A stretch of DNA of 64,000 nt from Spirochaetia bacterium (GTDB lineage: Bacteria > Spirochaetota > Spirochaetia > CAKZLE01). Under the pieces are notes generated by a model. That model was given only the letters and a program-made list of their open reading frames with translations. It had not been told where the DNA came from and did no database searches. This document shows, one piece after another, positions 1 to 64,000 of this stretch; the first letter of the stretch is position 1, and the number at the start of each line of letters is the position of its first letter. The DNA lies in contig OY782041.1 of NCBI GenBank assembly GCA_963677595.1, positions 1,056,001 through 1,120,000 on the forward strand. The letters run 5' to 3'. Both the position numbers and the translations under genes were made by a program.

Positions 1-80
1 AAGAAGGCCTTGATGATGACCTCCGGCCCGATACCGGCCGGGTCACCCATGGAAATCCCAATAATCGGCTTACTAGCCAT
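1..80 (-). CDS. pdxA: 4-hydroxythreonine-4-phosphate / D-threonate-4-phosphate dehydrogenase (PdxA family), 5' part only; runs off the window
   Basis: Manual translation of the minus strand from ATG at 80 gives MASKPIIGISMGDPAGIGPEVIIKAF, the canonical PdxA N-terminus (MGDPAGIGPE). Not in the ORF track. Confidence 0.85.
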   Translation of the reverse strand, partial: MASKPIIGISMGDPAGIGPEVIIKAF

Positions 81-1248
81 CCTGTTCCTCCAGCAGTCCC
101 TCGTAGATAGACTGTATGACCTCTTCGCTCAGTTCGACCGGGTTGTTATCCATGAGCCTTCTGTTCGCATAGGCATTCTCTGCCAGTCTGGAGGCATCTT
201 CAGGACGTACCCCGAAAGATGCAAGAGAACTCGTGATCTCCAGCTGGCCAAGCAGTTCATGCAGCTGTTGGGCCACATAATCCTTGCACGACAGCTCTGT
301 CTGCCGTTCATCGTAGCCGAAGATGATCGCGACCTTTCGCGTCTTCTCCGGGAAGGCTGCAAGGTTATACTCCATGACAGCCGGCAGCAGCATGGCATTC
401 GACTGGCCATGGGGAATATGGAACATCGTCCCAAGGGGGTAGGACATCGCATGGACCGCATTCGTCCCGGAGAGGGTGATGCAGCTCCCTGCATAGTTCG
501 CCGCGAGCAGCATGTTCCACCGGGCCTCGATGTTCTTCGGGTCCACGTAGCTGGTATAGAGCGAGTCGGCGATGAGCTTCATCGATGCTACAGCATACAT
601 GTCACTCAGGATGTTCGCCTTCTTCGAAAGATAGCACTCCATCGCATGGCATAGGGCATCCATACCGGTGGTTGCCGTTATCCCCTTGGGCATGGAGACG
701 GTCAATACCGGGTCCAGCAGCACGATATCGGGGAGGAGCTTATGGTTCACTACCGCAGCCTTCGTACCCCGATCCGGGATGGCGATGATAGCATTCTTCG
801 TTGCCTCGGATCCCGTCCCTGAGGTTGTAGGTATCAGGACCGTCGTCATGCTGTGGTCAGGTACCGGTGCACCATCGAGGAGATCAAGGACCGTCGCATC
901 CACTGGGACCAGGACGGCGCACAATTTGCCGATGTCAAGGACCGAGCCACCGCCGATGGCGATCACGCAATCGGGGGCATATGCTTTCGCTGCAGCCATC
1001 ACGTCATCCACATCGCCGACTCCCGGTTCCCTGGCAACAGAATCATAGACCTGGCAGGACAACCCGGCTTCCGACAGAATCCCGGTCAGCCGATCAAGCA
1101 GCCCGGTAGACGCTATGCCTTTATCAGTCAGGCAGAAGACTTTCTCCTTGCCCATCTCACTCAACAGGCTGCCTACATCCTGCAGGCATCCGGCACCGGA
1201 TATGATCCTTGGAGCTGATACAAACTCATATGACGCTTTCACACACAT
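73..1248 (-). CDS. Iron-containing alcohol dehydrogenase
   Basis: AIGGGSVLD, PTTSGTGSE, GMDALCHAME, HAMSY...HG motifs. Confidence 0.92.
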   Translation of the reverse strand: MCVKASYEFVSAPRIISGAGCLQDVGSLLSEMGKEKVFCLTDKGIASTGLLDRLTGILSEAGLSCQVYDSVAREPGVGDVDDVMAAAKAYAPDCVIAIGGGSVLDIGKLCAVLVPVDATVLDLLDGAPVPDHSMTTVLIPTTSGTGSEATKNAIIAIPDRGTKAAVVNHKLLPDIVLLDPVLTVSMPKGITATTGMDALCHAMECYLSKKANILSDMYAVASMKLIADSLYTSYVDPKNIEARWNMLLAANYAGSCITLSGTNAVHAMSYPLGTMFHIPHGQSNAMLLPAVMEYNLAAFPEKTRKVAIIFGYDERQTELSCKDYVAQQLHELLGQLEITSSLASFGVRPEDASRLAENAYANRRLMDNNPVELSEEVIQSIYEGLLEEQDG

Positions 1249-2520
1249 TCTCCTTATCGTTCATCAGGTAATCCAATACGTTCTTCAATGCATCAGGATC
1301 CCCATAGGACCCTGCCTTGGTGATGCAGATGAAGTCTTCACCCTTCCGATGCGGGTATGCAGCTGTAGCTGCAGGGATCCCGGGAAGTACTTCATCAGCC
1401 AAAGCCAGCTGCCCGATGTTCAGCTGCTTGAGAATCCGCATGGCGGTATCACCGCCGGTCATCACGAGGGCATGGAGGGTAACCTGCCGCATCACCGCAT
1501 CAACTACATACCCCAGGGCTGTTCCGATCATTGCCGCCTCGGAAGCCATATCATCTCCCAACTGGAGTCCCTCGGTCTTCAGGAGAACAGCATGAGCCCC
1601 CCTGTACGCATGTACGATAGTACCGACCAGGACGTCAAGGGCTTCCGTGTCTGCATTGACTGCTGTCTCAGTCGGAAGGGTAACCTCAACGGTGTTCTCA
1701 TCTTCCTCGAGAGCCTGGACCTGGAGCTTCGTGACTCCCATGAGGCTTCCCACCACGAAGAGGAACCGGTCATGCATTTCTACAGTATTTCTCGTTGTTT
1801 CTATCTGATTCTTCCGGATCAGCTGGTCACGAGCATGGAACAAGCCTGCCGCACCCACGAAGAGCGTCTTCTCCTCGATGGCACCGAAGACCTCCAGCGT
1901 CCTCTGCAGGTCCGCTACAGACTCTGCGTCCGGTATGAAGACCTGAAACCCAGCAGTCGTCTTCTGCTGAATGTACCGCTGGATATGCTCGACCGGCTGG
2001 TATAACGTCTCAAGCGGAAGCAGGCAAGCCTTCCGGCTTGACTGAGTGCCCACGATCTCCCTGATATCACCGAACAGGACCGGAGCGAGCGGGTCATGTG
2101 CGATCTCGGTCTCATTGAGGGCGATCCCGTTGATATAGCATACACCGTCGACTACCGTCCTCCCATTCCTGGGGGTCGCTGGGGCAAGACAGGCGATCGT
2201 CGCCCCACTGGCATCCATCGCGGCATCGATCTCAGCCCCGATATTCCCCCTCAGGGTGGAATCGACCTTCTTGAAGATATGTCTCGGCTTATAGTGTTCA
2301 TATCGACCGATGATAGCACGGATCCTGCTGTACGCATCTGCGGGATCAGCATGTCTTGTATCCGTATTGATCACCAGCGTCTTCGGCAATGGCTTGATTA
2401 TTCCTCAGATACGGCATCTACAAGCACAGAGACATCAGAAGCCTGCGAAAGGAAGTGTATCCCGGTATCATTCGCTCCTGTGAGATCATCTGCCAGTATT
2501 AGGTTCTCCAATCTTTCCAT
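1226..2520 (-). pseudogene. Four-carbon acid sugar kinase (DUF1537/YgbK family), split by a 1-nt frameshift near 2400
   Basis: 2398..2520 encodes [20 protein letters not shown] (family N-terminal motif) then TAA. 1226..2389 has FKKVDSTLRGNIGAE, TGGDTA and ITKAGSYG in another frame. Confidence 0.8.
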
Positions 2521-2531
2521 GGCCTCTATAA

Positions 2532-2547
2532 AGCAAGCACCATGCCA
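2532..2547 (-). promoter_or_regulatory. sigma54 (-24/-12) promoter of the kinase-ADH-pdxA operon
   Basis: Minus strand TGGCATGGTGCTTGCT = GG-N10-GC, next to a divergent sigma54 activator gene. Confidence 0.7.
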
Positions 2548-2721
2548 AAATCTGGATCTCATAACGAATTCTTGATAATTCTTTTATTGTTAACACATTA
2601 CTCTCATTTGTCATATGCCGGTTACTCCCATCACATACAAGAAGTGGTAAATATTTCACCGGCAGAATATTTTACTGGTGAATTTTTCCACAATATGACA
2701 GATGCATGCTATACTCTTCTC

Positions 2722-4629
2722 ATGAACATTCTACTCATTGCCCCATACCAGAATCTCATCACGGCTGCCAGCACCGTGACAGCGACCTACCCCTATGAGG
2801 TGAAGATCGCATTAGGGAACCTTGCGACCGGCCTCGAGGCAGCCCAGCAGGCTATAGAGACCTCTCATCCTGATATCATCATCAGCAGGGGCGGTACGGC
2901 CACACTGCTCAAGCAGAACCTCGATATCCCCGTCTTCGAGATCGAGGTCTCTGCCTATGACCTGCTGCGGGCTATCCATACACATCTCAGCCAGGAAAAG
3001 AGGATCGCGGTCATCGGCTATGAGAATGTCATCACCGGTGCAAAGAGCATCGCCCAGATCATGGGCATCGACCTGGGATTCTTCCCCGTCACCCCCTTCT
3101 CGAATATCAGGGAGGTCGTGACTGAAGCCCAGAAATGGGGTGCCGATGTCATCGTGGGTGATACCATCTCGGTCAACACAGCCAAGAGAAAGCATATCGA
3201 GACCGAGCTCATCCAGTCAGGCCCGGAGGCTATACAGTACTCCCTCGATTCAGCCGTGCAGTTCTACCAGCATATGCAGGAGGAGATCCTGCGGGTCAAG
3301 AGGTTGAATTCCATCATGGAACATACAGAATGGGGCATGCTCTACATAGACCCCAAGGGGTCGATCAATATGGTCAACTCGAAGGCTGAGCATATCCTGG
3401 ACATCCCGCGGAAACGGCTGGTTGGGGAAGATGTTACCAGCTCCCTCCTGCCCAAGTCCCTGTTTTCCTGTTATAAAGCCAGGACAGGGAACAAGGTCAT
3501 CCAGATACAGAGCCGTGACTACATCGTCGAATGCTCAGCGATCCATGCCGGCGAGTCAGAGCCTGCGACACTGATCTACCTGCAGAGTGTCGGGCATATC
3601 AGGAATCTTGAAGGCATCATCAGGAAACAGATGATCAACCGGGGCTTGATAGCTTCCCATACCTTCGATTCCGTCATTGCCTTCAACGGGGAGTTCAAGA
3701 AACTCATCGAGAAGGCAAGACGGTACAGTGAGACTGATTCCACGATGCTCCTGCTCGGGGAGACGGGTGCCGGTAAGGAGATCTTCGCACAGAGCGTACA
3801 CAACAACTCCCCCCGCAGGAGCGGCCCCTTCGTCGCCGTCAACTGTGCCGCCCTGCCCGACACCTTACTTGAGAGCGAGCTGTTCGGGTATGTGGAAGGC
3901 GCCTTCACCGGGGCGAAGAAGGGAGGGAAGACCGGGCTCTTCGAGCTGGCCCACCGGGGAACCATCTTCCTCGATGAGGTGAATGACATGAGCCCTGTGG
4001 TCCAGGCACGGTTCCTGCGAGTCCTCCAGGAGAAACAGGTGATGCGGCTCGGCGATGACAAGATCTATGATATCGACGTGAGGGTGATCGCCGCCTGCAA
4101 CAAGGACCTCTTCGAGGAGACCGAGCAGGGACGATTCCGCAAGGACCTCTATTACCGGTTGAAGATCCTCGATGTCCACATCCCTCCCCTGCGGGACCGC
4201 ACAGAGGACATCGTCCCGTTGTTCACCACCTTCCTTGATTCCTTCACCAAGACCTACAGTTACCCCAAGGAACCGGTACCCGAACGACTGCTGGAAGCCT
4301 TGAGGACCTACTCCTGGCCGGGGAATGTCAGGCAACTGAAGAACTTCGCAGAGAAGGTCAGTGTCCTCTTCACCTTCTCCGCGAACAGGACAGAGATCGT
4401 ACAGGACCTGATCGAGGAACTGAGTGACCTGAAAAAGCATAATCCTGGTAACGGGGCAGGTAAAGACATACAGCAGAATTCAGCGAAGACCCTCAAGGAG
4501 ATCGAAGCTCAGATCATGTGTGACTGCTGGAAGAAGCATGACAGGAACATCTCCAAAGCCGCCAAGGAGCTCGGTATCGACCGGGTCACGCTGCGGAACC
4601 GGCTGAAGGAGTTCGATCTGTATCAATAG
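2722..4629 (+). CDS. sigma54-dependent transcriptional activator, PrpR type (PrpR_N, PAS-like, AAA+, Fis HTH)
   Basis: [43 protein letters not shown]-terminal [12 protein letters not shown]. Start refined from 2542 to 2722. Confidence 0.92.
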
Positions 4630-5066
4630 AGCGACTTCACCTCTTCCAGGATGAAGGAGCTCCTTGTAGCGCTTACCCCCTCTATGCCCAGGACATCCCT
4701 GAGGACTGCCTGGGAGTAGTGCTGCATGTCCTTCGCGACGATCTCCAGCATGATATCGGCCTCGCCGGTGACGGCAAAGACGCTGACTACCCCGTCTATG
4801 CGTGCGAGTCTCTCTGCCAGCTCCTTCCAGCCGACCTTCGAGTCCCGTACGATGCCGCAGTAGGCCCGGACGGTCAATCCCAGCCGTGCACGGTCCGTGA
4901 GGGCACGGTAGCCGGTGATGACCCCGTCACGCTCCAGCCTCGCGATACGCCTTGAGCAGCTGGAATGGGAGAGGTTCACCATCCCCGCGACCTCCATGTT
5001 CGTCAGCCTCCCGTTCTCCTGGAGGGCTGCTATGATCTTCCTGTCGAACTCATCAAGCCCAGCCAT
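4623..5066 (-). CDS. Lrp/AsnC family transcriptional regulator
   Basis: [17 protein letters not shown]...[24 protein letters not shown]. Confidence 0.92.
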
Positions 5067-5228
5067 ATGCACATCCTTTGCATTCAGCAGGTATCTGACC
5101 TGTTGTTTTGCTATATCTTATCATATTAATTATACCTATGCATATTCTTTGCTTTATCACTGTTTATTTCGTACATATCTTGCGTCAACCATATACTATT
5201 CCCTACAATGCAAGAGGAGGAAGTTCCT

Positions 5229-5855
5229 ATGACCCCATTCATCCTGTTCCTGGTCTCATCGCTGTTGGTCATCATCGCACCGGGACCCGACATGATCTAT
5301 ACCGCGAGCCGCGGCATCATGTACGGACGATACTATGGGGCCGTCTCAGCCCTCGGGGTCTCTACCGGCCTGCTGATGCACTCCACGGTCGCTGCCCTGG
5401 GACTGGCACTGGTCCTGCGGAACATCCCGGGACTCTTCACCGGCATCACCCTCATCGGCGGGGGCTACCTCATCTATCTCGGGTTCCAGACGATCAGGAG
5501 CAGAGAGGACCTTAGCCTGGAGGCAGGAGGGGAAACTGCCCGTCTCATAGACTGCTACCGCCAGGGGTTCATCTCAAACTCCCTCAACCCCAAGATCGTC
5601 ATCTTCTTCCTCGCCTTCCTCCCCCAGTTCGTAACCAGGGATGGTATGCATGCAAACCTTCAACTCTTCGTCCTGGGACTCATATTCACCCTAATCACCG
5701 CGGCACTCTACGCCGCACTCGGGGTATTTGCCGGTACGGTAAGCCTGTATGTGAAGAGGAACCCTGCGGTGATCAGGATCATAACCCTCTGCTCAGGGCT
5801 GATCCTCATTGGGTTGGGAGGCTATATGGTAGTGCACGGGATATTCCTACAGTGA
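5229..5855 (+). CDS. LysE/RhtB family amino-acid exporter
   Basis: IAPGPDMIY, NSLNPKIVIFFLAFLPQF; hydrophobic; divergent from Lrp regulator; GAGGAGG RBS. Confidence 0.9.
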   Translation: MTPFILFLVSSLLVIIAPGPDMIYTASRGIMYGRYYGAVSALGVSTGLLMHSTVAALGLALVLRNIPGLFTGITLIGGGYLIYLGFQTIRSREDLSLEAGGETARLIDCYRQGFISNSLNPKIVIFFLAFLPQFVTRDGMHANLQLFVLGLIFTLITAALYAALGVFAGTVSLYVKRNPAVIRIITLCSGLILIGLGGYMVVHGIFLQ

Positions 5856-7022
5856 ATCCAGCAGTGACACCTTCCTAAGGTCATCGATGAGGAGTTTCTG
5901 CTTCGCAGGGAATGCATCAAACAGGGTCTTCTGTTTATGGTTCATCGTTGAGAAGTACTTTGACTCGATGAGGATACCGTCCCCTGTCAGGAAGTCGATC
6001 TCATTACCCCCCTCATAGAGGTAGTACACATCCTTCCTGGCTTTGAGCTTCAGGTAGATATAGTTCTCGAAGTAGCTCCCCAGGTCCCGTTCCCCGTTGA
6101 ACAGGTACTTGATGCCAAGGTCGCAGGCATAGAGCTTCTTCGGGGAGATGCGCTTCTCATTCGTCTTCCCCCATCGCTGTACCGTATGGACCAGGTAGGT
6201 CGACTCGAAGTAGGCAAGATACCTTCTTGCCGTGTCAGGGGAGATCCCCAGTATGTTGGCCACTTTGTTGATGCTTACCTGCTTGTCGCTCCGTTCCATC
6301 AGGAGCACGAAGAAATCCCTCAACAGCTGATGGTTCTTCAGCCCGTGATACGCCGTGATATCTTTCTGGATGATATCATCGACTAAGGAGTTCAGGTATT
6401 CCCTGCTTGGATGGAGAACATGCTCAGGTAAGCCGCCGTATCGGAGATACTCCCTGAAGTACGGCTCATTGAGCTGACCGTCCCGCTGCTTGACGGTGAT
6501 GTTCCGAAACTGCTTGAACTCCTCGAAATCGAGGGGCTCAACCTCCACCACTAAGGAGCGCCCGGTGAGATATGCCTTCCGGTCCAACAGCAGGGAACTC
6601 GATGAGGATGAGGCGAATATCTTGACCGGGTACCGGTCATTGAGGTTCTTCAGCTGCTGATGGTACTCCGGCAGTGAGGAGATCTCATCGAGGAATAAGG
6701 TAAGTTCCCGGTCTACCGGGAACTGGTGGACCTTCCTGAACTGGGAGACGATCTCATCCAGGGAGAGTCCCCTGAGCAGGAAATCATCCAAGCTTATATA
6801 CAGGATTGCCTTCGCCTCTGTCCCGCTCCTGATCAGGTCCTGGATGACCAGCTTCATGAGGGTGGTCTTGCCGATCCGGCGCAGCCCCGTAAGGAAGGTG
6901 ATCGACCTGCTTGAGAGCTGCTCTTTCAATCGTTCCAGATAGGAATCACGGGAGATGATACCAGGTAATGAGAGATCCCTATCCTCCCACCAGGGGTTAT
7001 ACTGATAGAATAATCCTTCCAT
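5847..7022 (-). CDS. AAA_14/DUF4143-type ATP-binding protein (paralog A, GLRRIGKT subfamily)
   Basis: YNPWW, Walker A GLRRIGKT, Walker B LFLDE, SSSSS, LTGR, GGLPE, KLYACDLG, FENY, EIDF...IESK. Confidence 0.88.
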   Translation of the reverse strand: MEGLFYQYNPWWEDRDLSLPGIISRDSYLERLKEQLSSRSITFLTGLRRIGKTTLMKLVIQDLIRSGTEAKAILYISLDDFLLRGLSLDEIVSQFRKVHQFPVDRELTLFLDEISSLPEYHQQLKNLNDRYPVKIFASSSSSSLLLDRKAYLTGRSLVVEVEPLDFEEFKQFRNITVKQRDGQLNEPYFREYLRYGGLPEHVLHPSREYLNSLVDDIIQKDITAYHGLKNHQLLRDFFVLLMERSDKQVSINKVANILGISPDTARRYLAYFESTYLVHTVQRWGKTNEKRISPKKLYACDLGIKYLFNGERDLGSYFENYIYLKLKARKDVYYLYEGGNEIDFLTGDGILIESKYFSTMNHKQKTLFDAFPAKQKLLIDDLRKVSLLDSL

Positions 7023-7029
7023 GGCTTAA

Positions 7030-7116
7030 CTATACGATATCATCGTATAGTTTTCAATTTTTTTATACGATACCATCGTATACTTTTAGCCATTTCTATA
7101 CGATGTCATCGTATAG
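7030..7116. repeat. Three palindromes TATACGAT-N3-ATCGTATA at 33-bp period upstream of ATPase A
   Basis: Cores start at 7031, 7064 and 7097. Confidence 0.9.
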
Positions 7117-7117
7117 T

Positions 7118-7729
7118 CTATAACAGCACCTGCCTGATGAGCGAGAAGGCTATCACCCACATGATGATCCCGATCCCTATATCAAGCAGCTTCCAGGCTT
7201 TCGGGTTCCTGAAGACCGGGGCAAGCAGCCTGCCCCCGAGACTCAGGCTGAAGAACCAGATGAAGGAGGCAGTGATCGCTCCCAGACCGAACCAGAGGCG
7301 TGCTGCCTCCTCATACTGTACGCTGATGCTCCCGATGAGGACCATGGTATCGAGGTAGACATGGGGATTGAGCAGGGAGACTGCCAGAGTGAAGAGGACT
7401 GCCGCCCTCAGGTCCTTAGGACCGCTGCGGTCCTCCTCCATGGTCTCCCTTGAGAGGCTCGCCCGGAAACTCCTGAAACCATACCAGAGGAGGAAGGCCG
7501 CCCCGCCGATGGAGGCTGCGTCTGTGAGGACCTCGCTCGATGAGAGCAATGCCCCTACCCCCAGCACACCGGCCGAGATGAGGACTGCGTCGATGATGCT
7601 GCAGATCAGCGGGATGATGAAGGTATGCTGCTTCCTTACTCCCTGCGATAACACGAAGGCATTCTGCGCCCCGATCGCGATGATCAGGCTAGCCCCCAAT
7701 GCCATCCCCTGTCCGTATACTGCTGTCAT
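7118..7729 (-). CDS. argO: ArgO/LysE amino-acid exporter
   Basis: LIIAIGAQNAFVLSQG, LLNPHVYLDT; divergent from an ArgP-like regulator. Confidence 0.85.
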   Translation of the reverse strand: MTAVYGQGMALGASLIIAIGAQNAFVLSQGVRKQHTFIIPLICSIIDAVLISAGVLGVGALLSSSEVLTDAASIGGAAFLLWYGFRSFRASLSRETMEEDRSGPKDLRAAVLFTLAVSLLNPHVYLDTMVLIGSISVQYEEAARLWFGLGAITASFIWFFSLSLGGRLLAPVFRNPKAWKLLDIGIGIIMWVIAFSLIRQVLL

Positions 7730-7821
7730 GCTGCCTCCTGTCAGGGATGACTATACACGAAAAGCTGGTAATCAGTACAATTAATTATTTACATATTACA
7801 TAAGTTCTACTAATATTACTC

Positions 7822-8706
7822 ATGATCGATTACAAATTATTAGAAGCCCTGGCCATGGTCGTGCAGGAGCAGGGGTTCGAGAAAGCCGCTGAGAAACTCT
7901 TCATCACGCAGTCGGCGGTATCGCAGAGGATTCGGTCGCTGGAAGACCAGGTCGGGTCCATCGTCATCACCCGTACCTCACCCCCGATCCCTACTGAGGT
8001 CGGGAAGCGGCTGGTCAGGCACTGCCGCCAGGTCATGCGGCTCGAGGAGGAGCTTGCGGAAGCTTCACCTGCCGAGGAGAACCCCCTCTTCACTACGGTA
8101 CCGGTCGGGGTGAACATGGACAGCCTCGAACTCTGGTTCCTGCCGGCAGTCAGGGACCTGCTCTTCGAGGAGCACATCCTCCTCGACATCCACATGGACG
8201 ACCAGGACCAGACGAGGGAGTTCCTCCGGGACGGTACCGTGTCGGGGACCATCAGCTCGAGCAGCCGGAGGCTGCAGGGTTGCAGCGTCCACAGGCTCGG
8301 GGTCATGGAATACCAGCTCATCTGCACCCCGGCCTTCCGGTCAAGGTGGTTCCCTGAAGGCTTCACCCGTGAAGCCGTACGGCAGGCCCCTGCCGTCATC
8401 TTCAACCGGTCCGATACCTTGCTCGACAGGCAGCTCGATGAGTATTATTCAGTTTCCGGGACAGCATACCAGGCCCATTACGTCCCCTCTACCGTCCAGT
8501 TCCTCTCCATGATCATCGAAGGCTTGGCCTACGGCATGACGCCGGTGATCCAGTGCCGGGATTTACTGGATGAAGGGATAGTCATCCCGCTGGTCGGGAA
8601 ACCCATGGCGGTGGACCTCTACTGGCACTGTTGGAATATCGCATCGGAGAGCCTGGCAGCAGTCACTGATGCCGTCATCCTCGGTGGGAAGCAGTACCTC
8701 TCCTGA
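7822..8706 (+). CDS. argP: LysR family regulator ArgP/LysG
   Basis: GFEKAAEKLFITQSAVSQRIRSLE, VNMDSLELWF, DDQDQT, LYWHCW. Confidence 0.88.
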   Translation: MIDYKLLEALAMVVQEQGFEKAAEKLFITQSAVSQRIRSLEDQVGSIVITRTSPPIPTEVGKRLVRHCRQVMRLEEELAEASPAEENPLFTTVPVGVNMDSLELWFLPAVRDLLFEEHILLDIHMDDQDQTREFLRDGTVSGTISSSSRRLQGCSVHRLGVMEYQLICTPAFRSRWFPEGFTREAVRQAPAVIFNRSDTLLDRQLDEYYSVSGTAYQAHYVPSTVQFLSMIIEGLAYGMTPVIQCRDLLDEGIVIPLVGKPMAVDLYWHCWNIASESLAAVTDAVILGGKQYLS

Positions 8707-9277
8707 TATCGATACTGATGAGGATGAGTCCAATGAAGAGGAACAGGACGGTGAGCCCGAGGAGCCACAGGATAGAACCAATAGCTCCCATCCCCGTGAT
8801 GTCGAAGAAGAAGTAGCGTGCCTCCCCGCGGATGAGCCATTCGATGATGCCTGCCAGGCAGTAGATCGCGGGATAGAGCACCACAGCTTTGAGGTCACCG
8901 ATCGAGAGTACCCCGCTTCTCTTAGAAAGCAGGAACCAAAGGAGGAAGAGTACCGTCGTGGACCCGTGGTTGATATACATCACCACGGTACTCAAGCCTG
9001 AGGCATCAGCGAACCAGCTCCGAAGGAAAAGCTGGAACACAAGGGCGGTCACGGTGATCGCCGCCGCCGCTGCGAGCTCCACCCTCCTGCTGAAGGGCCT
9101 GCCGAGCAGGGTCCTGATCACGATGATATCCACCAGTATGTTGGACTCGATGGTGAAGTAGCCGAGGAGGTTCACGATATAGAGCAGGCTCCCAGCCTCG
9201 ATGAACCGGTAGGCAAGCGCCGGGAGGGAGGTGGCGAGTATGAGTATCGAGACGGTGATCCTCAGGTTCCTTCTCAT
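8675..9277 (-). CDS. Integral membrane protein (Pr6Pr/FAR-17a-like)
   Basis: Six hydrophobic segments; YFTIESN, conserved His (INHG), RYFFFD. Confidence 0.65.
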   Translation of the reverse strand: MRRNLRITVSILILATSLPALAYRFIEAGSLLYIVNLLGYFTIESNILVDIIVIRTLLGRPFSRRVELAAAAAITVTALVFQLFLRSWFADASGLSTVVMYINHGSTTVLFLLWFLLSKRSGVLSIGDLKAVVLYPAIYCLAGIIEWLIRGEARYFFFDITGMGAIGSILWLLGLTVLFLFIGLILISIDIRRGTASHRG

Positions 9278-9322
9278 GAGATCAGTATAGACTGCGTGGC
9301 AGTATATGGCAATCTTCCCGTC

Positions 9323-10105
9323 TTAGGTGAACCACCTCACGGTATTGTAGATGCAGAGGATCATGATGATCGCCAGGACTCCCATGAAGAGCTTGTCCAC
9401 TGCCCGGTTCGTCATCCTGTGGGAGATGAACGAACCGGTCAGGCCGCCAGTGATCCCGCCGATGATCATGATGATCAGTGACGCCGGCTCGAACTCGGGC
9501 AGGTTTCCCGAGAGGATGGTGAACAGGAGGTTCGCGACCTGGGAGAAGAAGATGATGAAGATCGAGTTGAGGGCCGCTGTCTTGGAGTCCATGGAGAAGA
9601 AGAAGTAGAGGACTGCCAGGTTGATCGGGCCTCCGCCGATCCCGAGAAAGGAGGCGAAGCCTCCGAGCACCAGCCCGACGAAGATGCTGAAGAGCATGCT
9701 CTTATGGTGCTGGGGCTTGATCTGCTGCTTGAAGATGTAGAAGAGGAGGACCCCGAGGGTGATGATGAAGAGGAAGACAGACTGGGAGATCCCGATGACC
9801 TTGTCATTGCCGAACCCGCTCTTCACCAGGTCGAAGAGGTTCTTCCCGGCAAGCCCGCCGAGGATACCGCCAACTGCCATCATGGAGGTGTTCTTCACGT
9901 TGATGGAGACCGGGCTCTTCCTGCTCCGTATGAGGGAGACCGTCGCCATCGACAGTACCGTGGTGCTCGAGAGGAAGCTGATCGTGGATACCCCGAGACC
10001 GCTGACCACGTCCATGACCGGCTTGATGATGACACCGCCGCCGATGCCGCTGATCGCACCGATGATCGATGCACCGAAACTGATGATGAAGAAGACGAGA
10101 TACAT
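9323..10105 (-). CDS. TauE/SafE (sulfite exporter) family permease
   Basis: Duplicated GIGGG motifs (ISGIGGGVIIKP, FLGIGGGP); about eight TM segments. Confidence 0.85.
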   Translation of the reverse strand: MYLVFFIISFGASIIGAISGIGGGVIIKPVMDVVSGLGVSTISFLSSTTVLSMATVSLIRSRKSPVSINVKNTSMMAVGGILGGLAGKNLFDLVKSGFGNDKVIGISQSVFLFIITLGVLLFYIFKQQIKPQHHKSMLFSIFVGLVLGGFASFLGIGGGPINLAVLYFFFSMDSKTAALNSIFIIFFSQVANLLFTILSGNLPEFEPASLIIMIIGGITGGLTGSFISHRMTNRAVDKLFMGVLAIIMILCIYNTVRWFT

Positions 10106-10234
10106 GCTGGCAGACCCCCTCACGGTATGTTGGTTATTCTCCTGATTTCCCCTGATTATATAGAATTATACCCGCCGTGGAAACCGTGGGAGACAGGGTT
10201 GCCAGAAGTCTGCCTGCTGAAGTACAATCATCCC

Positions 10235-10747
10235 ATGATGATCAAGACCTGTACCCCTGACGACGCGGCTGTCCTTGCAGCCATCGGCAGAGAGACCTTC
10301 CATGCCACTTACCACCACCTCAACACACCGGAGGTCCTGGAGGACTACCTGAACCGGACCTACGATAGAGAGAAGATCAGGGACGGCCTCGCAGACCCGA
10401 ACTCAACCACGACCATTATCCTGGATGGGGGGATCCCCGCAGCCTTCCTAAAGGTGAACCTCCCGCCCTCCCAGACCGATTTCAACGAGGCGGATACACT
10501 GGAACTCCAGAGGATCTATGTGAGGGAGCCGTTCAAGGGCCGGGGCTACGGCAGGCTGCTTATCGACGAGGCGGTACAGACAGCTAAGCAGCACCGCTGC
10601 CGCTATATCTGGCTCAGCGTCTGGGAGAAGAACCCGGCAGCCGTCAGCTTCTATGGGAAGATGGGGTTCCACACCGCTGGTACCCGCCTCTTCGACATGG
10701 GGAAGGAACTACAGAGAGACCTCGTCCTCAGGTATGTTATACCATAG
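10235..10747 (+). CDS. GNAT N-acetyltransferase (PaiA-like)
   Basis: LELQRIYV...KGRGYGRLL, IWLSVWEKN..A..FY.KMGF. Only the C-terminal part of track ORF 9704..10747 is real. Confidence 0.88.
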   Translation: MMIKTCTPDDAAVLAAIGRETFHATYHHLNTPEVLEDYLNRTYDREKIRDGLADPNSTTTIILDGGIPAAFLKVNLPPSQTDFNEADTLELQRIYVREPFKGRGYGRLLIDEAVQTAKQHRCRYIWLSVWEKNPAAVSFYGKMGFHTAGTRLFDMGKELQRDLVLRYVIP

Positions 10748-11042
10748 CCACAGACAGGCTCCCCTCCCATGATATCCCTGTTTCCATACGAAAGGCAGGT
10801 GCAATACCGCCTCGTATGTGCTATGCTGTCCCCAGACATTTTTTGGCCTCCTGCGCTGCCTGTTCAATCGCGTTGCGAACCGCTGTTGATATGGCATCAC
10901 AGAGGGCTGGTTCTACCTTGCAACTACAGGTAGAACCATATACCCAGCTCAGGCACAGCCTGCGAGGGTCTTATGGTACCAACTTTGGCAGTTTATGCAG
11001 TAATATGGATGTAGAGCTGTTTCAGAAAGATGGAGGGGCTTC

Positions 11043-12521
11043 ATGACTTTGGAACAGATCAAGAAACTGCTTTCTCTTGGCGAAAATCAACACATTGAGT
11101 TCAAGTCCTCCATACGCAATCTTGACGGCTTGGGAAAAACTGTTTGCGGATTCCTGAATAAAGATGGCGGGTATGTGATTTGCGGTGTGACCGAGAAGGG
11201 AGAGATCATCGGAATTGATGATTCACATGATGCCCTCACTAAACTTGAGCAGTATTTGATTGAACATATCTCCCCGAAAGCGTTCGTTGCTGTTCAAGCT
11301 GAGGAATTGGATAAAAAGCTCGTACTTTCCATTGAGGTACCATTAGGTAACGATGTCCCATATGCTTTCAAAGATGTTATATATATACGTTCCGGAGAAC
11401 TCACACAGGTAGCCACGACCCAGATTATTCGCGATATAGTGATGCGTCATCAAATCGAGCCTGAACGCTGGGAACGCCGGTTTTCCATTGCTGATGTCGA
11501 GGAACATATCGACATACAAGAGGTAGGAGCGACGGTGTCAGCCGCTGCAAGTGTGCGAAGGGTGTTGTTTCGAGATGAAGGGAACCTCTCCATGGTCTTG
11601 GAAGATTTCTCGGTTGCTCGGTATGGGCGCTTAACGAACGGTGGAGATGTTCTTTTTGCTACGAACCCAGCCATCCGATTACCACAGACTCGAATCAGAG
11701 CTATGCGCTACAGCTCAGATAAAACTGGCGACAAATTCAGTGACATGAAGTCTTTCGAAGGACCGCTGTACCGTATTTTTGAGGATGCCTACTCATTTAT
11801 CATTCGCAACACTCCAAGTATTTCTACCTTCATCAAAGATAACCCTAACCGCTATGATGCTCCTCTATATCCTGAAGAAGCGGTACGCGAGGCGTTGATC
11901 AACGCTTTAGTACATCGCGACTATAGTGCAGCATCTGGAGGGGTCAGCATCCATGTGTATCCCAAACGGCTGGAAATATGGAATTCAGGGTCACTCCCAG
12001 ATGGAATAACCGAACAGAGCCTGCTCAAAGGTCAAATCTCAATACTTCGAAATCCTGATATCGCCCATGTCTTATATCTGCGGGGGCTCATGGAAAAAGC
12101 TGGCCGTGGTAGTGTGCTCATGGTGCAGAAATGCCTCGAACATGGATTACCAGCACCATGTTGGAAATCGGATCCAAAACTGGGAGTAACGGTGACATTC
12201 CTCACCCCGGAAGTCACCCCGGAAGTCACCCCGGAAGTCACCCCGGAAGTCACCCCGGAAGTCACCCCGGAAGTTACCCCGGAAGTTACCCCGGAAGTCC
12301 TGAAACTCTTGAAGCACCTTTCGGGTGCAATGAGCCGGTGGGATCTGCAGGATGCCATTGGCCTCCGGGATGCAGAGCACTTCCGGAAATCCTATATAAG
12401 ACCAGCTCTTGAGATCAATGCTATCGAGATGACGATCCCAGAGAAACCCAAGAGCAGCAAACAGCAGTACCGTATCAGTACGGTTGGCGAGCAGCTATTG
12501 GCACAGTACAGGAAGAAGTAA
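11043..12521 (+). CDS. AlbA_2/Schlafen-like DNA-binding domain + HATPase_c_4 (RecG C-terminal-like) + C-terminal winged helix protein
   Basis: GENQHIEFKS, CGFLN.DGG...CGV, YPEEAVREALINALVHRDY, EIWNSG, RNP.IA, EKAGRG, C-terminal TIPEKPKSSKQQYR. Confidence 0.85.
   Translation: MTLEQIKKLLSLGENQHIEFKSSIRNLDGLGKTVCGFLNKDGGYVICGVTEKGEIIGIDDSHDALTKLEQYLIEHISPKAFVAVQAEELDKKLVLSIEVPLGNDVPYAFKDVIYIRSGELTQVATTQIIRDIVMRHQIEPERWERRFSIADVEEHIDIQEVGATVSAAASVRRVLFRDEGNLSMVLEDFSVARYGRLTNGGDVLFATNPAIRLPQTRIRAMRYSSDKTGDKFSDMKSFEGPLYRIFEDAYSFIIRNTPSISTFIKDNPNRYDAPLYPEEAVREALINALVHRDYSAASGGVSIHVYPKRLEIWNSGSLPDGITEQSLLKGQISILRNPDIAHVLYLRGLMEKAGRGSVLMVQKCLEHGLPAPCWKSDPKLGVTVTFLTPEVTPEVTPEVTPEVTPEVTPEVTPEVTPEVLKLLKHLSGAMSRWDLQDAIGLRDAEHFRKSYIRPALEINAIEMTIPEKPKSSKQQYRISTVGEQLLAQYRKK
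12204..12299 (+). repeat. 8 x 12-bp coding tandem repeat ACCCCGGAAGTY (TPEV x8)
   Basis: Units start at 12204 and every 12 nt up to 12288. Confidence 0.95.
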
Positions 12522-12637
12522 CGCGGTCTGCTGATACGTTTCGTATAGTCTCTCATAGAGGGACAGCCTTTCTTATTCGCTTCCCTCAGGTATGTGTAAG
12601 GATGGTACGAGAATTCCCACAGCTAATCGGGCTCCAG

Positions 12638-12661
12638 GTCAGGCAGATGCTTCTGCCTGAC
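12638..12661. terminator. Hairpin between convergent genes
   Basis: GTCAGGCAGA-tgct-TCTGCCTGAC perfect 10-bp stem; no clear U-tract. Confidence 0.45.
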
Positions 12662-12674
12662 GATCCGCATACTA

Positions 12675-13745
12675 CTAGCCCTGGCCAAGCAGCAGGTCTA
12701 TCAGCTTCGTATTGAGATAATAATTACTTCGTCCAAGTCTCAGTTTTTCCAGGACCCCCTGGTCAACGAGAAGATCCAGATACCGTACAGCCGTGATTCG
12801 GGAAACATCCAATTCAGTCATCACGAACCCGATCCTGGTGTAGGGATGGTTGAACAGGTTGTTCAGCAGTTCATGCCGGTATTTTCCTCCCAACAGATCA
12901 CGAAGCTTGTCCTTGGTATTCGCCATGAGGGATACGATGCCTTTTACCAGGACGATCGATTCATGTGCAGTCTGCCTGACCCCCTCGAGGAGGAAGAGGA
13001 TCCATTCCTCCCAGCTCTGTTCATCCCGGACTCCCTGCAGCAATCGATAGTATTCCTGCTTGTTCTGGATGATATAACGACTCAAGTAGAGTATCGGAAG
13101 ATCCAGCAAATCCTTGCTTACCAGATAGAGTATGTTGATGATCCGCCCCGTCCGGCCGTTCCCGTCATAGAACGGGTGGATGCTCTCGAATTGGTGATGA
13201 ATGATCGCCATCTTGATCAGGGGATCCAGGTCAGAGACCGACTCATCATTCATGAACCGTTCCAGGTTAGCCATATGTCTCTCAATATCGGCCCGGTTCT
13301 GGGGGGGAGTATACACGACCTTTCCATCCTGATCCTGAAGTGTCGTACCGGGAACACTCCTGAAGCCAGCCCTGTTCTGCTCCAGGATCTCCTGGATCCC
13401 TATGATCATCGAGGTAGTGAGCAGGCTGGTTCTTCTCATCCTGCTGAACCCTGTTTTTAGGGCTTCAGCATATTGCAACACCTCTTTTGTCGCACTGGTA
13501 ATCCTCACATGCTGCATACTCAGGTCAGCTTTAAATAGCTCATCCTGGGTTGTGGTGATATTCTCAACGGCGGAACTGTCTTTTGCCTCCTGCAGCGCCA
13601 AGGTGTTGATGAGAATACTCTCATTGGGGATCGTGTGAGCTATCCCTTTGAGTTCTGCAAGTTTTGCACGAGCCTGGATGAGTTTCTTCATGATAGGAAC
13701 CGTTTCAAACGAATAGGTCAGAGGCAAATCTGGTATGGCATACAT
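12675..13745 (-). CDS. Fic family protein (SoFic-like, with Fic_N and C-terminal HTH)
   Basis: HPFYDGNGRTGR catalytic motif; SSAVENI inhibitory-helix-like motif. Confidence 0.92.
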   Translation of the reverse strand: MYAIPDLPLTYSFETVPIMKKLIQARAKLAELKGIAHTIPNESILINTLALQEAKDSSAVENITTTQDELFKADLSMQHVRITSATKEVLQYAEALKTGFSRMRRTSLLTTSMIIGIQEILEQNRAGFRSVPGTTLQDQDGKVVYTPPQNRADIERHMANLERFMNDESVSDLDPLIKMAIIHHQFESIHPFYDGNGRTGRIINILYLVSKDLLDLPILYLSRYIIQNKQEYYRLLQGVRDEQSWEEWILFLLEGVRQTAHESIVLVKGIVSLMANTKDKLRDLLGGKYRHELLNNLFNHPYTRIGFVMTELDVSRITAVRYLDLLVDQGVLEKLRLGRSNYYLNTKLIDLLLGQG

Positions 13746-13767
13746 CGGCAGACTCCTATGGGAGTGA

Positions 13768-13881
13768 ATATGTATAGATTTCTCTTCTTTCTATACACAT
13801 ATTCATTATATGTATAGTTTTTCCCGATTTCTATACATATCATGAGGAATATAGGAAGAAATCGGGGAAAACTGATACATA
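13768..13881. repeat. Operator-like inverted/direct repeats upstream of fic
   Basis: ATATGTATAG-N13-CTATAC(A/C)AT twice at 40-bp period (13768, 13808), plus an inverted copy AGAAATCGGGGAAAACT near 13857. Confidence 0.7.
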
Positions 13882-13882
13882 T

Positions 13883-14635
13883 CTACCGTCCGCAGACGAA
13901 GAAGAGCCTCCCCTCCTGGGCCTCGGCGAGCGGTATCTCCGTATCGACTAACTGCTCATCCTCATCATAGACCTTCACATCGGGAAAGATCGGGGTCACG
14001 GCATCGATCACCTGCTGCGCGGTCGGCGCGAACTCGGTGATCCGGTCGGTGTATCGGGTGAAGGAGTCTTCCTGCTCCTGCTTGAAGATGGTGACATCGA
14101 AATGGAAGAGCCCGGTCCCGTCGGCGTGGGCCTCATCCTCGACCACATCCATGATCAAAGTGTCCTCCTCCCCGAAGGAGCGTATGACCGGCGGGAAGAG
14201 CGCGAGCCTGCCCAGCCGTTCAGGGGTGTTCATGTCGAAGATGCAGAGGCCTTCGGGGGAGAGGTGTTCCTTCATCCGGTTGAAGGTCCTCACCCAGCCG
14301 GGAAAGGTCTGCAGGTGGTTGAGGGAGTCGAAGAGACAATAGATCAGGTCGAACTCCCCCGGGATGGTGAAATCCCGCATGTCCTGTTCGTAGAACGTAG
14401 CATCCGGGAGCCGCTCTCTTGCATGCCCGAGCATCGCCGGGCTTATATCAAGGCCGGCGATGCTCTCGAACTCGTCCCCGATGAGCTCGAGGATCCTGCC
14501 GGTCCCGCAGCCAAGCTCGAGGACCGAGTCATGGTTCACCAGCCGGGTATCGATCATCTCATGGAGGAAGTGATCGCACCAGCTGTAATCCTGCATCGCC
14601 TGGTCATAGAAAGCGGAAAAGGTATCATAGGTCAT
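13883..14635 (-). CDS. Class I SAM-dependent methyltransferase
   Basis: VLELGCGTG, GLDISPAML, QDMRDF, CLFDSLNH, GLCIFD. Confidence 0.9.
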   Translation of the reverse strand: MTYDTFSAFYDQAMQDYSWCDHFLHEMIDTRLVNHDSVLELGCGTGRILELIGDEFESIAGLDISPAMLGHARERLPDATFYEQDMRDFTIPGEFDLIYCLFDSLNHLQTFPGWVRTFNRMKEHLSPEGLCIFDMNTPERLGRLALFPPVIRSFGEEDTLIMDVVEDEAHADGTGLFHFDVTIFKQEQEDSFTRYTDRITEFAPTAQQVIDAVTPIFPDVKVYDEDEQLVDTEIPLAEAQEGRLFFVCGR

Positions 14636-14803
14636 AGGATGCATCCCTCTGTCTCCAGTATAGCACATCGGCTGCGGAGCATGAGGTACCAACCCTATAG
14701 GGATTATGATGATTATACAAGAGTATCGCAGTATATGCATTCTTCACAGGGAAATGGCCGGGTGAACATCGACACAGAGCCGTGAATCAGGTACTATTTG
14801 CAC

Positions 14804-15955
14804 ATGGAGTTCATGAACCAGGTATTCATCAATGTGTTCTCAGTCATCCTCGTCATCGCGACGCTCATCTCATTGGGGCGGCCCGCATGGAAGGCAGGCC
14901 CTGAGACAACACCTGACATGAACCTCTACCGATACTTCGCCATCTCCATAAGCACCATCATGCTCGTGGATGCGGTCCTCTGGTACATAGACAGCCATCC
15001 CCTAAGCACCGGACGGCCGATACATATCGTCCTCTACATCATCTACTACGGCCTGCAGCTCGCACCTTCATCGATCTACATCCTCTATACTGAATTCCAT
15101 CTCTACGAGAGCATGGTGAGGATCAGGAAAGCCCTGCGGGTAATCATCCCGGCGAATCTACTCATCGTCCTGATCTCCGTCACGTCTCCCTGGACAGGGA
15201 TCTTCTTCACCATAGACCAGGCAAACGGCTACACCAGGGGCTATGCCATCATCCCGTTGTTCGCCTTCATCGCCCTCATGACCATGCTTGGGCTCACCCT
15301 CGTGATCGTGAGCAGGAAGAAAGTGCCGAGCAAGACAGCACTCACGTTGTTGCTCTTCCCACTCTTCTCCCTCACCGGAGGGATCATCCAGGCGCTCAAC
15401 TTCGGTGTGGTCATGGTCTGGCCGAGCTGCGTCATCTTCGTCATCGCAGCTGCGCTGAACATCCAGAAAGAACAGATCCATACCGACCACCTCACCGGCC
15501 TCATGAACCGGCGCCGACTTGAACAGGAACTGTTCCAGTCACTGCATAACGCCACAAAGGCCCTCGGCGGTATCCTCATCGACCTGAACGACTTCAAGCA
15601 GATCAACGATACCTGGGGGCACCATGTGGGGGACCGGGCACTGCAGGAAGCCGCGGAGATCCTCCGCCATGCAGCAGGGCCGAAGGATATCATCGCCCGG
15701 GTCGGGGGAGATGAGTTCATCCTGCTCTCCCCCGGGGGCGATGCATCCCATCTCGAGCAGATCAGGGAACAGATCAGCTACCTGGCAACCCTTCACAAAC
15801 TTGATGAGACCCACCCATACAGCCTCTCCTTCAGCATGGGAAGCGACCTGTACGACGAGGACCGGGACCACCAGGGAGAGACATTCCTTATGCACCTCGA
15901 CAACCTGATGTACCAGGAGAAGGCAGCCTACAAGAGCAGGAAACTCAGCGAATAG
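14804..15955 (+). CDS. Membrane-bound diguanylate cyclase
   Basis: About seven TM segments then DHLTGLMNRR, DLNDFKQINDTWGH..GD, ARVGGDEF. Confidence 0.92.
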   Translation: MEFMNQVFINVFSVILVIATLISLGRPAWKAGPETTPDMNLYRYFAISISTIMLVDAVLWYIDSHPLSTGRPIHIVLYIIYYGLQLAPSSIYILYTEFHLYESMVRIRKALRVIIPANLLIVLISVTSPWTGIFFTIDQANGYTRGYAIIPLFAFIALMTMLGLTLVIVSRKKVPSKTALTLLLFPLFSLTGGIIQALNFGVVMVWPSCVIFVIAAALNIQKEQIHTDHLTGLMNRRRLEQELFQSLHNATKALGGILIDLNDFKQINDTWGHHVGDRALQEAAEILRHAAGPKDIIARVGGDEFILLSPGGDASHLEQIREQISYLATLHKLDETHPYSLSFSMGSDLYDEDRDHQGETFLMHLDNLMYQEKAAYKSRKLSE

Positions 15956-16058
15956 AGATCCAACCAACCCGCTAACTGAAGTTTCACAAAGAACTTACAG
16001 AAAAACTCTGGCATTCAGGGCTATTACCTGCGATAATTGCATACAAGGAGGAGCGCTT

Positions 16059-16514
16059 ATGGGAAAGATCATATTCGTCTATGATACCCAGTTCGGGAAC
16101 ACCAGGGAGCTCGCAGAACACATGTGCTCAGAGCTAGAGAAAAACCATACGACCTCACTGTTCCATATAGAGGAGATCCCGCCCGAGGAGCTCAGCTCAC
16201 CAGACCTGATCGTCATCGGGACCCCCACCCACGGGGGAAGGCCGACCCCGCCCGTTGACAAACTCCTGCAGCAGGTACAGAAAGACATCCCCGTTGCAGT
16301 CTTCGATACCAGTACCTCCCCCGTTGGGGAGAGCCGGTTCCTCAAGTTCATCATCCGCTTCTTCGGCTATGCCTCCACCCGCATGGAGAAGAGCCTGAAG
16401 AACCGCGGCATCACCGTCCCAGGCGCATCGACCTTCCTTGTCACAGGACGAGAGGGTCCGATCATCGAAGGGGAAAAGGAACGGGCGGTCACCTGGGTGA
16501 AGTCCCTGCTGTGA
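16059..16514 (+). CDS. Flavodoxin-like protein
   Basis: YDTQFGNT, IGTPTH, AVFDT, GPIIEGEKERA..W. Confidence 0.85.
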   Translation: MGKIIFVYDTQFGNTRELAEHMCSELEKNHTTSLFHIEEIPPEELSSPDLIVIGTPTHGGRPTPPVDKLLQQVQKDIPVAVFDTSTSPVGESRFLKFIIRFFGYASTRMEKSLKNRGITVPGASTFLVTGREGPIIEGEKERAVTWVKSLL

Positions 16515-16582
16515 CGAAAATTCCTCCCTCTTTCCTGTTCAGCGGACTTGAAGTAATCCTCCCAAACCACTAGTCTTTTCCC

Positions 16583-17317
16583 ATGAGTTTGACCTATGAG
16601 ATAGACCACTACGGGGGGGCGATCATCGCAGCTCCTGACCAGATACTGCCCTCCCCTGAGTTCGCAGCCCTCCTGCAGACTACGCTTGCCGTATTGAAGC
16701 AGGAAGAAAGGCGGCTTGCTTGGCTCTTTCTTCCTGTATCGCATGCATCCCTCGTCGGGGCGGCTGTGCAGCTCGGCTTCCTTTACCATCATGCCGATGA
16801 GAAGGGACTGCAGCTTTTCTGCCGCCTTGTACCCGATGCATTCGTCCCGGGCTACGCGACCCATTACATCGGGGCCGGCGGGGTGGTCATCGACGATGAG
16901 AGCCGGATCCTGACCATCCAGGAGCGGTACCATACCAGGAAGCACTACAAGCTTCCCGGGGGTGCCCTGGACCCGAACGAGCATATATCGGCAGGGGTCG
17001 TACGTGAGGTCTTCGAGGAGACCGGCATCCAGACCGAGTTCCTCTCGCTGAACTGCTTCAGGCACTGGCACGGCTACCGTTACGGCAAGTCCGACATCTA
17101 CTTCATCTGCCGGCTCAAGCCCCTCAGCCATGAGATTATCATGGATACCTCTGAGATCTCCGAGGCACTGTGGATGCCGGTGGAGCAGTTCCTCAGCCAC
17201 CCCGATACCCATCCCTTCAACCGAAAGATCGTCACCACCGCATTGAAAGAACCTGGGCTGCACATCGAGCAGCTAGAGGGGTATGGGACGCTTGAGACCC
17301 ATGAGATGATGTTCTGA
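16583..17317 (+). CDS. Nudix hydrolase with N-terminal pre-Nudix domain (NUDT6-like)
   Basis: GFLYHHA, PGYATHYIGAGG, Nudix box GG..DPNE....GVVREVFEETG, GKSDIYF. Confidence 0.85.
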   Translation: MSLTYEIDHYGGAIIAAPDQILPSPEFAALLQTTLAVLKQEERRLAWLFLPVSHASLVGAAVQLGFLYHHADEKGLQLFCRLVPDAFVPGYATHYIGAGGVVIDDESRILTIQERYHTRKHYKLPGGALDPNEHISAGVVREVFEETGIQTEFLSLNCFRHWHGYRYGKSDIYFICRLKPLSHEIIMDTSEISEALWMPVEQFLSHPDTHPFNRKIVTTALKEPGLHIEQLEGYGTLETHEMMF

Positions 17318-17422
17318 TCAAGCCTACATTTTCGTAGGCTTGTCGTGAATATCCTTACATTTATGTAGATACCAAAGACCACAGATCCCTCCTCATCGCC
17401 CTGCAGGGGCGTAACTCATGGT

Positions 17423-17437
17423 TGGCATGTAATTTGC
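17423..17437 (+). promoter_or_regulatory. sigma54 promoter of amtB-glnK
   Basis: TGGCATGTAATTTGC = GG-N10-GC, 55 nt upstream of the amtB ATG. Confidence 0.72.
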
Positions 17438-17491
17438 TGCGATTTAGGCGGAGCACAACATACAACACACATATGATGAGGAGAGATCACT

Positions 17492-18709
17492 ATGACAATC
17501 GACACAGGGACCACTGCGTGGATGCTCACGTCCACTGCACTGGTCCTGCTCATGGTTCCAGGCCTTGCCATGTTCTATGGCGGACTGGTCCGGACAAAGA
17601 ACGTACTGGGCACGATGATGCACAGTTTCACGGCCATGGCCGTGATCGGGGTCCTCTGGGCCGTCGCAGGATACGCACTGACCTTCGGCAGGTCGATCGG
17701 GGGAGTCATCGGATGGGACCCCTCATACCTGCTGCTGAACGGGCCGTTCAACAACATGATAGACAACGGGAACGGGGAATACATCCCCGAGATCGTGTTC
17801 GTCATGTTCCAGGGGAAGTTCGCCATCATCACGCCGGCGCTCATCTCGGGTGCCCTTGCCGAACGGGTCAAGTTCCGCAGCTACACGATATTCATCACTC
17901 TCTGGACCCTGTTCGTCTACTTCCCGCTCGCACACTGGATCTGGGGAGGGGGCTTCCTCACCGGTGAGGCAATCGACTTCGCCGGGGGAACGGTCATCCA
18001 CATCTCAGCGGGAGTCGCAGGACTCGTGACTGCCATCTTCCTCGGCAGCAGGATCGGCTATCCGAAGAATATGATGCGGCCGAACAACCTCGTCTTCACC
18101 ATGATCGGGGCTGGCCTCCTCTGGGTTGGCTGGTTCGGCTTCAACGCGGGATCGAGCATCGCGAGCAACGCGACGACCGGGCAGGCCCTGGCCGTGACCC
18201 AGATCTCTGCCGCCTCAGGGGCACTCTCCTGGATGCTCATCGAGGCAATCATCCACAAGAAGGTGACCAGTCTCGGGCTGGCTTCAGGGATCCTAGCAGG
18301 CCTCGTCGCAATCACCCCTGCGGCAGGGGCTGTCGCCCCCTGGGGAGCCATGGTCCTGGGCATCGTCGCATCGGTCATCTGCTACTTCGCCCTGCGGGTC
18401 AAGGAGAGGCTCGGGTATGACGACTCGCTGGATGTCTTTGGCATCCACGGCATGGCAGGGATCTTCGGCGCGATCTGCCTCACCTTCGTCATGAAGCCCG
18501 GGGCGACCGAGTTCACGCTGCTGCAGCAGCTGAAGTACCAGGTCTCCGGGGTCGTGATCGCCATCGTCTACACGACCGTGGTGACCCTGCTGATCGTCCT
18601 GCTCATCAATAAGGTCTGGGGCTTCAGGCTCAACCCTGCAGCGGAGAAAGCCGGGATCGACCACCATGAACACGGCGAGCACGGCTACGGGTTCGTGAAC
18701 CTCGATTAG
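17492..18709 (+). CDS. amtB: Ammonium transporter
   Basis: MVPGLAMFYGG, FQGKFAIIT, DFAGGTVIH, LLWVGWFGFNAGS, DDSLDVFGIHG. Confidence 0.96.
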   Translation: MTIDTGTTAWMLTSTALVLLMVPGLAMFYGGLVRTKNVLGTMMHSFTAMAVIGVLWAVAGYALTFGRSIGGVIGWDPSYLLLNGPFNNMIDNGNGEYIPEIVFVMFQGKFAIITPALISGALAERVKFRSYTIFITLWTLFVYFPLAHWIWGGGFLTGEAIDFAGGTVIHISAGVAGLVTAIFLGSRIGYPKNMMRPNNLVFTMIGAGLLWVGWFGFNAGSSIASNATTGQALAVTQISAASGALSWMLIEAIIHKKVTSLGLASGILAGLVAITPAAGAVAPWGAMVLGIVASVICYFALRVKERLGYDDSLDVFGIHGMAGIFGAICLTFVMKPGATEFTLLQQLKYQVSGVVIAIVYTTVVTLLIVLLINKVWGFRLNPAAEKAGIDHHEHGEHGYGFVNLD

Positions 18710-18724
18710 GAAGGAGACCATCAC

Positions 18725-19066
18725 ATGAAACTGATCACAGCAATCATCCAGCCCGACAAGCTCGATGAAGTGCGGGAAGCGCTCATCGAAGCGGAGATCG
18801 AGCGGATCACCGTGAGCCGGGTGACCGGTCACGGCAAGCAGGAAGATATAGACCTCTACCGTGGACGGAAGATCATCCCGAACCTGATCCCCAAGATCGA
18901 GATCAAGATCGCCTGCAACGACGAGTTCGTCCAGGTCACCATCGACGCCATCATGAAGTCAGCACGCCATAATGACGGGGCCGTCGGGGACGGAAAGATC
19001 TTCGTCACCCCCCTCGAGGAGTGCTACCGTATCAGGACCGGCGAATCGGGCGGTGAGGCGATCTGA
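18725..19066 (+). CDS. glnK: P-II nitrogen regulator
   Basis: MKLITAIIQP, YRG, GDGKIFV, RIRTGE; directly downstream of amtB. Confidence 0.9.
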   Translation: MKLITAIIQPDKLDEVREALIEAEIERITVSRVTGHGKQEDIDLYRGRKIIPNLIPKIEIKIACNDEFVQVTIDAIMKSARHNDGAVGDGKIFVTPLEECYRIRTGESGGEAI

Positions 19067-19074
19067 CAGGCCCA

Positions 19075-19710
19075 TCAGTAGCCCAGGCTCTCCCCGACCA
19101 GGATGACATGTATCCTGTCAGGCATCCGGGAGTGCCTGGTCACTGTGGTATGACAGCAGATGCAGTCAGCACTGTGGCAGTCCCCGCAGAAGCCGGTGAC
19201 CGAGCAGGGGGTCTTGAGGTCCAGACGGTTAGTGTTTGCTGGAGAGGCAATGTTCTTCACCCTGCTGACTGCCTCTGTCTCGTTGACCACCACCTTGTTC
19301 ATCCCGGCGAAGACGATGACCCGCTCCGGCCCGAAGATCATAGCCGCTACACGGTTGCCGTTCCCGTCGATATTCACAAGCTTCCCATCCATGGTGATCG
19401 CGTTGGTACTCGTGAGGTAGACATCGGCTGAGAAGGCCTGGCGGTACATCGCCATCTTCTGCGCACCGTCCTTCGCCGTACTGCGGTCGATGACCGTGAC
19501 ATCCCGGGTAGAGAGACTCTCCTTGATCCCCACCTCATCGAGGGTCACAGACCCTCCCCAGGTGATCACCGACCCGTCGGCGATGAGGGTATGGGCCAGC
19601 TTCACAGCCTCCTCACGATCTTTGACATAGTAGCCGTTTATCTTCCCCTTCCCCAGCGCCTTGATGATGGCGGCTGCCTTATGCTCATATGACTGCTGCA
19701 ATGGTGTCAT
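19075..19710 (-). CDS. LUD domain (lactate utilization) protein
   Basis: GGSVTL, TNAITMDG.LVNIDGNGNRVA, TPC..TG.C.DC.S.DCIC, LVGESLGY. Confidence 0.85.
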   Translation of the reverse strand: MTPLQQSYEHKAAAIIKALGKGKINGYYVKDREEAVKLAHTLIADGSVITWGGSVTLDEVGIKESLSTRDVTVIDRSTAKDGAQKMAMYRQAFSADVYLTSTNAITMDGKLVNIDGNGNRVAAMIFGPERVIVFAGMNKVVVNETEAVSRVKNIASPANTNRLDLKTPCSVTGFCGDCHSADCICCHTTVTRHSRMPDRIHVILVGESLGY

Positions 19711-19930
19711 GGTCTCCCTCCTGATAATCTACAGTATGTACTTCCTATCATACAGGATTATGCATTATGAGGCTATCACCTGTGATCAGGTCCGATCCCT
19801 CGAATCTTGCAGTATCCCCTATACTGCATCACAAGCACCATATACCTATATCCTGTGAAAGCAGCTAGTTTTGAATCAAATTGACCTGAATCCTGTTTGT
19901 AGTAGATATACAAACCTAGGAGGAACCCGC

Positions 19931-21022
19931 ATGTTTAAAGAGATAAAGTACGGGAACAGCACCTTACTGCCGCTTACCAGCGACATCGTCTTCAAGGCGA
20001 TCTTCACCAAGGAGGAGAACAAGGACCTGCTGCTCTCCCTGCTTAACGCCTACCTCGACATCTCCCCGAAGAGCCCGGAGGACATCACGATCATGAACAC
20101 GGAAATAGAGCGGGATTACCCCGATGACAAGCTCTTCCGCCTTGATTTGCGGGTCAAGACCGCAGGCAACGAACACATCGATGTCGAGATCCAGGTCCGC
20201 AATGAGTTTGACATCATTCCCCGCAGCCTGCATTACCTTGCCCGCCTCTACTCAAGCCAGATCAAGAGGGGAGATCGATATGCTGAGGCAATTCCGAGAC
20301 ACGGAATTGCCTTTTGAAGTTTTTGCATCGTTGATCAAAAACTTCTGATTCAGGTTAGGAATTTCAGGATGAAATTCCCAAGCCGAAAGCGGCCTGCCGA
20401 TTTCGGCAAAGCCATAACTCTCAACTTTCTGTGCTATAATCTGATAGAGACGGAAGAAGAGAAGAACGAAGAGAACTACGAAGAGAAGCCGGATACGACC
20501 AGGTCCTATATACGGCACATCACCTTCCATGACCGGGAGACGAAAGAAGAGTTCACGGACCTCATGGAGATGGTCTTCGTGGAACTTAAGCGTATGGACC
20601 ATGATGATCCCGAAAGCCTGAGGGATCAGTGGACGAGGTTCTTCAGGGCTGAAGACTTGGAAGGGTTGGAAGAACTCTCCCATCAGAACAGGATCTTCGA
20701 GGAGGCGATGAAGCAGATGGTACATGTAAGTGCGGATGAAGAGCTCCGGTATGCATATGTCCGGAAGAGTATGGCGGAACTCGATGAAGCTGCCCGTGAG
20801 GCGGCACTCGTAGAGGATACTGCTACTACATACCTGGCTAAAGGTATTGAGATTGGTGAGAAACAAGGCATAGGAATTGGTGAGAAAAAAGGCAAGGAAG
20901 AAGAGAAGGAAGCGACAGCAAAACGTATGCTGGTTAAGGGGATGTCTCTCCCTGATATCGCCGATATCACAGGTTTGAGCGAAGATGCCATCAAGGAACT
21001 CCAGGATAACCTGGCTGATTGA
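19931..21022 (+). pseudogene. Rpn (YhgA-like) PD-(D/E)XK nuclease interrupted by a 114-nt in-frame insert carrying a TGA
   Basis: SDIVFKAIF, RLDLRV...DVEIQ, RSLHY..RLY in part 1; FVELKR, GIEIGEKQG..GEKKG...AKRML..G...IADITGLS in part 2. Both parts are in the same frame. Confidence 0.85.
20287..20400. mobile_element. 114-nt multi-hairpin insertion element (MITE/REP-like) inside rpn
   Basis: Hairpins at 20287-20311, 20316-20345, 20358-20378 and 20382-20393; flanked by TGCTGA/TGCCGA; removal restores GDRYADFGKAI. Confidence 0.65.
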
Positions 21023-21238
21023 TACCTGATCGCACGTGTGGCAGACTTAACAGAGGCTGAAGTCCTGAAGATCCTGGGCTTCGCCCCCCTCCATAGAACC
21101 ATGCTGCCAACATGCAGCAGGTTGGACCACGTTGACATCCTCTTATTCCCCACACCTTCAAGGATCCAAGCATATTGTACCTGATAAGAATCCTCAACTT
21201 TTAATGTTGACAACTACGATGAACTTTATTATACTACA

Positions 21239-21257
21239 TATACGGTAGGGGGGTATC
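21239..21257 (+). promoter_or_regulatory. Putative CsoR operator
   Basis: ATAC-GGTAGGGGG-GTAT G-tract pseudo-palindrome just before csoR. Confidence 0.5.
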
Positions 21258-21259
21258 CT

Positions 21260-21559
21260 ATGAACGAAGAACATTGTCATGTGAGAAAAGCTCATCATTC
21301 GGAAGAGCAGAAGCGGCAGATGACTGCCAGGATGAACCGGATAGAGGGGCAGATCAGGGGGATCACGAAGATGATCGAGAACGACATCTACTGCGACGAC
21401 ATCCTCCATCAGTTCATGAGCGTCGAGTCGGCGATCATCGGGGTGAAGACCCAGCTGCTCGAGGCGCACATGAAGAGTTGTGTCGTGGAACAGATCCAGG
21501 AAGGGGATCTCGGGGTCATCGACGAGCTGTTGAAGACCATCAAGAAGATGACGAAGTGA
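21260..21559 (+). CDS. csoR: Copper-sensing repressor CsoR
   Basis: RMNRIEGQIRGI, YCDD, H...C ligand pattern; upstream of copA. Confidence 0.9.
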   Translation: MNEEHCHVRKAHHSEEQKRQMTARMNRIEGQIRGITKMIENDIYCDDILHQFMSVESAIIGVKTQLLEAHMKSCVVEQIQEGDLGVIDELLKTIKKMTK

Positions 21560-21566
21560 GGATAGT

Positions 21567-24017
21567 ATGGAGATAATCCAATTACAGGTACAGGGCATGA
21601 CATGCGCATCCTGTGTCGCACATGTCGAGAAAGGGATCAAGAAGAACGACGGCATCGACATGGCCTCAGTCAACCTCGCTACCGAGCGAGCCACGGTCAG
21701 TTTCGATCCTGGCCAGACCGATATAGGGAGCATCATCCGGAGCATAGAGGATGCCGGCTACTCGGCATCCGTCCCTGACGAGGTCGGGGAACATGCCGAA
21801 GCTGAGGAGCGAAAGAGACATCTGAAGAGCCTGAAGCGGCAGACGATCCTGTCTGCCGCCCTCAGCTTCCCCCTCCTAGTAGCCATGTTCGCTGGCCTGT
21901 TCAAGATCGAGGCACTGATGTTCCTCCACAACCCGCTGCTGCAGCTGCTCTTCGCCGCTCCTGTCCAGTTCTATATCGGGGCACGGTTCTACCGCGGGGC
22001 ATGGAAGTCACTGCTCTCGCTCAACCCCGGGATGGACATGCTCGTGGCACTCGGGACCTCGTCTGCCTTCTTCTACAGTATCTACAACGGGTTCATCGCG
22101 GCTGAATCGACAGGCCTCTACTTCGAGGCATCAGCCATCATCATCACTCTCGTGCTGCTCGGCAAATACTTCGAGACCAGGGCCAAGGGACGGACCTCCG
22201 AGGCCATCCAGAAGCTCATGGGGCTCCAGCCGAAAGTCGCCCTCATCGAGCGTGACGGGCAGGCTGTGGAAGTACCCATCAGCGACATCGTCCCCGGGGA
22301 CATCGTCCTCATACGGCCGGGAGACCGGGTCCCTGTTGACGGGTCTGTCCTCGAAGGGGCTACCGCGGTCGATGAGAGCATGATCACCGGTGAGAGTATG
22401 CCGGTAGAGAAGCAGCCCGGGGACCCTGTCGTGAGCGGGACTGTCAACAGCTACGGCTCGATCAGGATCACCGCAGAGCACGTCGGCAAGGACTCCGTCC
22501 TCTCGAGGATCATCTCGGTCGTCGAGGAGGCACAGGGATCCAAGGCACCGATACAGAAGCTGGCAGACCGGGTCGCAGCCGTGTTCGTACCGGTAGTCCT
22601 CGGGATCGCCGTGGTCACACTGCTCATCTGGTGGCTGGCCTTCGGTTCGGTATCCCAGGGGATCATCGCGGCAGTTGCCGTACTGGTCATCGCCTGCCCC
22701 TGTGCACTCGGGCTGGCAACACCGACCGCCATCATGGTAGGCACCGGGATAGGGGCCCAGAGGGGCATCCTCATCGGGAACGGGGAGATCCTCCAGTCCG
22801 CTGAGAAGATAACGGCCATCGTCCTTGACAAGACCGGGACGATCACCCAGGGGAAACCCCGGCTGCAGGAAGTCGTCCCACTCGACGGCAGCAGCCCCGA
22901 TACCCTCCTGCAGGTCGCCGCAAGCCTCGAACACGGGTCTGAACACCCGTTGGCACGGGCGATCGTCGATGCAGCAGAAACAGCAGGACAGTCACTGCGC
23001 AACGTCGAGGGATTCACCGCGGTGCCCGGCAGGGGTATCAGGGGGAAGATCGACGGGATCGCCTATACCGTCGGGACCGAGCGGTTCATGCAGGAGGCTG
23101 GGATCCCATCCGAGGCTTATACCCTGAAGAAGGTCGCCCTCGAGAGCTCCGGGAACACCGTCGTCGTGCTGGCAGATACAGAGAAACCCCTTGCCCTCAT
23201 CGCGATCTCTGACAGCCTCAAGGACCACTCGCGAACCGGGGTCAGCATGCTGAAGGCCCTGGGGCTCGATGTCTACATGATCACGGGGGACAACCACCGG
23301 ACCGCGGCAGCGATTGGGAAACGGGTCGGTATCGACCACATCCTCTCCGAGGTACTCCCCGAGGGGAAGGCAGACAAGGTCAAGGAGCTCCAGGAGCAGG
23401 GGAAGGTCGTCGCCATGGTCGGCGACGGAATCAACGACGCCCCCGCCCTGGCAACCGCCGACACCGGTATTGCCATGGGAGAAGGCTCTGACATAGCCAT
23501 CGAGTCCGCCGATATCACCCTCATGAGGGGTGACCTGAGGGAGATCGCCGCAGCGATCGAGCTCTCCAGGAGGACGATGAAGAAGATCCGGCAAAACCTC
23601 TTCTGGGCCTTCTTCTACAATTCGGTGGGGATCCCCTTTGCGGCACTGGGGCTGCTGAACCCGATCATCGCGGGAGCCGCGATGGCATTCAGCTCAGTCT
23701 CGGTAGTCACCAACGCGTTGAGCTTACGGAAGTTCCGGATGGAATTCCCTGTTGAGGAATATGAGAAGGAAGAGAGTAATGATGTACAGACAAATGTCAC
23801 AGGAGGAAACGACATGAAGATCACCGTTGAAGGAATGACCTGCAACCACTGCAGAATGTCAGTGGAGAAAGCAGTGAGGTCAGTAGCAGGAGTCAATGAG
23901 GCGACCGTCTCACTCGAGGAGAAGTTGGTTACCGCAGTCGTCGAGCCGGGGGCCAAGGCTGCTGTTGAACAGCAGATACGAGAAGCGATCACCGAGGCAG
24001 GATACACCCCTGTCTGA
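21567..24017 (+). CDS. copA: Cu(I)-translocating P1B-type ATPase with N- and C-terminal HMA domains
   Basis: GMTCASC, TGES, CPC, DKTGT, SEHP, GDGINDAP, YN..GIP, MAFSS, C-terminal GMTCNHC. Confidence 0.95.
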   Translation: MEIIQLQVQGMTCASCVAHVEKGIKKNDGIDMASVNLATERATVSFDPGQTDIGSIIRSIEDAGYSASVPDEVGEHAEAEERKRHLKSLKRQTILSAALSFPLLVAMFAGLFKIEALMFLHNPLLQLLFAAPVQFYIGARFYRGAWKSLLSLNPGMDMLVALGTSSAFFYSIYNGFIAAESTGLYFEASAIIITLVLLGKYFETRAKGRTSEAIQKLMGLQPKVALIERDGQAVEVPISDIVPGDIVLIRPGDRVPVDGSVLEGATAVDESMITGESMPVEKQPGDPVVSGTVNSYGSIRITAEHVGKDSVLSRIISVVEEAQGSKAPIQKLADRVAAVFVPVVLGIAVVTLLIWWLAFGSVSQGIIAAVAVLVIACPCALGLATPTAIMVGTGIGAQRGILIGNGEILQSAEKITAIVLDKTGTITQGKPRLQEVVPLDGSSPDTLLQVAASLEHGSEHPLARAIVDAAETAGQSLRNVEGFTAVPGRGIRGKIDGIAYTVGTERFMQEAGIPSEAYTLKKVALESSGNTVVVLADTEKPLALIAISDSLKDHSRTGVSMLKALGLDVYMITGDNHRTAAAIGKRVGIDHILSEVLPEGKADKVKELQEQGKVVAMVGDGINDAPALATADTGIAMGEGSDIAIESADITLMRGDLREIAAAIELSRRTMKKIRQNLFWAFFYNSVGIPFAALGLLNPIIAGAAMAFSSVSVVTNALSLRKFRMEFPVEEYEKEESNDVQTNVTGGNDMKITVEGMTCNHCRMSVEKAVRSVAGVNEATVSLEEKLVTAVVEPGAKAAVEQQIREAITEAGYTPV

Positions 24018-24041
24018 AGAGGACCGCAGGAGGATTGAGTA

Positions 24042-24197
24042 ATGAGGATCTTTTCGAATATTCACAGGCGATGGCTGGCCTATCTTGAACGAATGGCCAA
24101 TGCGAACCAGAAGCAATACGGAAACCAGAGGCTCGACTGCTGCGGCTTGAACAAGGACCATGCCCATGGACATGGTGTCCAAGGACATAGGGGATGA
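24042..24197 (+). CDS. Small LDCC-motif putative metal-binding protein (51 aa), missed by the ORF track
   Basis: MRIFSNIHRRWLAYLERMANANQKQYGNQRLDCCGLNKDHAHGHGVQGHRG; AGGAGG RBS; inside the cop operon. Confidence 0.75.
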   Translation: MRIFSNIHRRWLAYLERMANANQKQYGNQRLDCCGLNKDHAHGHGVQGHRG

Positions 24198-24216
24198 CCC
24201 CTCTGAGAGGTGAAGG

Positions 24217-24465
24217 ATGCACATGTGGTATGGGGTGTATGGCCCCTTTGGAAATCATTGGTATGGAGGCATGATCATGATGATCGTTGGATTGGTGTTG
24301 ATAGGGATCGTCGTCTACCTGCTCCTCAGGAACAGCGGGCAGGCATCAGATGCAGGGTTTCGCCTGCATAGGGAGACTCCCCTCGAGGTGCTGAGGAGGA
24401 GATTCGCAGAAGGTGCTATCACAGAGGAGGAGTTCCTCAGGATGAAGCAGGAACTCGACCGGTAG
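24217..24465 (+). CDS. SHOCT domain membrane protein
   Basis: One TM segment then PLEVLRRRFAEGAITEEEF. Confidence 0.8.
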   Translation: MHMWYGVYGPFGNHWYGGMIMMIVGLVLIGIVVYLLLRNSGQASDAGFRLHRETPLEVLRRRFAEGAITEEEFLRMKQELDR

Positions 24466-24482
24466 GCAAGGAAGGCATATAG

Positions 24483-25115
24483 ATGAAACGGATATACAAA
24501 CCCGTACTGGCAATCCTCATCCTGCTGCTCCTGGCTGCTGCAGCAGTGACAGCTGATGAGGCACACGGCCGCGATGTCGAGACGATCGTGGGAGAGATCC
24601 TGCAGGATACTGGAGCCTCTTCCCTGTCAGCAGTCTCACCGGATGTCGTATCCCCTGCCCTGCTCGAAGAACTCGGAGACGGGGTCATGGGTCTCCTGCT
24701 GGATGACTGGCACCATGAGCGTATGGATGCCATGCTCGGCGGGGAGGGTTCAGACTCCCTCGCTGCATACCACAGGAACCTCGGCGAGCAGTATATCATC
24801 TCAGGCGGGAACCTGAACAGCAGCCGGCCATGGGGCGGCGGCTGGATGGGTCCCGGGGGAATGATGGGAGGCTTCCGTCCTTTTTCCTATGGGACCGGTC
24901 GGTTCTCTGACTGGTCCCCCGCAGGTAACACCTGGTTCTGGGGCATGCTTATCGGCATGGGGGTGATCATACTCATCCTCATTACCGCAGCTGTCATACT
25001 GCATCGAAGGAACAAGCCTGCCGACCGGGCACGTGAGATACTGAAGGCCAGGTTCGCACGCGGGGAGATTACCGACGGGCAGTTTACCGCGATGATGAAG
25101 GTGCTGAAGTCATAA
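24483..25115 (+). CDS. Exported/membrane protein with Met/His/Gly-rich linker and C-terminal SHOCT domain
   Basis: Signal peptide; HHERMDAM, GMMGG; TM; ILKARFARGEITD. Confidence 0.75.
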   Translation: MKRIYKPVLAILILLLLAAAAVTADEAHGRDVETIVGEILQDTGASSLSAVSPDVVSPALLEELGDGVMGLLLDDWHHERMDAMLGGEGSDSLAAYHRNLGEQYIISGGNLNSSRPWGGGWMGPGGMMGGFRPFSYGTGRFSDWSPAGNTWFWGMLIGMGVIILILITAAVILHRRNKPADRAREILKARFARGEITDGQFTAMMKVLKS

Positions 25116-25120
25116 CCAGG

Positions 25121-25996
25121 CTACGACTGCCTGCTGCCGAGGGCGACGGCCCCCAGAAGGATCAGGATCACGGCAGCAGGCACCCCGACCATCGAGAATG
25201 CAGTGGGGAAGACCCCGGAGAAGAACCAGAAATGGGAGATGATCGGGATGATCTGTATAGGTACCTGCTGGATGGGTACCAGCACGGAGACGTGGCCGAA
25301 TGCATAGGCCTTCTGGATGAGCGGTACCGCCGTGATATTGATCAGGGCGAGGTAAACCGCACTGGTGATGAGGTAGCCCCAGTGCACCTGGCCGGCAGCC
25401 TGCCCGGCCAGGATACCGACCTGGGCCGACAAAGGGGCCGCGATGATGTTGCTGATCCCGAAGAGCATACCGCCTGAGAGGCAGTAGAGGATGGCCGTCA
25501 GGAACCTGTGACGCTTCTTCTGTGACCTGCCGGCCAGGAGGAAGACAAGGGAGATCACGCTCATTCCCCCAACATACCAGAGGGTCCGGTAAAGGAAGGA
25601 GCTCTCCAGCCAGGAGATCTCCTCGGTGTTGATCGTGAGCTTCGAGAAGCTGAGGAGGAAGACCCCGAGGATGATCGCGAAGATCCCGAGATACTCCTTG
25701 AGCCCGTTTCGTTCGCCGATGAACTTCCGTGCACCGATCGGCAGGATGATCATGCCGATCGCCGAGAGGCCGGGGATCAGGGTCGGGCCGATGAGCATCT
25801 GTCCTATGAGGGTGAGCACCAGGACCAGCCCGCCGCTGGTGGCGACACTCAGCAGCCAGAGGGGGTGCCTGAGCAGCTGTCCCATCAACGGCTTCGAATG
25901 GTCTGCCTTCTTGATCACGGCTTTCTGGATGAGGGCCGACCCATTGTACAGAAGGCCGATCAGCAGGCCGCAGATTATTCCCAGTGTATAGCGCAT
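25121..25996 (-). CDS. DMT-superfamily-like membrane protein
   Basis: About nine TM segments; LIQK, LLRHPLW, IGERNGLKEYLG. Confidence 0.6.
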   Translation of the reverse strand: MRYTLGIICGLLIGLLYNGSALIQKAVIKKADHSKPLMGQLLRHPLWLLSVATSGGLVLVLTLIGQMLIGPTLIPGLSAIGMIILPIGARKFIGERNGLKEYLGIFAIILGVFLLSFSKLTINTEEISWLESSFLYRTLWYVGGMSVISLVFLLAGRSQKKRHRFLTAILYCLSGGMLFGISNIIAAPLSAQVGILAGQAAGQVHWGYLITSAVYLALINITAVPLIQKAYAFGHVSVLVPIQQVPIQIIPIISHFWFFSGVFPTAFSMVGVPAAVILILLGAVALGSRQS

Positions 25997-26102
25997 AACG
26001 TTCCTCTCATACTCATTGCCTACTGTGTACCCCGAAAGCAGGCAGAGATGCAACCCCGGGCAATCGGGGGGAGGTATCAGTCATGATTGTTCTTGAGAAG
26101 CC

Positions 26103-26240
26103 TCAACCAGGGACAGATGGCTGCTCGAGCAGCCACCTGTATGCAGGGACGATATGGATGGTCCTGCCTGGCTGTGCATCCTCGATATCTCCAGCCTCAT
26201 AGGTTGTCACGATCCATGACTCCTGTACATCGGCTAAGGC
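26103..26240 (-). pseudogene. 3' remnant of a DUF4143-type ATPase gene
   Basis: Translates ALADVQESWIVTTYEAGDIEDAQPGRTIHIVPAYRWLLEQPSVPG*, resembling the family's C-terminal I..VP.W.WLL tail; no start codon. Confidence 0.5.
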
Positions 26241-26241
26241 A

Positions 26242-26269
26242 AATAGTTTACAATATTTTGTAAACTATT
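26242..26269. repeat. AT-rich palindrome
   Basis: AATAGTTTACAA-tatt-TTGTAAACTATT. Confidence 0.8.
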
Positions 26270-26330
26270 CTTACTTATCTTCCAAAATCTTGGAAACTAC
26301 TGCGATCCTATGCCAGGATTGCTTGCCAGC

Positions 26331-27602
26331 TCAATCCTTCAGGCACCCGAGGGGGACGATAAGCACCCCGTCATCCCGGCGATACGCAAACTCACCGCCG
26401 GTGAGGACCATCAGGAAGGAGGGTTCCCGCATCTTTGAGGTATTCACCTTTGCCTTCAGTGCGAGGAGATGTTCAGCTGCTTCCTCGATCTCCCGGGATC
26501 CGAGCTTCACCTCGACTGCAGCCCAGCGTCCGTCATTGAGACACACTACCGCATCTGACTCGAGCCCCGAAGCATCCCGGTAGTGGAACAGTTCCCCATC
26601 CGCAGCTTCGGCATAGATCCGCAGGTCTCTCATGCAGAGCGACTCGAACAGGAACCCGAAATAGGTGAAATCATCCAGGAGACGTGAATAGGTGAGTCTC
26701 ATAACAGAGACTGCAATGGAGGGATCAACAAAATGGCGTTTCGCTGTAGTTCTTACCGCCGTCTTGGAACGCAAGGCAGGATTCCAGGCAGGGAGATCCT
26801 CCGTAACGAAGATACGATTGAGAGCTGTCAGGTATTGGCTGATACTCTTATCAGAGAGTGTCGTATCCACGTCTCCTAATGCAATATCATTTCGGATAGT
26901 CCTGATCGTTGCTGGTGTCGCAATATTCCTGGCAAGGGACCTCATCAGTGCCCTGACCCGCTGGGGATTCTTCTCAACTCCGTCAACACGAGAGATATCT
27001 GAGTTGATGATCGATTCAACATAGTCTATACCATGACGAAGGGCTGCATGCTCCTCCTCCCCTACTGATGCTGGCCATCCACCTCTGGCTATGGCTCTTG
27101 CGATCCCTTCGATAGAGAGCCCTGAAACAGCCTGCACATCGGTATTGCCGTCAAAGAGCTCTTGCAGGGAGATAGTACCGTCCGACTCCAATGATTCATA
27201 TAGACTCATTGGGCGCATCCTCAGCCGAGATATCCTCCCCGTGCCAGTATGTCTGAGCTCCTCTGCAGGAGGCACTGTCGAGCCGGTCAGGATGAACTGG
27301 CCGGCTAAACCTCTTTTATCAACCATGAAGCGGACTGCATCCCAGAGGACCGGGGCAGTCTGCCACTCATCCAGCAGCCTGGGGGTCTCCCCTCGGAGAA
27401 GCAGGGACGGCATGGTATCAGCAGCCTTCAGATACGACTGGATCCTGTCTGGATCCTGCATGAACAAGGTACTGGAAGCAACCTGCGATGCCGTCTCTGT
27501 CTTACCGCACCATTTGGCTCCCTCAATGAGAACCGCACCGCTGGCAGCAAGCCTCTCCACTAGAAGTCTGTCAGCTATCCGACTGAGATATCTTCGTTCC
27601 AT
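26331..27602 (-). CDS. AAA_14/DUF4143-type ATPase-nuclease (paralog B)
   Basis: GAKWCGKT, RLLDEWQ, FILTGS, GTGRI, RGGWP, KRHFVDPS, GFLFE, ESDAVV...EVKLG. Confidence 0.9.
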   Translation of the reverse strand: MERRYLSRIADRLLVERLAASGAVLIEGAKWCGKTETASQVASSTLFMQDPDRIQSYLKAADTMPSLLLRGETPRLLDEWQTAPVLWDAVRFMVDKRGLAGQFILTGSTVPPAEELRHTGTGRISRLRMRPMSLYESLESDGTISLQELFDGNTDVQAVSGLSIEGIARAIARGGWPASVGEEEHAALRHGIDYVESIINSDISRVDGVEKNPQRVRALMRSLARNIATPATIRTIRNDIALGDVDTTLSDKSISQYLTALNRIFVTEDLPAWNPALRSKTAVRTTAKRHFVDPSIAVSVMRLTYSRLLDDFTYFGFLFESLCMRDLRIYAEAADGELFHYRDASGLESDAVVCLNDGRWAAVEVKLGSREIEEAAEHLLALKAKVNTSKMREPSFLMVLTGGEFAYRRDDGVLIVPLGCLKD

Positions 27603-27632
27603 CCATGCCTCCACACCTTGATCCTACCACCA

Positions 27633-27709
27633 ACTTCCGAAGATATCAACGTTTTACTTCCGACTTTATCACCATTTTACTTCCGACAATACTACGATTC
27701 TACTTCCGA
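27633..27709. repeat. Four ACTTCCGA cores at 23-bp period upstream of ATPase B
   Basis: Cores at 27633, 27656, 27679 and 27702. Confidence 0.88.
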
Positions 27710-27720
27710 CTTTGTGATTA

Positions 27721-28983
27721 TTATGGCTTCAGACACCCCAGGGGGACTACGAAGACACCATCTTTTCTTCGGAAGGCATACTCTGTTCCTGTGATGATCA
27801 TCAGAAACGACGGCTGATTCATCTGTGCAGTATCGACTCTCTCCTTGAGCGCTAACAGGTTCTTTGCAGCTGCATCGACCTGTCTGGCTCCAAGCTTGAC
27901 TTCAACAGCAGCCCAGCGGCCGTCATTGAGGTGTATGATAGCATCTGCTTCAAGCCCTTCTTTGTCCCGGTAATGCGACAAGGTACCTCTCAGCGCCTGG
28001 CTGTAGACCCGTAAGTCCCTGATGACCAGTGATTCAAACAGCAGCCCGAATGTATGAGGGTCAAAGAGCAGATCTCGTGGAGTCGCCTGAAGAAAATATG
28101 CAGCCAGGGCTGGATCAACGAAATGGCGGGTGTCTGATACGCGAATTGCAGTCTTAGACCGAAGCTTCGGGCTCCAGGCGGGAAGATCCGCCAGCACGAA
28201 TAGCCGTCGAAGAGCAGTAAGGTAAGAATCCAATGTATTCATATGCAGGTGCTCATCAGTTGAGGAAAGATCTTTCATGATAGTTGTCTTTGATGCCTGG
28301 GAAGCTGTATGCCGTGCATAAGACCGTAGAATAGCAGTAACTTTTCGCTCATCACGCGTCACCCCGTCAACCGTTGAGATATCAGACTTGACGATCGCAT
28401 CACAATATCCAGCAATCTGTCTTTGATTGACTGCTTCACTGTTACCGATCATACCTGGCCAGCCCCCTCGAACGATAAGATGTGCATAATCTTCGATCTT
28501 CATCCTTGATCGGACAGCGATTGCCTGCGGATTCTCAAAGAGACTTGAGAGACTTACTGCACCATTGGAATCACCAGATTCAAACAGACTCATAGTGTAC
28601 ATGTTCAACCGAGAAATACGTCCAGCACCCGAATGTTTTATTTTGGTCTCATCAACGGATGTCGAACCTGTCAGAATATACAGGCCTGTTTCTCCCCTCA
28701 CATCAACCTCGTGTCTTACCGCATCCCAAAGCTGCGGGGCCATCTGCCACTCATCAATCAAACGAGGATTCTCACCCTCCAATAAAAGCGATGGTGTCAG
28801 ATCAGCCATCTGAATATATGCTTCCTGATTATCGGGGGAATGCATGCTTAGGGTACTTTGAGCAATCCGTTCAGCGGTAGTCGTCTTCCCGCACCATTTT
28901 GGTCCGACCAGCAAGACACCCCCGAAGGCCTCCAATTCCTCCTGTAGCAGCATATCCATGATCCGAGACATATAGGTTTTCAC
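27721..28983 (-). CDS. AAA_14/DUF4143-type ATPase-nuclease (paralog C)
   Basis: GPKWCGKT, RLIDEWQ, YILTGS, SGAGRI, EADAII...EVKLG; GTG start at 28983 after GAGGTGG. Confidence 0.9.
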   Translation of the reverse strand: MKTYMSRIMDMLLQEELEAFGGVLLVGPKWCGKTTTAERIAQSTLSMHSPDNQEAYIQMADLTPSLLLEGENPRLIDEWQMAPQLWDAVRHEVDVRGETGLYILTGSTSVDETKIKHSGAGRISRLNMYTMSLFESGDSNGAVSLSSLFENPQAIAVRSRMKIEDYAHLIVRGGWPGMIGNSEAVNQRQIAGYCDAIVKSDISTVDGVTRDERKVTAILRSYARHTASQASKTTIMKDLSSTDEHLHMNTLDSYLTALRRLFVLADLPAWSPKLRSKTAIRVSDTRHFVDPALAAYFLQATPRDLLFDPHTFGLLFESLVIRDLRVYSQALRGTLSHYRDKEGLEADAIIHLNDGRWAAVEVKLGARQVDAAAKNLLALKERVDTAQMNQPSFLMIITGTEYAFRRKDGVFVVPLGCLKP

Positions 28984-28996
28984 AATTTCCACCTCT

Positions 28997-30289
28997 CTAT
29001 ATGAGATTATCATGAAATGTGGGAATTGTCGAATATCCATTGTGTGATTTGGCGCTATTCCATTGTGGGAATTGGCGGTAATCTATTATGGTGCCAAGCC
29101 TGGCGGCCCAGAAGGGGATCAGGGAGAACCCGTTCAGGAACGTCAGGTTCCCGTACCGGTCTATCCAGGGATTCGAGAAGATCTTCACCGTCCAGTACCT
29201 GTTCCGGAACTGCGGTAGGAAATGCCGGTGTTCGTTCGTACTCCGCATCTCAGCCGTCAGATCCGTTCCCAGTGCCTCTACGATATGAACAGCAGCCTTC
29301 CTGCTCTCACATTGCCTTAGCAGGTCGCGGAAGTCGAGCCGGTACCAGCCATCCTCCAGGAGGCTGCCGCTCCTGGTCACGACACGTACATCCATGACCA
29401 TCAGGCCGGGCTCCGGAATCCTCCAGTCCCTGATCCTGTGGATGGTCTCCGTCCGTCCCACCTCCGGGAGCTGGGGCTCCTCCCCCCACAGGATCCTCGC
29501 TCCCTTTCCTGTATGCATGGCGGTCATGATGAGGGTGTTCCCATATTCCATCGTGATGCGGTATCCCTCCCCGGCCTCCCGGTTCAGCAGGGCAGGCTCA
29601 CAGCACTGCCCTATGAGTCCGACCAGGCAGGAACTGAGGTTCCCGATCCTCCGGTGCTGGGCGATGAACCTGTCCACCAGGAGGGAGTAGTCAGGATCAC
29701 ATCTGTAGAATGAGACCTCACAGTCATAGGTATAGTCACTGTCTGCATAGTACCATCTGATATCCTCCGGCAGTTCGAACCAGGGGTCCCGGGCCCCGCT
29801 GTTGAAGGCAGCTCCTGCCTGCCGGTACAGCTCCAGCCGGCTTATATCTTCCTGCTTGTACAGACTCAACAGGCTGAGATGCTTCTGTCTGATGAATACC
29901 GGGACCCCCTGGTACACCAGAGCCCGCCAGCACCCGTCAGGGGTGAACATGACTTGCTGCTCCGCTGCCCAGGTGACCAGCACCGGGAGCCCATGGAGTC
30001 TCTCCTGCCCCAGGCACCACAGGGCGAACTCCTCTGACGTACCGCTCCTGGGCGGGAACCACCTTGACCCGGGACAGATGCGGATCACACGATACCCGGG
30101 AGTATCATGTGGATCCCATGGTTCGTCAGTCCTGAAGATGATCGTCTTCCCGTACTTGCTCCGATCGAGCACCTCCAGCATCAGGGTCGCGTCATCGAGC
30201 TGGTCATAGGATCCGACCCGCCAGAACCAGTTATTCTCGAACCATTCAATATACTCCTGGTTGCTCTTGCTCAGAACAGGTAGTAGCAT
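28997..30289 (-). CDS. Hypothetical protein (430 aa); 3' end reads through the repeat array
   Basis: Long ORF with host-like codon usage; no recognisable motif. Confidence 0.6.
   Translation of the reverse strand: MLLPVLSKSNQEYIEWFENNWFWRVGSYDQLDDATLMLEVLDRSKYGKTIIFRTDEPWDPHDTPGYRVIRICPGSRWFPPRSGTSEEFALWCLGQERLHGLPVLVTWAAEQQVMFTPDGCWRALVYQGVPVFIRQKHLSLLSLYKQEDISRLELYRQAGAAFNSGARDPWFELPEDIRWYYADSDYTYDCEVSFYRCDPDYSLLVDRFIAQHRRIGNLSSCLVGLIGQCCEPALLNREAGEGYRITMEYGNTLIMTAMHTGKGARILWGEEPQLPEVGRTETIHRIRDWRIPEPGLMVMDVRVVTRSGSLLEDGWYRLDFRDLLRQCESRKAAVHIVEALGTDLTAEMRSTNEHRHFLPQFRNRYWTVKIFSNPWIDRYGNLTFLNGFSLIPFWAARLGTIIDYRQFPQWNSAKSHNGYSTIPTFHDNLI
29016..29084. repeat. Three degenerate 23-bp tandem units upstream of ATPase C
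   Basis: AATGTGGGAATTGTCGAATATCC / ATTGTGTGATTTGGCGCTATTCC / ATTGTGGGAATTGGCGGTAATCT. Confidence 0.8.
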
Positions 30290-31380
30290 AGTACACCTCC
30301 ATGCTTCTCGACCACCGGCTCCAGCCAGTCGAAGATATACTTCAGGGTCGGCATCATGGTCTCCCAGGCTGTTCCCGGTCGCTGGTAGAGCTCGGACCAG
30401 CCATACTTGTTGAAACAGTGCAGCCAGGTATCATCCAGCACATGCCGCTGGTAGTCCGGGGCACACAGCGTCTCGAAGAAACTCTCCCAGCTGTCATGGT
30501 CCCTCATCACATGCCAGAACTCGATCAGCTTCTTCCAATCCCTCCTGCACTCCTCCAGGATCGGGGTCTCGAACTTCCATTCCGGGGATATGCTCATGCA
30601 GAGCGATTCTGCCATGTCCAGGGCCCCGATGGTACAGGGAAGGAACATCATACAGTCCCTGGTCTCGTGAGGCGAGCATTCCAGTTCCTTATAGTCCAGG
30701 CCTGGTACCGCGACGAAGTCTGCCATGTGGAACGGTATAGCCATCCGGGGTTCACGCATGATCCCCGGATGCCAGCTGTACTGCCAGGCAGGGTCCATCA
30801 CCGTCAGGTTCATCCACTTCAGGTCCAAACAGCCACGGTACCCATCATCGAAGAACTGCAGGCCGAGGAAGCGACAGCGTTCGTCCTCATACGTCTCCAG
30901 CTGCAGGCGCTCCGGCAGGTACTCGATCGGGGCGACATACTGGATGAGGTTCTCCTCAAGGAAGTGGATCTCGGTGATACGGCTGTCGATGAGCTCGCTG
31001 TAGTGATACCGATCCCACGTACCATCACGAAGGGTGCTCCTGATACCCTGCAGGCACGCCTTCACCAGTGGCAGTCCGCAGTGGTCGACGTCGGGGACCC
31101 ACAAGGCAGCACAGCCTCCTTCCGGGCCACCAGCTCCCCAGTCAACTGCGAAATCGAAGAGCAGCATACCCCTGCTGAACAGCAGGTATTCCAACGACGT
31201 CTTACTGGAATCCGCCGCTTCACACCGGCCGCATAACGACATACGGACCGGGATCCTTCCATGGGCCTTGAGGACCCGCCCGATCAGGCGGACCTCCTCC
31301 AACAGGTATCTCGCGGCTTCTAGCGGGGTCTTGAGATCGTGCCACCCCAGTCCTCCGGGCACAGGTATAGTGTTGTTCAT
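30271..31380 (-). CDS. Hypothetical protein (369 aa, Trp/Cys-rich)
   Basis: Long ORF with AGGAGG RBS; no recognisable motif. Confidence 0.7.
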   Translation of the reverse strand: MNNTIPVPGGLGWHDLKTPLEAARYLLEEVRLIGRVLKAHGRIPVRMSLCGRCEAADSSKTSLEYLLFSRGMLLFDFAVDWGAGGPEGGCAALWVPDVDHCGLPLVKACLQGIRSTLRDGTWDRYHYSELIDSRITEIHFLEENLIQYVAPIEYLPERLQLETYEDERCRFLGLQFFDDGYRGCLDLKWMNLTVMDPAWQYSWHPGIMREPRMAIPFHMADFVAVPGLDYKELECSPHETRDCMMFLPCTIGALDMAESLCMSISPEWKFETPILEECRRDWKKLIEFWHVMRDHDSWESFFETLCAPDYQRHVLDDTWLHCFNKYGWSELYQRPGTAWETMMPTLKYIFDWLEPVVEKHGGVLCYYLF

Positions 31381-31557
31381 AGTTTTCCCTCCTGGATCAA
31401 TTAAAGGAGGAGGGTCAGGTGGTTGTATCTTGTGTTTCGAAGATACTCATGCAGTCAGGGTAGCATGGATCCCGACTGCTGTACAGCCTGTTTCTTTTCT
31501 CACTATCAGCCATTGCCCCCCTTCCCCATCCAGCCCCCTGAAGGTAGAATGGGAAGC

Positions 31558-32349
31558 ATGGACAGAGAACAGCAGCTTATGATATGTGACACCCTGCTCG
31601 AAGAGGTGGAGAGGGATTCCCGGATCCTCGACTGTTTCCGGATTGACCAGACCAGCTCGAAGTGGATCAAGTCCTACCACGACCATGCGTACCTCGAGCT
31701 GCTCTATTTCATCAGGGGCAAAGCCGATATAGAGGGGGACCACAGTCGGTCGTTCCTCGGGACCAACGACCTGATCATCTACCCTCCCCGTTTCGGCCAC
31801 AAGGAGCACATAGACTTTTCCAAGCACCAGGAGGCCTTCTGCCTCGGGGTGGCCCTCCGGGAGGAGTTCTCTTTATCGGAGGCCTTGACCATCAACGACC
31901 CTGACCATGAGCTGGAATGGATCTTCACCCAGCTGCACCGGCAGTTCCTCGAAGGCAGGATGGAGATCGCAGAACACCTGAAGCTCCTGCTCTTCCAGTA
32001 CATCAGGATCAGCAGCCAAAGCGGCAGCACCGAGCAGCCGCTGAGCATCCGGATCATCAACTACCTCGAGCACCACTACCAGGAGAAGATCTACCAGGAG
32101 GAGCTCAGTGAGCTGGTGCAGGTGAGCTCTGCCTATATGTACCGGGTCTTCCGGCAGGAGACCGGCCATACCCCGATGGACTACCTCAACCGGCTGCGGA
32201 TCTCGAAGGCACAGGCCTTCATGAGCCGGAACAACTGGACACTCGAGGAACTCGGCTCCCGGGTCGGGATCCATGACCCCAAGTACTTCTCGAAACTCTT
32301 CAGGAAGTACACGGGAGTATCATACAGCGCATACCGGAAGCAGCTCTAA
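31558..32349 (+). CDS. AraC family regulator (cupin + HTH)
   Basis: YHDH..LEL, C-terminal VGIHDPKYFSKLFRKYTGVS. Confidence 0.9.
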   Translation: MDREQQLMICDTLLEEVERDSRILDCFRIDQTSSKWIKSYHDHAYLELLYFIRGKADIEGDHSRSFLGTNDLIIYPPRFGHKEHIDFSKHQEAFCLGVALREEFSLSEALTINDPDHELEWIFTQLHRQFLEGRMEIAEHLKLLLFQYIRISSQSGSTEQPLSIRIINYLEHHYQEKIYQEELSELVQVSSAYMYRVFRQETGHTPMDYLNRLRISKAQAFMSRNNWTLEELGSRVGIHDPKYFSKLFRKYTGVSYSAYRKQL

Positions 32350-32362
32350 ACCAATCGTCCCG

Positions 32363-34195
32363 TCAGTAATCGAGCAGGATCCCAGTATAATGGCTCTGCC
32401 GGTCTGCAAACTTGTCATCCCCGATATCGATGAAGTACCGCTTCCCGTAGACCCTGAATTTCATGTACATATCCTGGGTCTCAGACGTGCATAGAGAGAT
32501 ATAGGGATCACGCCACACCTCCTCGAAGGTCTCCCCATCTCTAGTGGAGAGGACGAACGACTGCCCGGTCCGGTAGTCATCGGTCGTGATCCCGGCACGG
32601 GCAAAGGGGATGAAGACCGGGGAGGTCTCTGTCGGCTGGATCATCCTCATCCCGAAGTTGACCGGGGCATAGGGCTGGGGATCATCGAACTCGAACTCGT
32701 AGGCTAGCTCGAGGGTGGGGTATCCATCCTCGGCACAGACTTCACGGTCGATCCGGTACACCCCCTGGTTGACGGTGCTGTCATGGGTGAGCAGGATGCA
32801 GTCAGGCATGGCGAAAAAGCTCAGTGACTGGGTGATGCCTGCAACCCCTCCAGTTGGGGTGTAGCTCGAAGTCTCGATATGGTCCCAGGTCTCCCCGTGA
32901 TCATCGGTCCACCCGATCGTCCGGGATCCCTCGTTATCGCCGGTGGTGATCCAGATCCTCGGGGTCCCGTCGATCCCGTAGGGGTCGTAGAGGCAGCCGT
33001 GGATATGGCAGCCCTTCCAGGCCTCATCGTCGGGGAAGTACCCATCAGGGGCATCCCAGACATCGAAGATCTCCTCCCAGCTCTCCCCGTAGTCGTCCGA
33101 GTAGTAGACCTTTCGCGACCAGGTATGCAGGGGTACCCAATCCGTGGTGTTGTTGTATTCGATAAGCCCGTATTCCGAGAAGACGAGATGCTCCCCCGAG
33201 ACCGACAGTCCCCACTCGGGCATCGGCTGTACATGGTAGCTGGTATACTCCAGTACCTGCTCCCAGGACCGCTGGCCGCCGCTGCTCTTCCACAGTCCGG
33301 TCTCACTGCAGACACCCCGCTCGCAGAAGTCAAGGAACTCTTCCAGTGACGGAGCTTTCCCATCCGGGTAGTCTGCCGTGACATCCACTACCAGGGTCCC
33401 TTCCCAGGTGATCTCCTCCCAGCCTTCAGTGGCCCGGTTGACGACCTGGATATCGAGAGAATTAGTGACGGCAGTTACCTCCTGTCCAAGGATCTGTCGT
33501 CCCTCTGTAGAGAGGAATGCCCATTGATAGGAATCAACATCATCAGGGTCAGTCGTTGTCTGCAGGTAGACATATTCGTACCCAGGATTCAGCTCCTGTT
33601 CCGTGTCAACCATCACTGCGACATAATACTGGTGACCTGCAGTCACCTCGACATACTTACTCATATGGCCCCATTCGGCATTGGCAGTGAAATGCTGTCC
33701 TTCCCCGTCCACCGAGCAGCTCCCGAGGGAGTAGCCAGCCAACCCGTCCGCAATACCGTCACTGTCGGTGTCGATGACATGGTGGGGTTCATAGCAGAGG
33801 TTGGCTACATGCCCGTACCGGGCATCAGTCCCCCACTCATCGATGTCGAGCTCGATGCTGTGCCAGGGGTTATCGAACTCGTAGCCGCTTCCCACGGTCA
33901 CGAGGAGCTCCCCGTCTTCAAGCAGCCGGACGTCCTCTATGTAATCATCGAAGGTATGGAGATAGGTCATCTCCCGGAAGTTCTTCGTCTTCAGGAGCAT
34001 AGTGCCGTCATGCAGGTCACGGTCCTGGACCACATAAAAGGTCCCGGTCTCCTGGTCGATCTCCATGATACCCTTGAAGGTGTTCTCATTGGGATCCTTC
34101 GGGATATAGACATCATCGATATCCTGGAAGAAATCACAGCCCATGAAACTCACCAGGATAATGAACAGGGACAAACAGAACAGACTTTTTTTCAT
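32363..34195 (-). CDS. Lipoprotein with BNR/Asp-box repeats (beta-propeller glycosidase-like) and an inserted domain
   Basis: Lipobox FMG-C; YSDDYGESWE, WTDDHGETWD, STRDGETFE; HIH...YDPY...WITTGD. Confidence 0.7.
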   Translation of the reverse strand: MKKSLFCLSLFIILVSFMGCDFFQDIDDVYIPKDPNENTFKGIMEIDQETGTFYVVQDRDLHDGTMLLKTKNFREMTYLHTFDDYIEDVRLLEDGELLVTVGSGYEFDNPWHSIELDIDEWGTDARYGHVANLCYEPHHVIDTDSDGIADGLAGYSLGSCSVDGEGQHFTANAEWGHMSKYVEVTAGHQYYVAVMVDTEQELNPGYEYVYLQTTTDPDDVDSYQWAFLSTEGRQILGQEVTAVTNSLDIQVVNRATEGWEEITWEGTLVVDVTADYPDGKAPSLEEFLDFCERGVCSETGLWKSSGGQRSWEQVLEYTSYHVQPMPEWGLSVSGEHLVFSEYGLIEYNNTTDWVPLHTWSRKVYYSDDYGESWEEIFDVWDAPDGYFPDDEAWKGCHIHGCLYDPYGIDGTPRIWITTGDNEGSRTIGWTDDHGETWDHIETSSYTPTGGVAGITQSLSFFAMPDCILLTHDSTVNQGVYRIDREVCAEDGYPTLELAYEFEFDDPQPYAPVNFGMRMIQPTETSPVFIPFARAGITTDDYRTGQSFVLSTRDGETFEEVWRDPYISLCTSETQDMYMKFRVYGKRYFIDIGDDKFADRQSHYTGILLDY

Positions 34196-34511
34196 GCAGA
34201 TACCCATACAAGGTGTGTATCCCACACCTTCTCATTGAGATTGTTTCCTATACTCTCTACTCATATCTGCGTTTGTACTGACGTACATCACCATGGTATC
34301 ACCCGATGATACTGTTAACAAGGCACATACACCCTTTCTGGATAGAAAAACCACTCTCTAATACTCAGATTCTTTTTTCCTGCTCCCTACCCCCCTGCTC
34401 CCGCTGGTTTGGCTTCTATATGCGGGTGCCCCGATCACTTCCATTGGTATGGTAACAGGTTCTATGGTACTATAGCTGTATACTGACACGAGAGGACGGC
34501 ACAGCTGGAAT

Positions 34512-37500
34512 ATGAAGAAGTCCCTGCTTCCCATCATCTTCTGCATCTCACTGGTATTTCCCTCCATGCTGTATGGGGAGCCTTCCGAGTCTGCGGCACA
34601 AGGGCTTGCTGACCTGCAGGAGATAGCGACCTCCGTCGGCCTCCTCGAGGAGGCTGCAGACTTCGAATCAGACGGGTTCGATGCGGTCCACCTCAGCTGG
34701 GACCCATCTCCTGCAGCAGGTACTGCAGGCTACAACGTCTACCGGAGCATCCTGCGGTATGACCCGGAAAGAAGACCGGAGATAACCGTCGACGGGAACC
34801 TGAAGGACTGGAACTCGGTCAGGAAGGCGAACACCTACCCCTATCCGGAGGAGGACCTCCTCCACATACAGGATGTCTATGTCACCCATGATGATGCGAA
34901 CCTCTATCTTGCCGTGAAATGCACGAGCAGCATCTCCGATGCTGCGATGACGGAGATCTTCCTTGATGTGGACCAGGACCTCTTAACCGGGAGCGGTTCG
35001 AAGGACTGGCGGGGCCTGCCCATCGGGGCCGAGATCATGTTCTACTACAACCACCCCGACACCATCTACCGGAAAGTCTGGGACCCCTCCTGGGAGGGCC
35101 CCTACCCCTACAACGAGTTCGTCTCCAACAACTATGCGGACCCGGCACATGCCTGGAAGGACGCGTACGACATGACCTGGATCGGGGCAGCCGAATTCGG
35201 GACCACCAAGGCCGATGTGATCGGATCCCTCCTCGCCCGGGACATCCCGCGGAGCTGGGAGAACGATGTCTGGGAAATGAAGGTCCCCTTCGAGGACCTC
35301 CGGGAACTCACTGGCTATGAGATCGACCCAGCCCACTTCGGGATCGATATCGTGGTCTCGACCAACTTCGACCAGTTCCCTACCGTGGGCTATGGCCCCA
35401 AGTCACCGATGAAGTTCTCCTACGGCTATGAGAAGGTCAATGACGAACCTGTATCAGGCACGACCTTCGACGACCACCCGATCGACGGGCTCGAGTATGA
35501 GTACACAGTCTTCGCCGTGGACTCCACAGGAGATGAGCACCTGCTTGACGGCTGGCCGAAGACGGCTGATGTCGCGAAGTCGATGGTAGATGACTTCAAC
35601 GTCTCGATCAACGATGAGCACTCCCTTGCCGTGGAGTTCGACTTCCCCGATAACGATTCCCTCAGCGAGGTGAAGATACTCAGGAGGGATGACCGGTACC
35701 CGGAGGGTCCTTCTGACGGGGATATCATCAAGACGATCCCCTATGAGAAGGGCGGGCATGCCAGGGTCATAGACCGCGGGCTGCAGCAGGGGAAGTCCTA
35801 TTTCTATGCCGCCTACTCGACTGCGATAGACGGGACGGGTTCCATCGAGTTCTGGGACATCAAGGACCGGTCGATCCCGGCAGCAGTACGCGGCCCGATC
35901 GAGGGGCTGAGTCCCGATGACGACTACATGGCCTACTTCTCCAGCTGGGACGCGACGAGGGTCTACCTGGCGAAGAAGTATGATGTGGTCATCTGCCATC
36001 CGGGCGGCGGTTCGCAGCTGATCACCCGGGAGCAGGTTGATGAGATCCAGCGGGGCCTGGACGGGAAGAGAGGCACCGATGATGATGTCATCGTGATTGG
36101 CTATGTGTCGATCGGCGAGGACTTCGGGATCAACCCCCAGATCCTCCGGAACAACAAGGTCCTCGGTATCCACCCGAACATCGATGACTACCCCGAGGGG
36201 GTCTCGTGGGACCTGAAGAACTACTATTACCCAAGAAAACTCGAGACTTCCACGGAAGGCCCGGTTTCCTACTCCTATGAGGATGATACCTACACCCTCT
36301 CAGATGCTGATGACCCGACCTACCAGTTCCCCTCCTTCTATGTCGACATGATCGACTACATGGGACAGGGAGGAGCCGGGCAGGACGGACTTCCCGACCA
36401 GAACATCGAGTGGGGAGGACTCTTCGTCGATCCCGGCAATACGCTATGGCAGGACTTCATCCGCGAGGCCGATATAACGACCGATTATGTGGCGGGGATC
36501 GACTGGGTCCTCGGGGACGAGGACGGGGCCCTCGGCTGCGACGGCATATTTCTGGACACCGTGGGAGTATCGGCTGCCTGGAGCCAGTGGTTCCCCTACA
36601 CCTACTACGGGGACTACTTCTGGACCAGCAGCGGCTTCCTCGACTTCTTCGCCAGGATCGGGATGTGGTACCCGGACAAGATCCTCATGCCGAACCGGCC
36701 GATGCACTTCATGTTCCCCAATATGATGGGGAAGCGCTACGATGACTTCCGGTCCCTGATCAATGCCGTCTTCTGGGAGTCCTACTCAGCGGATGTCCTC
36801 TTCTGGTGGGGCGGGAACTACGCCAACATCTTCGAGGACACGGTGGTCAATGCCGAGGACAACAAGGACGACCGTGGCTTCTCCACCTTCGTCCTTGACT
36901 ACTGGAACGTCATGATCGACGCCGAGGAGGGCGGCGAGTACCAGAAGGCTCCCTGGTACGATACCCTCGAAGACCAGATCAAGCGGGCTGAGGGCAACGA
37001 CTTCATCAGCTTCGTCTCCGGTTCACGGTCCATGGCCGAGTTCTCCGACTTCGTCTACTACTACCACCACCCCGAGGAGCGGAACCTCCCCGACCTCTAT
37101 GTGCACAGCATCGGGATCGAGCGGGCAGAGAACGACCAGGTCAGCGTGAAGGTGAACATCACGAACCTCGGGAAGGCTGTCGATGACTGGGAGCACTTCT
37201 GGGTCCAGGTCTACCAGAACGACCGGCTGATCCGCGAGTTCGATATCGCGGGGCTGCGATACCTCGAGATCAAGTCCTTCGACTTCCTCATCTCCCCCGA
37301 TGATATTGGGAATGACATTCGCGTCATGGTGGATACCCGCGATGATATCGACGAGCTTGATGAGCTGCCCGGCCATGAGAGCAACAACACGAAGGGGCGC
37401 TATGTCGACCGGTACCTCGAGTTCGTCGAGGGGTGGTACCCCACCGGGTTCGCCCCTGACGTCATCATCGAGGACATCACCTTCTCCAGCGACTACCCGG

Positions 37501-39776
37501 TCGTGAACAAGCCATTGGTGATCACCCTCCACTACAAGAACATCAGCGATGAGGGGGTCGCCCCCGAATCGCGTCTCTACTACTGGCTTCAGGAGTCTGA
37601 CGGGAGGAAGACGCTCGGGAACATCCCCACCCCCTTCCTCATGCCGGGAGAGTCGAAGGAGATCCCGATCGTCTACACCCCCCGGTCCTTCGGGGACCTT
37701 GCCATCGGGATCACGGCGGACGGGACCTACAAGATCATCGAACAGTCTGACCTCAACAACTACTATGACACGAGGGTTCCGATAGTCTCCTCCCAGGATT
37801 CGGGGATCGCCGAACCTCTCGACCAGCTCGGCCCTTTCAATGACATCCTCGGGGACGGCACTGCCGGGGTACTGGCAGCCGACATCAAGGAGGTCACGAT
37901 CGCCCGGGATGCGGACACCACCTACTTCAACATGAAGTTCCCCGAAAAGATCCAGCCGAGGATCTATGCCTACATGATCTTCATCGATGCCCCGCTGAAC
38001 GACGGGCCCGGGTACCCGGTGAGCAATCTGCAGGCTGACTACCTCATCTCGGGCGGGGCCCTCTGGCGCTATACCGGGAAGGATTCCGGCTCCTGGTCAT
38101 GGAAGAAGCTCGACTCTGTGGAGGGCTTCTCCTACAGCATCATCGATGACTCGAAGGGGATGGAGTTCGGCGTACCGAGCAGCCTCCTCTATGCCGACGA
38201 TACCGACTGGGGTAACATCATGCCGGAGGACCAGCTGGGTGCGATCTACTACGTCAGCGACGAGGACAACGAGACCCTGGACGAGATCTACCCCTCCTAC
38301 ACGACCTCTCTCGCCTTCCCACCCATGGGGAAGCGCATCACCATAGACGGGAACATGGCCGACTGGGCACTGAATGCAGCAGCAAGCTACACCGGTCGGG
38401 AATCGGTCGATGACGGCTTCAACAAGCGTCTGCTGAATGTGGCGAATGCGATCGGGGGCTATGCCGACATGAAGAAGATCTCCGTGACCTTCGATGAGTC
38501 CTACTTCTACATCCAGCTGACGATGGACCAGCGGATCAGCCTCGATCTCATCGACTACAGTATCTACTTCGACCTGGACCTCTCGGAGGAGACGGGATAC
38601 CTGCTGAGGAACAACCAGTTCGGGGCTGACTGCAGGATCCTCAACGGGGTCTTCTACACCTATGAGGGGGACGGGTTCTCCTGGGAATGGGCCCCGTCCG
38701 ACAAGCGGGTCTTCAGCAGCCTCGGCAATACCCGCTATCCCCAGTCGCTGGAGATGGCACTGGAGTACGGGGACCTCTTCGAAGGCGTGCCCGAGATGGA
38801 GATCTATATCGTCACGAGCGACAAGAAGGGTGTCGGCTGGGAAGATGACATCGACGACTTCTTCCCCGATGCTTCCCGGTCACGCTACATCATCCCCCTC
38901 GATAAGATCGATGAGGTCTATGTCGAGAGTGACCTCAGCTTCATCTCCCAGGTCGAGGAAGCGTATACTGAGGTGTCAGATGAGGACCTCTATATACAGG
39001 ATTCTGATGACGTTATTGACTACCTATTGAACACGGTGGTCTCGGTCGACACGATCGACGGGAACTTCTATGACTGGGAGCTTGACCCGAATGTGGTATT
39101 CATCGGGAAGGACGTGATCGAGAACCGGCCGATGGGTATCCAGTCCTATGACATCGATACCGTGAGCTATGTCTTCCATGACGGGCACTTCTTCGTCCGC
39201 ACGACGGTCGCAGGGCCGATCGACCGGCTCGACTGGCGTGCCGTCTACTACATCGACACGGATGACGACAAGAGTACCGGCTATGTGAACAAGAACCACG
39301 GCTATGACTACATGATGCAGGGAGACGGGAACCTCTTCTACCTCGAGGACGGCAAGGAGTTGAAGCCGGTCCTCATCGGCATGGTACCCCTGATGGTCTC
39401 GAAGTCTGACCAGATGGCGGTGGAGTTCGCCATCCCTGAGGCCATGTGCGGGGGATTCAATGACGAGTTCGTCCTCTATGTACGGTACGGGGCCCAGGAG
39501 ACCCGGTTCTCAGCCTTTGATGAGTACGGTCCGGTCAGGCTCTCCCGCTACAACAAGCTCCTGCCCACCGACAAGGTCTCCCTGCCGCCGATCTTCCTGG
39601 CTATCCTTGCAGGCATCTTCATCCTGCTGCTCTTCGCCCTGAACACCATGAACTCCTACAGGACGGCAAAGAAGCAGAAGGAGCTCGACAGGAAGCAGGC
39701 GAAACTATCCACGATCTATGCTGAACCTGAGAAGGAGGAGAAGGATGAAGACAAGAAGCATTACGATCTTGACTGA
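34512..39776 (+). CDS. Large secreted, C-terminally anchored multidomain glycoside hydrolase (GH114/PelA-like TIM barrel, Fn3-like, CARDB-like, DOMON-like repeats)
   Basis: Signal peptide; YDVVICHP, IGYVSIGED, DGIFLDTV, WES; two PDL/PDV..V.I.N.G..D..I.E..E.NN CARDB-like units; repeated (V/I)DGN..DW; C-terminal TM plus charged tail. Confidence 0.7.
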   Translation: MKKSLLPIIFCISLVFPSMLYGEPSESAAQGLADLQEIATSVGLLEEAADFESDGFDAVHLSWDPSPAAGTAGYNVYRSILRYDPERRPEITVDGNLKDWNSVRKANTYPYPEEDLLHIQDVYVTHDDANLYLAVKCTSSISDAAMTEIFLDVDQDLLTGSGSKDWRGLPIGAEIMFYYNHPDTIYRKVWDPSWEGPYPYNEFVSNNYADPAHAWKDAYDMTWIGAAEFGTTKADVIGSLLARDIPRSWENDVWEMKVPFEDLRELTGYEIDPAHFGIDIVVSTNFDQFPTVGYGPKSPMKFSYGYEKVNDEPVSGTTFDDHPIDGLEYEYTVFAVDSTGDEHLLDGWPKTADVAKSMVDDFNVSINDEHSLAVEFDFPDNDSLSEVKILRRDDRYPEGPSDGDIIKTIPYEKGGHARVIDRGLQQGKSYFYAAYSTAIDGTGSIEFWDIKDRSIPAAVRGPIEGLSPDDDYMAYFSSWDATRVYLAKKYDVVICHPGGGSQLITREQVDEIQRGLDGKRGTDDDVIVIGYVSIGEDFGINPQILRNNKVLGIHPNIDDYPEGVSWDLKNYYYPRKLETSTEGPVSYSYEDDTYTLSDADDPTYQFPSFYVDMIDYMGQGGAGQDGLPDQNIEWGGLFVDPGNTLWQDFIREADITTDYVAGIDWVLGDEDGALGCDGIFLDTVGVSAAWSQWFPYTYYGDYFWTSSGFLDFFARIGMWYPDKILMPNRPMHFMFPNMMGKRYDDFRSLINAVFWESYSADVLFWWGGNYANIFEDTVVNAEDNKDDRGFSTFVLDYWNVMIDAEEGGEYQKAPWYDTLEDQIKRAEGNDFISFVSGSRSMAEFSDFVYYYHHPEERNLPDLYVHSIGIERAENDQVSVKVNITNLGKAVDDWEHFWVQVYQNDRLIREFDIAGLRYLEIKSFDFLISPDDIGNDIRVMVDTRDDIDELDELPGHESNNTKGRYVDRYLEFVEGWYPTGFAPDVIIEDITFSSDYPVVNKPLVITLHYKNISDEGVAPESRLYYWLQESDGRKTLGNIPTPFLMPGESKEIPIVYTPRSFGDLAIGITADGTYKIIEQSDLNNYYDTRVPIVSSQDSGIAEPLDQLGPFNDILGDGTAGVLAADIKEVTIARDADTTYFNMKFPEKIQPRIYAYMIFIDAPLNDGPGYPVSNLQADYLISGGALWRYTGKDSGSWSWKKLDSVEGFSYSIIDDSKGMEFGVPSSLLYADDTDWGNIMPEDQLGAIYYVSDEDNETLDEIYPSYTTSLAFPPMGKRITIDGNMADWALNAAASYTGRESVDDGFNKRLLNVANAIGGYADMKKISVTFDESYFYIQLTMDQRISLDLIDYSIYFDLDLSEETGYLLRNNQFGADCRILNGVFYTYEGDGFSWEWAPSDKRVFSSLGNTRYPQSLEMALEYGDLFEGVPEMEIYIVTSDKKGVGWEDDIDDFFPDASRSRYIIPLDKIDEVYVESDLSFISQVEEAYTEVSDEDLYIQDSDDVIDYLLNTVVSVDTIDGNFYDWELDPNVVFIGKDVIENRPMGIQSYDIDTVSYVFHDGHFFVRTTVAGPIDRLDWRAVYYIDTDDDKSTGYVNKNHGYDYMMQGDGNLFYLEDGKELKPVLIGMVPLMVSKSDQMAVEFAIPEAMCGGFNDEFVLYVRYGAQETRFSAFDEYGPVRLSRYNKLLPTDKVSLPPIFLAILAGIFILLLFALNTMNSYRTAKKQKELDRKQAKLSTIYAEPEKEEKDEDKKHYDLD

Positions 39777-40587
39777 CAACCATACGATCACGGACTCCTA
39801 CTTCCTCGGGGAACCGGGACTCTCGATCCTCATCGAGGATGGGGAGGCATCGACCCTCTTTGACTGCGGGTATTCGGATGTCTTCATCAGGAACGCGACC
39901 AAGCTGGGGAAGGACCTCACAGCCGTTGACCATCTCGTGCTCTCCCACAGCCACCTCGACCATACCTGGGGCCTATGCGACTTCATGAGACTGTTCACCG
40001 AGGCACGGTTTCTGGGACGTAAGCCCAATCGGCCGGTCCTCGTGGCGCACCCGGAGGCCCTCACCCCGACCACCCTCCCCGGCATCGGCCAGATCGGGTC
40101 TCTTATCCCGAAAGAGCGGCTCGATCCCTGCTTCCAGGTCAGCCTATCGAGGGAGCCGGTACGGCTCTCCGAACACTGCACCTTCCTCGGGGAGATCCCG
40201 AGGGTCATGCCCTTCGAACCGGTCCCCTCGATCGGGTTCAAGGACGAAGGGCAGAGGGAGGACCATATTCCCGATGATTCAGCCATAGTCTGCACCACCG
40301 GCGAAGGACTGGTGATCATCACCGGCTGCTCCCATGCAGGGATCTGCAACATCTGTGAATACGCGAAAGAAGTATGTTCCGATGACCGCATCATCGATAT
40401 CATCGGGGGGCTCCACCTCATCGATGCACCAGCCGCACAGCTCGAAGGGACTGTCGCATACCTCAAGGGACTTGGGCTCAAGGCCCTCCATGCCTGCCAC
40501 TGCACAGGGCTGCAGGCGCTTGCAGCCCTGGCAGCTGCCGCACCGGTCATCGAGACCGGGGCAGGGCTTCGTATCACCTATACCTGA
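39745..40587 (+). CDS. Metallo-beta-lactamase fold hydrolase (MJ0301/DHPS-like subfamily)
   Basis: GEPGLS, LFDCG, LSHSHLDH, TGCSHAG, IGGLHL, CHCTG. Confidence 0.88.
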   Translation: MKTRSITILTDNHTITDSYFLGEPGLSILIEDGEASTLFDCGYSDVFIRNATKLGKDLTAVDHLVLSHSHLDHTWGLCDFMRLFTEARFLGRKPNRPVLVAHPEALTPTTLPGIGQIGSLIPKERLDPCFQVSLSREPVRLSEHCTFLGEIPRVMPFEPVPSIGFKDEGQREDHIPDDSAIVCTTGEGLVIITGCSHAGICNICEYAKEVCSDDRIIDIIGGLHLIDAPAAQLEGTVAYLKGLGLKALHACHCTGLQALAALAAAAPVIETGAGLRITYT

Positions 40588-40718
40588 GCAATGTAATAAA
40601 ACTAAGAAATTGCTTATATTCATTTACGTTTCCCTTTTTTCATACTATACTTACGGTTGGTTGATCTGAACCGATATCGTTCACTCGTGAACGAGGGTAA
40701 CACGTAACAGGAAAGCAC

Positions 40719-41156
40719 ATGCTCAAGATCGATGATTATATCCCCTTCTCTATCTCCCTTCACGGCCGCATCATGCTTGACACATTGAACGAGCTTGTCG
40801 CACCCTTCGGCATCACCCGATCCCAATGGGCGGCACTCTATTTCATTGCTGAGAATCCTGAGATCAATATGACCCGTCTCGCTGAACTCATGGTAGTCAG
40901 GACATCCACGATCGTACGGCTGGTGGAGCGGATGGTAAAAGACCTGCTGATCACCAAGAAGCAGCTTCCCTCCGACAGGAGGAACATCATGCTCACCTGC
41001 ACCAGGAAGGGAAAGCTCATCTACCGGAAGACCATACCTGTCGTCAAGCAGTTCGAGCAGAGCCTGATGGAGGGGATAGACCCCGGTGATCTCGAGACCT
41101 GCCGGACGGTCTTTCTGCAGATGGCGGCGAATGCCGCCTCCTGCAGGGATGAGTGA
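40719..41156 (+). CDS. MarR family regulator
   Basis: GITRSQW, LAELM...TIVRLVERM, DRR...T.KG. Confidence 0.88.
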   Translation: MLKIDDYIPFSISLHGRIMLDTLNELVAPFGITRSQWAALYFIAENPEINMTRLAELMVVRTSTIVRLVERMVKDLLITKKQLPSDRRNIMLTCTRKGKLIYRKTIPVVKQFEQSLMEGIDPGDLETCRTVFLQMAANAASCRDE

Positions 41157-41220
41157 TAAAATATCCCTGAATTTCCCAGATACTTGAATCAATTCGCACA
41201 TTTTTCCGTTTAGTATCTAT

Positions 41221-41904
41221 ATGAAGAACTATAAACACCATCAAAGAAACCGTGCGTTAGCTGTTTACGACGGTAAGCCGAGGGAGCGACTCACTACCCA
41301 CGGCTCAGAGTCGTTGTCCGACCTCGACATCGTGGCGATCCTGCTTGGTACCGGGAGTAAAGAGACACCGGTTCACCGCCTGGCCCTCAAGCTACTCGAT
41401 ATCATAGACGAGAAGAAGGAAGCTCTGCAGTCCTCAGACCTCACCGGGCTCAACGGTATCGGGGAAGCCAAGGCCTCAGTCCTCCTTGCTGCCCTGGAGC
41501 TGGGAAGGAGGATGGAGTATACCACAAAAAGGCAGATCGCCTTTCCCAGCGACATCTACCCCCTGGTGAGGCATTACGCGGACAGGCAGCAGGAGCACTT
41601 CCTCCGGGTATCACTCAACGGGGCTCATGAGGTCCTCTCCATCGGGGTGGTCTCCATCGGCCTGGTGAACCGGACGATCGTCCATCCCCGTGAGGTCTTC
41701 GCCACCCCGATCAGGGAACGTGCCACCTCCATCATCGTAGCCCATAACCATCCGAGCAGGAACCTCACCCCCAGCAGGGAGGACCGGGAGGTGACCATCC
41801 GGCTGGTGGAGGCCGGCAAGATCCTCGGCATCCACCTGCTCGACCACCTCATCTTCTCTGATGAGGAGTACTACAGCTTCCTCGAGCAGGGGGAGATGGA
41901 ATGA
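41221..41904 (+). CDS. radC: RadC/JAB domain protein
   Basis: PRERL, GIGEAKA, VHPREVF, AHNHPS, S.ED, LLDHLI. Confidence 0.92.
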   Translation: MKNYKHHQRNRALAVYDGKPRERLTTHGSESLSDLDIVAILLGTGSKETPVHRLALKLLDIIDEKKEALQSSDLTGLNGIGEAKASVLLAALELGRRMEYTTKRQIAFPSDIYPLVRHYADRQQEHFLRVSLNGAHEVLSIGVVSIGLVNRTIVHPREVFATPIRERATSIIVAHNHPSRNLTPSREDREVTIRLVEAGKILGIHLLDHLIFSDEEYYSFLEQGEME

Positions 41905-41916
41905 GGCTCTGTGCTG

Positions 41917-42177
41917 CTATTCATAATGCGTCCACATACGCAAGATCTTGACTATCTGGTGCTCTTCGAGCACCTGGTAGACTATTCTATGCTGGATATT
42001 GATCCTTCTGGAACAAGCCCCTGTCAGGTCTCCAAGCAATCGTTCATAGGGAGGATAATCAGTAAAAGGATCCTGTCTCAGTACATCCAGGATGTGTTCA
42101 GCTTTTCCCTTCAGGTTTGAAGCAGATAATTTCCTGGCGTCTTTTTTCGCCTGTTTTGTGAACAGTAGTGTATACAT
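41917..42177 (-). CDS. yoeB: Txe/YoeB family toxin
   Basis: PPYE.L.GDL.G.CSRRINIQHRIVY...RMWTHYE. Confidence 0.92.
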   Translation of the reverse strand: MYTLLFTKQAKKDARKLSASNLKGKAEHILDVLRQDPFTDYPPYERLLGDLTGACSRRINIQHRIVYQVLEEHQIVKILRMWTHYE

Positions 42178-42419
42178 CACCACTCAAGATCTTCATCCAG
42201 ATCAGCGACAGGGGTGTTCATCCCCTCCAGGATCGATTCCCTCATACCGGGAATAGAAGTGAGAAACAGTGTTTCCGTGATACTACGCCAGTCGTCTTCC
42301 CCGACCAGTACGGCTGAAGCATATTTACCGGTTATCTCTATAGGTTCATGAGTCTCATTCACTTCTTCAACTATTTTGTATAAATACTTTCGTGCATTAG
42401 TAACATTCATACTGCCCAT
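42177..42419 (-). CDS. yefM: Phd/YefM antitoxin
   Basis: NVTNARK.LY, EPIEIT, DWRSITETLFL.SIPGM; TGATG coupling to the toxin; CGTACG repeats upstream. Confidence 0.9.
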   Translation of the reverse strand: MGSMNVTNARKYLYKIVEEVNETHEPIEITGKYASAVLVGEDDWRSITETLFLTSIPGMRESILEGMNTPVADLDEDLEW

Positions 42420-42593
42420 ACCATCTCCGTACGCTTTTACGTACGTAGATAGTATCATATTGAATTCATCTTGTCCAGTGATTCGATCAAGCGTACGGAA
42501 AGCTGCTCAGGCATCATGCATAGGGATATTGAATGTGCCGATTTTACGATCAATCATCTGCGTGAGGTCTACACCGTAGTATCCTTGGCATCC

Positions 42594-42668
42594 CATTCGG
42601 TTAAATTCTCTCATTCCATTCGGTCATATTATCTGTTTCCATTCGGTTAGATTCTCTCTTACGGAACA
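42594..42668. repeat. 75-bp block of three 23-bp-period CATTCGG units (downstream copy)
   Basis: 68/75 identical to 44009..44083 by manual alignment. Confidence 0.9.
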
Positions 42669-42669
42669 A

Positions 42670-43935
42670 TCACGGTCTCAATGCCGTGATCGGTACCACG
42701 CAGACACCATCTGGTCTGCGGTAGGCTGCGCTTGAGAGGCCGCAGATCACACAAAGAGTAGTTGCCGGACGTTCGAATCTCTTGTTTATGTCCAGGAGCT
42801 TTGCAGCAGCCTCGTCAATCTGGTTCGCCCCCAATTTGATCTCAAAGGCGGACCAGCTTCCATCCGGAAGTTCTACAACCGCATCGATCTCATTATTCTT
42901 GTAGTCCTGGTAATGCAGGAGATTGGCACCGAAAGATTGCGCATAGATCCGGAGATCCCGTTCACATAAAGCCTCGAATAGAAATCCAAACGTCCTCAGA
43001 TCCCCGATCAATCTTCTTTCATCAGTGATGCCCAACAGCGAACATGCAAAAGATGGATCGACGAGATGGCGTTTCTCTGCCTGCTTGATGCGAAGGGAGG
43101 AACGTAAGGCAGCCGCAAATGGTTTCTGGTTCTCGATGATGAACAGCTTCCCTAAGATATTGAGGTACGCAGCGATGGTATCCTCATCGATGGTTAAATG
43201 CTCAACTCCTTTCATGTCACTCTTCAGACGTCTCATGGATGCTGTAGTACTCTCGTTCCGTGCAAGAGAGCGAAGCAGAAGACGCATCTTCGCCTCATCA
43301 CGCACATTGTCATCTACTTTGGCGATATCATTAGTCACCACATTCTCTAAGTACTGTGCTGGGACCTTACAGGCATCTTCCGTCGATAAGCCCAGGCTGC
43401 CGGGCCAGCCTCCCCTCAGGATATAGGATGCCAAAGCTTGAAGACTCACTTCGCCAGTCATGCTGTTCTCAAGCGTACCGGCACATAGCTCTTGCAAGGA
43501 TATGTTTCCAGCGGAATCTCCCGACTCGAACAACGACATAGGCATCATGCGCAGTCGTGCTATACGACCAGTACCACTATGCATGACCCCCTTGTGTGCA
43601 GGGGTGGCGCTGCCGGTAAGGATGAACTGTCCCTTCAAGGTGCTCTTATCGACGGTGAACCTTACCGCATCCCAGAGCGACGGCACTTCCTGCCATTCAT
43701 CAATCAGACGAGGCTGCGTACCTGTAAGAGCCATAGACGGATCTATCTGTGCGAGCTGCCTGTTCTGAAAATTTCTATATGGGTCTTCGACAAAGAACTC
43801 ACTTTGAGCATGCTTCTGCCCAGTCCAGGTCTTCCCGCACCACTTTGGGCCCTCAATGCAGACTGCCCCGAATACCCTGAGGTACTGCTCGATTGCCGTG
43901 TCTATGACACGTGGTCTATAGAAACTAGTGTCCAT
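42670..43935 (-). CDS. AAA_14/DUF4143-type ATPase-nuclease (paralog D)
   Basis: GPKWCGKT, RLIDEWQ, FILTGS, RGGWP, EIDAVV...FEIKLG. Confidence 0.9.
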   Translation of the reverse strand: MDTSFYRPRVIDTAIEQYLRVFGAVCIEGPKWCGKTWTGQKHAQSEFFVEDPYRNFQNRQLAQIDPSMALTGTQPRLIDEWQEVPSLWDAVRFTVDKSTLKGQFILTGSATPAHKGVMHSGTGRIARLRMMPMSLFESGDSAGNISLQELCAGTLENSMTGEVSLQALASYILRGGWPGSLGLSTEDACKVPAQYLENVVTNDIAKVDDNVRDEAKMRLLLRSLARNESTTASMRRLKSDMKGVEHLTIDEDTIAAYLNILGKLFIIENQKPFAAALRSSLRIKQAEKRHLVDPSFACSLLGITDERRLIGDLRTFGFLFEALCERDLRIYAQSFGANLLHYQDYKNNEIDAVVELPDGSWSAFEIKLGANQIDEAAAKLLDINKRFERPATTLCVICGLSSAAYRRPDGVCVVPITALRP

Positions 43936-43985
43936 GTACATGCTCCTACACAAAGAGTACTACAAAAGATTTGCATAAGCAATGG

Positions 43986-44083
43986 TATTCGGTTAAATTC
44001 CCCGATTTCATTCGGTTAAATTCTCTCATTTCAATCGGGCATATTCTCTGTTTTCATTCGGTTATATTCTCTCTAACGGAACA
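43986..44083. repeat. Four 23-bp-period ATTCGG units upstream of ATPase D
   Basis: Units at 43986, 44009, 44032 and 44055; ends ACGGAACA like the downstream copy. Confidence 0.9.
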
Positions 44084-44086
44084 TCT

Positions 44087-44968
44087 CTACAGCTTGCTGC
44101 GTGACAGCTTGAGGACACTGAGCAGGTAGAACAGGACCGCGAAGGCAACGAGGTACAACACCATGATTGGGTTGCCCAGCTCTTTGTCCCCAACGTGTAC
44201 GGAGAGCCCGTACAGGTTGGCATACTGGTCATAGGCTTCCTGCGGTGCATTGGCAAACACTTTCTCTATGGCCCCGCTCATATAGATCCTGCGAATCAGG
44301 ACGACGCTGGAGGAGGTGGGCAGCAGGTTCATCACGGCCTGCAGCCCTTCGCCCAGGACGCCGATGGGAATGTAGATGCCTCCCAGGAAGCCTATGAAAG
44401 TCCCCACAAGGGTACTGAGGAGGCCGAAGGCATTCTGGCTCCTCATGAACAGGCTGATGAAATAGAACATGCTGCTGAAGCTCACGATTGATAGACTGTA
44501 CAGGCCGACCAGCTTCAGGAGGACCTGAAGGGGGAAGAACTCCCCGCCGTTTGACAGCACATAGACCAGCCCCACTACCAGGTTCAGGCTCACCATGATG
44601 ATGGAGATGATCCATGTGCTCATCAGGTAGCTCAGGGCCAGGATGTTACGGTTGATGGGAGAGGTATAGAAATCGATGATCCTGCCTGATTCCCGGTCCT
44701 TGATCATGGTCCCCAGTGAGGCAAGGGGTACGGTCACCGTTGATACCGTCAGGATCCCCGCCATGATCCAGCTGCTCGTGAGCCAGTCGATCCCGGGGAC
44801 CGCCCCGAAGGACTGGCTCAGGTCGTTCGTCTGCATCTTTCCCAGGAACAGGATATACATCAGGATGATGATGATCACTGCAAGGAAGCTGAAGAAGACC
44901 GATGCCCGGTCACGGAAGAACAGAAGGGAATTGCGTTTGATCAACTGCAGCAAGGTCTTCATCTTCAT
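44087..44968 (-). CDS. ABC-2 type exporter permease
   Basis: FFRDR..VFFS; six TM segments; GFLGGIYIP. Confidence 0.88.
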   Translation of the reverse strand: MKMKTLLQLIKRNSLLFFRDRASVFFSFLAVIIIILMYILFLGKMQTNDLSQSFGAVPGIDWLTSSWIMAGILTVSTVTVPLASLGTMIKDRESGRIIDFYTSPINRNILALSYLMSTWIISIIMVSLNLVVGLVYVLSNGGEFFPLQVLLKLVGLYSLSIVSFSSMFYFISLFMRSQNAFGLLSTLVGTFIGFLGGIYIPIGVLGEGLQAVMNLLPTSSSVVLIRRIYMSGAIEKVFANAPQEAYDQYANLYGLSVHVGDKELGNPIMVLYLVAFAVLFYLLSVLKLSRSKL

Positions 44969-45870
44969 CTCTCCAGGTCCCTGCCGGTGATGTTCAGGAA
45001 CACATCATCCATAGAACCTTTCAGTATCTCGAACTCCCCTATCAAAGACTTGTACCTGTTCACGAGTCCCACCCCCTCGAAGGAATCCTTCAATGGTATG
45101 TTTACCGTCTCATTGACGGTGAAGTATTCCCTTCCATCCTGCTTCAGGGCTGCTTCCAGCTCCGGGGAAGGAGAGACCTTCAGCCGGTCAAAGGAGTACC
45201 GGCTTCTGAGCTCCTCACTCGAACCTACCGCCATGATCTCCCCCCGGTCGATGATCACCACCTTCCGGGCGTCGTGGACCTCCTGCATATAGTGGGTTGT
45301 CAGGAAGATCGTGATCTTCTTCTCGTTCCTCAACCGGTTGATCAAGGTCCAGATATCATTCCGGCTCTTGGGGTCGAGCCCGGTCGTGGGCTCATCCAGG
45401 ATCAGGATCTCAGGCCAGTTCAACAGGGCCCGGGCGATATCGGCCTTACGTCGCTGCCCTCCCGAGAGCCTGCCGTATCGCCGGTGGTAGAAGGGCTTGA
45501 TCTCGAGCAGGAAGTTGATCTCCTCCACCCGCTGGTCGACCTCATGCCCATGGAGGCCGTAGAAGGACCCCCGTATATGGAGGTTCTCGCGTACGGACAA
45601 CAGGTCATCCAGCACGGAATTCTGGAAGACCACCCCGATCGAGTCCCTGATGGCATCATCTTCCTTCCCCAGTTCTTTCCCGTTCACCAGGATGTGCCCG
45701 GAATCGTAGTCGAGCAGGGTCGAGAGTATGTTGATCGTCGTGCTCTTACCGGCACCGTTCGGGCCCAGGAAGGCAAAGAAGGAGTTCTTCTCCACGGTGA
45801 AACTGATCCCCTTCACCGCTTCCACCTTATCGTACCGTTTGACCAGGTCCTTGACTTCAATGCAGTTCAT
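44965..45870 (-). CDS. ABC exporter ATP-binding protein
   Basis: GPNGAGKST, LSGGQ, LDEPT, TTHY. Confidence 0.93.
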   Translation of the reverse strand: MNCIEVKDLVKRYDKVEAVKGISFTVEKNSFFAFLGPNGAGKSTTINILSTLLDYDSGHILVNGKELGKEDDAIRDSIGVVFQNSVLDDLLSVRENLHIRGSFYGLHGHEVDQRVEEINFLLEIKPFYHRRYGRLSGGQRRKADIARALLNWPEILILDEPTTGLDPKSRNDIWTLINRLRNEKKITIFLTTHYMQEVHDARKVVIIDRGEIMAVGSSEELRSRYSFDRLKVSPSPELEAALKQDGREYFTVNETVNIPLKDSFEGVGLVNRYKSLIGEFEILKGSMDDVFLNITGRDLER

Positions 45871-46102
45871 AGTAGGTATTATACCCGCATTCATGCAGGT
45901 ATTGTACTATTTATCATGAATTATCTTGTATGAGGCAGCTCCCGTCACTCATTGATGATCCCATACCCGGGGTCCCAGCACGGGGATAGGGGTCATGGGT
46001 GTACGCAAGATCCTGGTTGCACGACCTCCCGATATACTCTAAGATTGAACCAGTCACATGCAGGCCGCATGGGTGAGAGCATACGACGGATGGAGACTGA
46101 CA

Positions 46103-47212
46103 GTGGAACACCGTACTGATTCGCGATGGGTACATACATTCAAACGAAAATATTCCGTGAAAGAGAGGATCTTCCTCTACTATATGCTGTTCTTCGCCAG
46201 CCTGGCGGTGCTGACGATCATCACCAACATACTCTTTGGCCTGGATTTCTCCTTCAACTACAAGTGGCTGGGTCTTGCCGCATTCTGTGTGGTCATGGGG
46301 ATCCTTGCCCTCAAGGGGATCAGGACGTCCCAGGTCCATCGCCTGGGCACCTACGCGATAGCCCTCGTGATCCTCCCGCTCTCATGGCTGAGCAGCTCCG
46401 GATTAGTGTCACCGAGCATCATCTACTCGCTCGTGATCATGCTGCTGATCAACTTCCTCCTGGAAGGGACAGAACGGCTCATCATGAATGGCCTGTTCCT
46501 GGTCCTTCATATGGGGCTGATCACCCTGTATCGGTACCAGCCCGAGCTGTTCAAGCCGATGACCGCGCAGGAGCAGTTCATCGACTGGATGATCAATGTG
46601 CCCATCATCTTCGCGTTCATCGCGCTGCTGCTGATCGTCTTCGAACGGGCGTATGAGCGGGAGCGGGTCCAGGGTCTGGACAAGACCAGGAGACTGGAGG
46701 TCCTGTCTAACACGGACCCACTGACCGGCCTTGCCAACAGGCTGAACCTGATGGATGACATCGAGACGCGGTTACAGGATGCGAAGCAGCATGGGACACG
46801 CTTCTCCCTCATCATCCTCGATATTGACTTCTTCAAGCGCTTCAATGACACCTACGGCCACCTGCAGGGTGATATATGCCTGAAGCAGGTCAGCGGTATC
46901 CTGCAGGACGCTGCCCGGCAGGGGGATAGGAAGGCTTACCGCTTCGGAGGGGAGGAGTTCCTCATCCTCCTGCCGGGAACCGACCTGGCCGGGGCGAAGG
47001 TGTTCGCACAGCAGGTGAGGGAGATCATCAGGGATGCCGCCATCCCCAATGAGCATTCGGAAGTCTCATCGATCATCACCGTCAGCATGGGCATAGCCTC
47101 CTCAAGCCCGGGTATCGACGGGGTCACCCTCTTGCGTCAGGCAGATACCGCATTGTACAGCGCGAAATCTGCCGGGAGGGATGGTATCGTCTGCTTTGAT
47201 CCCGAAACCTGA
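46103..47212 (+). CDS. Membrane-bound diguanylate cyclase
   Basis: TM N-terminus; DPLTGLANR, DIDFFK..ND.YGH..GD, RFGGEEF; start uncertain (46058 or 46103). Confidence 0.9.
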   Translation: MEHRTDSRWVHTFKRKYSVKERIFLYYMLFFASLAVLTIITNILFGLDFSFNYKWLGLAAFCVVMGILALKGIRTSQVHRLGTYAIALVILPLSWLSSSGLVSPSIIYSLVIMLLINFLLEGTERLIMNGLFLVLHMGLITLYRYQPELFKPMTAQEQFIDWMINVPIIFAFIALLLIVFERAYERERVQGLDKTRRLEVLSNTDPLTGLANRLNLMDDIETRLQDAKQHGTRFSLIILDIDFFKRFNDTYGHLQGDICLKQVSGILQDAARQGDRKAYRFGGEEFLILLPGTDLAGAKVFAQQVREIIRDAAIPNEHSEVSSIITVSMGIASSSPGIDGVTLLRQADTALYSAKSAGRDGIVCFDPET

Positions 47213-48016
47213 TCAGTAAGGAGTATCAAACAGGTTTAGCGTATCCAGGAATGACCTGAAGTTCACGATCATAGAGGCTCTCTCCCGGCTGAACATGAGG
47301 TGCCCGACATCTTTCTGCTTATTCACAAGATCCACTTCAGATGACCGAAGCTCCAGAGCCTTCTTTAGTTCCTGTCCGTCATGTATCCCATGCCGTATAC
47401 TGAGGAATCGGTAATCCGGTCTTGTCTGCCCCAGGAGGAACATCACATCATAGAAGTCCCTTCCCTTCCCACGATCCAAAAGAGCCGATATCTTCATGGC
47501 ACAGAGAGTTTCGTCAGGCGGTACGGGTATCGGAAAGAAGAACCCGCAACTCTGCACGAAAGCCGGTACCGTCTGGTACGGGATTCCCTGATCCTCCATC
47601 TCGACTTTTATAAGAAACCTCTCATTCCTGTACCCGCTCAGCTGCAGCCCGAACAGCAGCTGAGGGAAATAGAGGGACCTCCTGAACGCCGTAAGGCCAT
47701 CATGCTCCCGCTCTTTCGGCTCAACCTCATAGCCCAGATAGCCAAGATGCCTCACTACCCCGTCAGTCATGGCGAGAAAATCATCTTTCGACATCCCCTT
47801 GCAGTCGAAGTCAAGGTCTTCAGAAAACCTTTCAATTCGCTTGATCAACCGGAGATTTGTTCCCCCGATGAATGAGAGACGTGAGATAAACGGAGAGTTC
47901 GAGAGGTACTCAAGGATCTGGCACTGGATATACTCCTTGAGCATCAACTTCTGGAAACCTGTATCATCCCTGATTGAAGCAGGGAAGAAATTCTTGATGG
48001 CAGCTATCTCGATCAT
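47213..48016 (-). CDS. abiEii: AbiEii-type nucleotidyltransferase toxin (type IV TA)
   Basis: FIGGTNLR...RFSEDLDF, K..A...R..GRDFYD. Confidence 0.88.
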   Translation of the reverse strand: MIEIAAIKNFFPASIRDDTGFQKLMLKEYIQCQILEYLSNSPFISRLSFIGGTNLRLIKRIERFSEDLDFDCKGMSKDDFLAMTDGVVRHLGYLGYEVEPKEREHDGLTAFRRSLYFPQLLFGLQLSGYRNERFLIKVEMEDQGIPYQTVPAFVQSCGFFFPIPVPPDETLCAMKISALLDRGKGRDFYDVMFLLGQTRPDYRFLSIRHGIHDGQELKKALELRSSEVDLVNKQKDVGHLMFSRERASMIVNFRSFLDTLNLFDTPY

Positions 48017-48651
48017 AGGTATACCTCCTTCATCATTGACAGCCTCCGCCTGAGGCTGTCTGACCCGAACCTGGTAAGATATGCCTCTAAACGCTCAGCA
48101 TCAAGCTCGTCCTGCATGAAATCAACATCAAAACGCAGCTCCTGCATATCAGCTTCACTACGGAAGTGCGGATTCAGGTACAGGAAGTCAAGAATCGCCT
48201 TCTCTGGGGTTGCCAGCATGATACTCCACCCCTTGGTACGAGCGGAAGGCTCAATGGTATACCCGAACATCAATTCTGGTTTGACGGACCGGTAGACGAA
48301 CTCCCCGAGATCGTTGTGGAAGCTCTTCGTCTTCCTTGCCGTCACGCTGGTAACAGGGATGACGGCTTCCGGGATGATCCCGAAATAGGAGAGGGCTTTT
48401 TCAAGGCTGATATACGAGGGAGCATATATCTTGTTGGCAGCAAAGAAGGGAGTATCACCATTCTGCTTATGGGCAGGGAACATATAGAACCCCTGCCGGA
48501 GCCTGATGATCTTTCCCTGCCGCTCCCAGCGCCCGAGATTGTTCCTGTCGAACCCTTCATTCCATACCCGTACCTGGTGGATGGAGAAACAGCCGAGAGG
48601 AAAGAAGAAATCCCTGAATTCGAGAAACGAAATATTCTTTTTCATTTCCAT
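48013..48651 (-). CDS. abiEi: AbiEi-type antitoxin
   Basis: IRLRQGFY, PSYISLE.AL..FG.IPE, TSVT, ATPEKAILDFLY; ATGA overlap with the toxin. Confidence 0.85.
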   Translation of the reverse strand: MEMKKNISFLEFRDFFFPLGCFSIHQVRVWNEGFDRNNLGRWERQGKIIRLRQGFYMFPAHKQNGDTPFFAANKIYAPSYISLEKALSYFGIIPEAVIPVTSVTARKTKSFHNDLGEFVYRSVKPELMFGYTIEPSARTKGWSIMLATPEKAILDFLYLNPHFRSEADMQELRFDVDFMQDELDAERLEAYLTRFGSDSLRRRLSMMKEVYL

Positions 48652-48681
48652 AATACGTCAATTATACAGCATTATGGAAAT
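48644..48681. promoter_or_regulatory. Inverted-repeat operator of the abiE operon
   Basis: ATTTCCATAAT-N16-ATTATGGAAAT overlapping the start codon. Confidence 0.65.
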
Positions 48682-48737
48682 ATAACAAGTATTCTACAGG
48701 CGATATGGTCAGGAGGAAAGCATCCTCCAACCATGTC

Positions 48738-50015
48738 TTAATCCCTCAATGCCGTGATTGGTATCACATAAACACCATCGGGTCGGAGGTAGGAGGCGTT
48801 GGTAAGACCGCAGATCACTCCAAGAACCGTCGGAGGCTTCCCCTTCGGATCGCTTTCGATTCCAGACTTGATCTTCAACAGGCTCTTTGCTGCATCATCC
48901 ACTTGGTTTGCACCAAGTTTGATCTCAAAGGCACCCCATCTGCCATCCGGCAGCTCCACGACAGCATCGATCTCATTGCCCTGGTAATCCTGGTAATGGT
49001 ACAACTTTGCATCATTGGCTTCTGCATAAATCTTCAGGTCACGCTCACAGAGTGCCTCAAACAGAAATCCCAAGGTCTCCAGGTCTGAGAGCAGGGCCTC
49101 TTCCGTTGTCCCCAACAGGGCACACGCCAGGGATGGATCGCAAAAATGATGTTTGACTGATTGTTTCACACGTACCGAAGAGCGTATACGCGGACTGAAA
49201 GGCAGCTGGTTATCAAGGAGGAAGAGTCGCTCAAACACATTCAGGTACTCAGCTACCGTTTCCACATCTATATCATCATCGTCTATTTCCTTAATATCAT
49301 GCTTCAGGGTCCTGTTCGTGGCTGTGGTACTTTCGTTCCTTGCAAGGGACCGTAACAACAGACGTACCTTCTGCAGGTTCCGCGAACGTCCATCTACCCT
49401 ATTGATATCTCTCTCTATGACTGCCTCTATATATTGCTTTGGCAGCAATCGTGCTAACTCAGGATCCATGCCAATGTTCTCCGGCCATCCCCCACGAATA
49501 ATGAGCCGGATGATCTCCCGAAGATCAACATCCCCGGTAAATACTGATCTGGCACTTTCTGCAAATATATCCTTAAGGGAAACGGAACCCGAAGAGACCC
49601 CCATCTCATAGAGAGACATGGGGCTCATGCGCAATCTGGCGATTCGTCCTGCCCCGCTGTGAAGAATACCGTAATCCGTTGGAGCAGAAGACCCAGTAAG
49701 GATGAACTGCCCCGGTTCTCCCCGTTCATCAACCGCATAACGAACAGCATCCCAGATTGACGGGACTTCCTGCCATTCATCGAGCAACCGGGGAGTATCA
49801 CCATCTAGGATGAGGTAAGAATCCAGCAATGCCAATCTGCGATTGCTGAAATTGCCTACTGGTGCTCCAACATAGAAACTACTATTGCTATGGTGCAATG
49901 AGGTCATGGTCTTCCCACACCATTTAGGCCCTTCGATGCAGACAGCTCCAAACGCCCTGAGGTAGGTAGTTACCTTGTTGTCAATCAGTCGCGGCAGATA
50001 TTTCTTTCCATCCAT
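48738..50015 (-). CDS. AAA_14/DUF4143-type ATPase-nuclease (paralog E)
   Basis: GPKWCGKT, RLLDEWQ, FILTGS, SGAGRI, EIDAVV...FEIKLG. Confidence 0.9.
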   Translation of the reverse strand: MDGKKYLPRLIDNKVTTYLRAFGAVCIEGPKWCGKTMTSLHHSNSSFYVGAPVGNFSNRRLALLDSYLILDGDTPRLLDEWQEVPSIWDAVRYAVDERGEPGQFILTGSSAPTDYGILHSGAGRIARLRMSPMSLYEMGVSSGSVSLKDIFAESARSVFTGDVDLREIIRLIIRGGWPENIGMDPELARLLPKQYIEAVIERDINRVDGRSRNLQKVRLLLRSLARNESTTATNRTLKHDIKEIDDDDIDVETVAEYLNVFERLFLLDNQLPFSPRIRSSVRVKQSVKHHFCDPSLACALLGTTEEALLSDLETLGFLFEALCERDLKIYAEANDAKLYHYQDYQGNEIDAVVELPDGRWGAFEIKLGANQVDDAAKSLLKIKSGIESDPKGKPPTVLGVICGLTNASYLRPDGVYVIPITALRD

Positions 50016-50070
50016 ATATCTTTTCCTTATAGAAAATTATATCACAATAAAAATTCTAGTACAAGCCACT

Positions 50071-50214
50071 ACCCGACAGATTCATTAACTTCAATCCGAC
50101 AGATTCATTAACTTCAATCCGACAGATTCTTTAACTTCAACCCGACAGATTCTTTAACTTCAACCCGACAGATTCTTTAACTTCAACCCGACAGATTCAC
50201 TAATCTCAACCCGA
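50071..50214. repeat. Six and a partial tandem copies of the 23-bp unit AYCCGACAGATTCWTTAACTTCA upstream of ATPase E
   Basis: Units at 50071, 50094, 50117, 50140, 50163, 50186 and a partial at 50209. Confidence 0.95.
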
Positions 50215-50222
50215 TAATAGCA

Positions 50223-51332
50223 TCACCCAAGAAGGTACTGCAGATTCAACTGGTAGGATACCGAACGACCTCTTGCATCACTCTGTGTCAGCACCTGCTT
50301 GAAAACCAGATCTGCAAGATCACGTTTTGCTGTTTCCCGGCTGGTCTTAGTAATCGAGACGTAATTCCTGTTTGTCAGTCCACCGGTATACGGTTCAGGA
50401 TAGATATCGATCAGTTTCCTGATCACTTTCTGCTGTCTCTCATTCAATGAAAGACTGTTGATCCGTGCATACATCCTTGCAACGTGTTCAACACGCAGGA
50501 ATACCTTCTGAGATGCATCGATCGCGCTGCTCATCATATCAATGAAAAAGACGATCCAATCAGTGACATCAAGATCCCCTTGCTGCATGCTTTCCAGCAC
50601 AGCATAATACTCCGTTCTCTGCTGCAGGATCGATTGAGACATCGCATATCCCCTTGTACCGGTATGCTCATCCTGAGCCAAGGCAAGATCGGAGAGTAAT
50701 CTTGCCAATCTGCCATTGCCATCTGAGAATGGGTGAATCGAAACGAACCAAAGATGCGCAAGGGCTGCCCTGATGATCCCATCTGGAACAGCATCCGGGG
50801 TATTCCACCACCTGAGAAACCGTTCCATCTCTTCGGGAACTCGTTCAGAGGGCGGGGCCTCATAATGGATGACTTCATGCTTCAATGACCCCGATATGAT
50901 CTGCATCTGTTCATGAATACCTCTCCACCAGCCAACGGTGACCCTATAAGGTCCGGAATAGCCCGTGGGGAACAGTGAAGCCTGCCAACTACACAACTTC
51001 TCCGATGTCAACGGTTGTCTAAACCCCTTCATGGCATCAAGTAATGCAGCCACGAACCCGTCTCCTTCCCGTGGGGAAGGAAGCCCTGCTGTTGGAAGAC
51101 CAAGCCTCCTAGCGATGGAAGACCTGATCGATAACGGATCCAACGGTTCATCCTCTATCAATGAGGAACTTACGATCTCATTCTCCAACAGGAATCCTTC
51201 TTCGCGGAGTCCCAAAGATGGTAAACGGGCAAGAAGATTCCCTTGTTTTCTCCGAACCTGTGAGAGGCTAGGGAGAATCCTCTCCGCATCCCAGGTAAAT
51301 CCCGGCCAAGCTTTTTGTTCCCATATATACAT
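50223..51332 (-). CDS. Fic family protein (DUF4172-Fic-HTH)
   Basis: MYIWEQ..WP.F.WD, SSLIE.E, HPFSDGNGRLAR, TA.RDL.DLV. Confidence 0.9.
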   Translation of the reverse strand: MYIWEQKAWPGFTWDAERILPSLSQVRRKQGNLLARLPSLGLREEGFLLENEIVSSSLIEDEPLDPLSIRSSIARRLGLPTAGLPSPREGDGFVAALLDAMKGFRQPLTSEKLCSWQASLFPTGYSGPYRVTVGWWRGIHEQMQIISGSLKHEVIHYEAPPSERVPEEMERFLRWWNTPDAVPDGIIRAALAHLWFVSIHPFSDGNGRLARLLSDLALAQDEHTGTRGYAMSQSILQQRTEYYAVLESMQQGDLDVTDWIVFFIDMMSSAIDASQKVFLRVEHVARMYARINSLSLNERQQKVIRKLIDIYPEPYTGGLTNRNYVSITKTSRETAKRDLADLVFKQVLTQSDARGRSVSYQLNLQYLLG

Positions 51333-51344
51333 GCATGACTCCAC

Positions 51345-51407
51345 CTGACCCAATTAATCTACTTTTTGGGTCATTATCTGACCCAATTATACCTGTTAAT
51401 CGAGTCA
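51345..51407. repeat. Operator-like repeats upstream of fic
   Basis: CTGACCCAATTA at 51345 and 51378 (33-bp period); inverted TTGGGTCA at 51366. Confidence 0.7.
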
Positions 51408-51495
51408 TAATCAAGGATAGTAGCTGAATGCTATGCCATATAGACACTCTCATGCTAGAATACCTGCACAAACCATAGAAACAGAAGAGGTGCAT

Positions 51496-52224
51496 ATGCT
51501 GTTGGAAGATAGAGTAGCCCTGATCACCGGAGCAGGGAGGGGAATAGGCAAGGCCATCGCCCTGAAGTTCGCTGAAGAAGGGGCAAAGGTAGTCCTTACA
51601 GGACGCAACGCTGCTGTCCTCGGGGAGGTCGTCCGGGAGATCACGCAGAATGGCGGGGACGCCTTCAGCGTCACCGGCGACCTGCGGGATGCAGACCAGG
51701 TTGCCTCCATCCTCAAGAGTGTCCTGGAGCAGTACGGGAGACTCGATATCCTCGTGAACAATGCGGGCATCTCAAAGGAGATGAAGCTCATCCACATGCC
51801 CATGGAGGTCTGGGATGAGATCCTGGAGGTGAACCTGCGGACCGTCGTCCTGATGACCAAGGCAGTGCTGCCCATCTTCAAGAGCCAGGGAGGGGGGAAT
51901 ATCATCAATATCGCATCAGCTGCAGGGTTGCGGGGACTTCCCGGCAGTTCCGCCTACTCAGCCTCGAAGGCAGCGGTATTGGGCCTGACGCAGGCCCTCG
52001 GCGATGAGCTTCGCCCAGACAAGGTCCGGGTGAATGCGATCTGCCCGGGACCGGTCGATACGGAGATGTTCCAGACCTCCGAGCGGCGGCAGTTCATCCT
52101 CGATGCCGGGGGAGACCTCTTCGAGCCCGAGGATGTTGCGAACGGGGCCCTCTACCTCGCCTCCGACATGTCAAAGGGCGTGAGCAGCCAGACCCTCACC
52201 CTCCGGGGGTTCAACCGCTGGTAG
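51496..52224 (+). CDS. Short-chain dehydrogenase/reductase
   Basis: TGAGRGIG, NNAG, S...YSASK, CPGPVDT. Confidence 0.93.
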   Translation: MLLEDRVALITGAGRGIGKAIALKFAEEGAKVVLTGRNAAVLGEVVREITQNGGDAFSVTGDLRDADQVASILKSVLEQYGRLDILVNNAGISKEMKLIHMPMEVWDEILEVNLRTVVLMTKAVLPIFKSQGGGNIINIASAAGLRGLPGSSAYSASKAAVLGLTQALGDELRPDKVRVNAICPGPVDTEMFQTSERRQFILDAGGDLFEPEDVANGALYLASDMSKGVSSQTLTLRGFNRW

Positions 52225-53290
52225 GCTGAAAGAACCGGATGCACACAGGGGAACCTGTCTCCACCTGGTTCACCAAGGCAAGTGAGCCATCCTCCTCGAT
52301 CCTGAACACACTGACCGTATCGCTGTCCTGGTTCCCGACGAGCAGGTACTCCCCTGCCGGGTCGATGGCAAAGTTCCTGGGGGTCCGTCCCCCGCAGGGC
52401 TGGCAGGAGATGAGGGAGAGGCTCCCGTCCCCCTCAACCCGATAGCCCGTGATGCTGTCATGGCCCCGGTTGGAGGCATAGAGCCTCTTCCCATCGGGTG
52501 TCAGGTGCAGATCGGCACAGGTACTCTCACCGGTGAAGTCCCCAGGCAGGGTACTCACTGCCTGCAGCTCTTCCAACCTTCCGGCTGCATGACGGTAGAC
52601 GATGACCTGGGAGGTAAGCTCATTGACGAGGTAGAAGAACCTGCCGTCACTGCTGAACTCCCCGTAACGCGGCCCATTTCCTGCAGGGACCGTAACTCCC
52701 AGCGAGGTATTGGGCACGATCTTCTCGCCAGGGAGGTCATAGGCGACTATCCGGTCAAGGCCCAGGTCAGCCACATAGAGCAGCTCATCCGCGAAGATAC
52801 AGCTGTGGGCATGGGGTTCGGTCTGCCGTTCGGGATGCACGCTGCGTCCCTCATGCTGGAAGACAGTCCTCCCCTCGCCGATGATGTTCCCATTCTCATC
52901 CAGGCCGAAGGTCGTAACCGACCCGCTGGAATAGTTCGCGATCGCGATGAGGTCCTTTCCAGGAGACACGGCGATATGGCAGGGATCCTTCCCCCCGGTG
53001 CACCAGGTCCCCTCTACGGTGAGGCTTAGGTCTTTATCATAGGAGAGCTCGGTCACCCCGCCGCCTTCTGACCCAAGGTACTCCTTCAGCTCATTGACGG
53101 CATAGATCCGCTTCCGTGATTCATCGACACAGACGAAGGAAGGGTTCGGTATCGCCAGTTCCTCGATGACCTCTATCTCCCCATCCTCGAACGAGCAGAT
53201 AGTGACTCCTCTGCCCTTCCCCTGGTACACCTCACCGGTACCGAAGAGGATGGGTTCCGTATATGATCCCATAACCATATACTGTTTCAT
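52211..53290 (-). CDS. pgl: 6-phosphogluconolactonase-like (7-bladed propeller lactonase)
   Basis: GSYT, NPSF, DPCH, ANY..GS, PHAH, GPR, SNRGHDS, PRNF, GNQDS. Confidence 0.85.
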   Translation of the reverse strand: MKQYMVMGSYTEPILFGTGEVYQGKGRGVTICSFEDGEIEVIEELAIPNPSFVCVDESRKRIYAVNELKEYLGSEGGGVTELSYDKDLSLTVEGTWCTGGKDPCHIAVSPGKDLIAIANYSSGSVTTFGLDENGNIIGEGRTVFQHEGRSVHPERQTEPHAHSCIFADELLYVADLGLDRIVAYDLPGEKIVPNTSLGVTVPAGNGPRYGEFSSDGRFFYLVNELTSQVIVYRHAAGRLEELQAVSTLPGDFTGESTCADLHLTPDGKRLYASNRGHDSITGYRVEGDGSLSLISCQPCGGRTPRNFAIDPAGEYLLVGNQDSDTVSVFRIEEDGSLALVNQVETGSPVCIRFFQPTSG

Positions 53291-53481
53291 ACGCTTGCCT
53301 CCCAGCTGAACATAGGACCATGGTACCCCGTTCCCCCCTCAAGGGCAAGTACTCGCCTTTCCCTCCCCACGTGTATGCTGGTGAAGTCAATATTTGGTAA
53401 ATTACTATCACTTCCTGCTATTGCCGGCTGGGACTTTCATTGCTAAGCTGTTAATAACTATAAAGGTAGTAAGGTGATACT

Positions 53482-55839
53482 ATGGAAAATCTGATTATGA
53501 CCGAACGGATAGCCTCATTGAAGGCACATATGCTCAGCGAACCGAGATACATGTCCCTGGAACAGGCCCGGATCATCACGGACAGCTACCGTGAACATGA
53601 GGGGGAGAGCAAGGCCTTGAAGCGTGCCTACAGCCTGGCTGCATCCCTCGAGAAGATGGAGATCAGGATAGACCCCCTCGAGCTGATAGTCGGCAACAGG
53701 ACCCCCGGGGTCAGGGCGGGAGTCGTCTTCCCCGAAGCCGGGAGCTCATGGATAAATGACGAGATCGAGACGCTCCCGACACGCCCCCAGGACAAGTTCA
53801 ATGTCAGGCCGGAAGATATCGACGCCTTCAGGAATGATATCTACCCCTATTGGGAAGGAATATGTCTTGAGGATGTCATCAGGGAAAAGATCGGGCCTGA
53901 GGTAAGTGACATCGCGAAGGTCGCGAAGATCAACCAGAAGGACCATGCCCAGGGCCATATCTGCCCCGACACTGAGAAGTGGCTGCTCACCGGACCTGCC
54001 GGGCTCAAGGCTGCAGCCGAGGCGAAGCTCGCTGCAGCTCCTGAAGACCAGAGGGAGTTCTACAGGAGCCTCATCATCACCCAGGACGGCGCTGTACGCT
54101 TCATGCAGCGCTATGCTGAACTGGCAGGGACCATGGCTGACAGGGAGCCTGATGAAGGAATCGCTGAGAACCTGCGGGAGGTCTCCCGGATCTGCCGGAA
54201 GCTCTCAACCACCCCGCCTGAGTCATTCCATGAAGCCCTGCAGTCGCTCTGGTTCCTCTATGTGATCCTCCAGATGGAGTCGAATGCCTCCTCCTTCTCC
54301 CCGGGCAGGGCAGACCAGTACCTCTACCCCTATTACCAGGCAGATATCTCCTCAGGCATCATCGATGACCAGGAGGCACTGGAACTGATCGAAGCCCTCT
54401 GGCTGAAGTTCAACCAGATCGTCTACCTGAGGAACTCCCACAGCGCGAAGTACTTCGCAGGCTTCCCCATCGGGTTCAACATCGCCTGCGGGGGGCAGGA
54501 TGAGCATGGCAATGATGCCGTGAACGAACTGTCGTTCCTCTTCCTGAAAGCCCAGAGCCATATCTTATTACCTCAACCCAACCTCTCCGCCCGCCTCTAC
54601 TCCAGGTCTGATGAGCAGTTCGTCGACGAGTGCAGCAGGGTCATCGGGCTCGGCAGCGGGATCCCCCAGGTGTTCAATGATGAGGGAGTCATCCCGGCAC
54701 TGATGAACGTCGGGATCGAGGAGAAGGATGCCCGCGACTATGCCATCGTCGGCTGTGTTGAGCTCACTACCCATGGGAACAACCTCGGCTGGAGCGATGC
54801 AGCCATGTTCAACCTCATGAAAGCACTGGAGCTTACTCTCACCGACGGGGTCTGCCTGCTGACCGGCCGTGAGATGGGCCTCAAGGCAGGAACCCTGGAA
54901 GATTATACGAGCTATGAAGAGCTGGAAGCTGCTTTTGCCAGGCAGCTCGATCATTACATCGGGCGCATGATCAGAAGCTGTGAAGTAGTGGACCGGACCC
55001 ATGCGGAGGTACTTCCTTCCGCATTCCTCTCGAGTGTCATCGATGACTGCATCGAGAAGGGCTTGGACGTGACAGCAGGCGGGGCCTACTACAACCTCTC
55101 CGGGATCCAGGCCATCCAGGTAGCGAACCTGGCTGACAGCCTCGCGGTATTGAAAGAGCTCGTATTCGAGAAGGGAAAGATCTCAAGAACCGAGCTGCTG
55201 CAGGCGCTGCAGACCGACTGGGACGGGAAGGAATCCCTCAGGCAGACCGTCATCCACAAGGTCCCGAAATACGGGAATGACGTCGCATGGGTCGATACCC
55301 TGGGCAACCAGTGGGTCGAGTACTTTGCATCAAAGCTCGGGGAATACACCAATGTCAGGGGCGGTGCCTACCATACCGGGCTCTACACCGTATCCGCACA
55401 CGTCCCCATGGGGCAGAACGTCGGGGCATCCCCTGACGGGCGGCACGCACAGGAACCACTGGCAGACGGAGGCGTCTCGGCCATGTACGGCAGGGACACG
55501 AACGGCCCCACAGCCCTGCTGAACTCAGTAGCGCGCGTGAACTCCAAACTCGGCAGCAACGGCACCCTGCTCAACATGAAGTTCCTGCCAGAGTTCTTCC
55601 AGACTCGTGAAGGGATCAAGAAGTTCTCCTCACTGCTCCGTACCTTCGTGAAGCTGAAGATCAACCATATCCAGTTCAACGTCCTGCGGAAGGAAGACCT
55701 GATCGCGGCCAAGAAGGACCCGGAGAAGTATTCCAGCCTCACAGTCAGGGTAGCCGGTTATACCGCCTACTTCACCGAACTGGCCGGGGACCTCCAGGAC
55801 GAGATCATCGCCAGGACCAGCTATGGAGAGGGAATGTGA
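53482..55839 (+). CDS. Glycyl radical enzyme, PflD-like clade
   Basis: Single-Cys loop VGCVEL, Gly loop RVAGY; TRPQD, QGH, ESNASS, YFAGFP, LPQPNL, YTVSAHVP, NGTLLN recall E. coli PflD. Confidence 0.9.
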   Translation: MENLIMTERIASLKAHMLSEPRYMSLEQARIITDSYREHEGESKALKRAYSLAASLEKMEIRIDPLELIVGNRTPGVRAGVVFPEAGSSWINDEIETLPTRPQDKFNVRPEDIDAFRNDIYPYWEGICLEDVIREKIGPEVSDIAKVAKINQKDHAQGHICPDTEKWLLTGPAGLKAAAEAKLAAAPEDQREFYRSLIITQDGAVRFMQRYAELAGTMADREPDEGIAENLREVSRICRKLSTTPPESFHEALQSLWFLYVILQMESNASSFSPGRADQYLYPYYQADISSGIIDDQEALELIEALWLKFNQIVYLRNSHSAKYFAGFPIGFNIACGGQDEHGNDAVNELSFLFLKAQSHILLPQPNLSARLYSRSDEQFVDECSRVIGLGSGIPQVFNDEGVIPALMNVGIEEKDARDYAIVGCVELTTHGNNLGWSDAAMFNLMKALELTLTDGVCLLTGREMGLKAGTLEDYTSYEELEAAFARQLDHYIGRMIRSCEVVDRTHAEVLPSAFLSSVIDDCIEKGLDVTAGGAYYNLSGIQAIQVANLADSLAVLKELVFEKGKISRTELLQALQTDWDGKESLRQTVIHKVPKYGNDVAWVDTLGNQWVEYFASKLGEYTNVRGGAYHTGLYTVSAHVPMGQNVGASPDGRHAQEPLADGGVSAMYGRDTNGPTALLNSVARVNSKLGSNGTLLNMKFLPEFFQTREGIKKFSSLLRTFVKLKINHIQFNVLRKEDLIAAKKDPEKYSSLTVRVAGYTAYFTELAGDLQDEIIARTSYGEGM

Positions 55840-56771
55840 CGGGACGAATCTTCGATACCAAGAAATTCGCCGTACACGACGGCCCCGGGATCAGGACCAC
55901 ACTCTTTCTCAAGGGCTGCCCCCTGGGCTGCATCTGGTGCCATAACCCGGAAGGGATCACTGACACCATCAACCTCTGGTATTTCGGGAATAAGTGCATC
56001 CAATGCAGGAGCTGTATTGCCGTATGCCCGAAGCAGGCACTTACCGCCGATGAAGGGGGATCACCCTTCATCCGGATCGACCATGACCGGTGCGACCGGT
56101 GCGGGATCTGTGTGGAGGAATGTCCCACGACAGCCCTCGCCTTCGATGGCTATGACCTGTCTGTCGAGGAGGCGGTCACGACCCTCCTGCAGGACCGGGA
56201 GTTCTATGCACAGTCCGGCGGGGGTATCACCCTCTCTGGGGGAGACCCCCTCTTTCAGCCCGAGTTCGCACGGGAAGTGCTATCAGCATGCAAGGCACAG
56301 GGCATCCACACCGCCATGGAGACCTCGATGCAGGCGGAGGAGGAGGTGCTTAACGGTTTCATCGGCGTCGTCGACCTCTTCATCGTCGACCTGAAGATCC
56401 TTGATGCGGCTGCCCATAGGAAGTATACGGGAAAGGACAACTCACAGATCCTCTCCAACTTCCGCATGCTCGCCCGTTCCGGAGGAGCCATGTTGGTCCG
56501 CATCCCGCTCATCCCAGGTATGACCGCGACAGAGGAGAATATCAGGGGGATCGCCCGCTTCGTGAAGCGGGAAGCCCCGGGCCAGGCTATCGAACTGATC
56601 AACTTCAACCCCTTGGCGATCAATAAATACCGACTCATGGATATGAGACGCGAAATCCTGGAGCCGATGACACCATACAGCGAATCTGAGCTGGATGGAT
56701 TCTACCGGATCCTGGAAGATGAAGGAGTCCCCGTGATCAGGGAGACCGAGGCATCCAAACAAGAAGCATAA
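55836..56771 (+). CDS. Glycyl-radical enzyme activating enzyme (radical SAM with ferredoxin insert)
   Basis: HDGPGIRT, CPLGCIWC (CX3CX2C), CIQCRSC...CP and CDRCGIC...CP, GGITLSGG. Confidence 0.93.
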   Translation: MTGRIFDTKKFAVHDGPGIRTTLFLKGCPLGCIWCHNPEGITDTINLWYFGNKCIQCRSCIAVCPKQALTADEGGSPFIRIDHDRCDRCGICVEECPTTALAFDGYDLSVEEAVTTLLQDREFYAQSGGGITLSGGDPLFQPEFAREVLSACKAQGIHTAMETSMQAEEEVLNGFIGVVDLFIVDLKILDAAAHRKYTGKDNSQILSNFRMLARSGGAMLVRIPLIPGMTATEENIRGIARFVKREAPGQAIELINFNPLAINKYRLMDMRREILEPMTPYSESELDGFYRILEDEGVPVIRETEASKQEA

Positions 56772-56785
56772 GGGAGGAGATACCC

Positions 56786-58597
56786 ATGATTTCAACATTC
56801 CTTACCAGGGCACATGAAGGCCGGCCCGTGTATATCAGCACTGCCCATGAGGCCTTCGAGGACCTCGAAGACGGGCGGACCATCCATTGCCTGCTGAGCC
56901 TGCTCGATGAGGGGAAGCAGCGGTACTTCCCGATACGCATCCCCTGCTTCGGTGAATCCGAAGAAGCTGACACCTTTATCAGTGAATATGTCTGGGCAGA
57001 ACTCTACAACATCATCTCAAGCCTCGGCGGCAGGAAGATGGACCTGTACATAGACTGGGAAGATTCACAGCTCGTGAAGTTCTGCCGGGACCTGTCAGGA
57101 GTGTTCGGCATAGATGCAAGCAGGAACGGACGACGTGGGTATGGACGGGCAGTCAATGTGAATGACAGGATGCTCGAGACCCTCGCCCCGGAATCAGACG
57201 GTTTCCATTTCGAGGTACACCCACTCTCCCTGCTCCCGGAGATACCCGGGTCCGGAGATATGACGTCCCCTGACCTCAGCATATTCACCACCGTGACTGA
57301 ACACCTGGAGGGCAAGACCATCTGCGGGATCGATGTGGGCGGCACCGACATCAAGATGGTCCTCGTGCAGGACGGCAGGATCCTGTGCTTCAAGGAGTAC
57401 GACTGGTTCCCGGCGCTCTTCACCACCTCGAAGGAGCTGGTAGACCCCATCCTCCTCCTGGTCAGGCTCATGCGGGCAGTCGCCACGCTCGCAGCCTGTG
57501 ACCCGTCAGCAGAGAAGGACCTGCTCCTGTCCCGACAGGGACAGGCACTGCATATAGCAGCGGATGAAGAGGCTATGCTTACATTCTGCTCCGATGTGGA
57601 GCAGATCGCCGCAGGGCAGATCATCAAGCTCGATGCGATCGGCATGTGTTTCCCCGATGTGGTGGTCCGGAACAAGATCGTCGGCGGTGAGGTCTATAAG
57701 ACCCGTGGGATCAGGAACAACCCTGCTATCGACTATGAATCAGATTTCAGGACCCTGACCAACCTGAACGATCGTCTTGCCGAGTACGTCGGGGATGTTG
57801 GCAATGTCCATATCATCAACGACGGCCCGATGGCCTCCTTCACTGCAGCTGTGGAGATAGCCGCCTCGGAGAACCCAGGGCTGATCGCCAACGGAGTGTT
57901 CGCCCATACCCTGGGGACCGAGCTGGGAACCGGCTGGGTCGATGAGGATGGATCCATCCCCGATATCCCGCTCGAAGTCTACAACTTCATCATCGACCTT
58001 GGGAGTTATGGGGAACGGGCATACCATCCGGATGACCTGCGGAGCCTCAACAACTTCAACACCGGCTTACCGGGCACACTGCAAAAGTATGCGAGCCAGA
58101 GCGGCATCTTCCGGCTGGCCATGAAGTATTTCCCGACCGAGAGACCCGATCTCTTCGCTGAACTCCTGGAGGGGGGATTCGTCCGGGAGTCCGTGATCGA
58201 TGGGAAACCGGCATACATCGTGCCTACTGAGCCGGATGATATGAGAAAGCCCTTCCTGGAGCATATGATGTCCCTCCCCGAACGGGAAGGTGATGAGGTG
58301 AATGAGCGTATCTGGAAAGAGCTCGGCGAGTTCCTGGCGGTTACCTGGCTGGAGACGAAGAAGATACTCGACCCGGCCGCAGGGGCCCGGACCATGTTCG
58401 GGAGACTGGTAAAACGAAAACGCTGTTTCGACCTGATGGTAGAGGGAGCGCGGTCGATCAAGGATGACATCATCTTCGAGATAGCCGATTCGACCCTGGC
58501 GAACACCCCGCTGATGAAGGAACTGGAAGCTGATCCCCATTTCACGGTCGCCCAGTTCGCACAGGCGATCGGTGCCGTCTATTTTGCCAACCGCTGA
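56786..58597 (+). CDS. Divergent ROK/ASKHA-fold kinase-like protein with a ~170-aa N-terminal extension
   Basis: GIDVGGTDIK, IINDG, TLGTELGTG, LQKYASQSG, AQAIGA match ROK motif order. Confidence 0.65.
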   Translation: MISTFLTRAHEGRPVYISTAHEAFEDLEDGRTIHCLLSLLDEGKQRYFPIRIPCFGESEEADTFISEYVWAELYNIISSLGGRKMDLYIDWEDSQLVKFCRDLSGVFGIDASRNGRRGYGRAVNVNDRMLETLAPESDGFHFEVHPLSLLPEIPGSGDMTSPDLSIFTTVTEHLEGKTICGIDVGGTDIKMVLVQDGRILCFKEYDWFPALFTTSKELVDPILLLVRLMRAVATLAACDPSAEKDLLLSRQGQALHIAADEEAMLTFCSDVEQIAAGQIIKLDAIGMCFPDVVVRNKIVGGEVYKTRGIRNNPAIDYESDFRTLTNLNDRLAEYVGDVGNVHIINDGPMASFTAAVEIAASENPGLIANGVFAHTLGTELGTGWVDEDGSIPDIPLEVYNFIIDLGSYGERAYHPDDLRSLNNFNTGLPGTLQKYASQSGIFRLAMKYFPTERPDLFAELLEGGFVRESVIDGKPAYIVPTEPDDMRKPFLEHMMSLPEREGDEVNERIWKELGEFLAVTWLETKKILDPAAGARTMFGRLVKRKRCFDLMVEGARSIKDDIIFEIADSTLANTPLMKELEADPHFTVAQFAQAIGAVYFANR

Positions 58598-58600
58598 TAC

Positions 58601-59344
58601 TCAATGACTCTTGCGGAAATACCCCGGCGGGACATTCAGGGCCTTATGGATGACCCGCGAGAGGTTGTACTCATTGCTCATACCGCAACTCTGGGCGATC
58701 TCCTTGAGTGAGAGGTCCGTGGAGATGATCAGGTCTCGGGCCCGCTCCACACGGAGGACCCTCACCTCCTCCATCGGTGTGATACCGGTATGCTTCTTGT
58801 ATTTACGCAGGAACGTGTACTTGTTCATCCCGAACGCCCCAGCCAGGGACTCAAGGGTGATCTTCTGAGCCAGGCGTTCGGCGATATACCCCTTTACCTT
58901 CGGCACGAACGCATCCTGCTGTTCATGTTCATACAGGTTCCGCTCGACCTCGTCGAGCAGGGTCTGCATCAGATTGTCCTCGGTATTCTCCTGATTGCGG
59001 TAGAGGGAGTTCTTGTTGTCTGACAACAGCCAGTCAGCCATGATCCTGACCCGTCCCCTCCTGTCATGCATGAGCGGGGGGAACTCCAGCTCAGGGCCGG
59101 TCCAGTCCAGGTAGATGATCTGTGTTTGCTGGTCAGTGAGGTTCTCTTCCTGATGGGGTATGTCACAGTCGTAATAGACGATATCGCCTGTCCCTGCGAT
59201 GAAATCCCCCTCCGGCATCGTGACAGAGAGGGATCCCTTATAGACGATGATCATCTGGTAGAAGCTGTGGCTGTGAAGCTTCCTCAGCCATCCCGGAGGA
59301 CAGGCTACCTCTCCCCCATTGAAGAACATGAATTCATTCATCAT
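58601..59344 (-). CDS. AraC family regulator
   Basis: LHSHSFYQ cupin; C-terminal LSLKEIA..CG. Confidence 0.88.
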   Translation of the reverse strand: MMNEFMFFNGGEVACPPGWLRKLHSHSFYQMIIVYKGSLSVTMPEGDFIAGTGDIVYYDCDIPHQEENLTDQQTQIIYLDWTGPELEFPPLMHDRRGRVRIMADWLLSDNKNSLYRNQENTEDNLMQTLLDEVERNLYEHEQQDAFVPKVKGYIAERLAQKITLESLAGAFGMNKYTFLRKYKKHTGITPMEEVRVLRVERARDLIISTDLSLKEIAQSCGMSNEYNLSRVIHKALNVPPGYFRKSH

Positions 59345-59363
59345 ACGACCATGCCGCTTGGGA

Positions 59364-59385
59364 GACGGCAGCGGAAGCTGCCGTC
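59364..59385 (-). terminator. Hairpin after the ABC operon
   Basis: GACGGCAGC-ggaa-GCTGCCGTC. Confidence 0.5.
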
Positions 59386-59396
59386 ACTTCCCAGCC

Positions 59397-60350
59397 CTAC
59401 ACGAGTTCACGCTTTCGCTTCCGGCTGTAGCTGTCAAGACTGAGGATCGCTACCATGACGACACCGCGAAGGATGATCTGCAGGTAGGAATCGAGTCCCA
59501 GCATGTTCATCGCGTTCTGCATGACCGCGAATACCAGGAGCCCGAGCATGGTCTTCGTGACGCTCCCGACACCTCCGGCAAGCGACGTACCACCTACCAC
59601 GATACCGCTGATCACCGTCAGAGCCGTGGTATCACCGTAGATCGAGGAACCGGAGTTCAGCTTGGAAGAGAGCATGACTCCCCCGAAGGCCGCTGCCAGT
59701 CCGCAGAGCACGTATGCGCTGGCCTGGATCTTCAGGACATCGATACCGGAATACTCAGCGACTTCATAGTTCCCGCCGATCGCATACATATTCCTGCCGT
59801 AGCTGGTGAAGCGCAGCAGGTAGAAGAAGATCGCGAAGATGACGAGCATGATGAGGATCAGGTTGGGTATGTGTCCTGCGACACGTCCATTCCCGATCAT
59901 CATGAACTTGAGGCCCTCAGCCGGCAGCGGATGCGCATCAGTGAGCTGCTGTGCGAGACCGGTCAGGACCAGACTCATCCCGAGCGTGACTACAAGCGGC
60001 TCGGTCTTCTGGTAGACGATGATGTAGCCGTTGATCGCCCCGATGAGGCCGCCTGTGAGGACTGCCAGCACAATAGCCAGCCAGATAGGCAGGAAGGCCA
60101 TCAGCTTGATGGTCAGGATCCCAGCGATCACGAGCGTCCCGCCGATGGAGAGGTCGATACCGCCGGCAATGATGACGATCGTGATCCCGAAGGCGACGAT
60201 CATCAGGATCGATGCTGAGTTCATCAGCTCCATGAGGTTGAAGACGGAGTAGAAGTTCGTGGGGAAAAACAACATCAGGAACATCATGGCCAGGACCGCG
60301 ATCAGCGCTTTCTGGTTTGATGCAAAACGAAGTATAGATTTCTTTTTCAT
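59397..60350 (-). CDS. Sugar ABC transporter permease (RbsC type)
   Basis: GGIDLSIG, T.YGR..YAIGGN...A..SG, VVGGTSL.GG.G. Confidence 0.92.
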   Translation of the reverse strand: MKKKSILRFASNQKALIAVLAMMFLMLFFPTNFYSVFNLMELMNSASILMIVAFGITIVIIAGGIDLSIGGTLVIAGILTIKLMAFLPIWLAIVLAVLTGGLIGAINGYIIVYQKTEPLVVTLGMSLVLTGLAQQLTDAHPLPAEGLKFMMIGNGRVAGHIPNLILIMLVIFAIFFYLLRFTSYGRNMYAIGGNYEVAEYSGIDVLKIQASAYVLCGLAAAFGGVMLSSKLNSGSSIYGDTTALTVISGIVVGGTSLAGGVGSVTKTMLGLLVFAVMQNAMNMLGLDSYLQIILRGVVMVAILSLDSYSRKRKRELV

Positions 60351-60360
60351 GATACGCCCC

Positions 60361-61317
60361 TTATTGTGTTTTCCGGTTATCGAGCCAGATAGCCAGCATG
60401 AGCAGCAGCCCCCGCATGACATTCTGCATGTACACGGTAACTCCCAGCAGGTTCATACAGTTGGAAAGCAGTATGATCAGCAGCGTACCGAGCACGGTAC
60501 GTGCGACGCTGCCCCTGCCCCCCGAGAGGCTGGAACCACCGACGACAACAGCCAGGATGGCGTTCAGCTCGAACCCGGCCCCAAGAGTCGGGGATGCCGT
60601 GGTGACCCTGGTGAATAGGATGATGGACCCGACAGCGGCCATCAAGCCGGAGATCATGTAGATCATCATGATCGACCTGGAGATCGAGACACCGGCGAAC
60701 TTCGCGGCCGTCTTGTTCCCGCCCAGCAGGAAGATCTCCCGGCCCATCCGCGTGAATTTCTGGAATATGAACAGGATCACGAAGATCCCCAGGAAGATCA
60801 CGAACGAAGCCGAGAAGAACCCGATGGTCGCCGTCCCGATATAGGTGAAGAGGCTGTAGCTGACCGTGAGATACGACAGGTGTTCGGTGACACCCCCAGT
60901 ATACATCAAGGCTGCCCCGCCGTAGACCGTACTCATCCCGAAGGTGATGAACAGGGCCTCAGCCTGCGTGGTAGCCCCGCTGACGATGATGATCCCGCTG
61001 TTGAGCAATCCCGCAAGGGCCCCAAGACCCAGGCCCGCGATCAGTGCGCCGACCTGCCCAAAGGGTTCTATGAGCGAGAGGGTCACAGCCGCGATGAACG
61101 ACATGATCCCGGCCACTGAGAGGTCCAGGAACCCGCCGATGATGACGAAGGTCATACCCATAGCGACCATGATCAATGGGCCGAACTGCCTCATGATATT
61201 CGTGATGTTCCCGGTCGTGAGGAACTTCGGTTCCACGATGGAGGTGATGACCACCAGGACCAGGATCAGCATCAGTACAAGATATTCGCGTACGATACGG
61301 CTAAGTTTATTCATCAT
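60361..61317 (-). CDS. Sugar ABC transporter permease (RbsC type)
   Basis: GMTFVIIGG.LDLSV, GGN..AA..AG, ELNAILAVVVGG. Confidence 0.92.
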   Translation of the reverse strand: MMNKLSRIVREYLVLMLILVLVVITSIVEPKFLTTGNITNIMRQFGPLIMVAMGMTFVIIGGFLDLSVAGIMSFIAAVTLSLIEPFGQVGALIAGLGLGALAGLLNSGIIIVSGATTQAEALFITFGMSTVYGGAALMYTGGVTEHLSYLTVSYSLFTYIGTATIGFFSASFVIFLGIFVILFIFQKFTRMGREIFLLGGNKTAAKFAGVSISRSIMMIYMISGLMAAVGSIILFTRVTTASPTLGAGFELNAILAVVVGGSSLSGGRGSVARTVLGTLLIILLSNCMNLLGVTVYMQNVMRGLLLMLAIWLDNRKTQ

Positions 61318-62819
61318 AGGGCGACCCCTGCTTTCTCGCTTTCCAATGCCTTCTCCATGATCTCCTCTACCGGCGTCGTGCTCGGGTCGAACTCACCGGT
61401 GATCCTGCCTTCGTTTATCGTCAAGACCCTGTTGCTCATATTCAGTACCTCAGGCAGCTCCGATGAGATCAGGATGACTGCCCCGCCCTCCTCGACGATC
61501 TGCTTCATGAGCAGGTATATCTCATACTTCGCACCGACATCGATTCCCCTGGTAGGTTCATCCATGATCATGATGCGCGGTGCCAGCTCCATCCATCGAC
61601 CGACGATGCACTTCTGCTGGTTCCCGCCGGAGAGGGAGTTGACCACGGTCTTCAATGACGGCGTCTTGATGGAGAGGGCCTTCACATGGTTCTCCGCGAT
61701 CGCTGTCTCAACGCTCTTCTTCAGGAAGCCTTTCGGGAAGATCTTCTCAAGGCTGGCGATCCCGATGTTCATCTCAACGGTGAACGGGAGCACAAGGCCC
61801 TGCTGTTTCCGGTCCTCCGGAACCAGGCCGATCCTGTAATCCATGGCATCCCTCGGGCCGTTGATCTGGGCAAGCTCCCCGTCGATATAGACCTCGCAGG
61901 ATTTGACATGATCCGCACCGAAGATAGCCCTGACGATCTCCGTACGGCCGGAACCGACCAGGCCCACGAACCCAAGTATCTCTCCCTTGTGAAGCGAGAA
62001 GGAGACATCCTTCAGCTTTATCGAGTTGAGGTTCTTCACCTCGAAGAATACTTCCCCGATGTTGTGGGGGCGTGCGGGGAACTCGTTCTCGATGGTCCGC
62101 CCGACCATCATGGAGATCATCTCCCGCCTGGTGATCTCACCGATGGGCTTGGACCCCACGACGTTTCCGTCTCGCATGACGGTGACTGCATCGCAGAAGT
62201 CGAAGATCTCATCGAGCTTGTGGCTGATGTAGATGATCGAGATGCCCTGGCTCTTCAGGTGGTGAATGATCTCAACGAGCTCCTTCATCTCATCCTGGGT
62301 CAGGCTGCTCGACGGCTCATCCATGATGATCAGCTTTGAATCGAAGGATAGCGCCTTCGCGATCTCCACCATCTGTTTCTGGGAGACACTCAGCTCATCG
62401 ACGAGGACACGGGTATCGATGTTAGTCCCGATACTGTCCAGCATCTTCCGGGCATTCTCATGAGTGCCCCGCATCCCGCCCTGTTCAGCGAAACGGCCGA
62501 GATAGATGTTCTCCCCTACCGTCATCGTATTCACCAGGTTGAGCTCCTGGTAGATGATCGACAGTCCGAGAGCCATCGCCTGGGAGGGGGAGACAGATTT
62601 CAGCTCCTGCCCATCAAAGATGATCGTCCCTTCATCACGCTTATAGACTCCTGACAGGATCTTCATCAGGGTGGACTTCCCTGCACCGTTCTCCCCGACG
62701 ATCCCATGTACCGTCCCGCGCTGTACCGTGATCGAGACCTGGTCCAGTGCTTTCACACCCGGAAAGGACTTACTGACTTTCTCCATGTGGAGGATTGTAT
62801 CATCAGAAATAGAACCCAC
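61314..62819 (-). CDS. Sugar ABC transporter ATP-binding protein (RbsA type, two NBDs)
   Basis: GENGAGKST, DEP, PEDRK, LSGGNQQK, DEPTRGIDVGAK. Confidence 0.94.
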   Translation of the reverse strand: MGSISDDTILHMEKVSKSFPGVKALDQVSITVQRGTVHGIVGENGAGKSTLMKILSGVYKRDEGTIIFDGQELKSVSPSQAMALGLSIIYQELNLVNTMTVGENIYLGRFAEQGGMRGTHENARKMLDSIGTNIDTRVLVDELSVSQKQMVEIAKALSFDSKLIIMDEPSSSLTQDEMKELVEIIHHLKSQGISIIYISHKLDEIFDFCDAVTVMRDGNVVGSKPIGEITRREMISMMVGRTIENEFPARPHNIGEVFFEVKNLNSIKLKDVSFSLHKGEILGFVGLVGSGRTEIVRAIFGADHVKSCEVYIDGELAQINGPRDAMDYRIGLVPEDRKQQGLVLPFTVEMNIGIASLEKIFPKGFLKKSVETAIAENHVKALSIKTPSLKTVVNSLSGGNQQKCIVGRWMELAPRIMIMDEPTRGIDVGAKYEIYLLMKQIVEEGGAVILISSELPEVLNMSNRVLTINEGRITGEFDPSTTPVEEIMEKALESEKAGVAL

Positions 62820-62845
62820 TGTTCGCTACCCCCTTTTGCGTAGGT

Positions 62846-62873
62846 AGAGATGGTCCATTACTGGACCATCTCT
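62846..62873 (-). terminator. Intercistronic hairpin after the binding-protein gene
   Basis: AGAGATGGTCCA-ttac-TGGACCATCTCT 12-bp stem. Confidence 0.6.
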
Positions 62874-62908
62874 TACATAGTCTTACATGCTTTCTAACAG
62901 GCTGGATC

Positions 62909-63859
62909 CTACCACTCAGGTGCAGTAAAGGAATCGATGTTGTTCAGGTCGACTGCGTCGAGCGGGATGAAGTTGATCTTCTCGACGGTCTTCCCGGCAA
63001 GCACGTCCTTGGCAAGCTGCAGTGACTGCTTGGTCATGTTCTCGAAGTTCTGCATGATGGTAACACTCTGCCATCCGTCACGTACCTGCTGGAATCCTGC
63101 CCTGTTGCCATCTACACCGATGATATAGAGCTCTTTGTTGAGATTGGCAGCCTGTACGGCATTGATGATACCGGTCACGCCGTTATCCCAGTGGCAGAAG
63201 ATACCGTCGATCTCTGTACCGTACTTGGTGATCATATCCTCAGCGATAGCAAGAGCCTGGTCGGTTGCCCACTGCTGGCATGCCTTGTAGTCCATGTTGA
63301 TGATGTTGGTCCCGGCGATGACCTCGTTGAAGCCGTCATGCCGTTTGATCTGTGCATCATGACCAGCCTGACCGCCGATCTCGACGATCTTCGCACCGTT
63401 GGGGAAGTGGTCGATGAATGCCTGGGCAGCAGTCTGTCCTGCCATCGTATCGTTGACGCCAACGAAGAAGTCACGGATCTCTGCACTTGCTGCAGGAAGG
63501 TCGGAAGAGTACATCCCAACGACCAGTCCGGCCTGCTTTGCCTGCATAAGACTCGGGATGATCGCATTGATGTCATTCGGGTTCACGAAGACTGCCTTGG
63601 CCTTCATGGCGATCGCGTTGGAGACCGCAGCAGCCTCCTTCTCAGCATTCCCCTCTGCATCAAGGATGCTCACATCAAACCCGTACTCGGGTCCATACTT
63701 CTCGAACATTCTTGACGAGAACGCCTGTGACTCATTCTTCATATCAGCTGCAACGAACACGATCTTAGGATTGCCTGCGGCCTCCTGGCTTCCTGCTGCG
63801 AACAGCACAGCCCCGATACTCAACAGTACCAGTACCATAGCAATGATTCTTTTCATCAT
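62909..63859 (-). CDS. Sugar ABC transporter substrate-binding protein (RbsB/Peripla_BP_4)
   Basis: Signal peptide ...LFAAGSQE; R..GF, W, HWD, GVDG, T..Q; GGAGG RBS. Confidence 0.92.
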   Translation of the reverse strand: MMKRIIAMVLVLLSIGAVLFAAGSQEAAGNPKIVFVAADMKNESQAFSSRMFEKYGPEYGFDVSILDAEGNAEKEAAAVSNAIAMKAKAVFVNPNDINAIIPSLMQAKQAGLVVGMYSSDLPAASAEIRDFFVGVNDTMAGQTAAQAFIDHFPNGAKIVEIGGQAGHDAQIKRHDGFNEVIAGTNIINMDYKACQQWATDQALAIAEDMITKYGTEIDGIFCHWDNGVTGIINAVQAANLNKELYIIGVDGNRAGFQQVRDGWQSVTIMQNFENMTKQSLQLAKDVLAGKTVEKINFIPLDAVDLNNIDSFTAPEW

Positions 63860-64000
63860 TTCCTCCATTTTTTTAGATACTTCTTTTTTTACCGATGTTC
63901 TCGTACGGATACCGATGAGCACCAGCCGGCGAAGTATCCACCCTTTTTTTCCGGATAGGTGATCAACGATCAGGTTGTATCCGGCTCTATAATCTATCAT

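Follow-up and report, generated by a model that had tools for sequence, protein, structure and literature searches.

Phased repeat arrays as likely private autoregulatory operators of PDC-S01-type ATPase-nuclease genes in a Spirochaetia bacterium

Five ATPase-nuclease genes and the repeats upstream of them

Five related genes, here called A to E, lie on the minus strand of the window, a 64-kb (64,000-nucleotide) stretch of DNA from a Spirochaetia bacterium, and all of them contain AAA_14 and DUF4143 domains above the Pfam cut-offs. Each also matches, as a single gene, the PADLOC profile PDC-S01 (best E-values of 1e-61 to 1e-71), which bears out the family assignment of the sequence-only reading. 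Gene A (5847..7022, 391 aa) has the P-loop GLRRIGKT, gene B (26331..27602) the P-loop GAKWCGKT with helix start SDKS, and genes C (27721..28983, helix start HMNT), D (42670..43935, DEDT) and E (48738..50015, DVET) the P-loop GPKWCGKT. For three of them, starts chosen by the position of the ribosome-binding site (27602 for B, 28983 for C and 43935 for D) are likelier than those of the longest ORFs (26331-27614, 27721-29040 and 42670-43953), and the GTG start of gene C is backed by its G002 ortholog. No tRNA occurs within the window, and the ABC2 neighbour of gene D has no close ortholog among 40 relatives.

The Walker A and B, arginine-finger and nuclease residues are intact in the clade of genes B to E, as are, judged from its own sequence, the P-loop and PD-(D/E)XK residues of gene A: K41, D85, E86, R130, E371 and K373 are invariant in all 173 homologs of the clade with 23-bp repeats, and E327 and D357 are kept in 172 of them, in line with the P-loop ATPase and C-terminal PD-(D/E)XK-like signature proposed earlier. 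The 4.33-Mb genome encodes 53 strong paralogs, all chromosomal, and only six plasmid records hold family matches at E<=1e-60. Other searches returned AAA_14+DUF4143 clusters only (ESM Atlas), no NCBIfam match, and no PDB match at the sequence level.

PDC-S01, an ATPase fused to a PD-(D/E)XK domain, is presented as the fourth most common predicted defence system in prokaryotes, in a text stating that most PDCs await validation (PMC12988326), and as the single locus met most often in genomes from the rumen (PMC13356809). Its anti-phage role is given as a candidate only (10.1101/2024.01.29.577857), the function of DUF4143/COG1373 is listed as 'Unknown' (PMC3424549), and the defence role of the A to E proteins is likewise a prediction carried by the PADLOC label. 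No experimental work on PDC-S01 was found in the literature. All five proteins match this described family, to which the present analysis adds the array: passages of the cited sources on PDC-S01/DUF4143 mention no cis element, winged helix-turn-helix (wHTH) code or regulation, and a search of openly accessible papers returned no description of arrays beside these genes.

A private array upstream of each gene, as claimed from the sequence, is recovered by TRF on the minus strand, with a period of 33 bp for A (7030-7117) and of 23 bp for B (27633-27710), C (29018-29091), D (43987-44072) and E (50071-50214). Array A (7030..7117) consists of three palindromes of about 20 bp (TATACGATG..ATCGTATA); array B (27633..27719) has four 23-bp units with the core TCGGAAGT at 27709, 27686, 27663 and 27640; and array C (29016..29091), built of 23-bp units with the core TTCCCACA, lies within the 3' end of the ORF 28997-30289. 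Array D (43987..44083) contains four 23-bp units with the core AACCGAAT, and its copy number differs between strains, with an extra unit at 43986 in X1. Array E (50071..50214) shows seven TCGG(G/A)T cores in exact 23-bp steps. A second copy of array D, absent from the earlier reading, follows directly after the stop codon of gene D (42594..42668, minus strand, three units, also found by TRF), and 66 of its 75 nt are identical to the upstream array. The proximity of arrays to the preceding stop codon holds here for A, B, D and E but fails as a general rule: among 122 homologous loci, counted on same-strand stops, the distance is at most 15 nt in only 22, with a median of 151 nt.

Repeat period and promoter register

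Periodic DNA is concentrated upstream of the family. A periodicity score of at least 15 was reached by 17 of the 53 family genes, against 25/3197 other genes and 15/1093 genes with AT-rich upstream regions; a best period of 23 bp at a score of at least 10 was found at 7/53 family genes versus 3/3197 others, and nine of the ten 23-bp arrays scoring at least 15 genome-wide adjoin family genes. The enrichment anticipated by the sequence-only reading extends across genomes, with a period-23 array (score at least 10) at 147 of the 173 homologs in the non-redundant set for the 23-bp clade, versus 1/346 block shuffles, 8/159 downstream regions and 16/300 neighbouring genes, 14 of these 16 lying on the opposite strand of the locus and probably sharing the same array. 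The 26 homologs below threshold keep all catalytic residues.

Among the 53 paralogs, the period goes with the clade of the protein, being 23, 31-34 or 39-41 bp or absent altogether; the arrays of the other clades in this genome are palindromic, with 32-40-bp periods, and one clade of 14 members has no common period. Relatives of gene A occur in two of 300 genomes of the phylum, none being found in viral contigs or, at 1e-40, in plasmids, and one (L282) of its two more distant homologs has no array. Given this scarcity, the 33-bp case rests on gene A, its G002 ortholog and the other clades of this genome.

The arrays overlap or abut the predicted sigma70 promoter of their own gene (minus strand throughout), promoters here being motif calls made with weights from the E. 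coli consensus. At gene A (7029..7057, TTGAAA-17-TATAGT), the last palindrome spans the spacer and the -10 motif, and the ATG lies 7 nt past the last -10 base, so that the mRNA is probably leaderless if the call is right. The last unit falls within the spacer at genes B (27621..27649, TTGATA-17-TAGGAT) and C (29004..29032, TCGACA-17-TAATCT). The promoter of gene D (43954..43982, TTGCTT-17-TACTCT) is in phase one unit past the array, and that of gene E (50036..50064, TTGTAC-17-TATAAT) is immediately past it; in these two cases the spacer holds no repeat, so occlusion would be less direct and activation is possible.

The period of 23 equals 6+17, and the phase of the array continues into the promoter motif, with the last repeat often lying between the -35 and -10 motifs. 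When only the repeat core is used to define the register, the best -10 motif falls in register at 40 of 66 loci, versus 10.4 expected, and TAnnnT occupies the slot that follows the last repeat, or the one a unit further on, at 47/66 loci versus 6/145 internal slots. This core-based test replaces an earlier one (92/147 in phase), discarded because its register was seeded on the promoters and hence partly circular.

Repeat sequence and the predicted winged helix

The predicted structure of the gene D product (residues counted from 43953, limits read from the model) comprises an AAA+ domain (~7-215), a wHTH (~220-297) and a PD-(D/E)XK domain (~319-427). Its best structural matches are the archaeal STAND-like AAA+ ATPases Paby2304 (2qen; Z 15.0, rmsd 4.8, 256 residues aligned) and SSO1545 (2fna; Z 14.2, rmsd 4.6, 256 aligned), at 14-16% identity over residues ~3-308, without the nuclease domain, and the AAA+ plus winged-helix arrangement of Orc1/Cdc6 follows at Foldseek ranks 3-6 (1fnn, 2qby).

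Motif matrices (PWMs) built from the arrays score highest at their own arrays. That of array D also matches the downstream copy, that of array E the array of its nearest paralog, and that of array B a lone outside site close to its weakest own unit (22.8 versus 24.3). No further strong sites were found in this search, and a regulon reading was therefore rejected; tblastn beside orphan arrays revealed no family remnants.

The position that best accompanies changes in the repeat core is residue 258, which opens helix 257-269 of the gene D model (pLDDT 90.5). Among 65 disjoint nearest-neighbour pairs, the core (a 7-11 window picked after seeing the data) is changed in 23 of the 24 pairs that differ at this residue and in 14 of the 41 that share it, and among the 308 columns residue 258 comes out on top (identity-stratified family-wise p 0.008). 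Across lineages it also predicts spacer base 9 better than any other position (0.51 bit, the next reaching 0.30). With core positions 6-13 summed, it is tied first at <70% identity, fifth at <60% and outside the top 12 at <50%, a ranking probably blurred by register shifts between clades. The expectation that unit sequence would covary with the wHTH is thus sustained by the residue 258 contrast but not by treekit independent-pair tests on single residue/base states, which were not significant (median p 0.125-1 for the six of eight tests listed, with 7-12 pairs).

Autoregulation and competing readings

Taken together, private arrays at promoters and their covariation with residue 258 make it likely that each gene is bound and held in check by its own product: the array would be a private autoregulatory operator, read by the protein's own wHTH and limiting a probably harmful nuclease. 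For the cognate recognition and autoregulation proposed in the sequence-only reading, the support is indirect, through the private motif, the phase lock with the promoter and the wHTH covariation. The protein would occupy phased sites that span or adjoin its predicted promoter, loading cooperatively by means of AAA+ contacts in the manner of Orc1/Cdc6 and DnaA, with the period of the array reflecting the footprint of the bound oligomer. Once bound, it would repress rather than activate, and extra upstream copies may raise cooperativity or titrate the protein. The nuclease itself may act in abortive defence, and private operators could let dozens of diverged paralogs coexist without cross-repression.

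Several known systems offer partial parallels. Orc1/Cdc6 with its ORB sites, DnaA boxes and Rep-iteron systems combine phased direct repeats by the gene with autoregulation of the initiator promoter, and here too phased direct repeats adjoin an ATPase-wHTH gene. Unlike these initiators, the present proteins carry a C-terminal nuclease and belong to dozens of chromosomal paralogs with no apparent replication origin, and their repeats are phase-locked to a sigma70 promoter motif. AbiEi, the antitoxin of a type IV toxin-antitoxin system, has a wHTH thought to repress its own promoter via repeated operators; here, in contrast, a single gene joins ATPase and nuclease in one chain, the arrays are head-to-tail with up to seven units, and each paralog has a separate operator. 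The same domain logic, with a transposase-type ATPase origin, is described for prokaryotic Orc/Cdc6 NTPase + REase relatives of CR effectors (Zhang et al. 2016, cited in PMC10853773).

Could the arrays also mediate mobility? In one doubtful reading, PDC-S01 genes would be self-addressed one-gene elements, whose protein polymerises on its own DNA barcode and whose array is both off-switch and excision or recombination site; the oligomer geometry of each clade would set the period, and a small helix code the repeat sequence. Such a double role would explain the array-bounded losses described below and the array copies flanking gene D. In another, unlikely reading, the array would serve a self-mobile one-gene element as its cis end or integration site, with the ATPase loading onto it and the nuclease starting excision, integration or homing; in its favour counts the published connection between Orc/Cdc6 NTPase+REase proteins and transposase ATPases (PMC10853773).

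Array and gene do travel together and are patchily distributed: for gene D and its 11 closest homologs (81-84% aa identity), DNA homology spans array to stop codon, a flank is shared in only 2/55 homolog pairs, and the neighbours (81 scanned) are varied and often housekeeping genes. Gene D sits between direct array copies, with the stop-to-array-start joint expected from circle integration. Contigs of run X2 lack D (42607-44052) and C (27667-29036), with both breakpoints within arrays, and E together with AbiE (47230-50185), with one; one genus has a site that is cleanly empty, with an overlap of 4-5 nt, GGAG(A), and no clean filled/empty pair was found in the genus Agathobaculum. However, transposon hallmarks were not found. 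Identity among the 53 paralogs reaches 64% at most, so there are no near-identical copies; the junctions inspected by eye have no inverted ends; that single 4-5 nt microhomology aside, no target duplication is common to the sites; only 2/81 neighbours encode an integrase or recombinase, and one more is a TnpB-like gene; motifs differ per gene, leaving no common att site; and most homologs have no downstream array. Orthologs of A (68% aa identity, at the same site) and of C (80%) persist, each with an array that has diverged along with the gene. Several of the empty sites are deletion scars: G360 has lost an internal part of the gene but retains its two ends as well as array and promoter, and in G374 two repeats are left with the promoter and RBS, remnants that indicate losses rather than insertion targets, while gene B in X2 has decayed through four internal deletions. 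With related strains losing the gene and keeping array scars, the minimal mobile unit proposed earlier stands as a patchy cassette, and its self-mobility is weakly supported.

It is quite unlikely that the array serves as a DNA antidote or sensor, on which stacked protein is inactive until array loss or displacement by phage frees the nuclease to kill the cell. Up to seven copies exceed the need for repression, strains differ in copy number, the proteins have intact catalytic sites, the fold is near that of STAND switch ATPases, and the losses seen delete the gene and leave the array; yet array-less clades and homologs exist, and plain repression fully accounts for the promoter phasing. The antidote and autoregulation are mutually compatible.

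A highly improbable origin of the arrays is slippage duplication of a -35 plus spacer module (6+17), tuning promoter strength and read by no family protein: TTG begins 40/145 internal slots, and copy number shifts between strains, but the residue 258 covariation, the palindromic 32-40-bp arrays of other clades and the fact that 23-bp arrays are almost absent from the 3197 other genes would stay unexplained. Hardly credible are transcribed guide or antitoxin RNAs in the style of CRISPR, TIGR or type III toxin-antitoxin systems, since, even if read-through from upstream genes is possible and folding exceeds that of shuffled sequences for arrays A, E and C (z -8.5, -3.9 and -2.3), palindromic or part-palindromic units account for it in A and E, arrays B and D show little gain over their shuffles (z 0.1 and -1.5), the arrays sit upstream of or over their own promoter motif, and there is neither an Rfam match nor a spacer-like variable stretch above about 10 nt.

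If the arrays are operators of this kind, they provide, for each family member, a promoter, a candidate ligand in the form of DNA and a residue-base code that can be tested, and thus a direct route to testing the PDC-S01 family, with the 53 paralogs and three periods of one genome as built-in specificity controls. Phage or toxicity results may mislead when family genes are cloned away from their array or driven by a foreign promoter, and the naturally diversified protein-operator pairs could serve as orthogonal repressors.

Arrays and the genes behind them

Profile matches confirm the five intact minus-strand AAA_14+DUF4143 ATPase-nuclease genes recognized by the sequence-only reading (here A to E, from A at 5847-7022 to E at 48738-50015), all of which match PADLOC candidate PDC-S01, and TRF finds the array, a row of evenly spaced repeats, just upstream of each (period 33 before A, 23 before B, C, D and E). 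TRF also detects a sixth array, overlooked by that reading, right after the D stop, identical at 66 of 75 nt to the start of the D upstream array. Pfam assigns many other window genes to AbiE, Fic, YefM-YoeB, AlbA-RecG, Rpn-type and RadC families, including an Rpn-type PDDEXK_2 gene split over two ORFs (19871-21022) and an AlbA-RecG-wHTH gene (11043-12521) that contains a 12-bp x 8 coding repeat (12202-12299) and has an 85%-identical copy elsewhere in another genome (G003). An orphan pair of 32-bp-period palindromes (26232-26300) lies right after the B stop, where tblastn found no family remnant. ORF 28997-30289 (430 aa), with no match in Pfam, PADLOC or NCBIfam, runs through the array and predicted promoter of C; further ORFs without assignment lie upstream of it (30271-31380, 32363-34225).

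In the source genome, HMM searches yield 59 relatives (53 scoring >100 bits), and nine of the ten 23-bp arrays scoring at least 15 in 4.33 Mb stand at family genes; upstream periodicity of at least 15 occurs in 17/53 family genes versus 25/3197 others. Array period tracks protein clade in a FastTree built on 52 paralogs, excluding one that lacked the Walker A pattern used: 23 in 7/7 G(P/A)K(W/G)CGKT proteins, 31-34 in 12/13 of the long GARQ-type clade (the thirteenth, 16), and 39-41 in 8/9 of the G.RR.GKS subclade (six at p<=0.05), while the 14-member clade including GPRQSGK proteins shows no common period. A crude palindrome score gives 5-12 for 32-40-bp arrays and 4-5 for 23-bp arrays, the E repeat unit being part-palindromic. 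The best-scoring site of every window motif is the array of its own gene, and a regulon was therefore rejected; the most similar paralogs are 64% identical.

Elsewhere on the source contig (G000:C1), orphan arrays with periods of 39 and 33 bp (1907596-1907702, 1910635-1910728, 4022365-4022440) have no intact family gene beside them and are possible scars. A 504-bp duplicate, 98% identical (933745-934248 and 954034-954537), spans the upstream region and start of one paralog's stop-to-stop frame, and a probable Rpn-type gene, judged by its N-terminal sequence, has a 33-bp repeat upstream (G000 326567). An identical array with flanking genes near both contig ends (9512-9585, 4323007-4323080) suggests terminal redundancy in the assembly.

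The 23-bp periodicity expected across genomes was also recovered. Loci from GTDB, metagenomes, viruses and relatives supplied 228 clade members; 7 without the Walker A pattern and 12 with short upstream DNA were excluded, leaving 173 at <95% identity, a sample skewed towards relatives of D, whose closest relatives are Spirochaetia, mainly Sphaerochaetaceae. The best period was 23, with a score of at least 10, in 147/173, against 1/346 shuffles and 8/159 downstream regions.

Predicted promoter register and recognition helix

A 23-bp unit is as long as a -35 hexamer and a 17-bp spacer together. By motif calls, the last repeat of A, B and C falls within TTG/TCG-N17-TAnnnT, and a predicted promoter directly follows the array in D and E. 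With the register set by the repeat core (the conserved centre of the unit) alone, in the 66/147 loci with a core pattern twice in phase, the best -10 lies in register in 40/66 versus 10.4 expected, these being motif calls rather than mapped promoters; TAnnnT occupies the final slot or one unit later in 47/66 loci, and internal slots in 6/145.

In structural comparisons with an AlphaFold model of D (pLDDT 90.5), archaeal AAA+ ATPases (2qen, 2fna) came first, followed by NLR/STAND and Cdc6/Orc1 proteins. Taken together with the secondary structure, these hits suggest that residues 220-297 form a winged helix in which 257-269 is the recognition helix. The first turn of this helix tracks the core across lineages: EDT/DDT mostly accompanies CCGAA, in two distant subclades, ANT/GNT/SNT accompanies CTGAA, VET TCG(G/A), RNT GCTCA, KNT GGTCA, and DKT/DKS CGGAAG. 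The proposed covariation of unit and wHTH holds in part: residue 258 (D numbering) ranks top of 308 columns, but treekit independent-pair tests of single states were non-significant. Among 65 disjoint neighbour pairs the core changes in 23/24 differing at 258 versus 14/41 alike there (family-wise p 0.008, with a core window picked after inspection of the data), and in a summed cross-lineage score this residue comes first only at <70% identity. Whether or not an array is detected, ATPase and nuclease residues hardly vary.

Gain, loss and strain variation

DNA similarity between D and its 11 nearest homologs runs from array to stop codon, with unlike flanks. Scanning 81/98 neighbour genes revealed no constant partner (5 paralogs, about 10 defence-type genes, 2 recombinases, the remainder housekeeping or unknown). 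Filled and empty sites were compared. Three genomes of genus g36 offer a clean empty site, lacking the array and having a 4-5 nt overlap at the RBS of the next gene. Two empty loci at a Mediterraneibacter site with five filled loci keep remnants. One (G360) has an internal deletion retaining array, promoter and gene ends; in the other (G374) two repeats survive along with promoter and RBS. The remaining empty loci have no array. At the G374 locus, the predicted promoter and RBS of the lost ATPase gene now lie directly 5' of the downstream gene. Genome G001 lacks both A and its array, the next gene also being broken, and G002 has A at the same site with an altered palindrome.

Contigs from sequencing runs of close strains (X1-X4; depths 3.8-6.2, X2 and X3 being the same sample) vary at the arrays. 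X2 contigs lack D and C, with breakpoints inside arrays; they also lack E together with AbiE, where one of the breakpoints lies inside the E array. B is disrupted by four deletions. X2 also shows low cover on D, and X4 pieces stop at the same D coordinates without bridging. X1 has one additional 23-bp unit and a path without the D downstream array. Separately, a depth-2 X1 contig omits B, C and two upstream ORFs together (26059-31408). Circle integration, tandem duplication and direct-repeat recombination would each fit a different order of the three D alleles. Self-mobility as the role of the arrays is unlikely.

Probable autoregulation and its alternatives

The simplest account, and probably the right one, is that each protein privately holds down expression of its own gene, whose nuclease would be costly; as the AAA+ fold and fixed phase suggest, the protein would load cooperatively on its array. 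A switch with DNA as the antidote seems quite improbable, promoter slippage alone highly so, and an array acting as RNA scarcely credible. Literature searches returned no account of the arrays, nor do the accessible portions of PMC12988326, PMC13356809, PMC3424549, PMC10853773, 10.1101/2024.01.29.577857, 10.64898/2026.10.19.760177 and 10.64898/2026.04.11.717937 describe them; the protein family is known and its cis element appears undescribed. Since the Fic/SoFic gene (12675-13745) also has upstream 40-bp-period palindromes (13768-13840), resembling the predicted ATPase operators, operator repeats may be widespread in conflict genes that encode a wHTH.

Follow-up and report, generated by a model that had tools for sequence, protein, structure and literature searches.

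A duplicated repeat array around a PDC-S01 ATPase-nuclease gene in a Spirochaetia bacterium: a likely recombination scar that permits gene loss

The gene encoding the ATPase-nuclease D is bracketed by two copies of the repeat array that precedes it, and comparison with contigs from public runs revealed two further natural alleles of the site, one carrying the gene without the downstream copy and one lacking the gene. The site is likely a one-off recombination scar that permits gene loss, and not a dedicated cassette system; we infer the order of events from the contigs. It lies in a stretch of 64,000 nucleotides that was analysed as a whole (the window), and its features are the following.

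41917..42410, minus strand: yefM-yoeB toxin-antitoxin pair, the right flank; a promoter-like site of its own lies at 42449-42477
42594..42668, minus strand: orphan downstream array copy, made of three 23-bp units (d1-d3) and the unique left end, without fourth unit or promoter
42595..42608, no strand assigned: 14-nt exact core in d3; in its register the window allele connects to the empty one (joint 42607 to 44052)
42668..42670, minus strand: head-to-tail junction of the module's right end (stop plus 1 nt) with the array's left end; a weak match of 2 nt only (AT) with the spacer end in run X3
42670..43935, minus strand: ATPase-nuclease D, 421 aa, AAA_14 and DUF4143 domains, PADLOC PDC-S01, with Walker A, Walker B and D..ExK motifs
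43943..43982, minus strand: predicted D promoter (-35 box 43977-43982, 17-bp spacing, -10 box 43954-43959) and ribosome-binding site (43943-43947), recognised by eye and by conservation in relatives of 80-86% identity
43986..44083, minus strand: upstream array, made of the 23-bp units u1-u4 and the unique left end, the duplicated part being 44009-44083; likely the D operator, a putative function
43987..44000, no strand assigned: partner 14-nt core in u4
44087..45894, minus strand: ABC-2 permease and ABC ATP-binding genes, the left flank

Aligned at an offset of 1415, positions 42594-42668 and 44009-44083 share 68 of 75 nt, and at both ends the similarity goes no further. The identity of the two array copies is ~91% and their divergence 9.3% (95% CI 3.8-18%), the seven separating positions being 44031, 44034, 44039, 44047, 44054, 44065 and 44075. 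Units d1-d3 differ from u1-u3 at 7 of 69 nt, versus 18 when shifted against u2-u4. An earlier note on this DNA, made from the sequence alone, had described two ~91%-identical 75-bp copies with the unit order kept, and this was confirmed. In the 4.33-Mb single-contig genome only these two 75-nt copies were found (E ~3e-20) and no third, the next matches being 16-17 nt long (E 0.017-0.093). It had also placed each copy right after a stop codon. The TGA of D (42670-42672) is indeed 1 nt from the downstream copy and the permease TAG (44087-44089) 3 nt from the upstream array, but the closeness to the permease is allele-specific, other strains having 35 or ~42 letters more. The array-gene-array layout is likewise real, but the downstream copy is partial: the fourth upstream unit (43986-44008) and the predicted promoter (43954-43982) lie outside the duplicated part. 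All three unit cores are intact in the downstream copy, with d2 closer to the consensus than u2, and d3 shares its exact 14-nt core (42595-42608) with u4 (43987-44000) at an offset of 1392. Ten 23-bp arrays were counted genome-wide: seven stand before close ATPase paralogues, two are unrelated two-copy repeats, and the downstream copy is the sole remaining multi-unit array that does not precede an ATPase paralogue. A CRISPR array was considered and rejected, the 23-bp units running head-to-tail without spacers.

D (42670-43935, 421 aa) resembles known PDC-S01 (COG1373) proteins in matching the PADLOC profile PDLC04790 (E 2e-61) and both Pfam domains, AAA_14 (PF13173) and DUF4143 (PF13635). Residues G29-K35-T36, D79-E80, D351 and E365-K367, of the Walker A, Walker B and PD-(D/E)XK-type motifs, are invariant or nearly so across 57 sequences. 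By these sequence matches D is a single-gene PDC-S01/COG1373 member and a candidate anti-phage ATPase-nuclease; its best homologues are from Spirochaetia. The structure model of D (pLDDT 90.5) retrieved the archaeal AAA+ ATPases 2fna and 2qen and DNA-bound Cdc6/Orc1 in a fold search, all of them distant (TM 0.24-0.43), and in these structural relatives the middle helices presumably form a winged-helix DNA-binding domain. The GC content of D (48-50%) is slightly under that of its flanks and is uninformative. PDC-S01 is described in PMC12988326 as a very common single gene for an ATPase fused to a PD-(D/E)XK domain, still of candidate status, and is reported there to rank fourth in frequency among the candidate defence genes of prokaryotes; the accessible part of PMC3424549 gives DUF4143/COG1373 as of unknown function. 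What sets the present locus apart from the family in print is its upstream array, second copy and allele turnover, on none of which anything was found for PDC-S01 in the main texts covered, few of them subscription papers.

A tblastn search of the genome with D gave 15 matches, of which the seven closest all carry an upstream 23-bp array of their own and the eight distant ones carry none; the second array copy is found at D alone among the seven close paralogues (0/6 of the others). Among 142 testable homologue loci, upstream 23-bp periodicity (score at least 12) was present in 102 and downstream periodicity in 1. The upstream array is likely the operator of the D protein itself. The D promoter was not picked up by a consensus promoter scan. 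In relatives of 80-86% identity (L016, L017, L018, L021, L096, L097 and L121) the last repeat unit lies inside the -35/-10 spacer. The corresponding unit of D (43960-43976) has decayed, and its array stops before the -35 box.

Several other repeats and paralogues were noted in the window. Two PDC-S01 paralogues stand in tandem at 26331-29091 in the order array-gene-array-gene, each array being different and the second beginning directly after the stop of the first gene. In the region 47213-51353, a Fic/DUF4172 gene is clustered with an AbiEi-AbiEii pair and a further PDC-S01 paralogue, whose 23-bp array has six units (50071-50214). At 5847-7117 a distant AAA_14-DUF4143 gene has an array of 33-bp period (7030-7117) directly upstream, and eight 12-bp repeats at 12202-12299 encode a run of VTPE towards the end of the 492-aa ORF at 11043-12521.

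Contigs from four public runs (X1-X4, from three samples and three studies) were compared with window positions 39500-47500. X2 is from the same sample as X1, with a small word share (0.13), and all alleles were read from unphased contigs, among the pieces and differences listed. The window itself represents allele A, array-gene-array. In X1, record 3 (2411 nt, depth 6.2) runs through 40851-42607, 6 other letters, 44052-44083, ~42 other letters and 44084-44647, so that 80 letters separate 42607 from 44084. This allele C is an empty site with a single two-unit array and no gene, the empty single-array allele that the earlier note had predicted. The 1415-bp excision predicted along with it was not borne out: allele C is 1438 bp shorter than the window between the arrays (1392 + 46), a length that fits a crossover in 14-nt cores 1392 bp apart plus the loss of two units. 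The X4 pieces break off at 42607 and 44084, the five bins that cover the gene all have zero depth, and the 44083/44084 joint is present in X2; these joints agree with the empty allele and support it short of proof, the X1 contig being the only one to bridge the gene site.

In X3, position 42593 is followed, after 12 other letters, by 42669 in a contig of depth 28.9; this is allele B, in which the gene is present and the downstream copy absent. A contig of depth 30 has 35 letters between the array and the permease end, and the matching depths suggest that these two unphased contigs likely belong to one strain. X3 thus has the gene without the copy, and the duplicate is not needed for a gene at this site. 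Record 17 of X3 spans the gene with 18 other letters (of ~1355 nt) and has five upstream units, one of them an extra u4-type unit; the X3 gene contig is ~1.3% from the window gene. In a second closed genome the D protein is 99% identical and the permease 96% identical. The window's permease end differs at 15 of 564 positions from the empty allele versus 22 of 249 from the diverged X3 allele, and the window flanks are 2.7% and 5% different from the empty allele. The array-to-yefM junction is exactly the same in A and C and is absent from B, which links alleles A and C by recombination in the array. The left unit of allele C was placed on the upstream copy, and its last unit starts like u4 and ends like d3.

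Four different sequences adjoin the left edge of the array (44083/44084): the permease end in the window, the 35 letters in X3, the ~42 letters in X1 and, for the downstream copy, the ATPase stop. The 3' half of the permease (44308-44556) has two alleles 9% apart in X3, with flanking DNA ~2% apart, and the permease of the second closed genome (P0005) differs from that of the window mostly in its second half. The 35-letter spacer of X3 does not occur in the genome of the window, with up to 3 mismatches allowed. DNA comparison found no syntenic full or empty site among 60 related genomes, and the permease query had no match in 5 other genomes of the family. The exact 25-base pattern of the yefM-side flank occurred in 0 metagenome contig stretches, records very near the window having possibly been left out of this search.

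To account for these alleles we favour, at about an even chance, the reading that the downstream 75 nt are a promoter-less orphan from an enzyme-independent head-to-tail junction whose second gene was lost, and that the two arrays then let recombination delete the remaining gene. The ancestral state would be array-gene without a copy (allele B, as in X3), followed by A and then C. A second module, arising by duplication or from a sister allele ~9% diverged, would have joined right behind the stop at the 2-nt match and then have lost its fourth unit, its promoter and its gene. Crossing over between u4 and d3, within their common 14-nt core, would remove 1392 bp to give the empty allele, and slippage would remove two further units (46 bp). 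The last unit of allele C, with its u4 start and exact d3-to-yefM end, is the chimera expected from such a u4 x d3 crossover. The upstream array would be the operator of the protein, and the orphan copy would have no required job. Deletion between direct repeats by RecA-dependent recombination, slipped misalignment or single-strand annealing (PMC4627823) offers a close parallel: the repeats at D share their orientation, with 1.4 kb between them, and the empty allele has one chimeric repeat; the available text of that source describes RecA-independent deletion between repeats 1-11 kb apart, but its repeats measure 438 bp, whereas those at D are short and imperfect (14 nt exact).

Whether array bracketing is a habit of the family was examined in 142 non-redundant testable homologue loci (162 were fetched and 20 dropped for short flanks or redundancy), and a gene's own array copied downstream was found in none. 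The same was true of the 26 testable loci among 29 class-wide ones, which are partly the same records as the larger set, with the window as positive control. Two hits of 12-14 nt in the 142-locus survey were rejected as copies, being at chance level, and so was a perfect 23-bp array downstream of L128, which is unrelated to the L128 upstream array. This array reaches the contig end and possibly belongs to the next paralogue. A genome search found no tyrosine recombinase within ~545 kb of the site, and the single serine recombinase lies 1.8 Mb away. None of eight matches passed the TIGR02249 cut-off for an integron integrase (the genome is 95.4% complete), no attC-like single-strand hairpin was found in the arrays (folding z -0.16, 0.54, -1.25 and -1.18), and no Rfam family matched them. 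The gene is carried on seven plasmid records of 23-900 kb and two homologue loci are on viral contigs, with no mini-circle among either. With no recombinase near, no integrase, no attC-like fold and the layout in 0/142 and 0/26 loci, the cassette-like character that the earlier note had considered for the unit appears unlikely.

When near-identical modules from different contexts are compared, homology ends close to the array edge in 39 of 49 pairs (-50 to -150 from the start) and close to the stop in 81 of 98 (-30 to +50), the pairs coming from only 20 clusters and a few stops being mis-anchored; the ends are not base-precise and by eye have no shared terminal motif or target duplication. Direct repeats of at least 25 nt and of other sequence flank 9 of 114 homologue loci (those non-redundant with 1-kb flanks, of 191) versus 2 of 200 ORFs of the own genome, a loose control from one genome (Fisher p 0.002), and several of the nine resemble dispersed repeats. 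At L031 a second copy of the upstream gene's 3' end lies behind the ATPase (91%, 237 nt; 347-583 nt upstream and 50-286 nt downstream), which by sequence clearly appears to be a gene-end displacement scar. Since module ends lie near the array edge and the stop, the repeats flanking other loci are of other sequence and the own array is copied in 0/142, what moves is the array together with the gene; untidy scars surround this unit fairly often, and bracketing by its own array is a rare accident.

Integron cassettes and att-flanked elements share with this locus a compact one-gene unit with boundaries adjoining stop codons, flanked on either side by direct repeats, and the existence of an empty site in relatives. 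The unit differs from them in having its own promoter inside, and neither an attC-like fold nor an integrase nor an own or adjacent recombinase was found, action in trans being possible; the flanking repeats are also not a family trait (0/142, 0/26 and 0/6 paralogues). Also comparable are the orphan scars of the V. cholerae T6SS effector-immunity, Rhs and CDI loci (PMC5361080), where, as here, a diverged remnant is stranded behind a module without a dedicated recombinase and strains vary. The available text of that source attributes these orphan or displacement scars to homology-facilitated illegitimate recombination. At D, a diverged copy of the upstream sequence is stranded behind the module, but the remnant is the gene's own non-coding repeat array, left by a single round and not as a string. 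As to microhomology and a homologous anchor on the other side, the junction offers a match of 2 nt, and the permease end of the window is no nearer to the diverged X3 allele.

The favoured reading, of a joined second module that lost its gene, has difficulties of its own. Several steps are required, among them the subsequent disappearance of the 35-42-nt spacer from the strain of the window. Barring later gene conversion, the gene seems younger than the duplication, because the copies are 9.3% apart, as against 18 of ~1355 nt for the X3 gene contig and 99% protein identity in the second genome. That the permease end is nearer the empty allele than X3 may also fit gain into an empty-type chromosome, and the break shared by three alleles and the duplicate within 2 nt of the same array edge is left partly to chance. 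A rival is an empty allele that came first, which we regard as possible though unlikely: the gene was deleted, leaving an orphan array, and homology-assisted illegitimate recombination then brought in a complete array-gene module of a sister strain at the left edge of the orphan, where it took the place of the 35-42-nt spacer, with arrays that differ through their different lineages. The window allele would then be an X3 left part joined to an empty-type right part, consistent with flanks 2.7% and 5% from the empty allele, a gene 1.3% from the X3 contig and a protein 99% identical to that of the second genome (permease 96%), and one event would account for both the missing spacer and the junction. 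Such a mechanism is proposed for orphan arrays in the accessible sections of PMC5361080, scars of this kind occur around homologues (L031, for example), and a homology-facilitated illegitimate route is also given in the available part of PMC3240628. Against this order, the observed empty array is placed on the upstream copy and ends in a u4-type unit where a d-type one is needed, two illegitimate junctions or a spacer-less donor are required, and the same part of PMC5361080 calls the process rare. Integration of a 1.4-kb circle of array plus gene, closed at the stop and the array's left end, by crossover inside a resident array, with excision as the reverse, is distinctly unlikely. The empty allele is formally the recipient it needs, the junction joins both natural module ends at a 2-nt match, and the five upstream units of X3 record 17, with u4 doubled, are what such a crossover would give, but slippage yields a doubled u4 as well. 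Moreover, no circle junction (a joint going back) was among the listed pieces of the X1-X4 contigs, contigs being prone to drop rare variants; the required register has only 14 exact nt; the spacer-bearing array of X3 is placed on the upstream copy (by an undocumented placement rule) where the donor should be d-type; and the product was seen in 0/142 and 0/26 homologues and in no mini-circle beside the seven plasmid records of 23-900 kb. Of the two origins offered in the earlier note, the module with a lost second gene therefore fits better and the circle less well.

That the protein itself drives mobility, binding its own array, cutting beside the left edge and promoting gain and loss of the module, with orphan arrays as preferred landing sites, we consider very unlikely. 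The four sequences that adjoin one array edge within 2 nt, the clustering of module ends at array edge and stop across 20 clusters, the intact nuclease motif and the place of COG1373 among the co-shared mobile genes of gut genera in the accessible part of PMC10782964 speak for it; imprecise ends without a shared terminal motif or target duplication by eye, and a single orphan array in the genome, speak against it, and trimming to a minimal working unit would account for the clustering. The broader proposal that PDC-S01 modules are minimal self-mobilising elements, whose array is bound, whose edge is cut and which excise and return without a recombinase, is improbable and is kept alive because the array's left edge breaks recurrently. 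Repeat layouts such as incC-repA-incA of P1 function as a plasmid replicon, and D likewise is a gene of AAA+ and helical DNA-binding-type fold between two phased direct-repeat sets, but it is chromosomal and nuclease-fused and its second repeat set is not conserved. An iteron replicon of the P1 type was rejected, the second repeat set being absent from the X3 allele and the homologues. A related suggestion, that the downstream copy is a selected second operator, which would titrate the protein, form a loop with the upstream array or bring yefM-yoeB under the control of the protein, is highly improbable: it draws on the three intact cores, on d2 lying nearer the consensus than u2 and on the resemblance to P1 (gene order incA, repA, incC in the available text of PMC6906374), but neither the X3 allele nor any homologue tested has such a copy. 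The array does now stand before yefM-yoeB, as the earlier note had remarked, but it has no promoter, stops 117 bp short of the promoter-like site of yefM on its upstream side and does not appear to have been recruited. Finally, an assembly artefact is hardly credible. No listed piece spans 42668/42669 and the contamination estimate of the genome is 6.28%, but the genome is a single contig, the copies differ at 7 places, and X1 and X4 independently join array sequence to the yefM flank at 42593/42594.

On present evidence the bracketed gene is most likely an ordinary recombination scar, and the upstream array found across the family is the more general feature. The site offers three natural alleles at which gain and loss of PDC-S01 can be studied at base level, and at which PDC-S01 appears to come and go without an integrase. 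If the self-mobilising proposal were true, the site would be a natural snapshot of the cycle, full with two arrays, full with one, and empty. The 1.4-kb site is in any case a ready substrate for asking whether the activity of the protein affects its own deletion.

Follow-up and report, generated by a model that had tools for sequence, protein, structure and literature searches.

Which sugar does a cluster of a glycyl radical enzyme (GRE), its activase, a ROK-like kinase and a sugar ABC importer take up, and by what chemistry would it be degraded? We studied such a cluster in a window of 64,000 nucleotides (the whole stretch of DNA that was analysed) and in the locus adjoining it. A radical route for the breakdown of anhydro-sugar alcohols in E. 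coli was reportedly described in 2024. Our analysis suggests, with a probability of about 0.55, that the cluster serves a PTS-free anhydroglycolysis, with entry through the ABC importer and a kinase, ring opening by the oxygen-sensitive GRE of an anaerobe and exit through a thiamine/lipoate complex with a fused E1 that resembles pyruvate dehydrogenase.

Gene organization of the cluster

All eight ORFs of the cluster are intact at the positions noted earlier. The features are as follows.

52211..53290, minus strand: lactonase, seven-bladed propeller, divergent from the GRE (Pfam)
53482..55839, plus strand: GRE-A, glycyl radical enzyme of 785 aa (Pfam, NCBIfam, alignment, tree)
55836..56771, plus strand: GRE activase, radical SAM, CX3CX2C and two ferredoxin motifs (TIGR02494)
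56786-58597, plus strand: 603-aa protein, whole ORF
56786..57295, plus strand: N-terminal domain of the 603-aa protein, about residues 1-170 (confident model)
57296..58597, plus strand: predicted ROK-fold sugar-kinase domain of the 603-aa protein, about residues 175-603 (fold and residues)
58601..59344, minus strand: AraC-family regulator (Pfam)
59397..60350, minus strand: monosaccharide ABC permease 2 (Pfam, NCBIfam)
60361..61317, minus strand: monosaccharide ABC permease 1 (Pfam, NCBIfam)
61314..62819, minus strand: monosaccharide ABC ATPase, two nucleotide-binding domains (Pfam, NCBIfam)
62909..63859, minus strand: sugar-binding protein (Pfam; comparison with binding proteins of PflD operons)
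63860..64000, no strand: first part of the intergenic region between this cluster and the divergent operon past the window end (locus L002)

The GRE and activase ORFs overlap by 4 bp, and the AraC gene on the minus strand converges on the gene of the 603-aa protein with a gap of 3 bp. The importer carries PF13407, PF00005 twice and PF02653 twice (binding protein, double-domain ATPase and two permeases), a domain content that marks it as a monosaccharide system of the RbsABC type; its genes all score under the cut-offs of the NCBIfam models for named sugar systems. The lactonase is an occasional neighbour, found in 3 of 58 long kinase loci.

The eight intact ORFs and the Pfam/NCBIfam families of all but the 603-aa protein bear out the preliminary description, which had seen a GRE-activase-ROK-like kinase operon converging on AraC and a four-gene ABC system. 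Of the 60 kinase loci whose upstream sequence spans 3.5 kb or more, 55 encode a GRE-A ortholog, so the arrangement goes beyond chance; 3 of the 60 have no GRE. GRE, kinase and ABC genes occur together.

GRE-A forms a sister clade of PflD

The catalytic residues of GRE-A are Cys425, Glu427 and Gly759, and the enzyme has the glycyl radical signature (G759 in RVAGY, C425; PF02901 and PF01228) and a dedicated adjoining radical SAM activase (TIGR02494, CX3CX2C). C425 and E427 are kept in 98 of 98 clade members; the Cys/Glu feature tested here is given in PMC13450708 as a mark of GRE isomerases and 1,2-eliminases. GRE-A is 43% identical to E. coli PflD and 35% to YbiW, and its best solved relatives are two PflD structures (658 and 637 bits), with glycerol dehydratase third (589 bits). 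The PflD equivalog model NF007437 gives it a score of 787.7, under the cut-off of 1109. In a GRE tree built without glycerol dehydratase, HypD and CutC, the GRE-A clade is separate from the PflD clade (support 100/100), and GRE-A with three basal sequences is the sister of PflD (99/96), on a long GRE-A stem branch of 0.56 changes per column. Common to both enzymes are H159, S270, S271, R317, F328, C425, E427, D439 and Y635, and seven substitutions between GRE-A and PflD are fixed in active-site segments (H155/K152, Y315/L309, F332/Y326, N333/T327, W437/L431, S438/H432 and Q546/G526). The score under the equivalog cut-off, the sister clade and these substitutions support the view that GRE-A is not simply PflD.

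Three GRE motifs quoted in the preliminary description were located at start residues 150, 326 and 424, and the E. coli PflD counterparts given there are correct on comparison. Its picture of an enzyme like PflD yet distinct in active-site segments holds for the seven fixed substitutions but not for K153 of INQKDH, which is not diagnostic (K in 61 of 98 and T in 37 of 98 clade members).

The 603-aa protein

The 603-aa protein has no match in Pfam or NCBIfam. Its N-terminal domain (~170 aa, pLDDT 92.3) gave no Foldseek hit at E<=0.001 and no clear fold match by Z score (best 4.8). The model of the remaining part has the two-domain ROK/hexokinase fold, aligning with 2aa4 at Z 20.1 and rmsd 2.9 over 282 residues (VIA-align) and with 2QM1 at a Foldseek E of 3.6e-10. 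The ROK catalytic residues D183, T187, N345, D346, T378 and E397 are kept, with DxGxT reading D183-V-G-G-T187; they are the equivalents of NagK D6, T10, N104, D105, T132 and E154, whose roles are given in PMC10031466. Among 172 members of the kinase family, D183 is conserved in 171, N345 in 169, D346 in 170, T378 in 169 and E397 in 169.

The ROK signatures are DxGxT, the catalytic Asp, ExGH and a zinc motif (PMC5458393). The ExGH histidine is missing (E397-V-Y-N400, with N in 137 of 172), and so is the zinc motif CxCGxxGCx(E/D), the site having no cysteines in the 603-aa protein. Since NanK of F. nucleatum also has no zinc site (PMC5458393), this loss lowers ROK membership more than function. 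The position of the acid that binds the sugar 1-OH is Q433 (Gln in 148 of 172), and several Arg/Lys near the sugar-site motifs are conserved in the family, which has at least 1,279 clusters. Loci without a kinase of the 603-aa type can have a ROK or PfkB kinase in the slot (L140, L144, L169, L107, L109). The 603-aa protein is quite probably the entry kinase.

The adjoining operon past the window

The divergent operon of locus L002 encodes a further GRE.

L002 1268-2251, plus strand: ROK kinase (Pfam)
L002 2275-4698, plus strand: YbiW ortholog (Pfam, NCBIfam, identity comparison)
L002 4664-6262, plus strand: GMC oxidoreductase (Pfam)
L002 6259-9953, minus strand: DeoR, second activase, Gfo/Idh/MocA protein and RPE-like epimerase

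The preliminary description, confined to the window, covered neither this operon nor the fate of the GRE product. The YbiW ortholog is 56% identical to YbiW and has its own activase, and YbiW shares the locus with a 603-aa-type kinase in 13 of 58 long loci. Of 22 distinct motif hits among the zinc-type ROKs of such loci, 21 have Met or Ile at the 1-OH acid position, and the three other motif-bearing ROKs of the genome have Glu there. Both locus kinases, the 603-aa protein and the L002 ROK, are without an acid to grip the sugar 1-OH; if the proposed reading holds, its loss suggests a simple sequence marker for anhydro-sugar kinases. The L002 ROK kinase and YbiW ortholog would carry out the same two steps, phosphorylation and ring opening, on 1,5-anhydroglucitol.

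Exchanged neighbourhoods of GRE-A and PflD

A sugar different from that of PflD, as was proposed earlier, is now less well supported: GRE-A occurs in a PTS and aldolase setting, true PflD occurs in an ABC and kinase setting, and no co-occurrence of the two was found in the tested genomes. GRE-A orthologs with the same motifs adjoin a Frw-type PTS and an aldolase (L134, L150). The PTS IIC is 52% identical to E. coli FrwC, and the aldolase has the FSA (fructose-6-P aldolase) residues Q59/K85/Y131/R134, whose roles are given in PMC13259622. Through these orthologs GRE-A is found in a context of sugar phosphorylation and 1-deoxyfructose-6-P cleavage. True PflD (69-70% identical to E. coli, every motif kept) lies in operons with the content ABC-GRE-activase-GMC-kinase-shikimate-DH-like-YbiU (L019, L073). 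The binding proteins of these operons are 63% identical to that of the window and unchanged at the conserved positions, and the kinases and the binding proteins of the PflD operons fall within the groups linked to GRE-A, with support of 1.0 and 0.93. Of 50 kinase genomes, 6 have true PflD; five of these six were searched, and GRE-A was not found in them.

The PflD-with-kinase cases come from one betaproteobacterial lineage (with stops in two of six matches), the PTS-with-GRE-A cases from two contigs that are almost identical, and those GRE-As that have an aldolase but no kinase from one clade, so each swap counts as about one event. Other neighbours of some GRE-A members are GatZ (L169), a GH4 glycosidase and lyxose isomerase, the last beside the genome's own paralog. 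Rather than a new sugar, the likely substrate is a 1,5-anhydroalditol, with anhydromannitol the most likely form.

Proposed exit through a fused-E1 complex

FSA was not found in this genome (nor were Frw genes), and we therefore predict that a fused-E1/E2/E3 complex encoded elsewhere treats the ring-opened product as an acyloin and cleaves it. Acetoin dehydrogenase cleaves small acyloins by such chemistry (PMC3744081). The operon (G000:C1:2064163-2069386, order E2-E3-E1) lies ~950 kb from the GRE locus, with rhamnulokinase-, SorE- and SrlD-like genes. The fused E1 of 817 aa falls short of every NCBIfam cut-off, and the search for solved structures gave no close one; the E1 alpha and beta domains (PF00676, PF02779, PF02780) were assigned on the L175 homolog. 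LipA/LipB homologs for lipoylation are in the genome.

The fused E1 is found in 46 of 50 kinase genomes (those that are related do not count as independent), and no match was found in the other 4; the background is 13 of 301 genomes of the same phylum and 81 of 399 Clostridia, and E. coli K-12 has none. Since the E1 operon carries other sugar genes, part of the 46 of 50 may reflect sugar-rich genomes. E1 is linked to GRE genes without deoxy-sugar partner genes at L058, L175, L237 and L228/L229. An FSA-type gene is present in at least 5 kinase genomes and was not found in most. The co-occurrence makes exit of 1-deoxyfructose-6-P through this complex fairly likely.

Proposed pathway and alternatives

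Gene anatomy, folds, residues and co-occurrence were observed, and from them we infer all of the substrates and reactions that follow. A 1,5-anhydroalditol, most likely 1,5-anhydromannitol, would enter through the ABC system and receive a phosphate at C6 from the 603-aa ROK-fold protein. Activated GRE-A would then open its ring in the manner of PflD, yielding 1-deoxyfructose-6-phosphate, and the fused-E1/E2/E3 complex would cleave this to acetyl-CoA, NADH and erythrose-4-phosphate. The first three steps (ABC import, phosphorylation, radical ring opening) agree with the preliminary description and are supported by the kinase fold, its catalytic residues and the co-occurrence of GRE, kinase and ABC genes. 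We hold with good confidence that GRE-A would open an anhydroalditol-6-P, and the anhydromannitol form specifically is slightly favoured. Against the scheme weigh the low equivalog score, the seven fixed substitutions, the other neighbours of some GRE-A members, the kinase loci that have no GRE, the distant E1 operon, and the kinase genomes with no E1 match or with an FSA-type gene.

GRE-A might follow the same scheme on another sugar, i.e. a C3/C4 epimer such as 1,5-anhydrogalactitol- or talitol-6-P (giving 1-deoxytagatose-6-P), a 1,4-anhydro form or an imino-sugar, which would be a new GRE activity. The fixed substitutions and the long stem branch fit this, as do GatZ, the lyxose isomerase and the RPE-like epimerase (6 of 58 long loci), and on stereochemical grounds it is the tagatose-type compound that the E1 operon, in its fucose-linked form, would encounter. 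However, FSA requires the fructose configuration at C3/C4 and members with identical motifs adjoin FSA-signature aldolases, PflD can stand in for GRE-A while the binding protein and kinase stay the same, and no tested genome was found to carry both clades; we regard another sugar as a possible but minor option. It is unlikely that the cluster represents a second full architecture of radical glycolysis, in which a new GRE clade acts on an anhydro-sugar phosphate unusable by PflD and YbiW, the kinase working with the ABC importer belongs to a new family whose N-terminal domain is unclassified, and the E1 exit from 1-deoxy-ketohexose-6-phosphate to acetyl-CoA and tetrose phosphate is a hitherto undescribed hub shared with fucose and rhamnose across several anaerobic phyla.

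An alternative role of the 603-aa protein could be to act after the GRE on the deoxy-ketose, or to help the activase or GRE in an ATP-dependent way through its N-terminal domain. The kinase avoids FSA as strictly as it avoids PTS (among 50 evaluable GRE-selected loci, 27 have the kinase, 15 FSA and 2 both), an activase-kinase fusion exists (P0319, 901 aa, two member sequences), a separate ROK is found in 17 of 58 long kinase loci, and the loss of the ExGH histidine and zinc site and the conserved Arg/Lys point the same way. Such a role is nevertheless quite improbable given the full phosphotransfer residue set, a fold nearest to sugar kinases (Z 20 vs Z 11 for dehydratase activator), the 41 of 58 long loci with no other ROK although ABC import delivers unphosphorylated sugar, and the ROK or PfkB kinases that fill the same slot elsewhere. 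We consider it very improbable that GRE-A is a polyol(-phosphate) dehydratase of the glycerol dehydratase type, removing the C1 hydroxyl of an open-chain hexitol phosphate: the isomerase PflD is both the characterised enzyme nearest to it and the sister of its clade, it pairs with YbiW, and it aligns Ser270 with a His of glycerol dehydratase, even though that enzyme is the third-best solved relative and shares a Trp two residues before the conserved Asp, and an open-chain hexitol likewise has no anomeric OH.

If the PTS-free anhydroglycolysis is true, the pathway of Spirochaetota, Clostridia, Myxococcota, Actinobacteria and Betaproteobacteria would begin and end differently, and acetyl-CoA and NADH would be conserved where the described route releases hydroxyacetone. 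It would also offer candidate substrates for three protein groups, i.e. the GRE clade, the kinase family and the fused-E1 complex.

Comparison with known systems

PMC12441222 and PMC13450708 describe anhydroglycolysis as a route of gut bacteria that is fed by a PTS and ends with an aldolase. PflD is a 1,5-anhydromannitol-6-phosphate C-O lyase/isomerase (reaction in section 5.7 of PMC13450708), with structures from E. coli (8YJO) and a homolog (8ID0). The pflD cluster of E. coli K-12 is frwCB-pflDC-frwD / fsaB / gldA; PTS genes had earlier been placed beside both PflD and YbiW, which is right for pflD but not for ybiW, where a stretch of 13 kb contains fsaA, ybiV and ybiU but no PTS gene. GRE-A resembles PflD in the Cys/Glu loop, the Gly loop, most residues of the active-site segments, its own activase and the interchangeable neighbourhoods, whereas it is only 43% identical, belongs to a sister clade with seven fixed substitutions, and has an ABC importer and kinase in place of the PTS, in a genome where FSA and Frw were not found.

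YbiW (1,5-anhydroglucitol-6-phosphate isomerase, 8ID7) has its 56%-identical ortholog and activase in the same locus, just past the window, but GRE-A itself is 35% identical with other motifs, and the ortholog adjoins a ROK kinase without the 1-OH acid instead of fsaA. Residues 175-603 share the fold, DxGxT, Asn-Asp, GT and the Glu of ExGH with the ROK kinases NagK (7P7W), NanK (2AA4) and glucokinase (3VGK), whereas the 603-aa protein adds a 170-aa domain and insertions, has E-V-Y-N for ExGH, no zinc cysteines and Gln at the 1-OH acid. The acetoin dehydrogenase AcoABCL, which cleaves CH3-CO-C(OH)R acyloins to acetyl-CoA and a carbonyl (PMC3744081), likewise has thiamine E1 alpha and beta domains, E2, E3 and lipoate genes, but here the E1 subunits are fused and the predicted substrate is a deoxy-ketohexose phosphate.

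Organization of the locus

The eight window genes have intact open reading frames and are arranged as the preliminary description set out. The glycyl radical enzyme GRE-A (53482-55839, 785 aa), its activase and a 603-aa protein (56786-58597, the kinase below) follow in this order on the plus strand; the first two overlap by 4 bp and the last two are 14 bp apart. AraC, two permeases, an ATPase and a binding protein (62909-63859) are encoded on the minus strand, facing the kinase end. Pfam and NCBIfam uphold the family calls for every gene except the 603-aa protein. The locus extends beyond the window end, into the stretch L002 (G000:C1:1119001-1139000 of the same genome).

Genes beyond the window end (L002 coordinates)
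1268-2251, divergent from the binding protein: ROK kinase
2275-4698, same divergent operon: second GRE, YbiW ortholog (954 bits to 8ID7; 56% to E. coli YbiW)
4664-6262, same divergent operon as the ROK kinase and second GRE: GMC oxidoreductase
6259-9953, opposite strand to GMC: DeoR, second activase, Gfo/Idh/MocA protein, RPE-like protein

The closest kinase loci come from spirochaete MAGs. Promoter and terminator scans of the sequence did no better than shuffled ones (8 vs 7.8 and 7 vs 8.7). A perfect short hairpin lies at ~62846-62873, between the binding-protein and ATPase genes; hairpins at such positions can boost binding-protein mRNA levels. A short-chain dehydrogenase gene (51496-52224, +) overlaps the lactonase end and has no homolog of at least 40% across 58 long kinase loci. 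We also observed a tandem repeat at ~50048-50231 with a 23-bp period and ~7-8 degenerate copies, flanked by an ATP-binding-like gene (48738-50015, -) and a Fic/DUF4172 gene (50223-51353, -); its core motif has a single site genome-wide.

GRE-A and its relatives

The best solved relatives of GRE-A are E. coli PflD (658 bits), the homolog 8ID0 (637) and glycerol dehydratase (589). GRE-A is 43% identical to E. coli PflD and misses the PflD equivalog cut-off of NCBIfam (787.7 vs 1109). The loci and searches yielded 207 GREs, of which 157 remained after reduction at 93% identity; these went into a FastTree tree and a 29-row subset into a second tree by IQ-TREE, both without glycerol dehydratase, HypD and CutC. 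The IQ-TREE supports are 100/100 for GRE-A, 96/95 for GRE-A plus three basal relatives and 100/99 for PflD; the GRE-A group and PflD join at 99/96, with YbiW separate. Between 98 GRE-A and 16 PflD rows, 182 positions are shared and conserved and 26 are fixed differences, seven of which fall in active-site segments (GRE-A/PflD: H155/K152, Y315/L309, F332/Y326, N333/T327, W437/L431, S438/H432 and Q546/G526). At ~266-274 and ~435-442, part of the conservation among the metagenome rows follows from their selection by two motif patterns; the same invariants recur in a 120-row alignment chosen by similarity. By these sequence tests GRE-A is not a member of PflD. According to PMC13450708, PflD and YbiW turn 1,5-anhydromannitol- and 1,5-anhydroglucitol-6-phosphate (AM6P/AG6P) into 1-deoxyfructose-6-phosphate (DF6P) via a CXE motif, and phosphorylation by the PTS precedes this step (PMC12441222).

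The genome encodes two further GREs. One, at G000:C1:3508732-3511143 (L085:9732-12143), is a paralog that shares 60% identity with GRE-A and has Thr at 330 and Asn at 270. Its neighbours encode two PfkB kinases, a D-lyxose isomerase, an amidohydrolase and a different sugar ABC system, and the paralog is a candidate for another substrate. The other, at G000:C1:4057058-4059421 (L086), has its own activase and a CSE Cys loop, and is highly divergent (~32% to PflD and YbiW, on a long branch). In two other loci a GRE basal to PflD (L081:2942-5320 and L122:5616-7967) adjoins a GRE-A-kinase module; it has Cys-Val-Gln in place of Cys-Val-Glu, and possibly has other chemistry or is inactive.

The 603-aa protein

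Pfam, NCBIfam and single-sequence PDB searches give this protein no name. Its homologs form at least 1,279 clusters, those listed being almost all unnamed, with 321 representatives at 50% identity; it is present in 2 of 301 genomes of its own phylum. In the predicted model (pLDDT 90.3) residues 175-603 resemble ROK sugar kinases (Foldseek E 3.6e-10; Z 20.1, rmsd 2.9, 282 aligned), and the Atlas assigns the protein toward a ROK cluster at 0.94, PF00480 occurring in 43% of the cluster members. An electron-transferase role driven by ATP was also considered, since a profile search reached the 2-hydroxyglutaryl-CoA dehydratase activator at E 0.0024; we ranked it low because sugar kinases are far ahead in the fold search and the activator's cysteines are unaligned. 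The N-terminal domain (residues 1-170) is modelled confidently (pLDDT 92.3); alone it gave nothing at E<=0.001 in Foldseek and a best Z of 4.8, which is not proof of a new fold. One lineage has a natural fusion of an activase and a ROK-fold protein (P0319, 901 aa; two member sequences).

The residues with metal, phosphate, base and 3-OH roles in NagK have counterparts that are retained across 172 sequences: D183 in 171, T187 in 150, N345 in 169, D346 in 170, T378 in 169 and E397 in 169. The roles of the NagK residues, including D187 gripping the 1-OH, are taken from PMC10031466. The ExGH His has mostly become Asn in the family and the zinc cysteines are lost (the motif as defined in PMC5458393); NagK D187 is taken to be the acid closing this motif. 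Q433 occupies the position of the 1-OH acid by profile alignment (probability 95.4), where Gln is found in 148, Arg in 17 and an acidic residue in 5 of the 172. Among the ordinary ROKs of the loci, 21 of the 22 distinct motif hits have Met or Ile at this position; L146 is the exception, and the hits are not independent as the loci are related. The genome's three other motif-bearing ROKs have Glu. The loss of the 1-OH-binding acid in the locus kinases fits a sugar lacking the C1 hydroxyl. By the tests applied, the 603-aa protein is not a canonical ROK member.

Partners of GRE-A and the kinase

We compared the best 80 of 205 kinase relatives from a genome scan. GRE-A is present in 55 of the 60 loci with at least 3.5 kb upstream, true PflD in 2 and neither in 3. 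Among the 58 loci of at least 13 kb we found an ABC ATPase in 42, a close binding protein in 35, a shikimate-dehydrogenase-like gene in 32, ROK in 17, YbiW in 13, GMC in 11, YbiU in 5, fructose-6-P aldolase (FSA) in 1 and FrwC in 0. In the reverse direction, 50 of 80 metagenome loci chosen by GRE, many being near-identical gut contigs, had sufficient downstream sequence: 27 carry the kinase, 15 FSA, 2 both and 10 neither. The FSA of the two loci with both belongs to an adjoining YbiW module. GRE-A thus has the kinase as its most frequent, though not invariable, partner. In L140, L144, L169 and the basal L107 and L109, the place of the kinase is taken by a ROK or PfkB kinase. Kinase-family genes of L077, L079 and L080 have no GRE within 10 kb upstream, and their neighbours are sugar-metabolism or unrelated genes. 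YbiU homologs (Gig2-like, 42-45% to E. coli) and a small HbpS-like protein recur, e.g. in L019, L028, L033, L058, L059, L068 and L073; E. coli has ybiU downstream of ybiW. The shikimate-dehydrogenase-like gene hinted at a cyclitol substrate, which we set aside because the gene also occurs in PTS-aldolase and true-PflD loci and is absent here.

GRE-A and PflD have exchanged neighbourhoods in both directions, each amounting to about one evolutionary event. L134 and L150 share the layout of the E. coli pflD cluster with GRE-A in place of PflD, i.e. a PRD regulator, PTS IIA, IIC (52% to FrwC), GRE-A with unchanged motifs and then an aldolase with Q59, K85, Y131 and R134, marks of the FSA active site according to PMC13259622. 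Conversely, true PflD (69-70%) lies within the ABC-kinase operon in Propionivibrio (L019) and Burkholderiales (L073). The kinases of these two loci fall within a clade of 40 members, otherwise mostly GRE-A-linked (support 1.0), and their binding proteins, 63% to the window's, nest among GRE-A-linked ones (0.93) with every conserved residue kept. Of the genomes searched, which are the sources of 50 of the 80 kinase loci, 6 contain true PflD. All six are betaproteobacterial, with internal stops in 2 matches, and GRE-A is absent from all five of these that were searched for it. Both swaps combined suggest that the two clades share the same input and output.

The exit step

FSA was rejected as the exit in this genome (95% complete), which has no tblastn match to E. 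coli FsaA/B or three relatives and whose three TAL_FSA-family genes are long and without the FSA motif. Frw PTS genes were not found in it either. A short TAL/FSA match occurs in just 17 of the 50 kinase genomes; the 22 matches comprise 5 with the FSA Tyr motif, 6 with the Phe form and 11 left unclassified by the pattern.

We propose instead a thiamine-lipoate dehydrogenase with fused E1 alpha/beta (the E1 complex). L175, L058 and L184 carry the fused E1 next to GRE-A and the kinase, and L058 encodes on one strand binding protein-ATPase-permeases-AraC-GRE-A-activase-kinase-SDH-like-GMC-E2-E3-E1-YbiU. An activase beside YbiW precedes E2-E3-E1 in L237, and E2-E3-E1 with lipoate genes lies ~20 kb from the GRE-A-kinase genes in L228/L229. 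Of the 50 kinase genomes, 46 encode the fused E1, as do 13 of 301 own-phylum genomes (both kinase carriers among them) and 81 of 399 Clostridia (including 5/5 with GRE-A or PflD), counts that include kin and hence are not independent; a search of E. coli K-12 found none. Acetoin dehydrogenase cleaves a CH3-CO-CH(OH)-R grouping to acetyl-CoA and a carbonyl (PMC3744081); DF6P has this grouping, and by analogy it would be split into acetyl-CoA and erythrose-4-P.

Against this exit, the genome's own copy (G000:C1:2064163-2069386) is ~950 kb off in a deoxy-sugar-type operon, the type of most E1 neighbourhoods examined:

L227:8376-19572 (G000:C1:2063376-2074572): DeoR-E2-E3-fused E1-PHP-like-SrlD-like-SorE-like-rhamnulokinase-like

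Here the PHP-like and SorE-like labels are ones we assumed on reading; the operon is probably a deoxy-sugar route without aldolase. The GRE-linked copies (L058, L175, L237, L228/L229) lack PHP, SrlD, SorE and rhamnulokinase partners in the sequence examined around them.

Proposed pathway and comparison with anhydroglycolysis

Building on the observed anatomy, folds, residues, trees and co-occurrence, we propose that the ABC system would import a 1,5-anhydroalditol, which would next be phosphorylated at C6. Cys425 would then abstract at C2 as a radical, with Glu427 acting as base, cleavage of the ring C-O bond would yield DF6P, and the E1 complex would cleave DF6P oxidatively. Plausibly, though this is conjecture, the GMC, Gfo/Idh/MocA, shikimate-dehydrogenase-like and RmlD-like proteins would interconvert anhydrofructose and the two alditols.

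The literature searched, to which the primary 2024 anhydroglycolysis paper and its supplement did not belong, does not describe the kinase, the GRE clade or the exit step; ABC/kinase variants may already be reported in that paper or supplement. The system would work like anhydroglycolysis, but its GRE lies outside PflD and its kinase outside the canonical ROKs.
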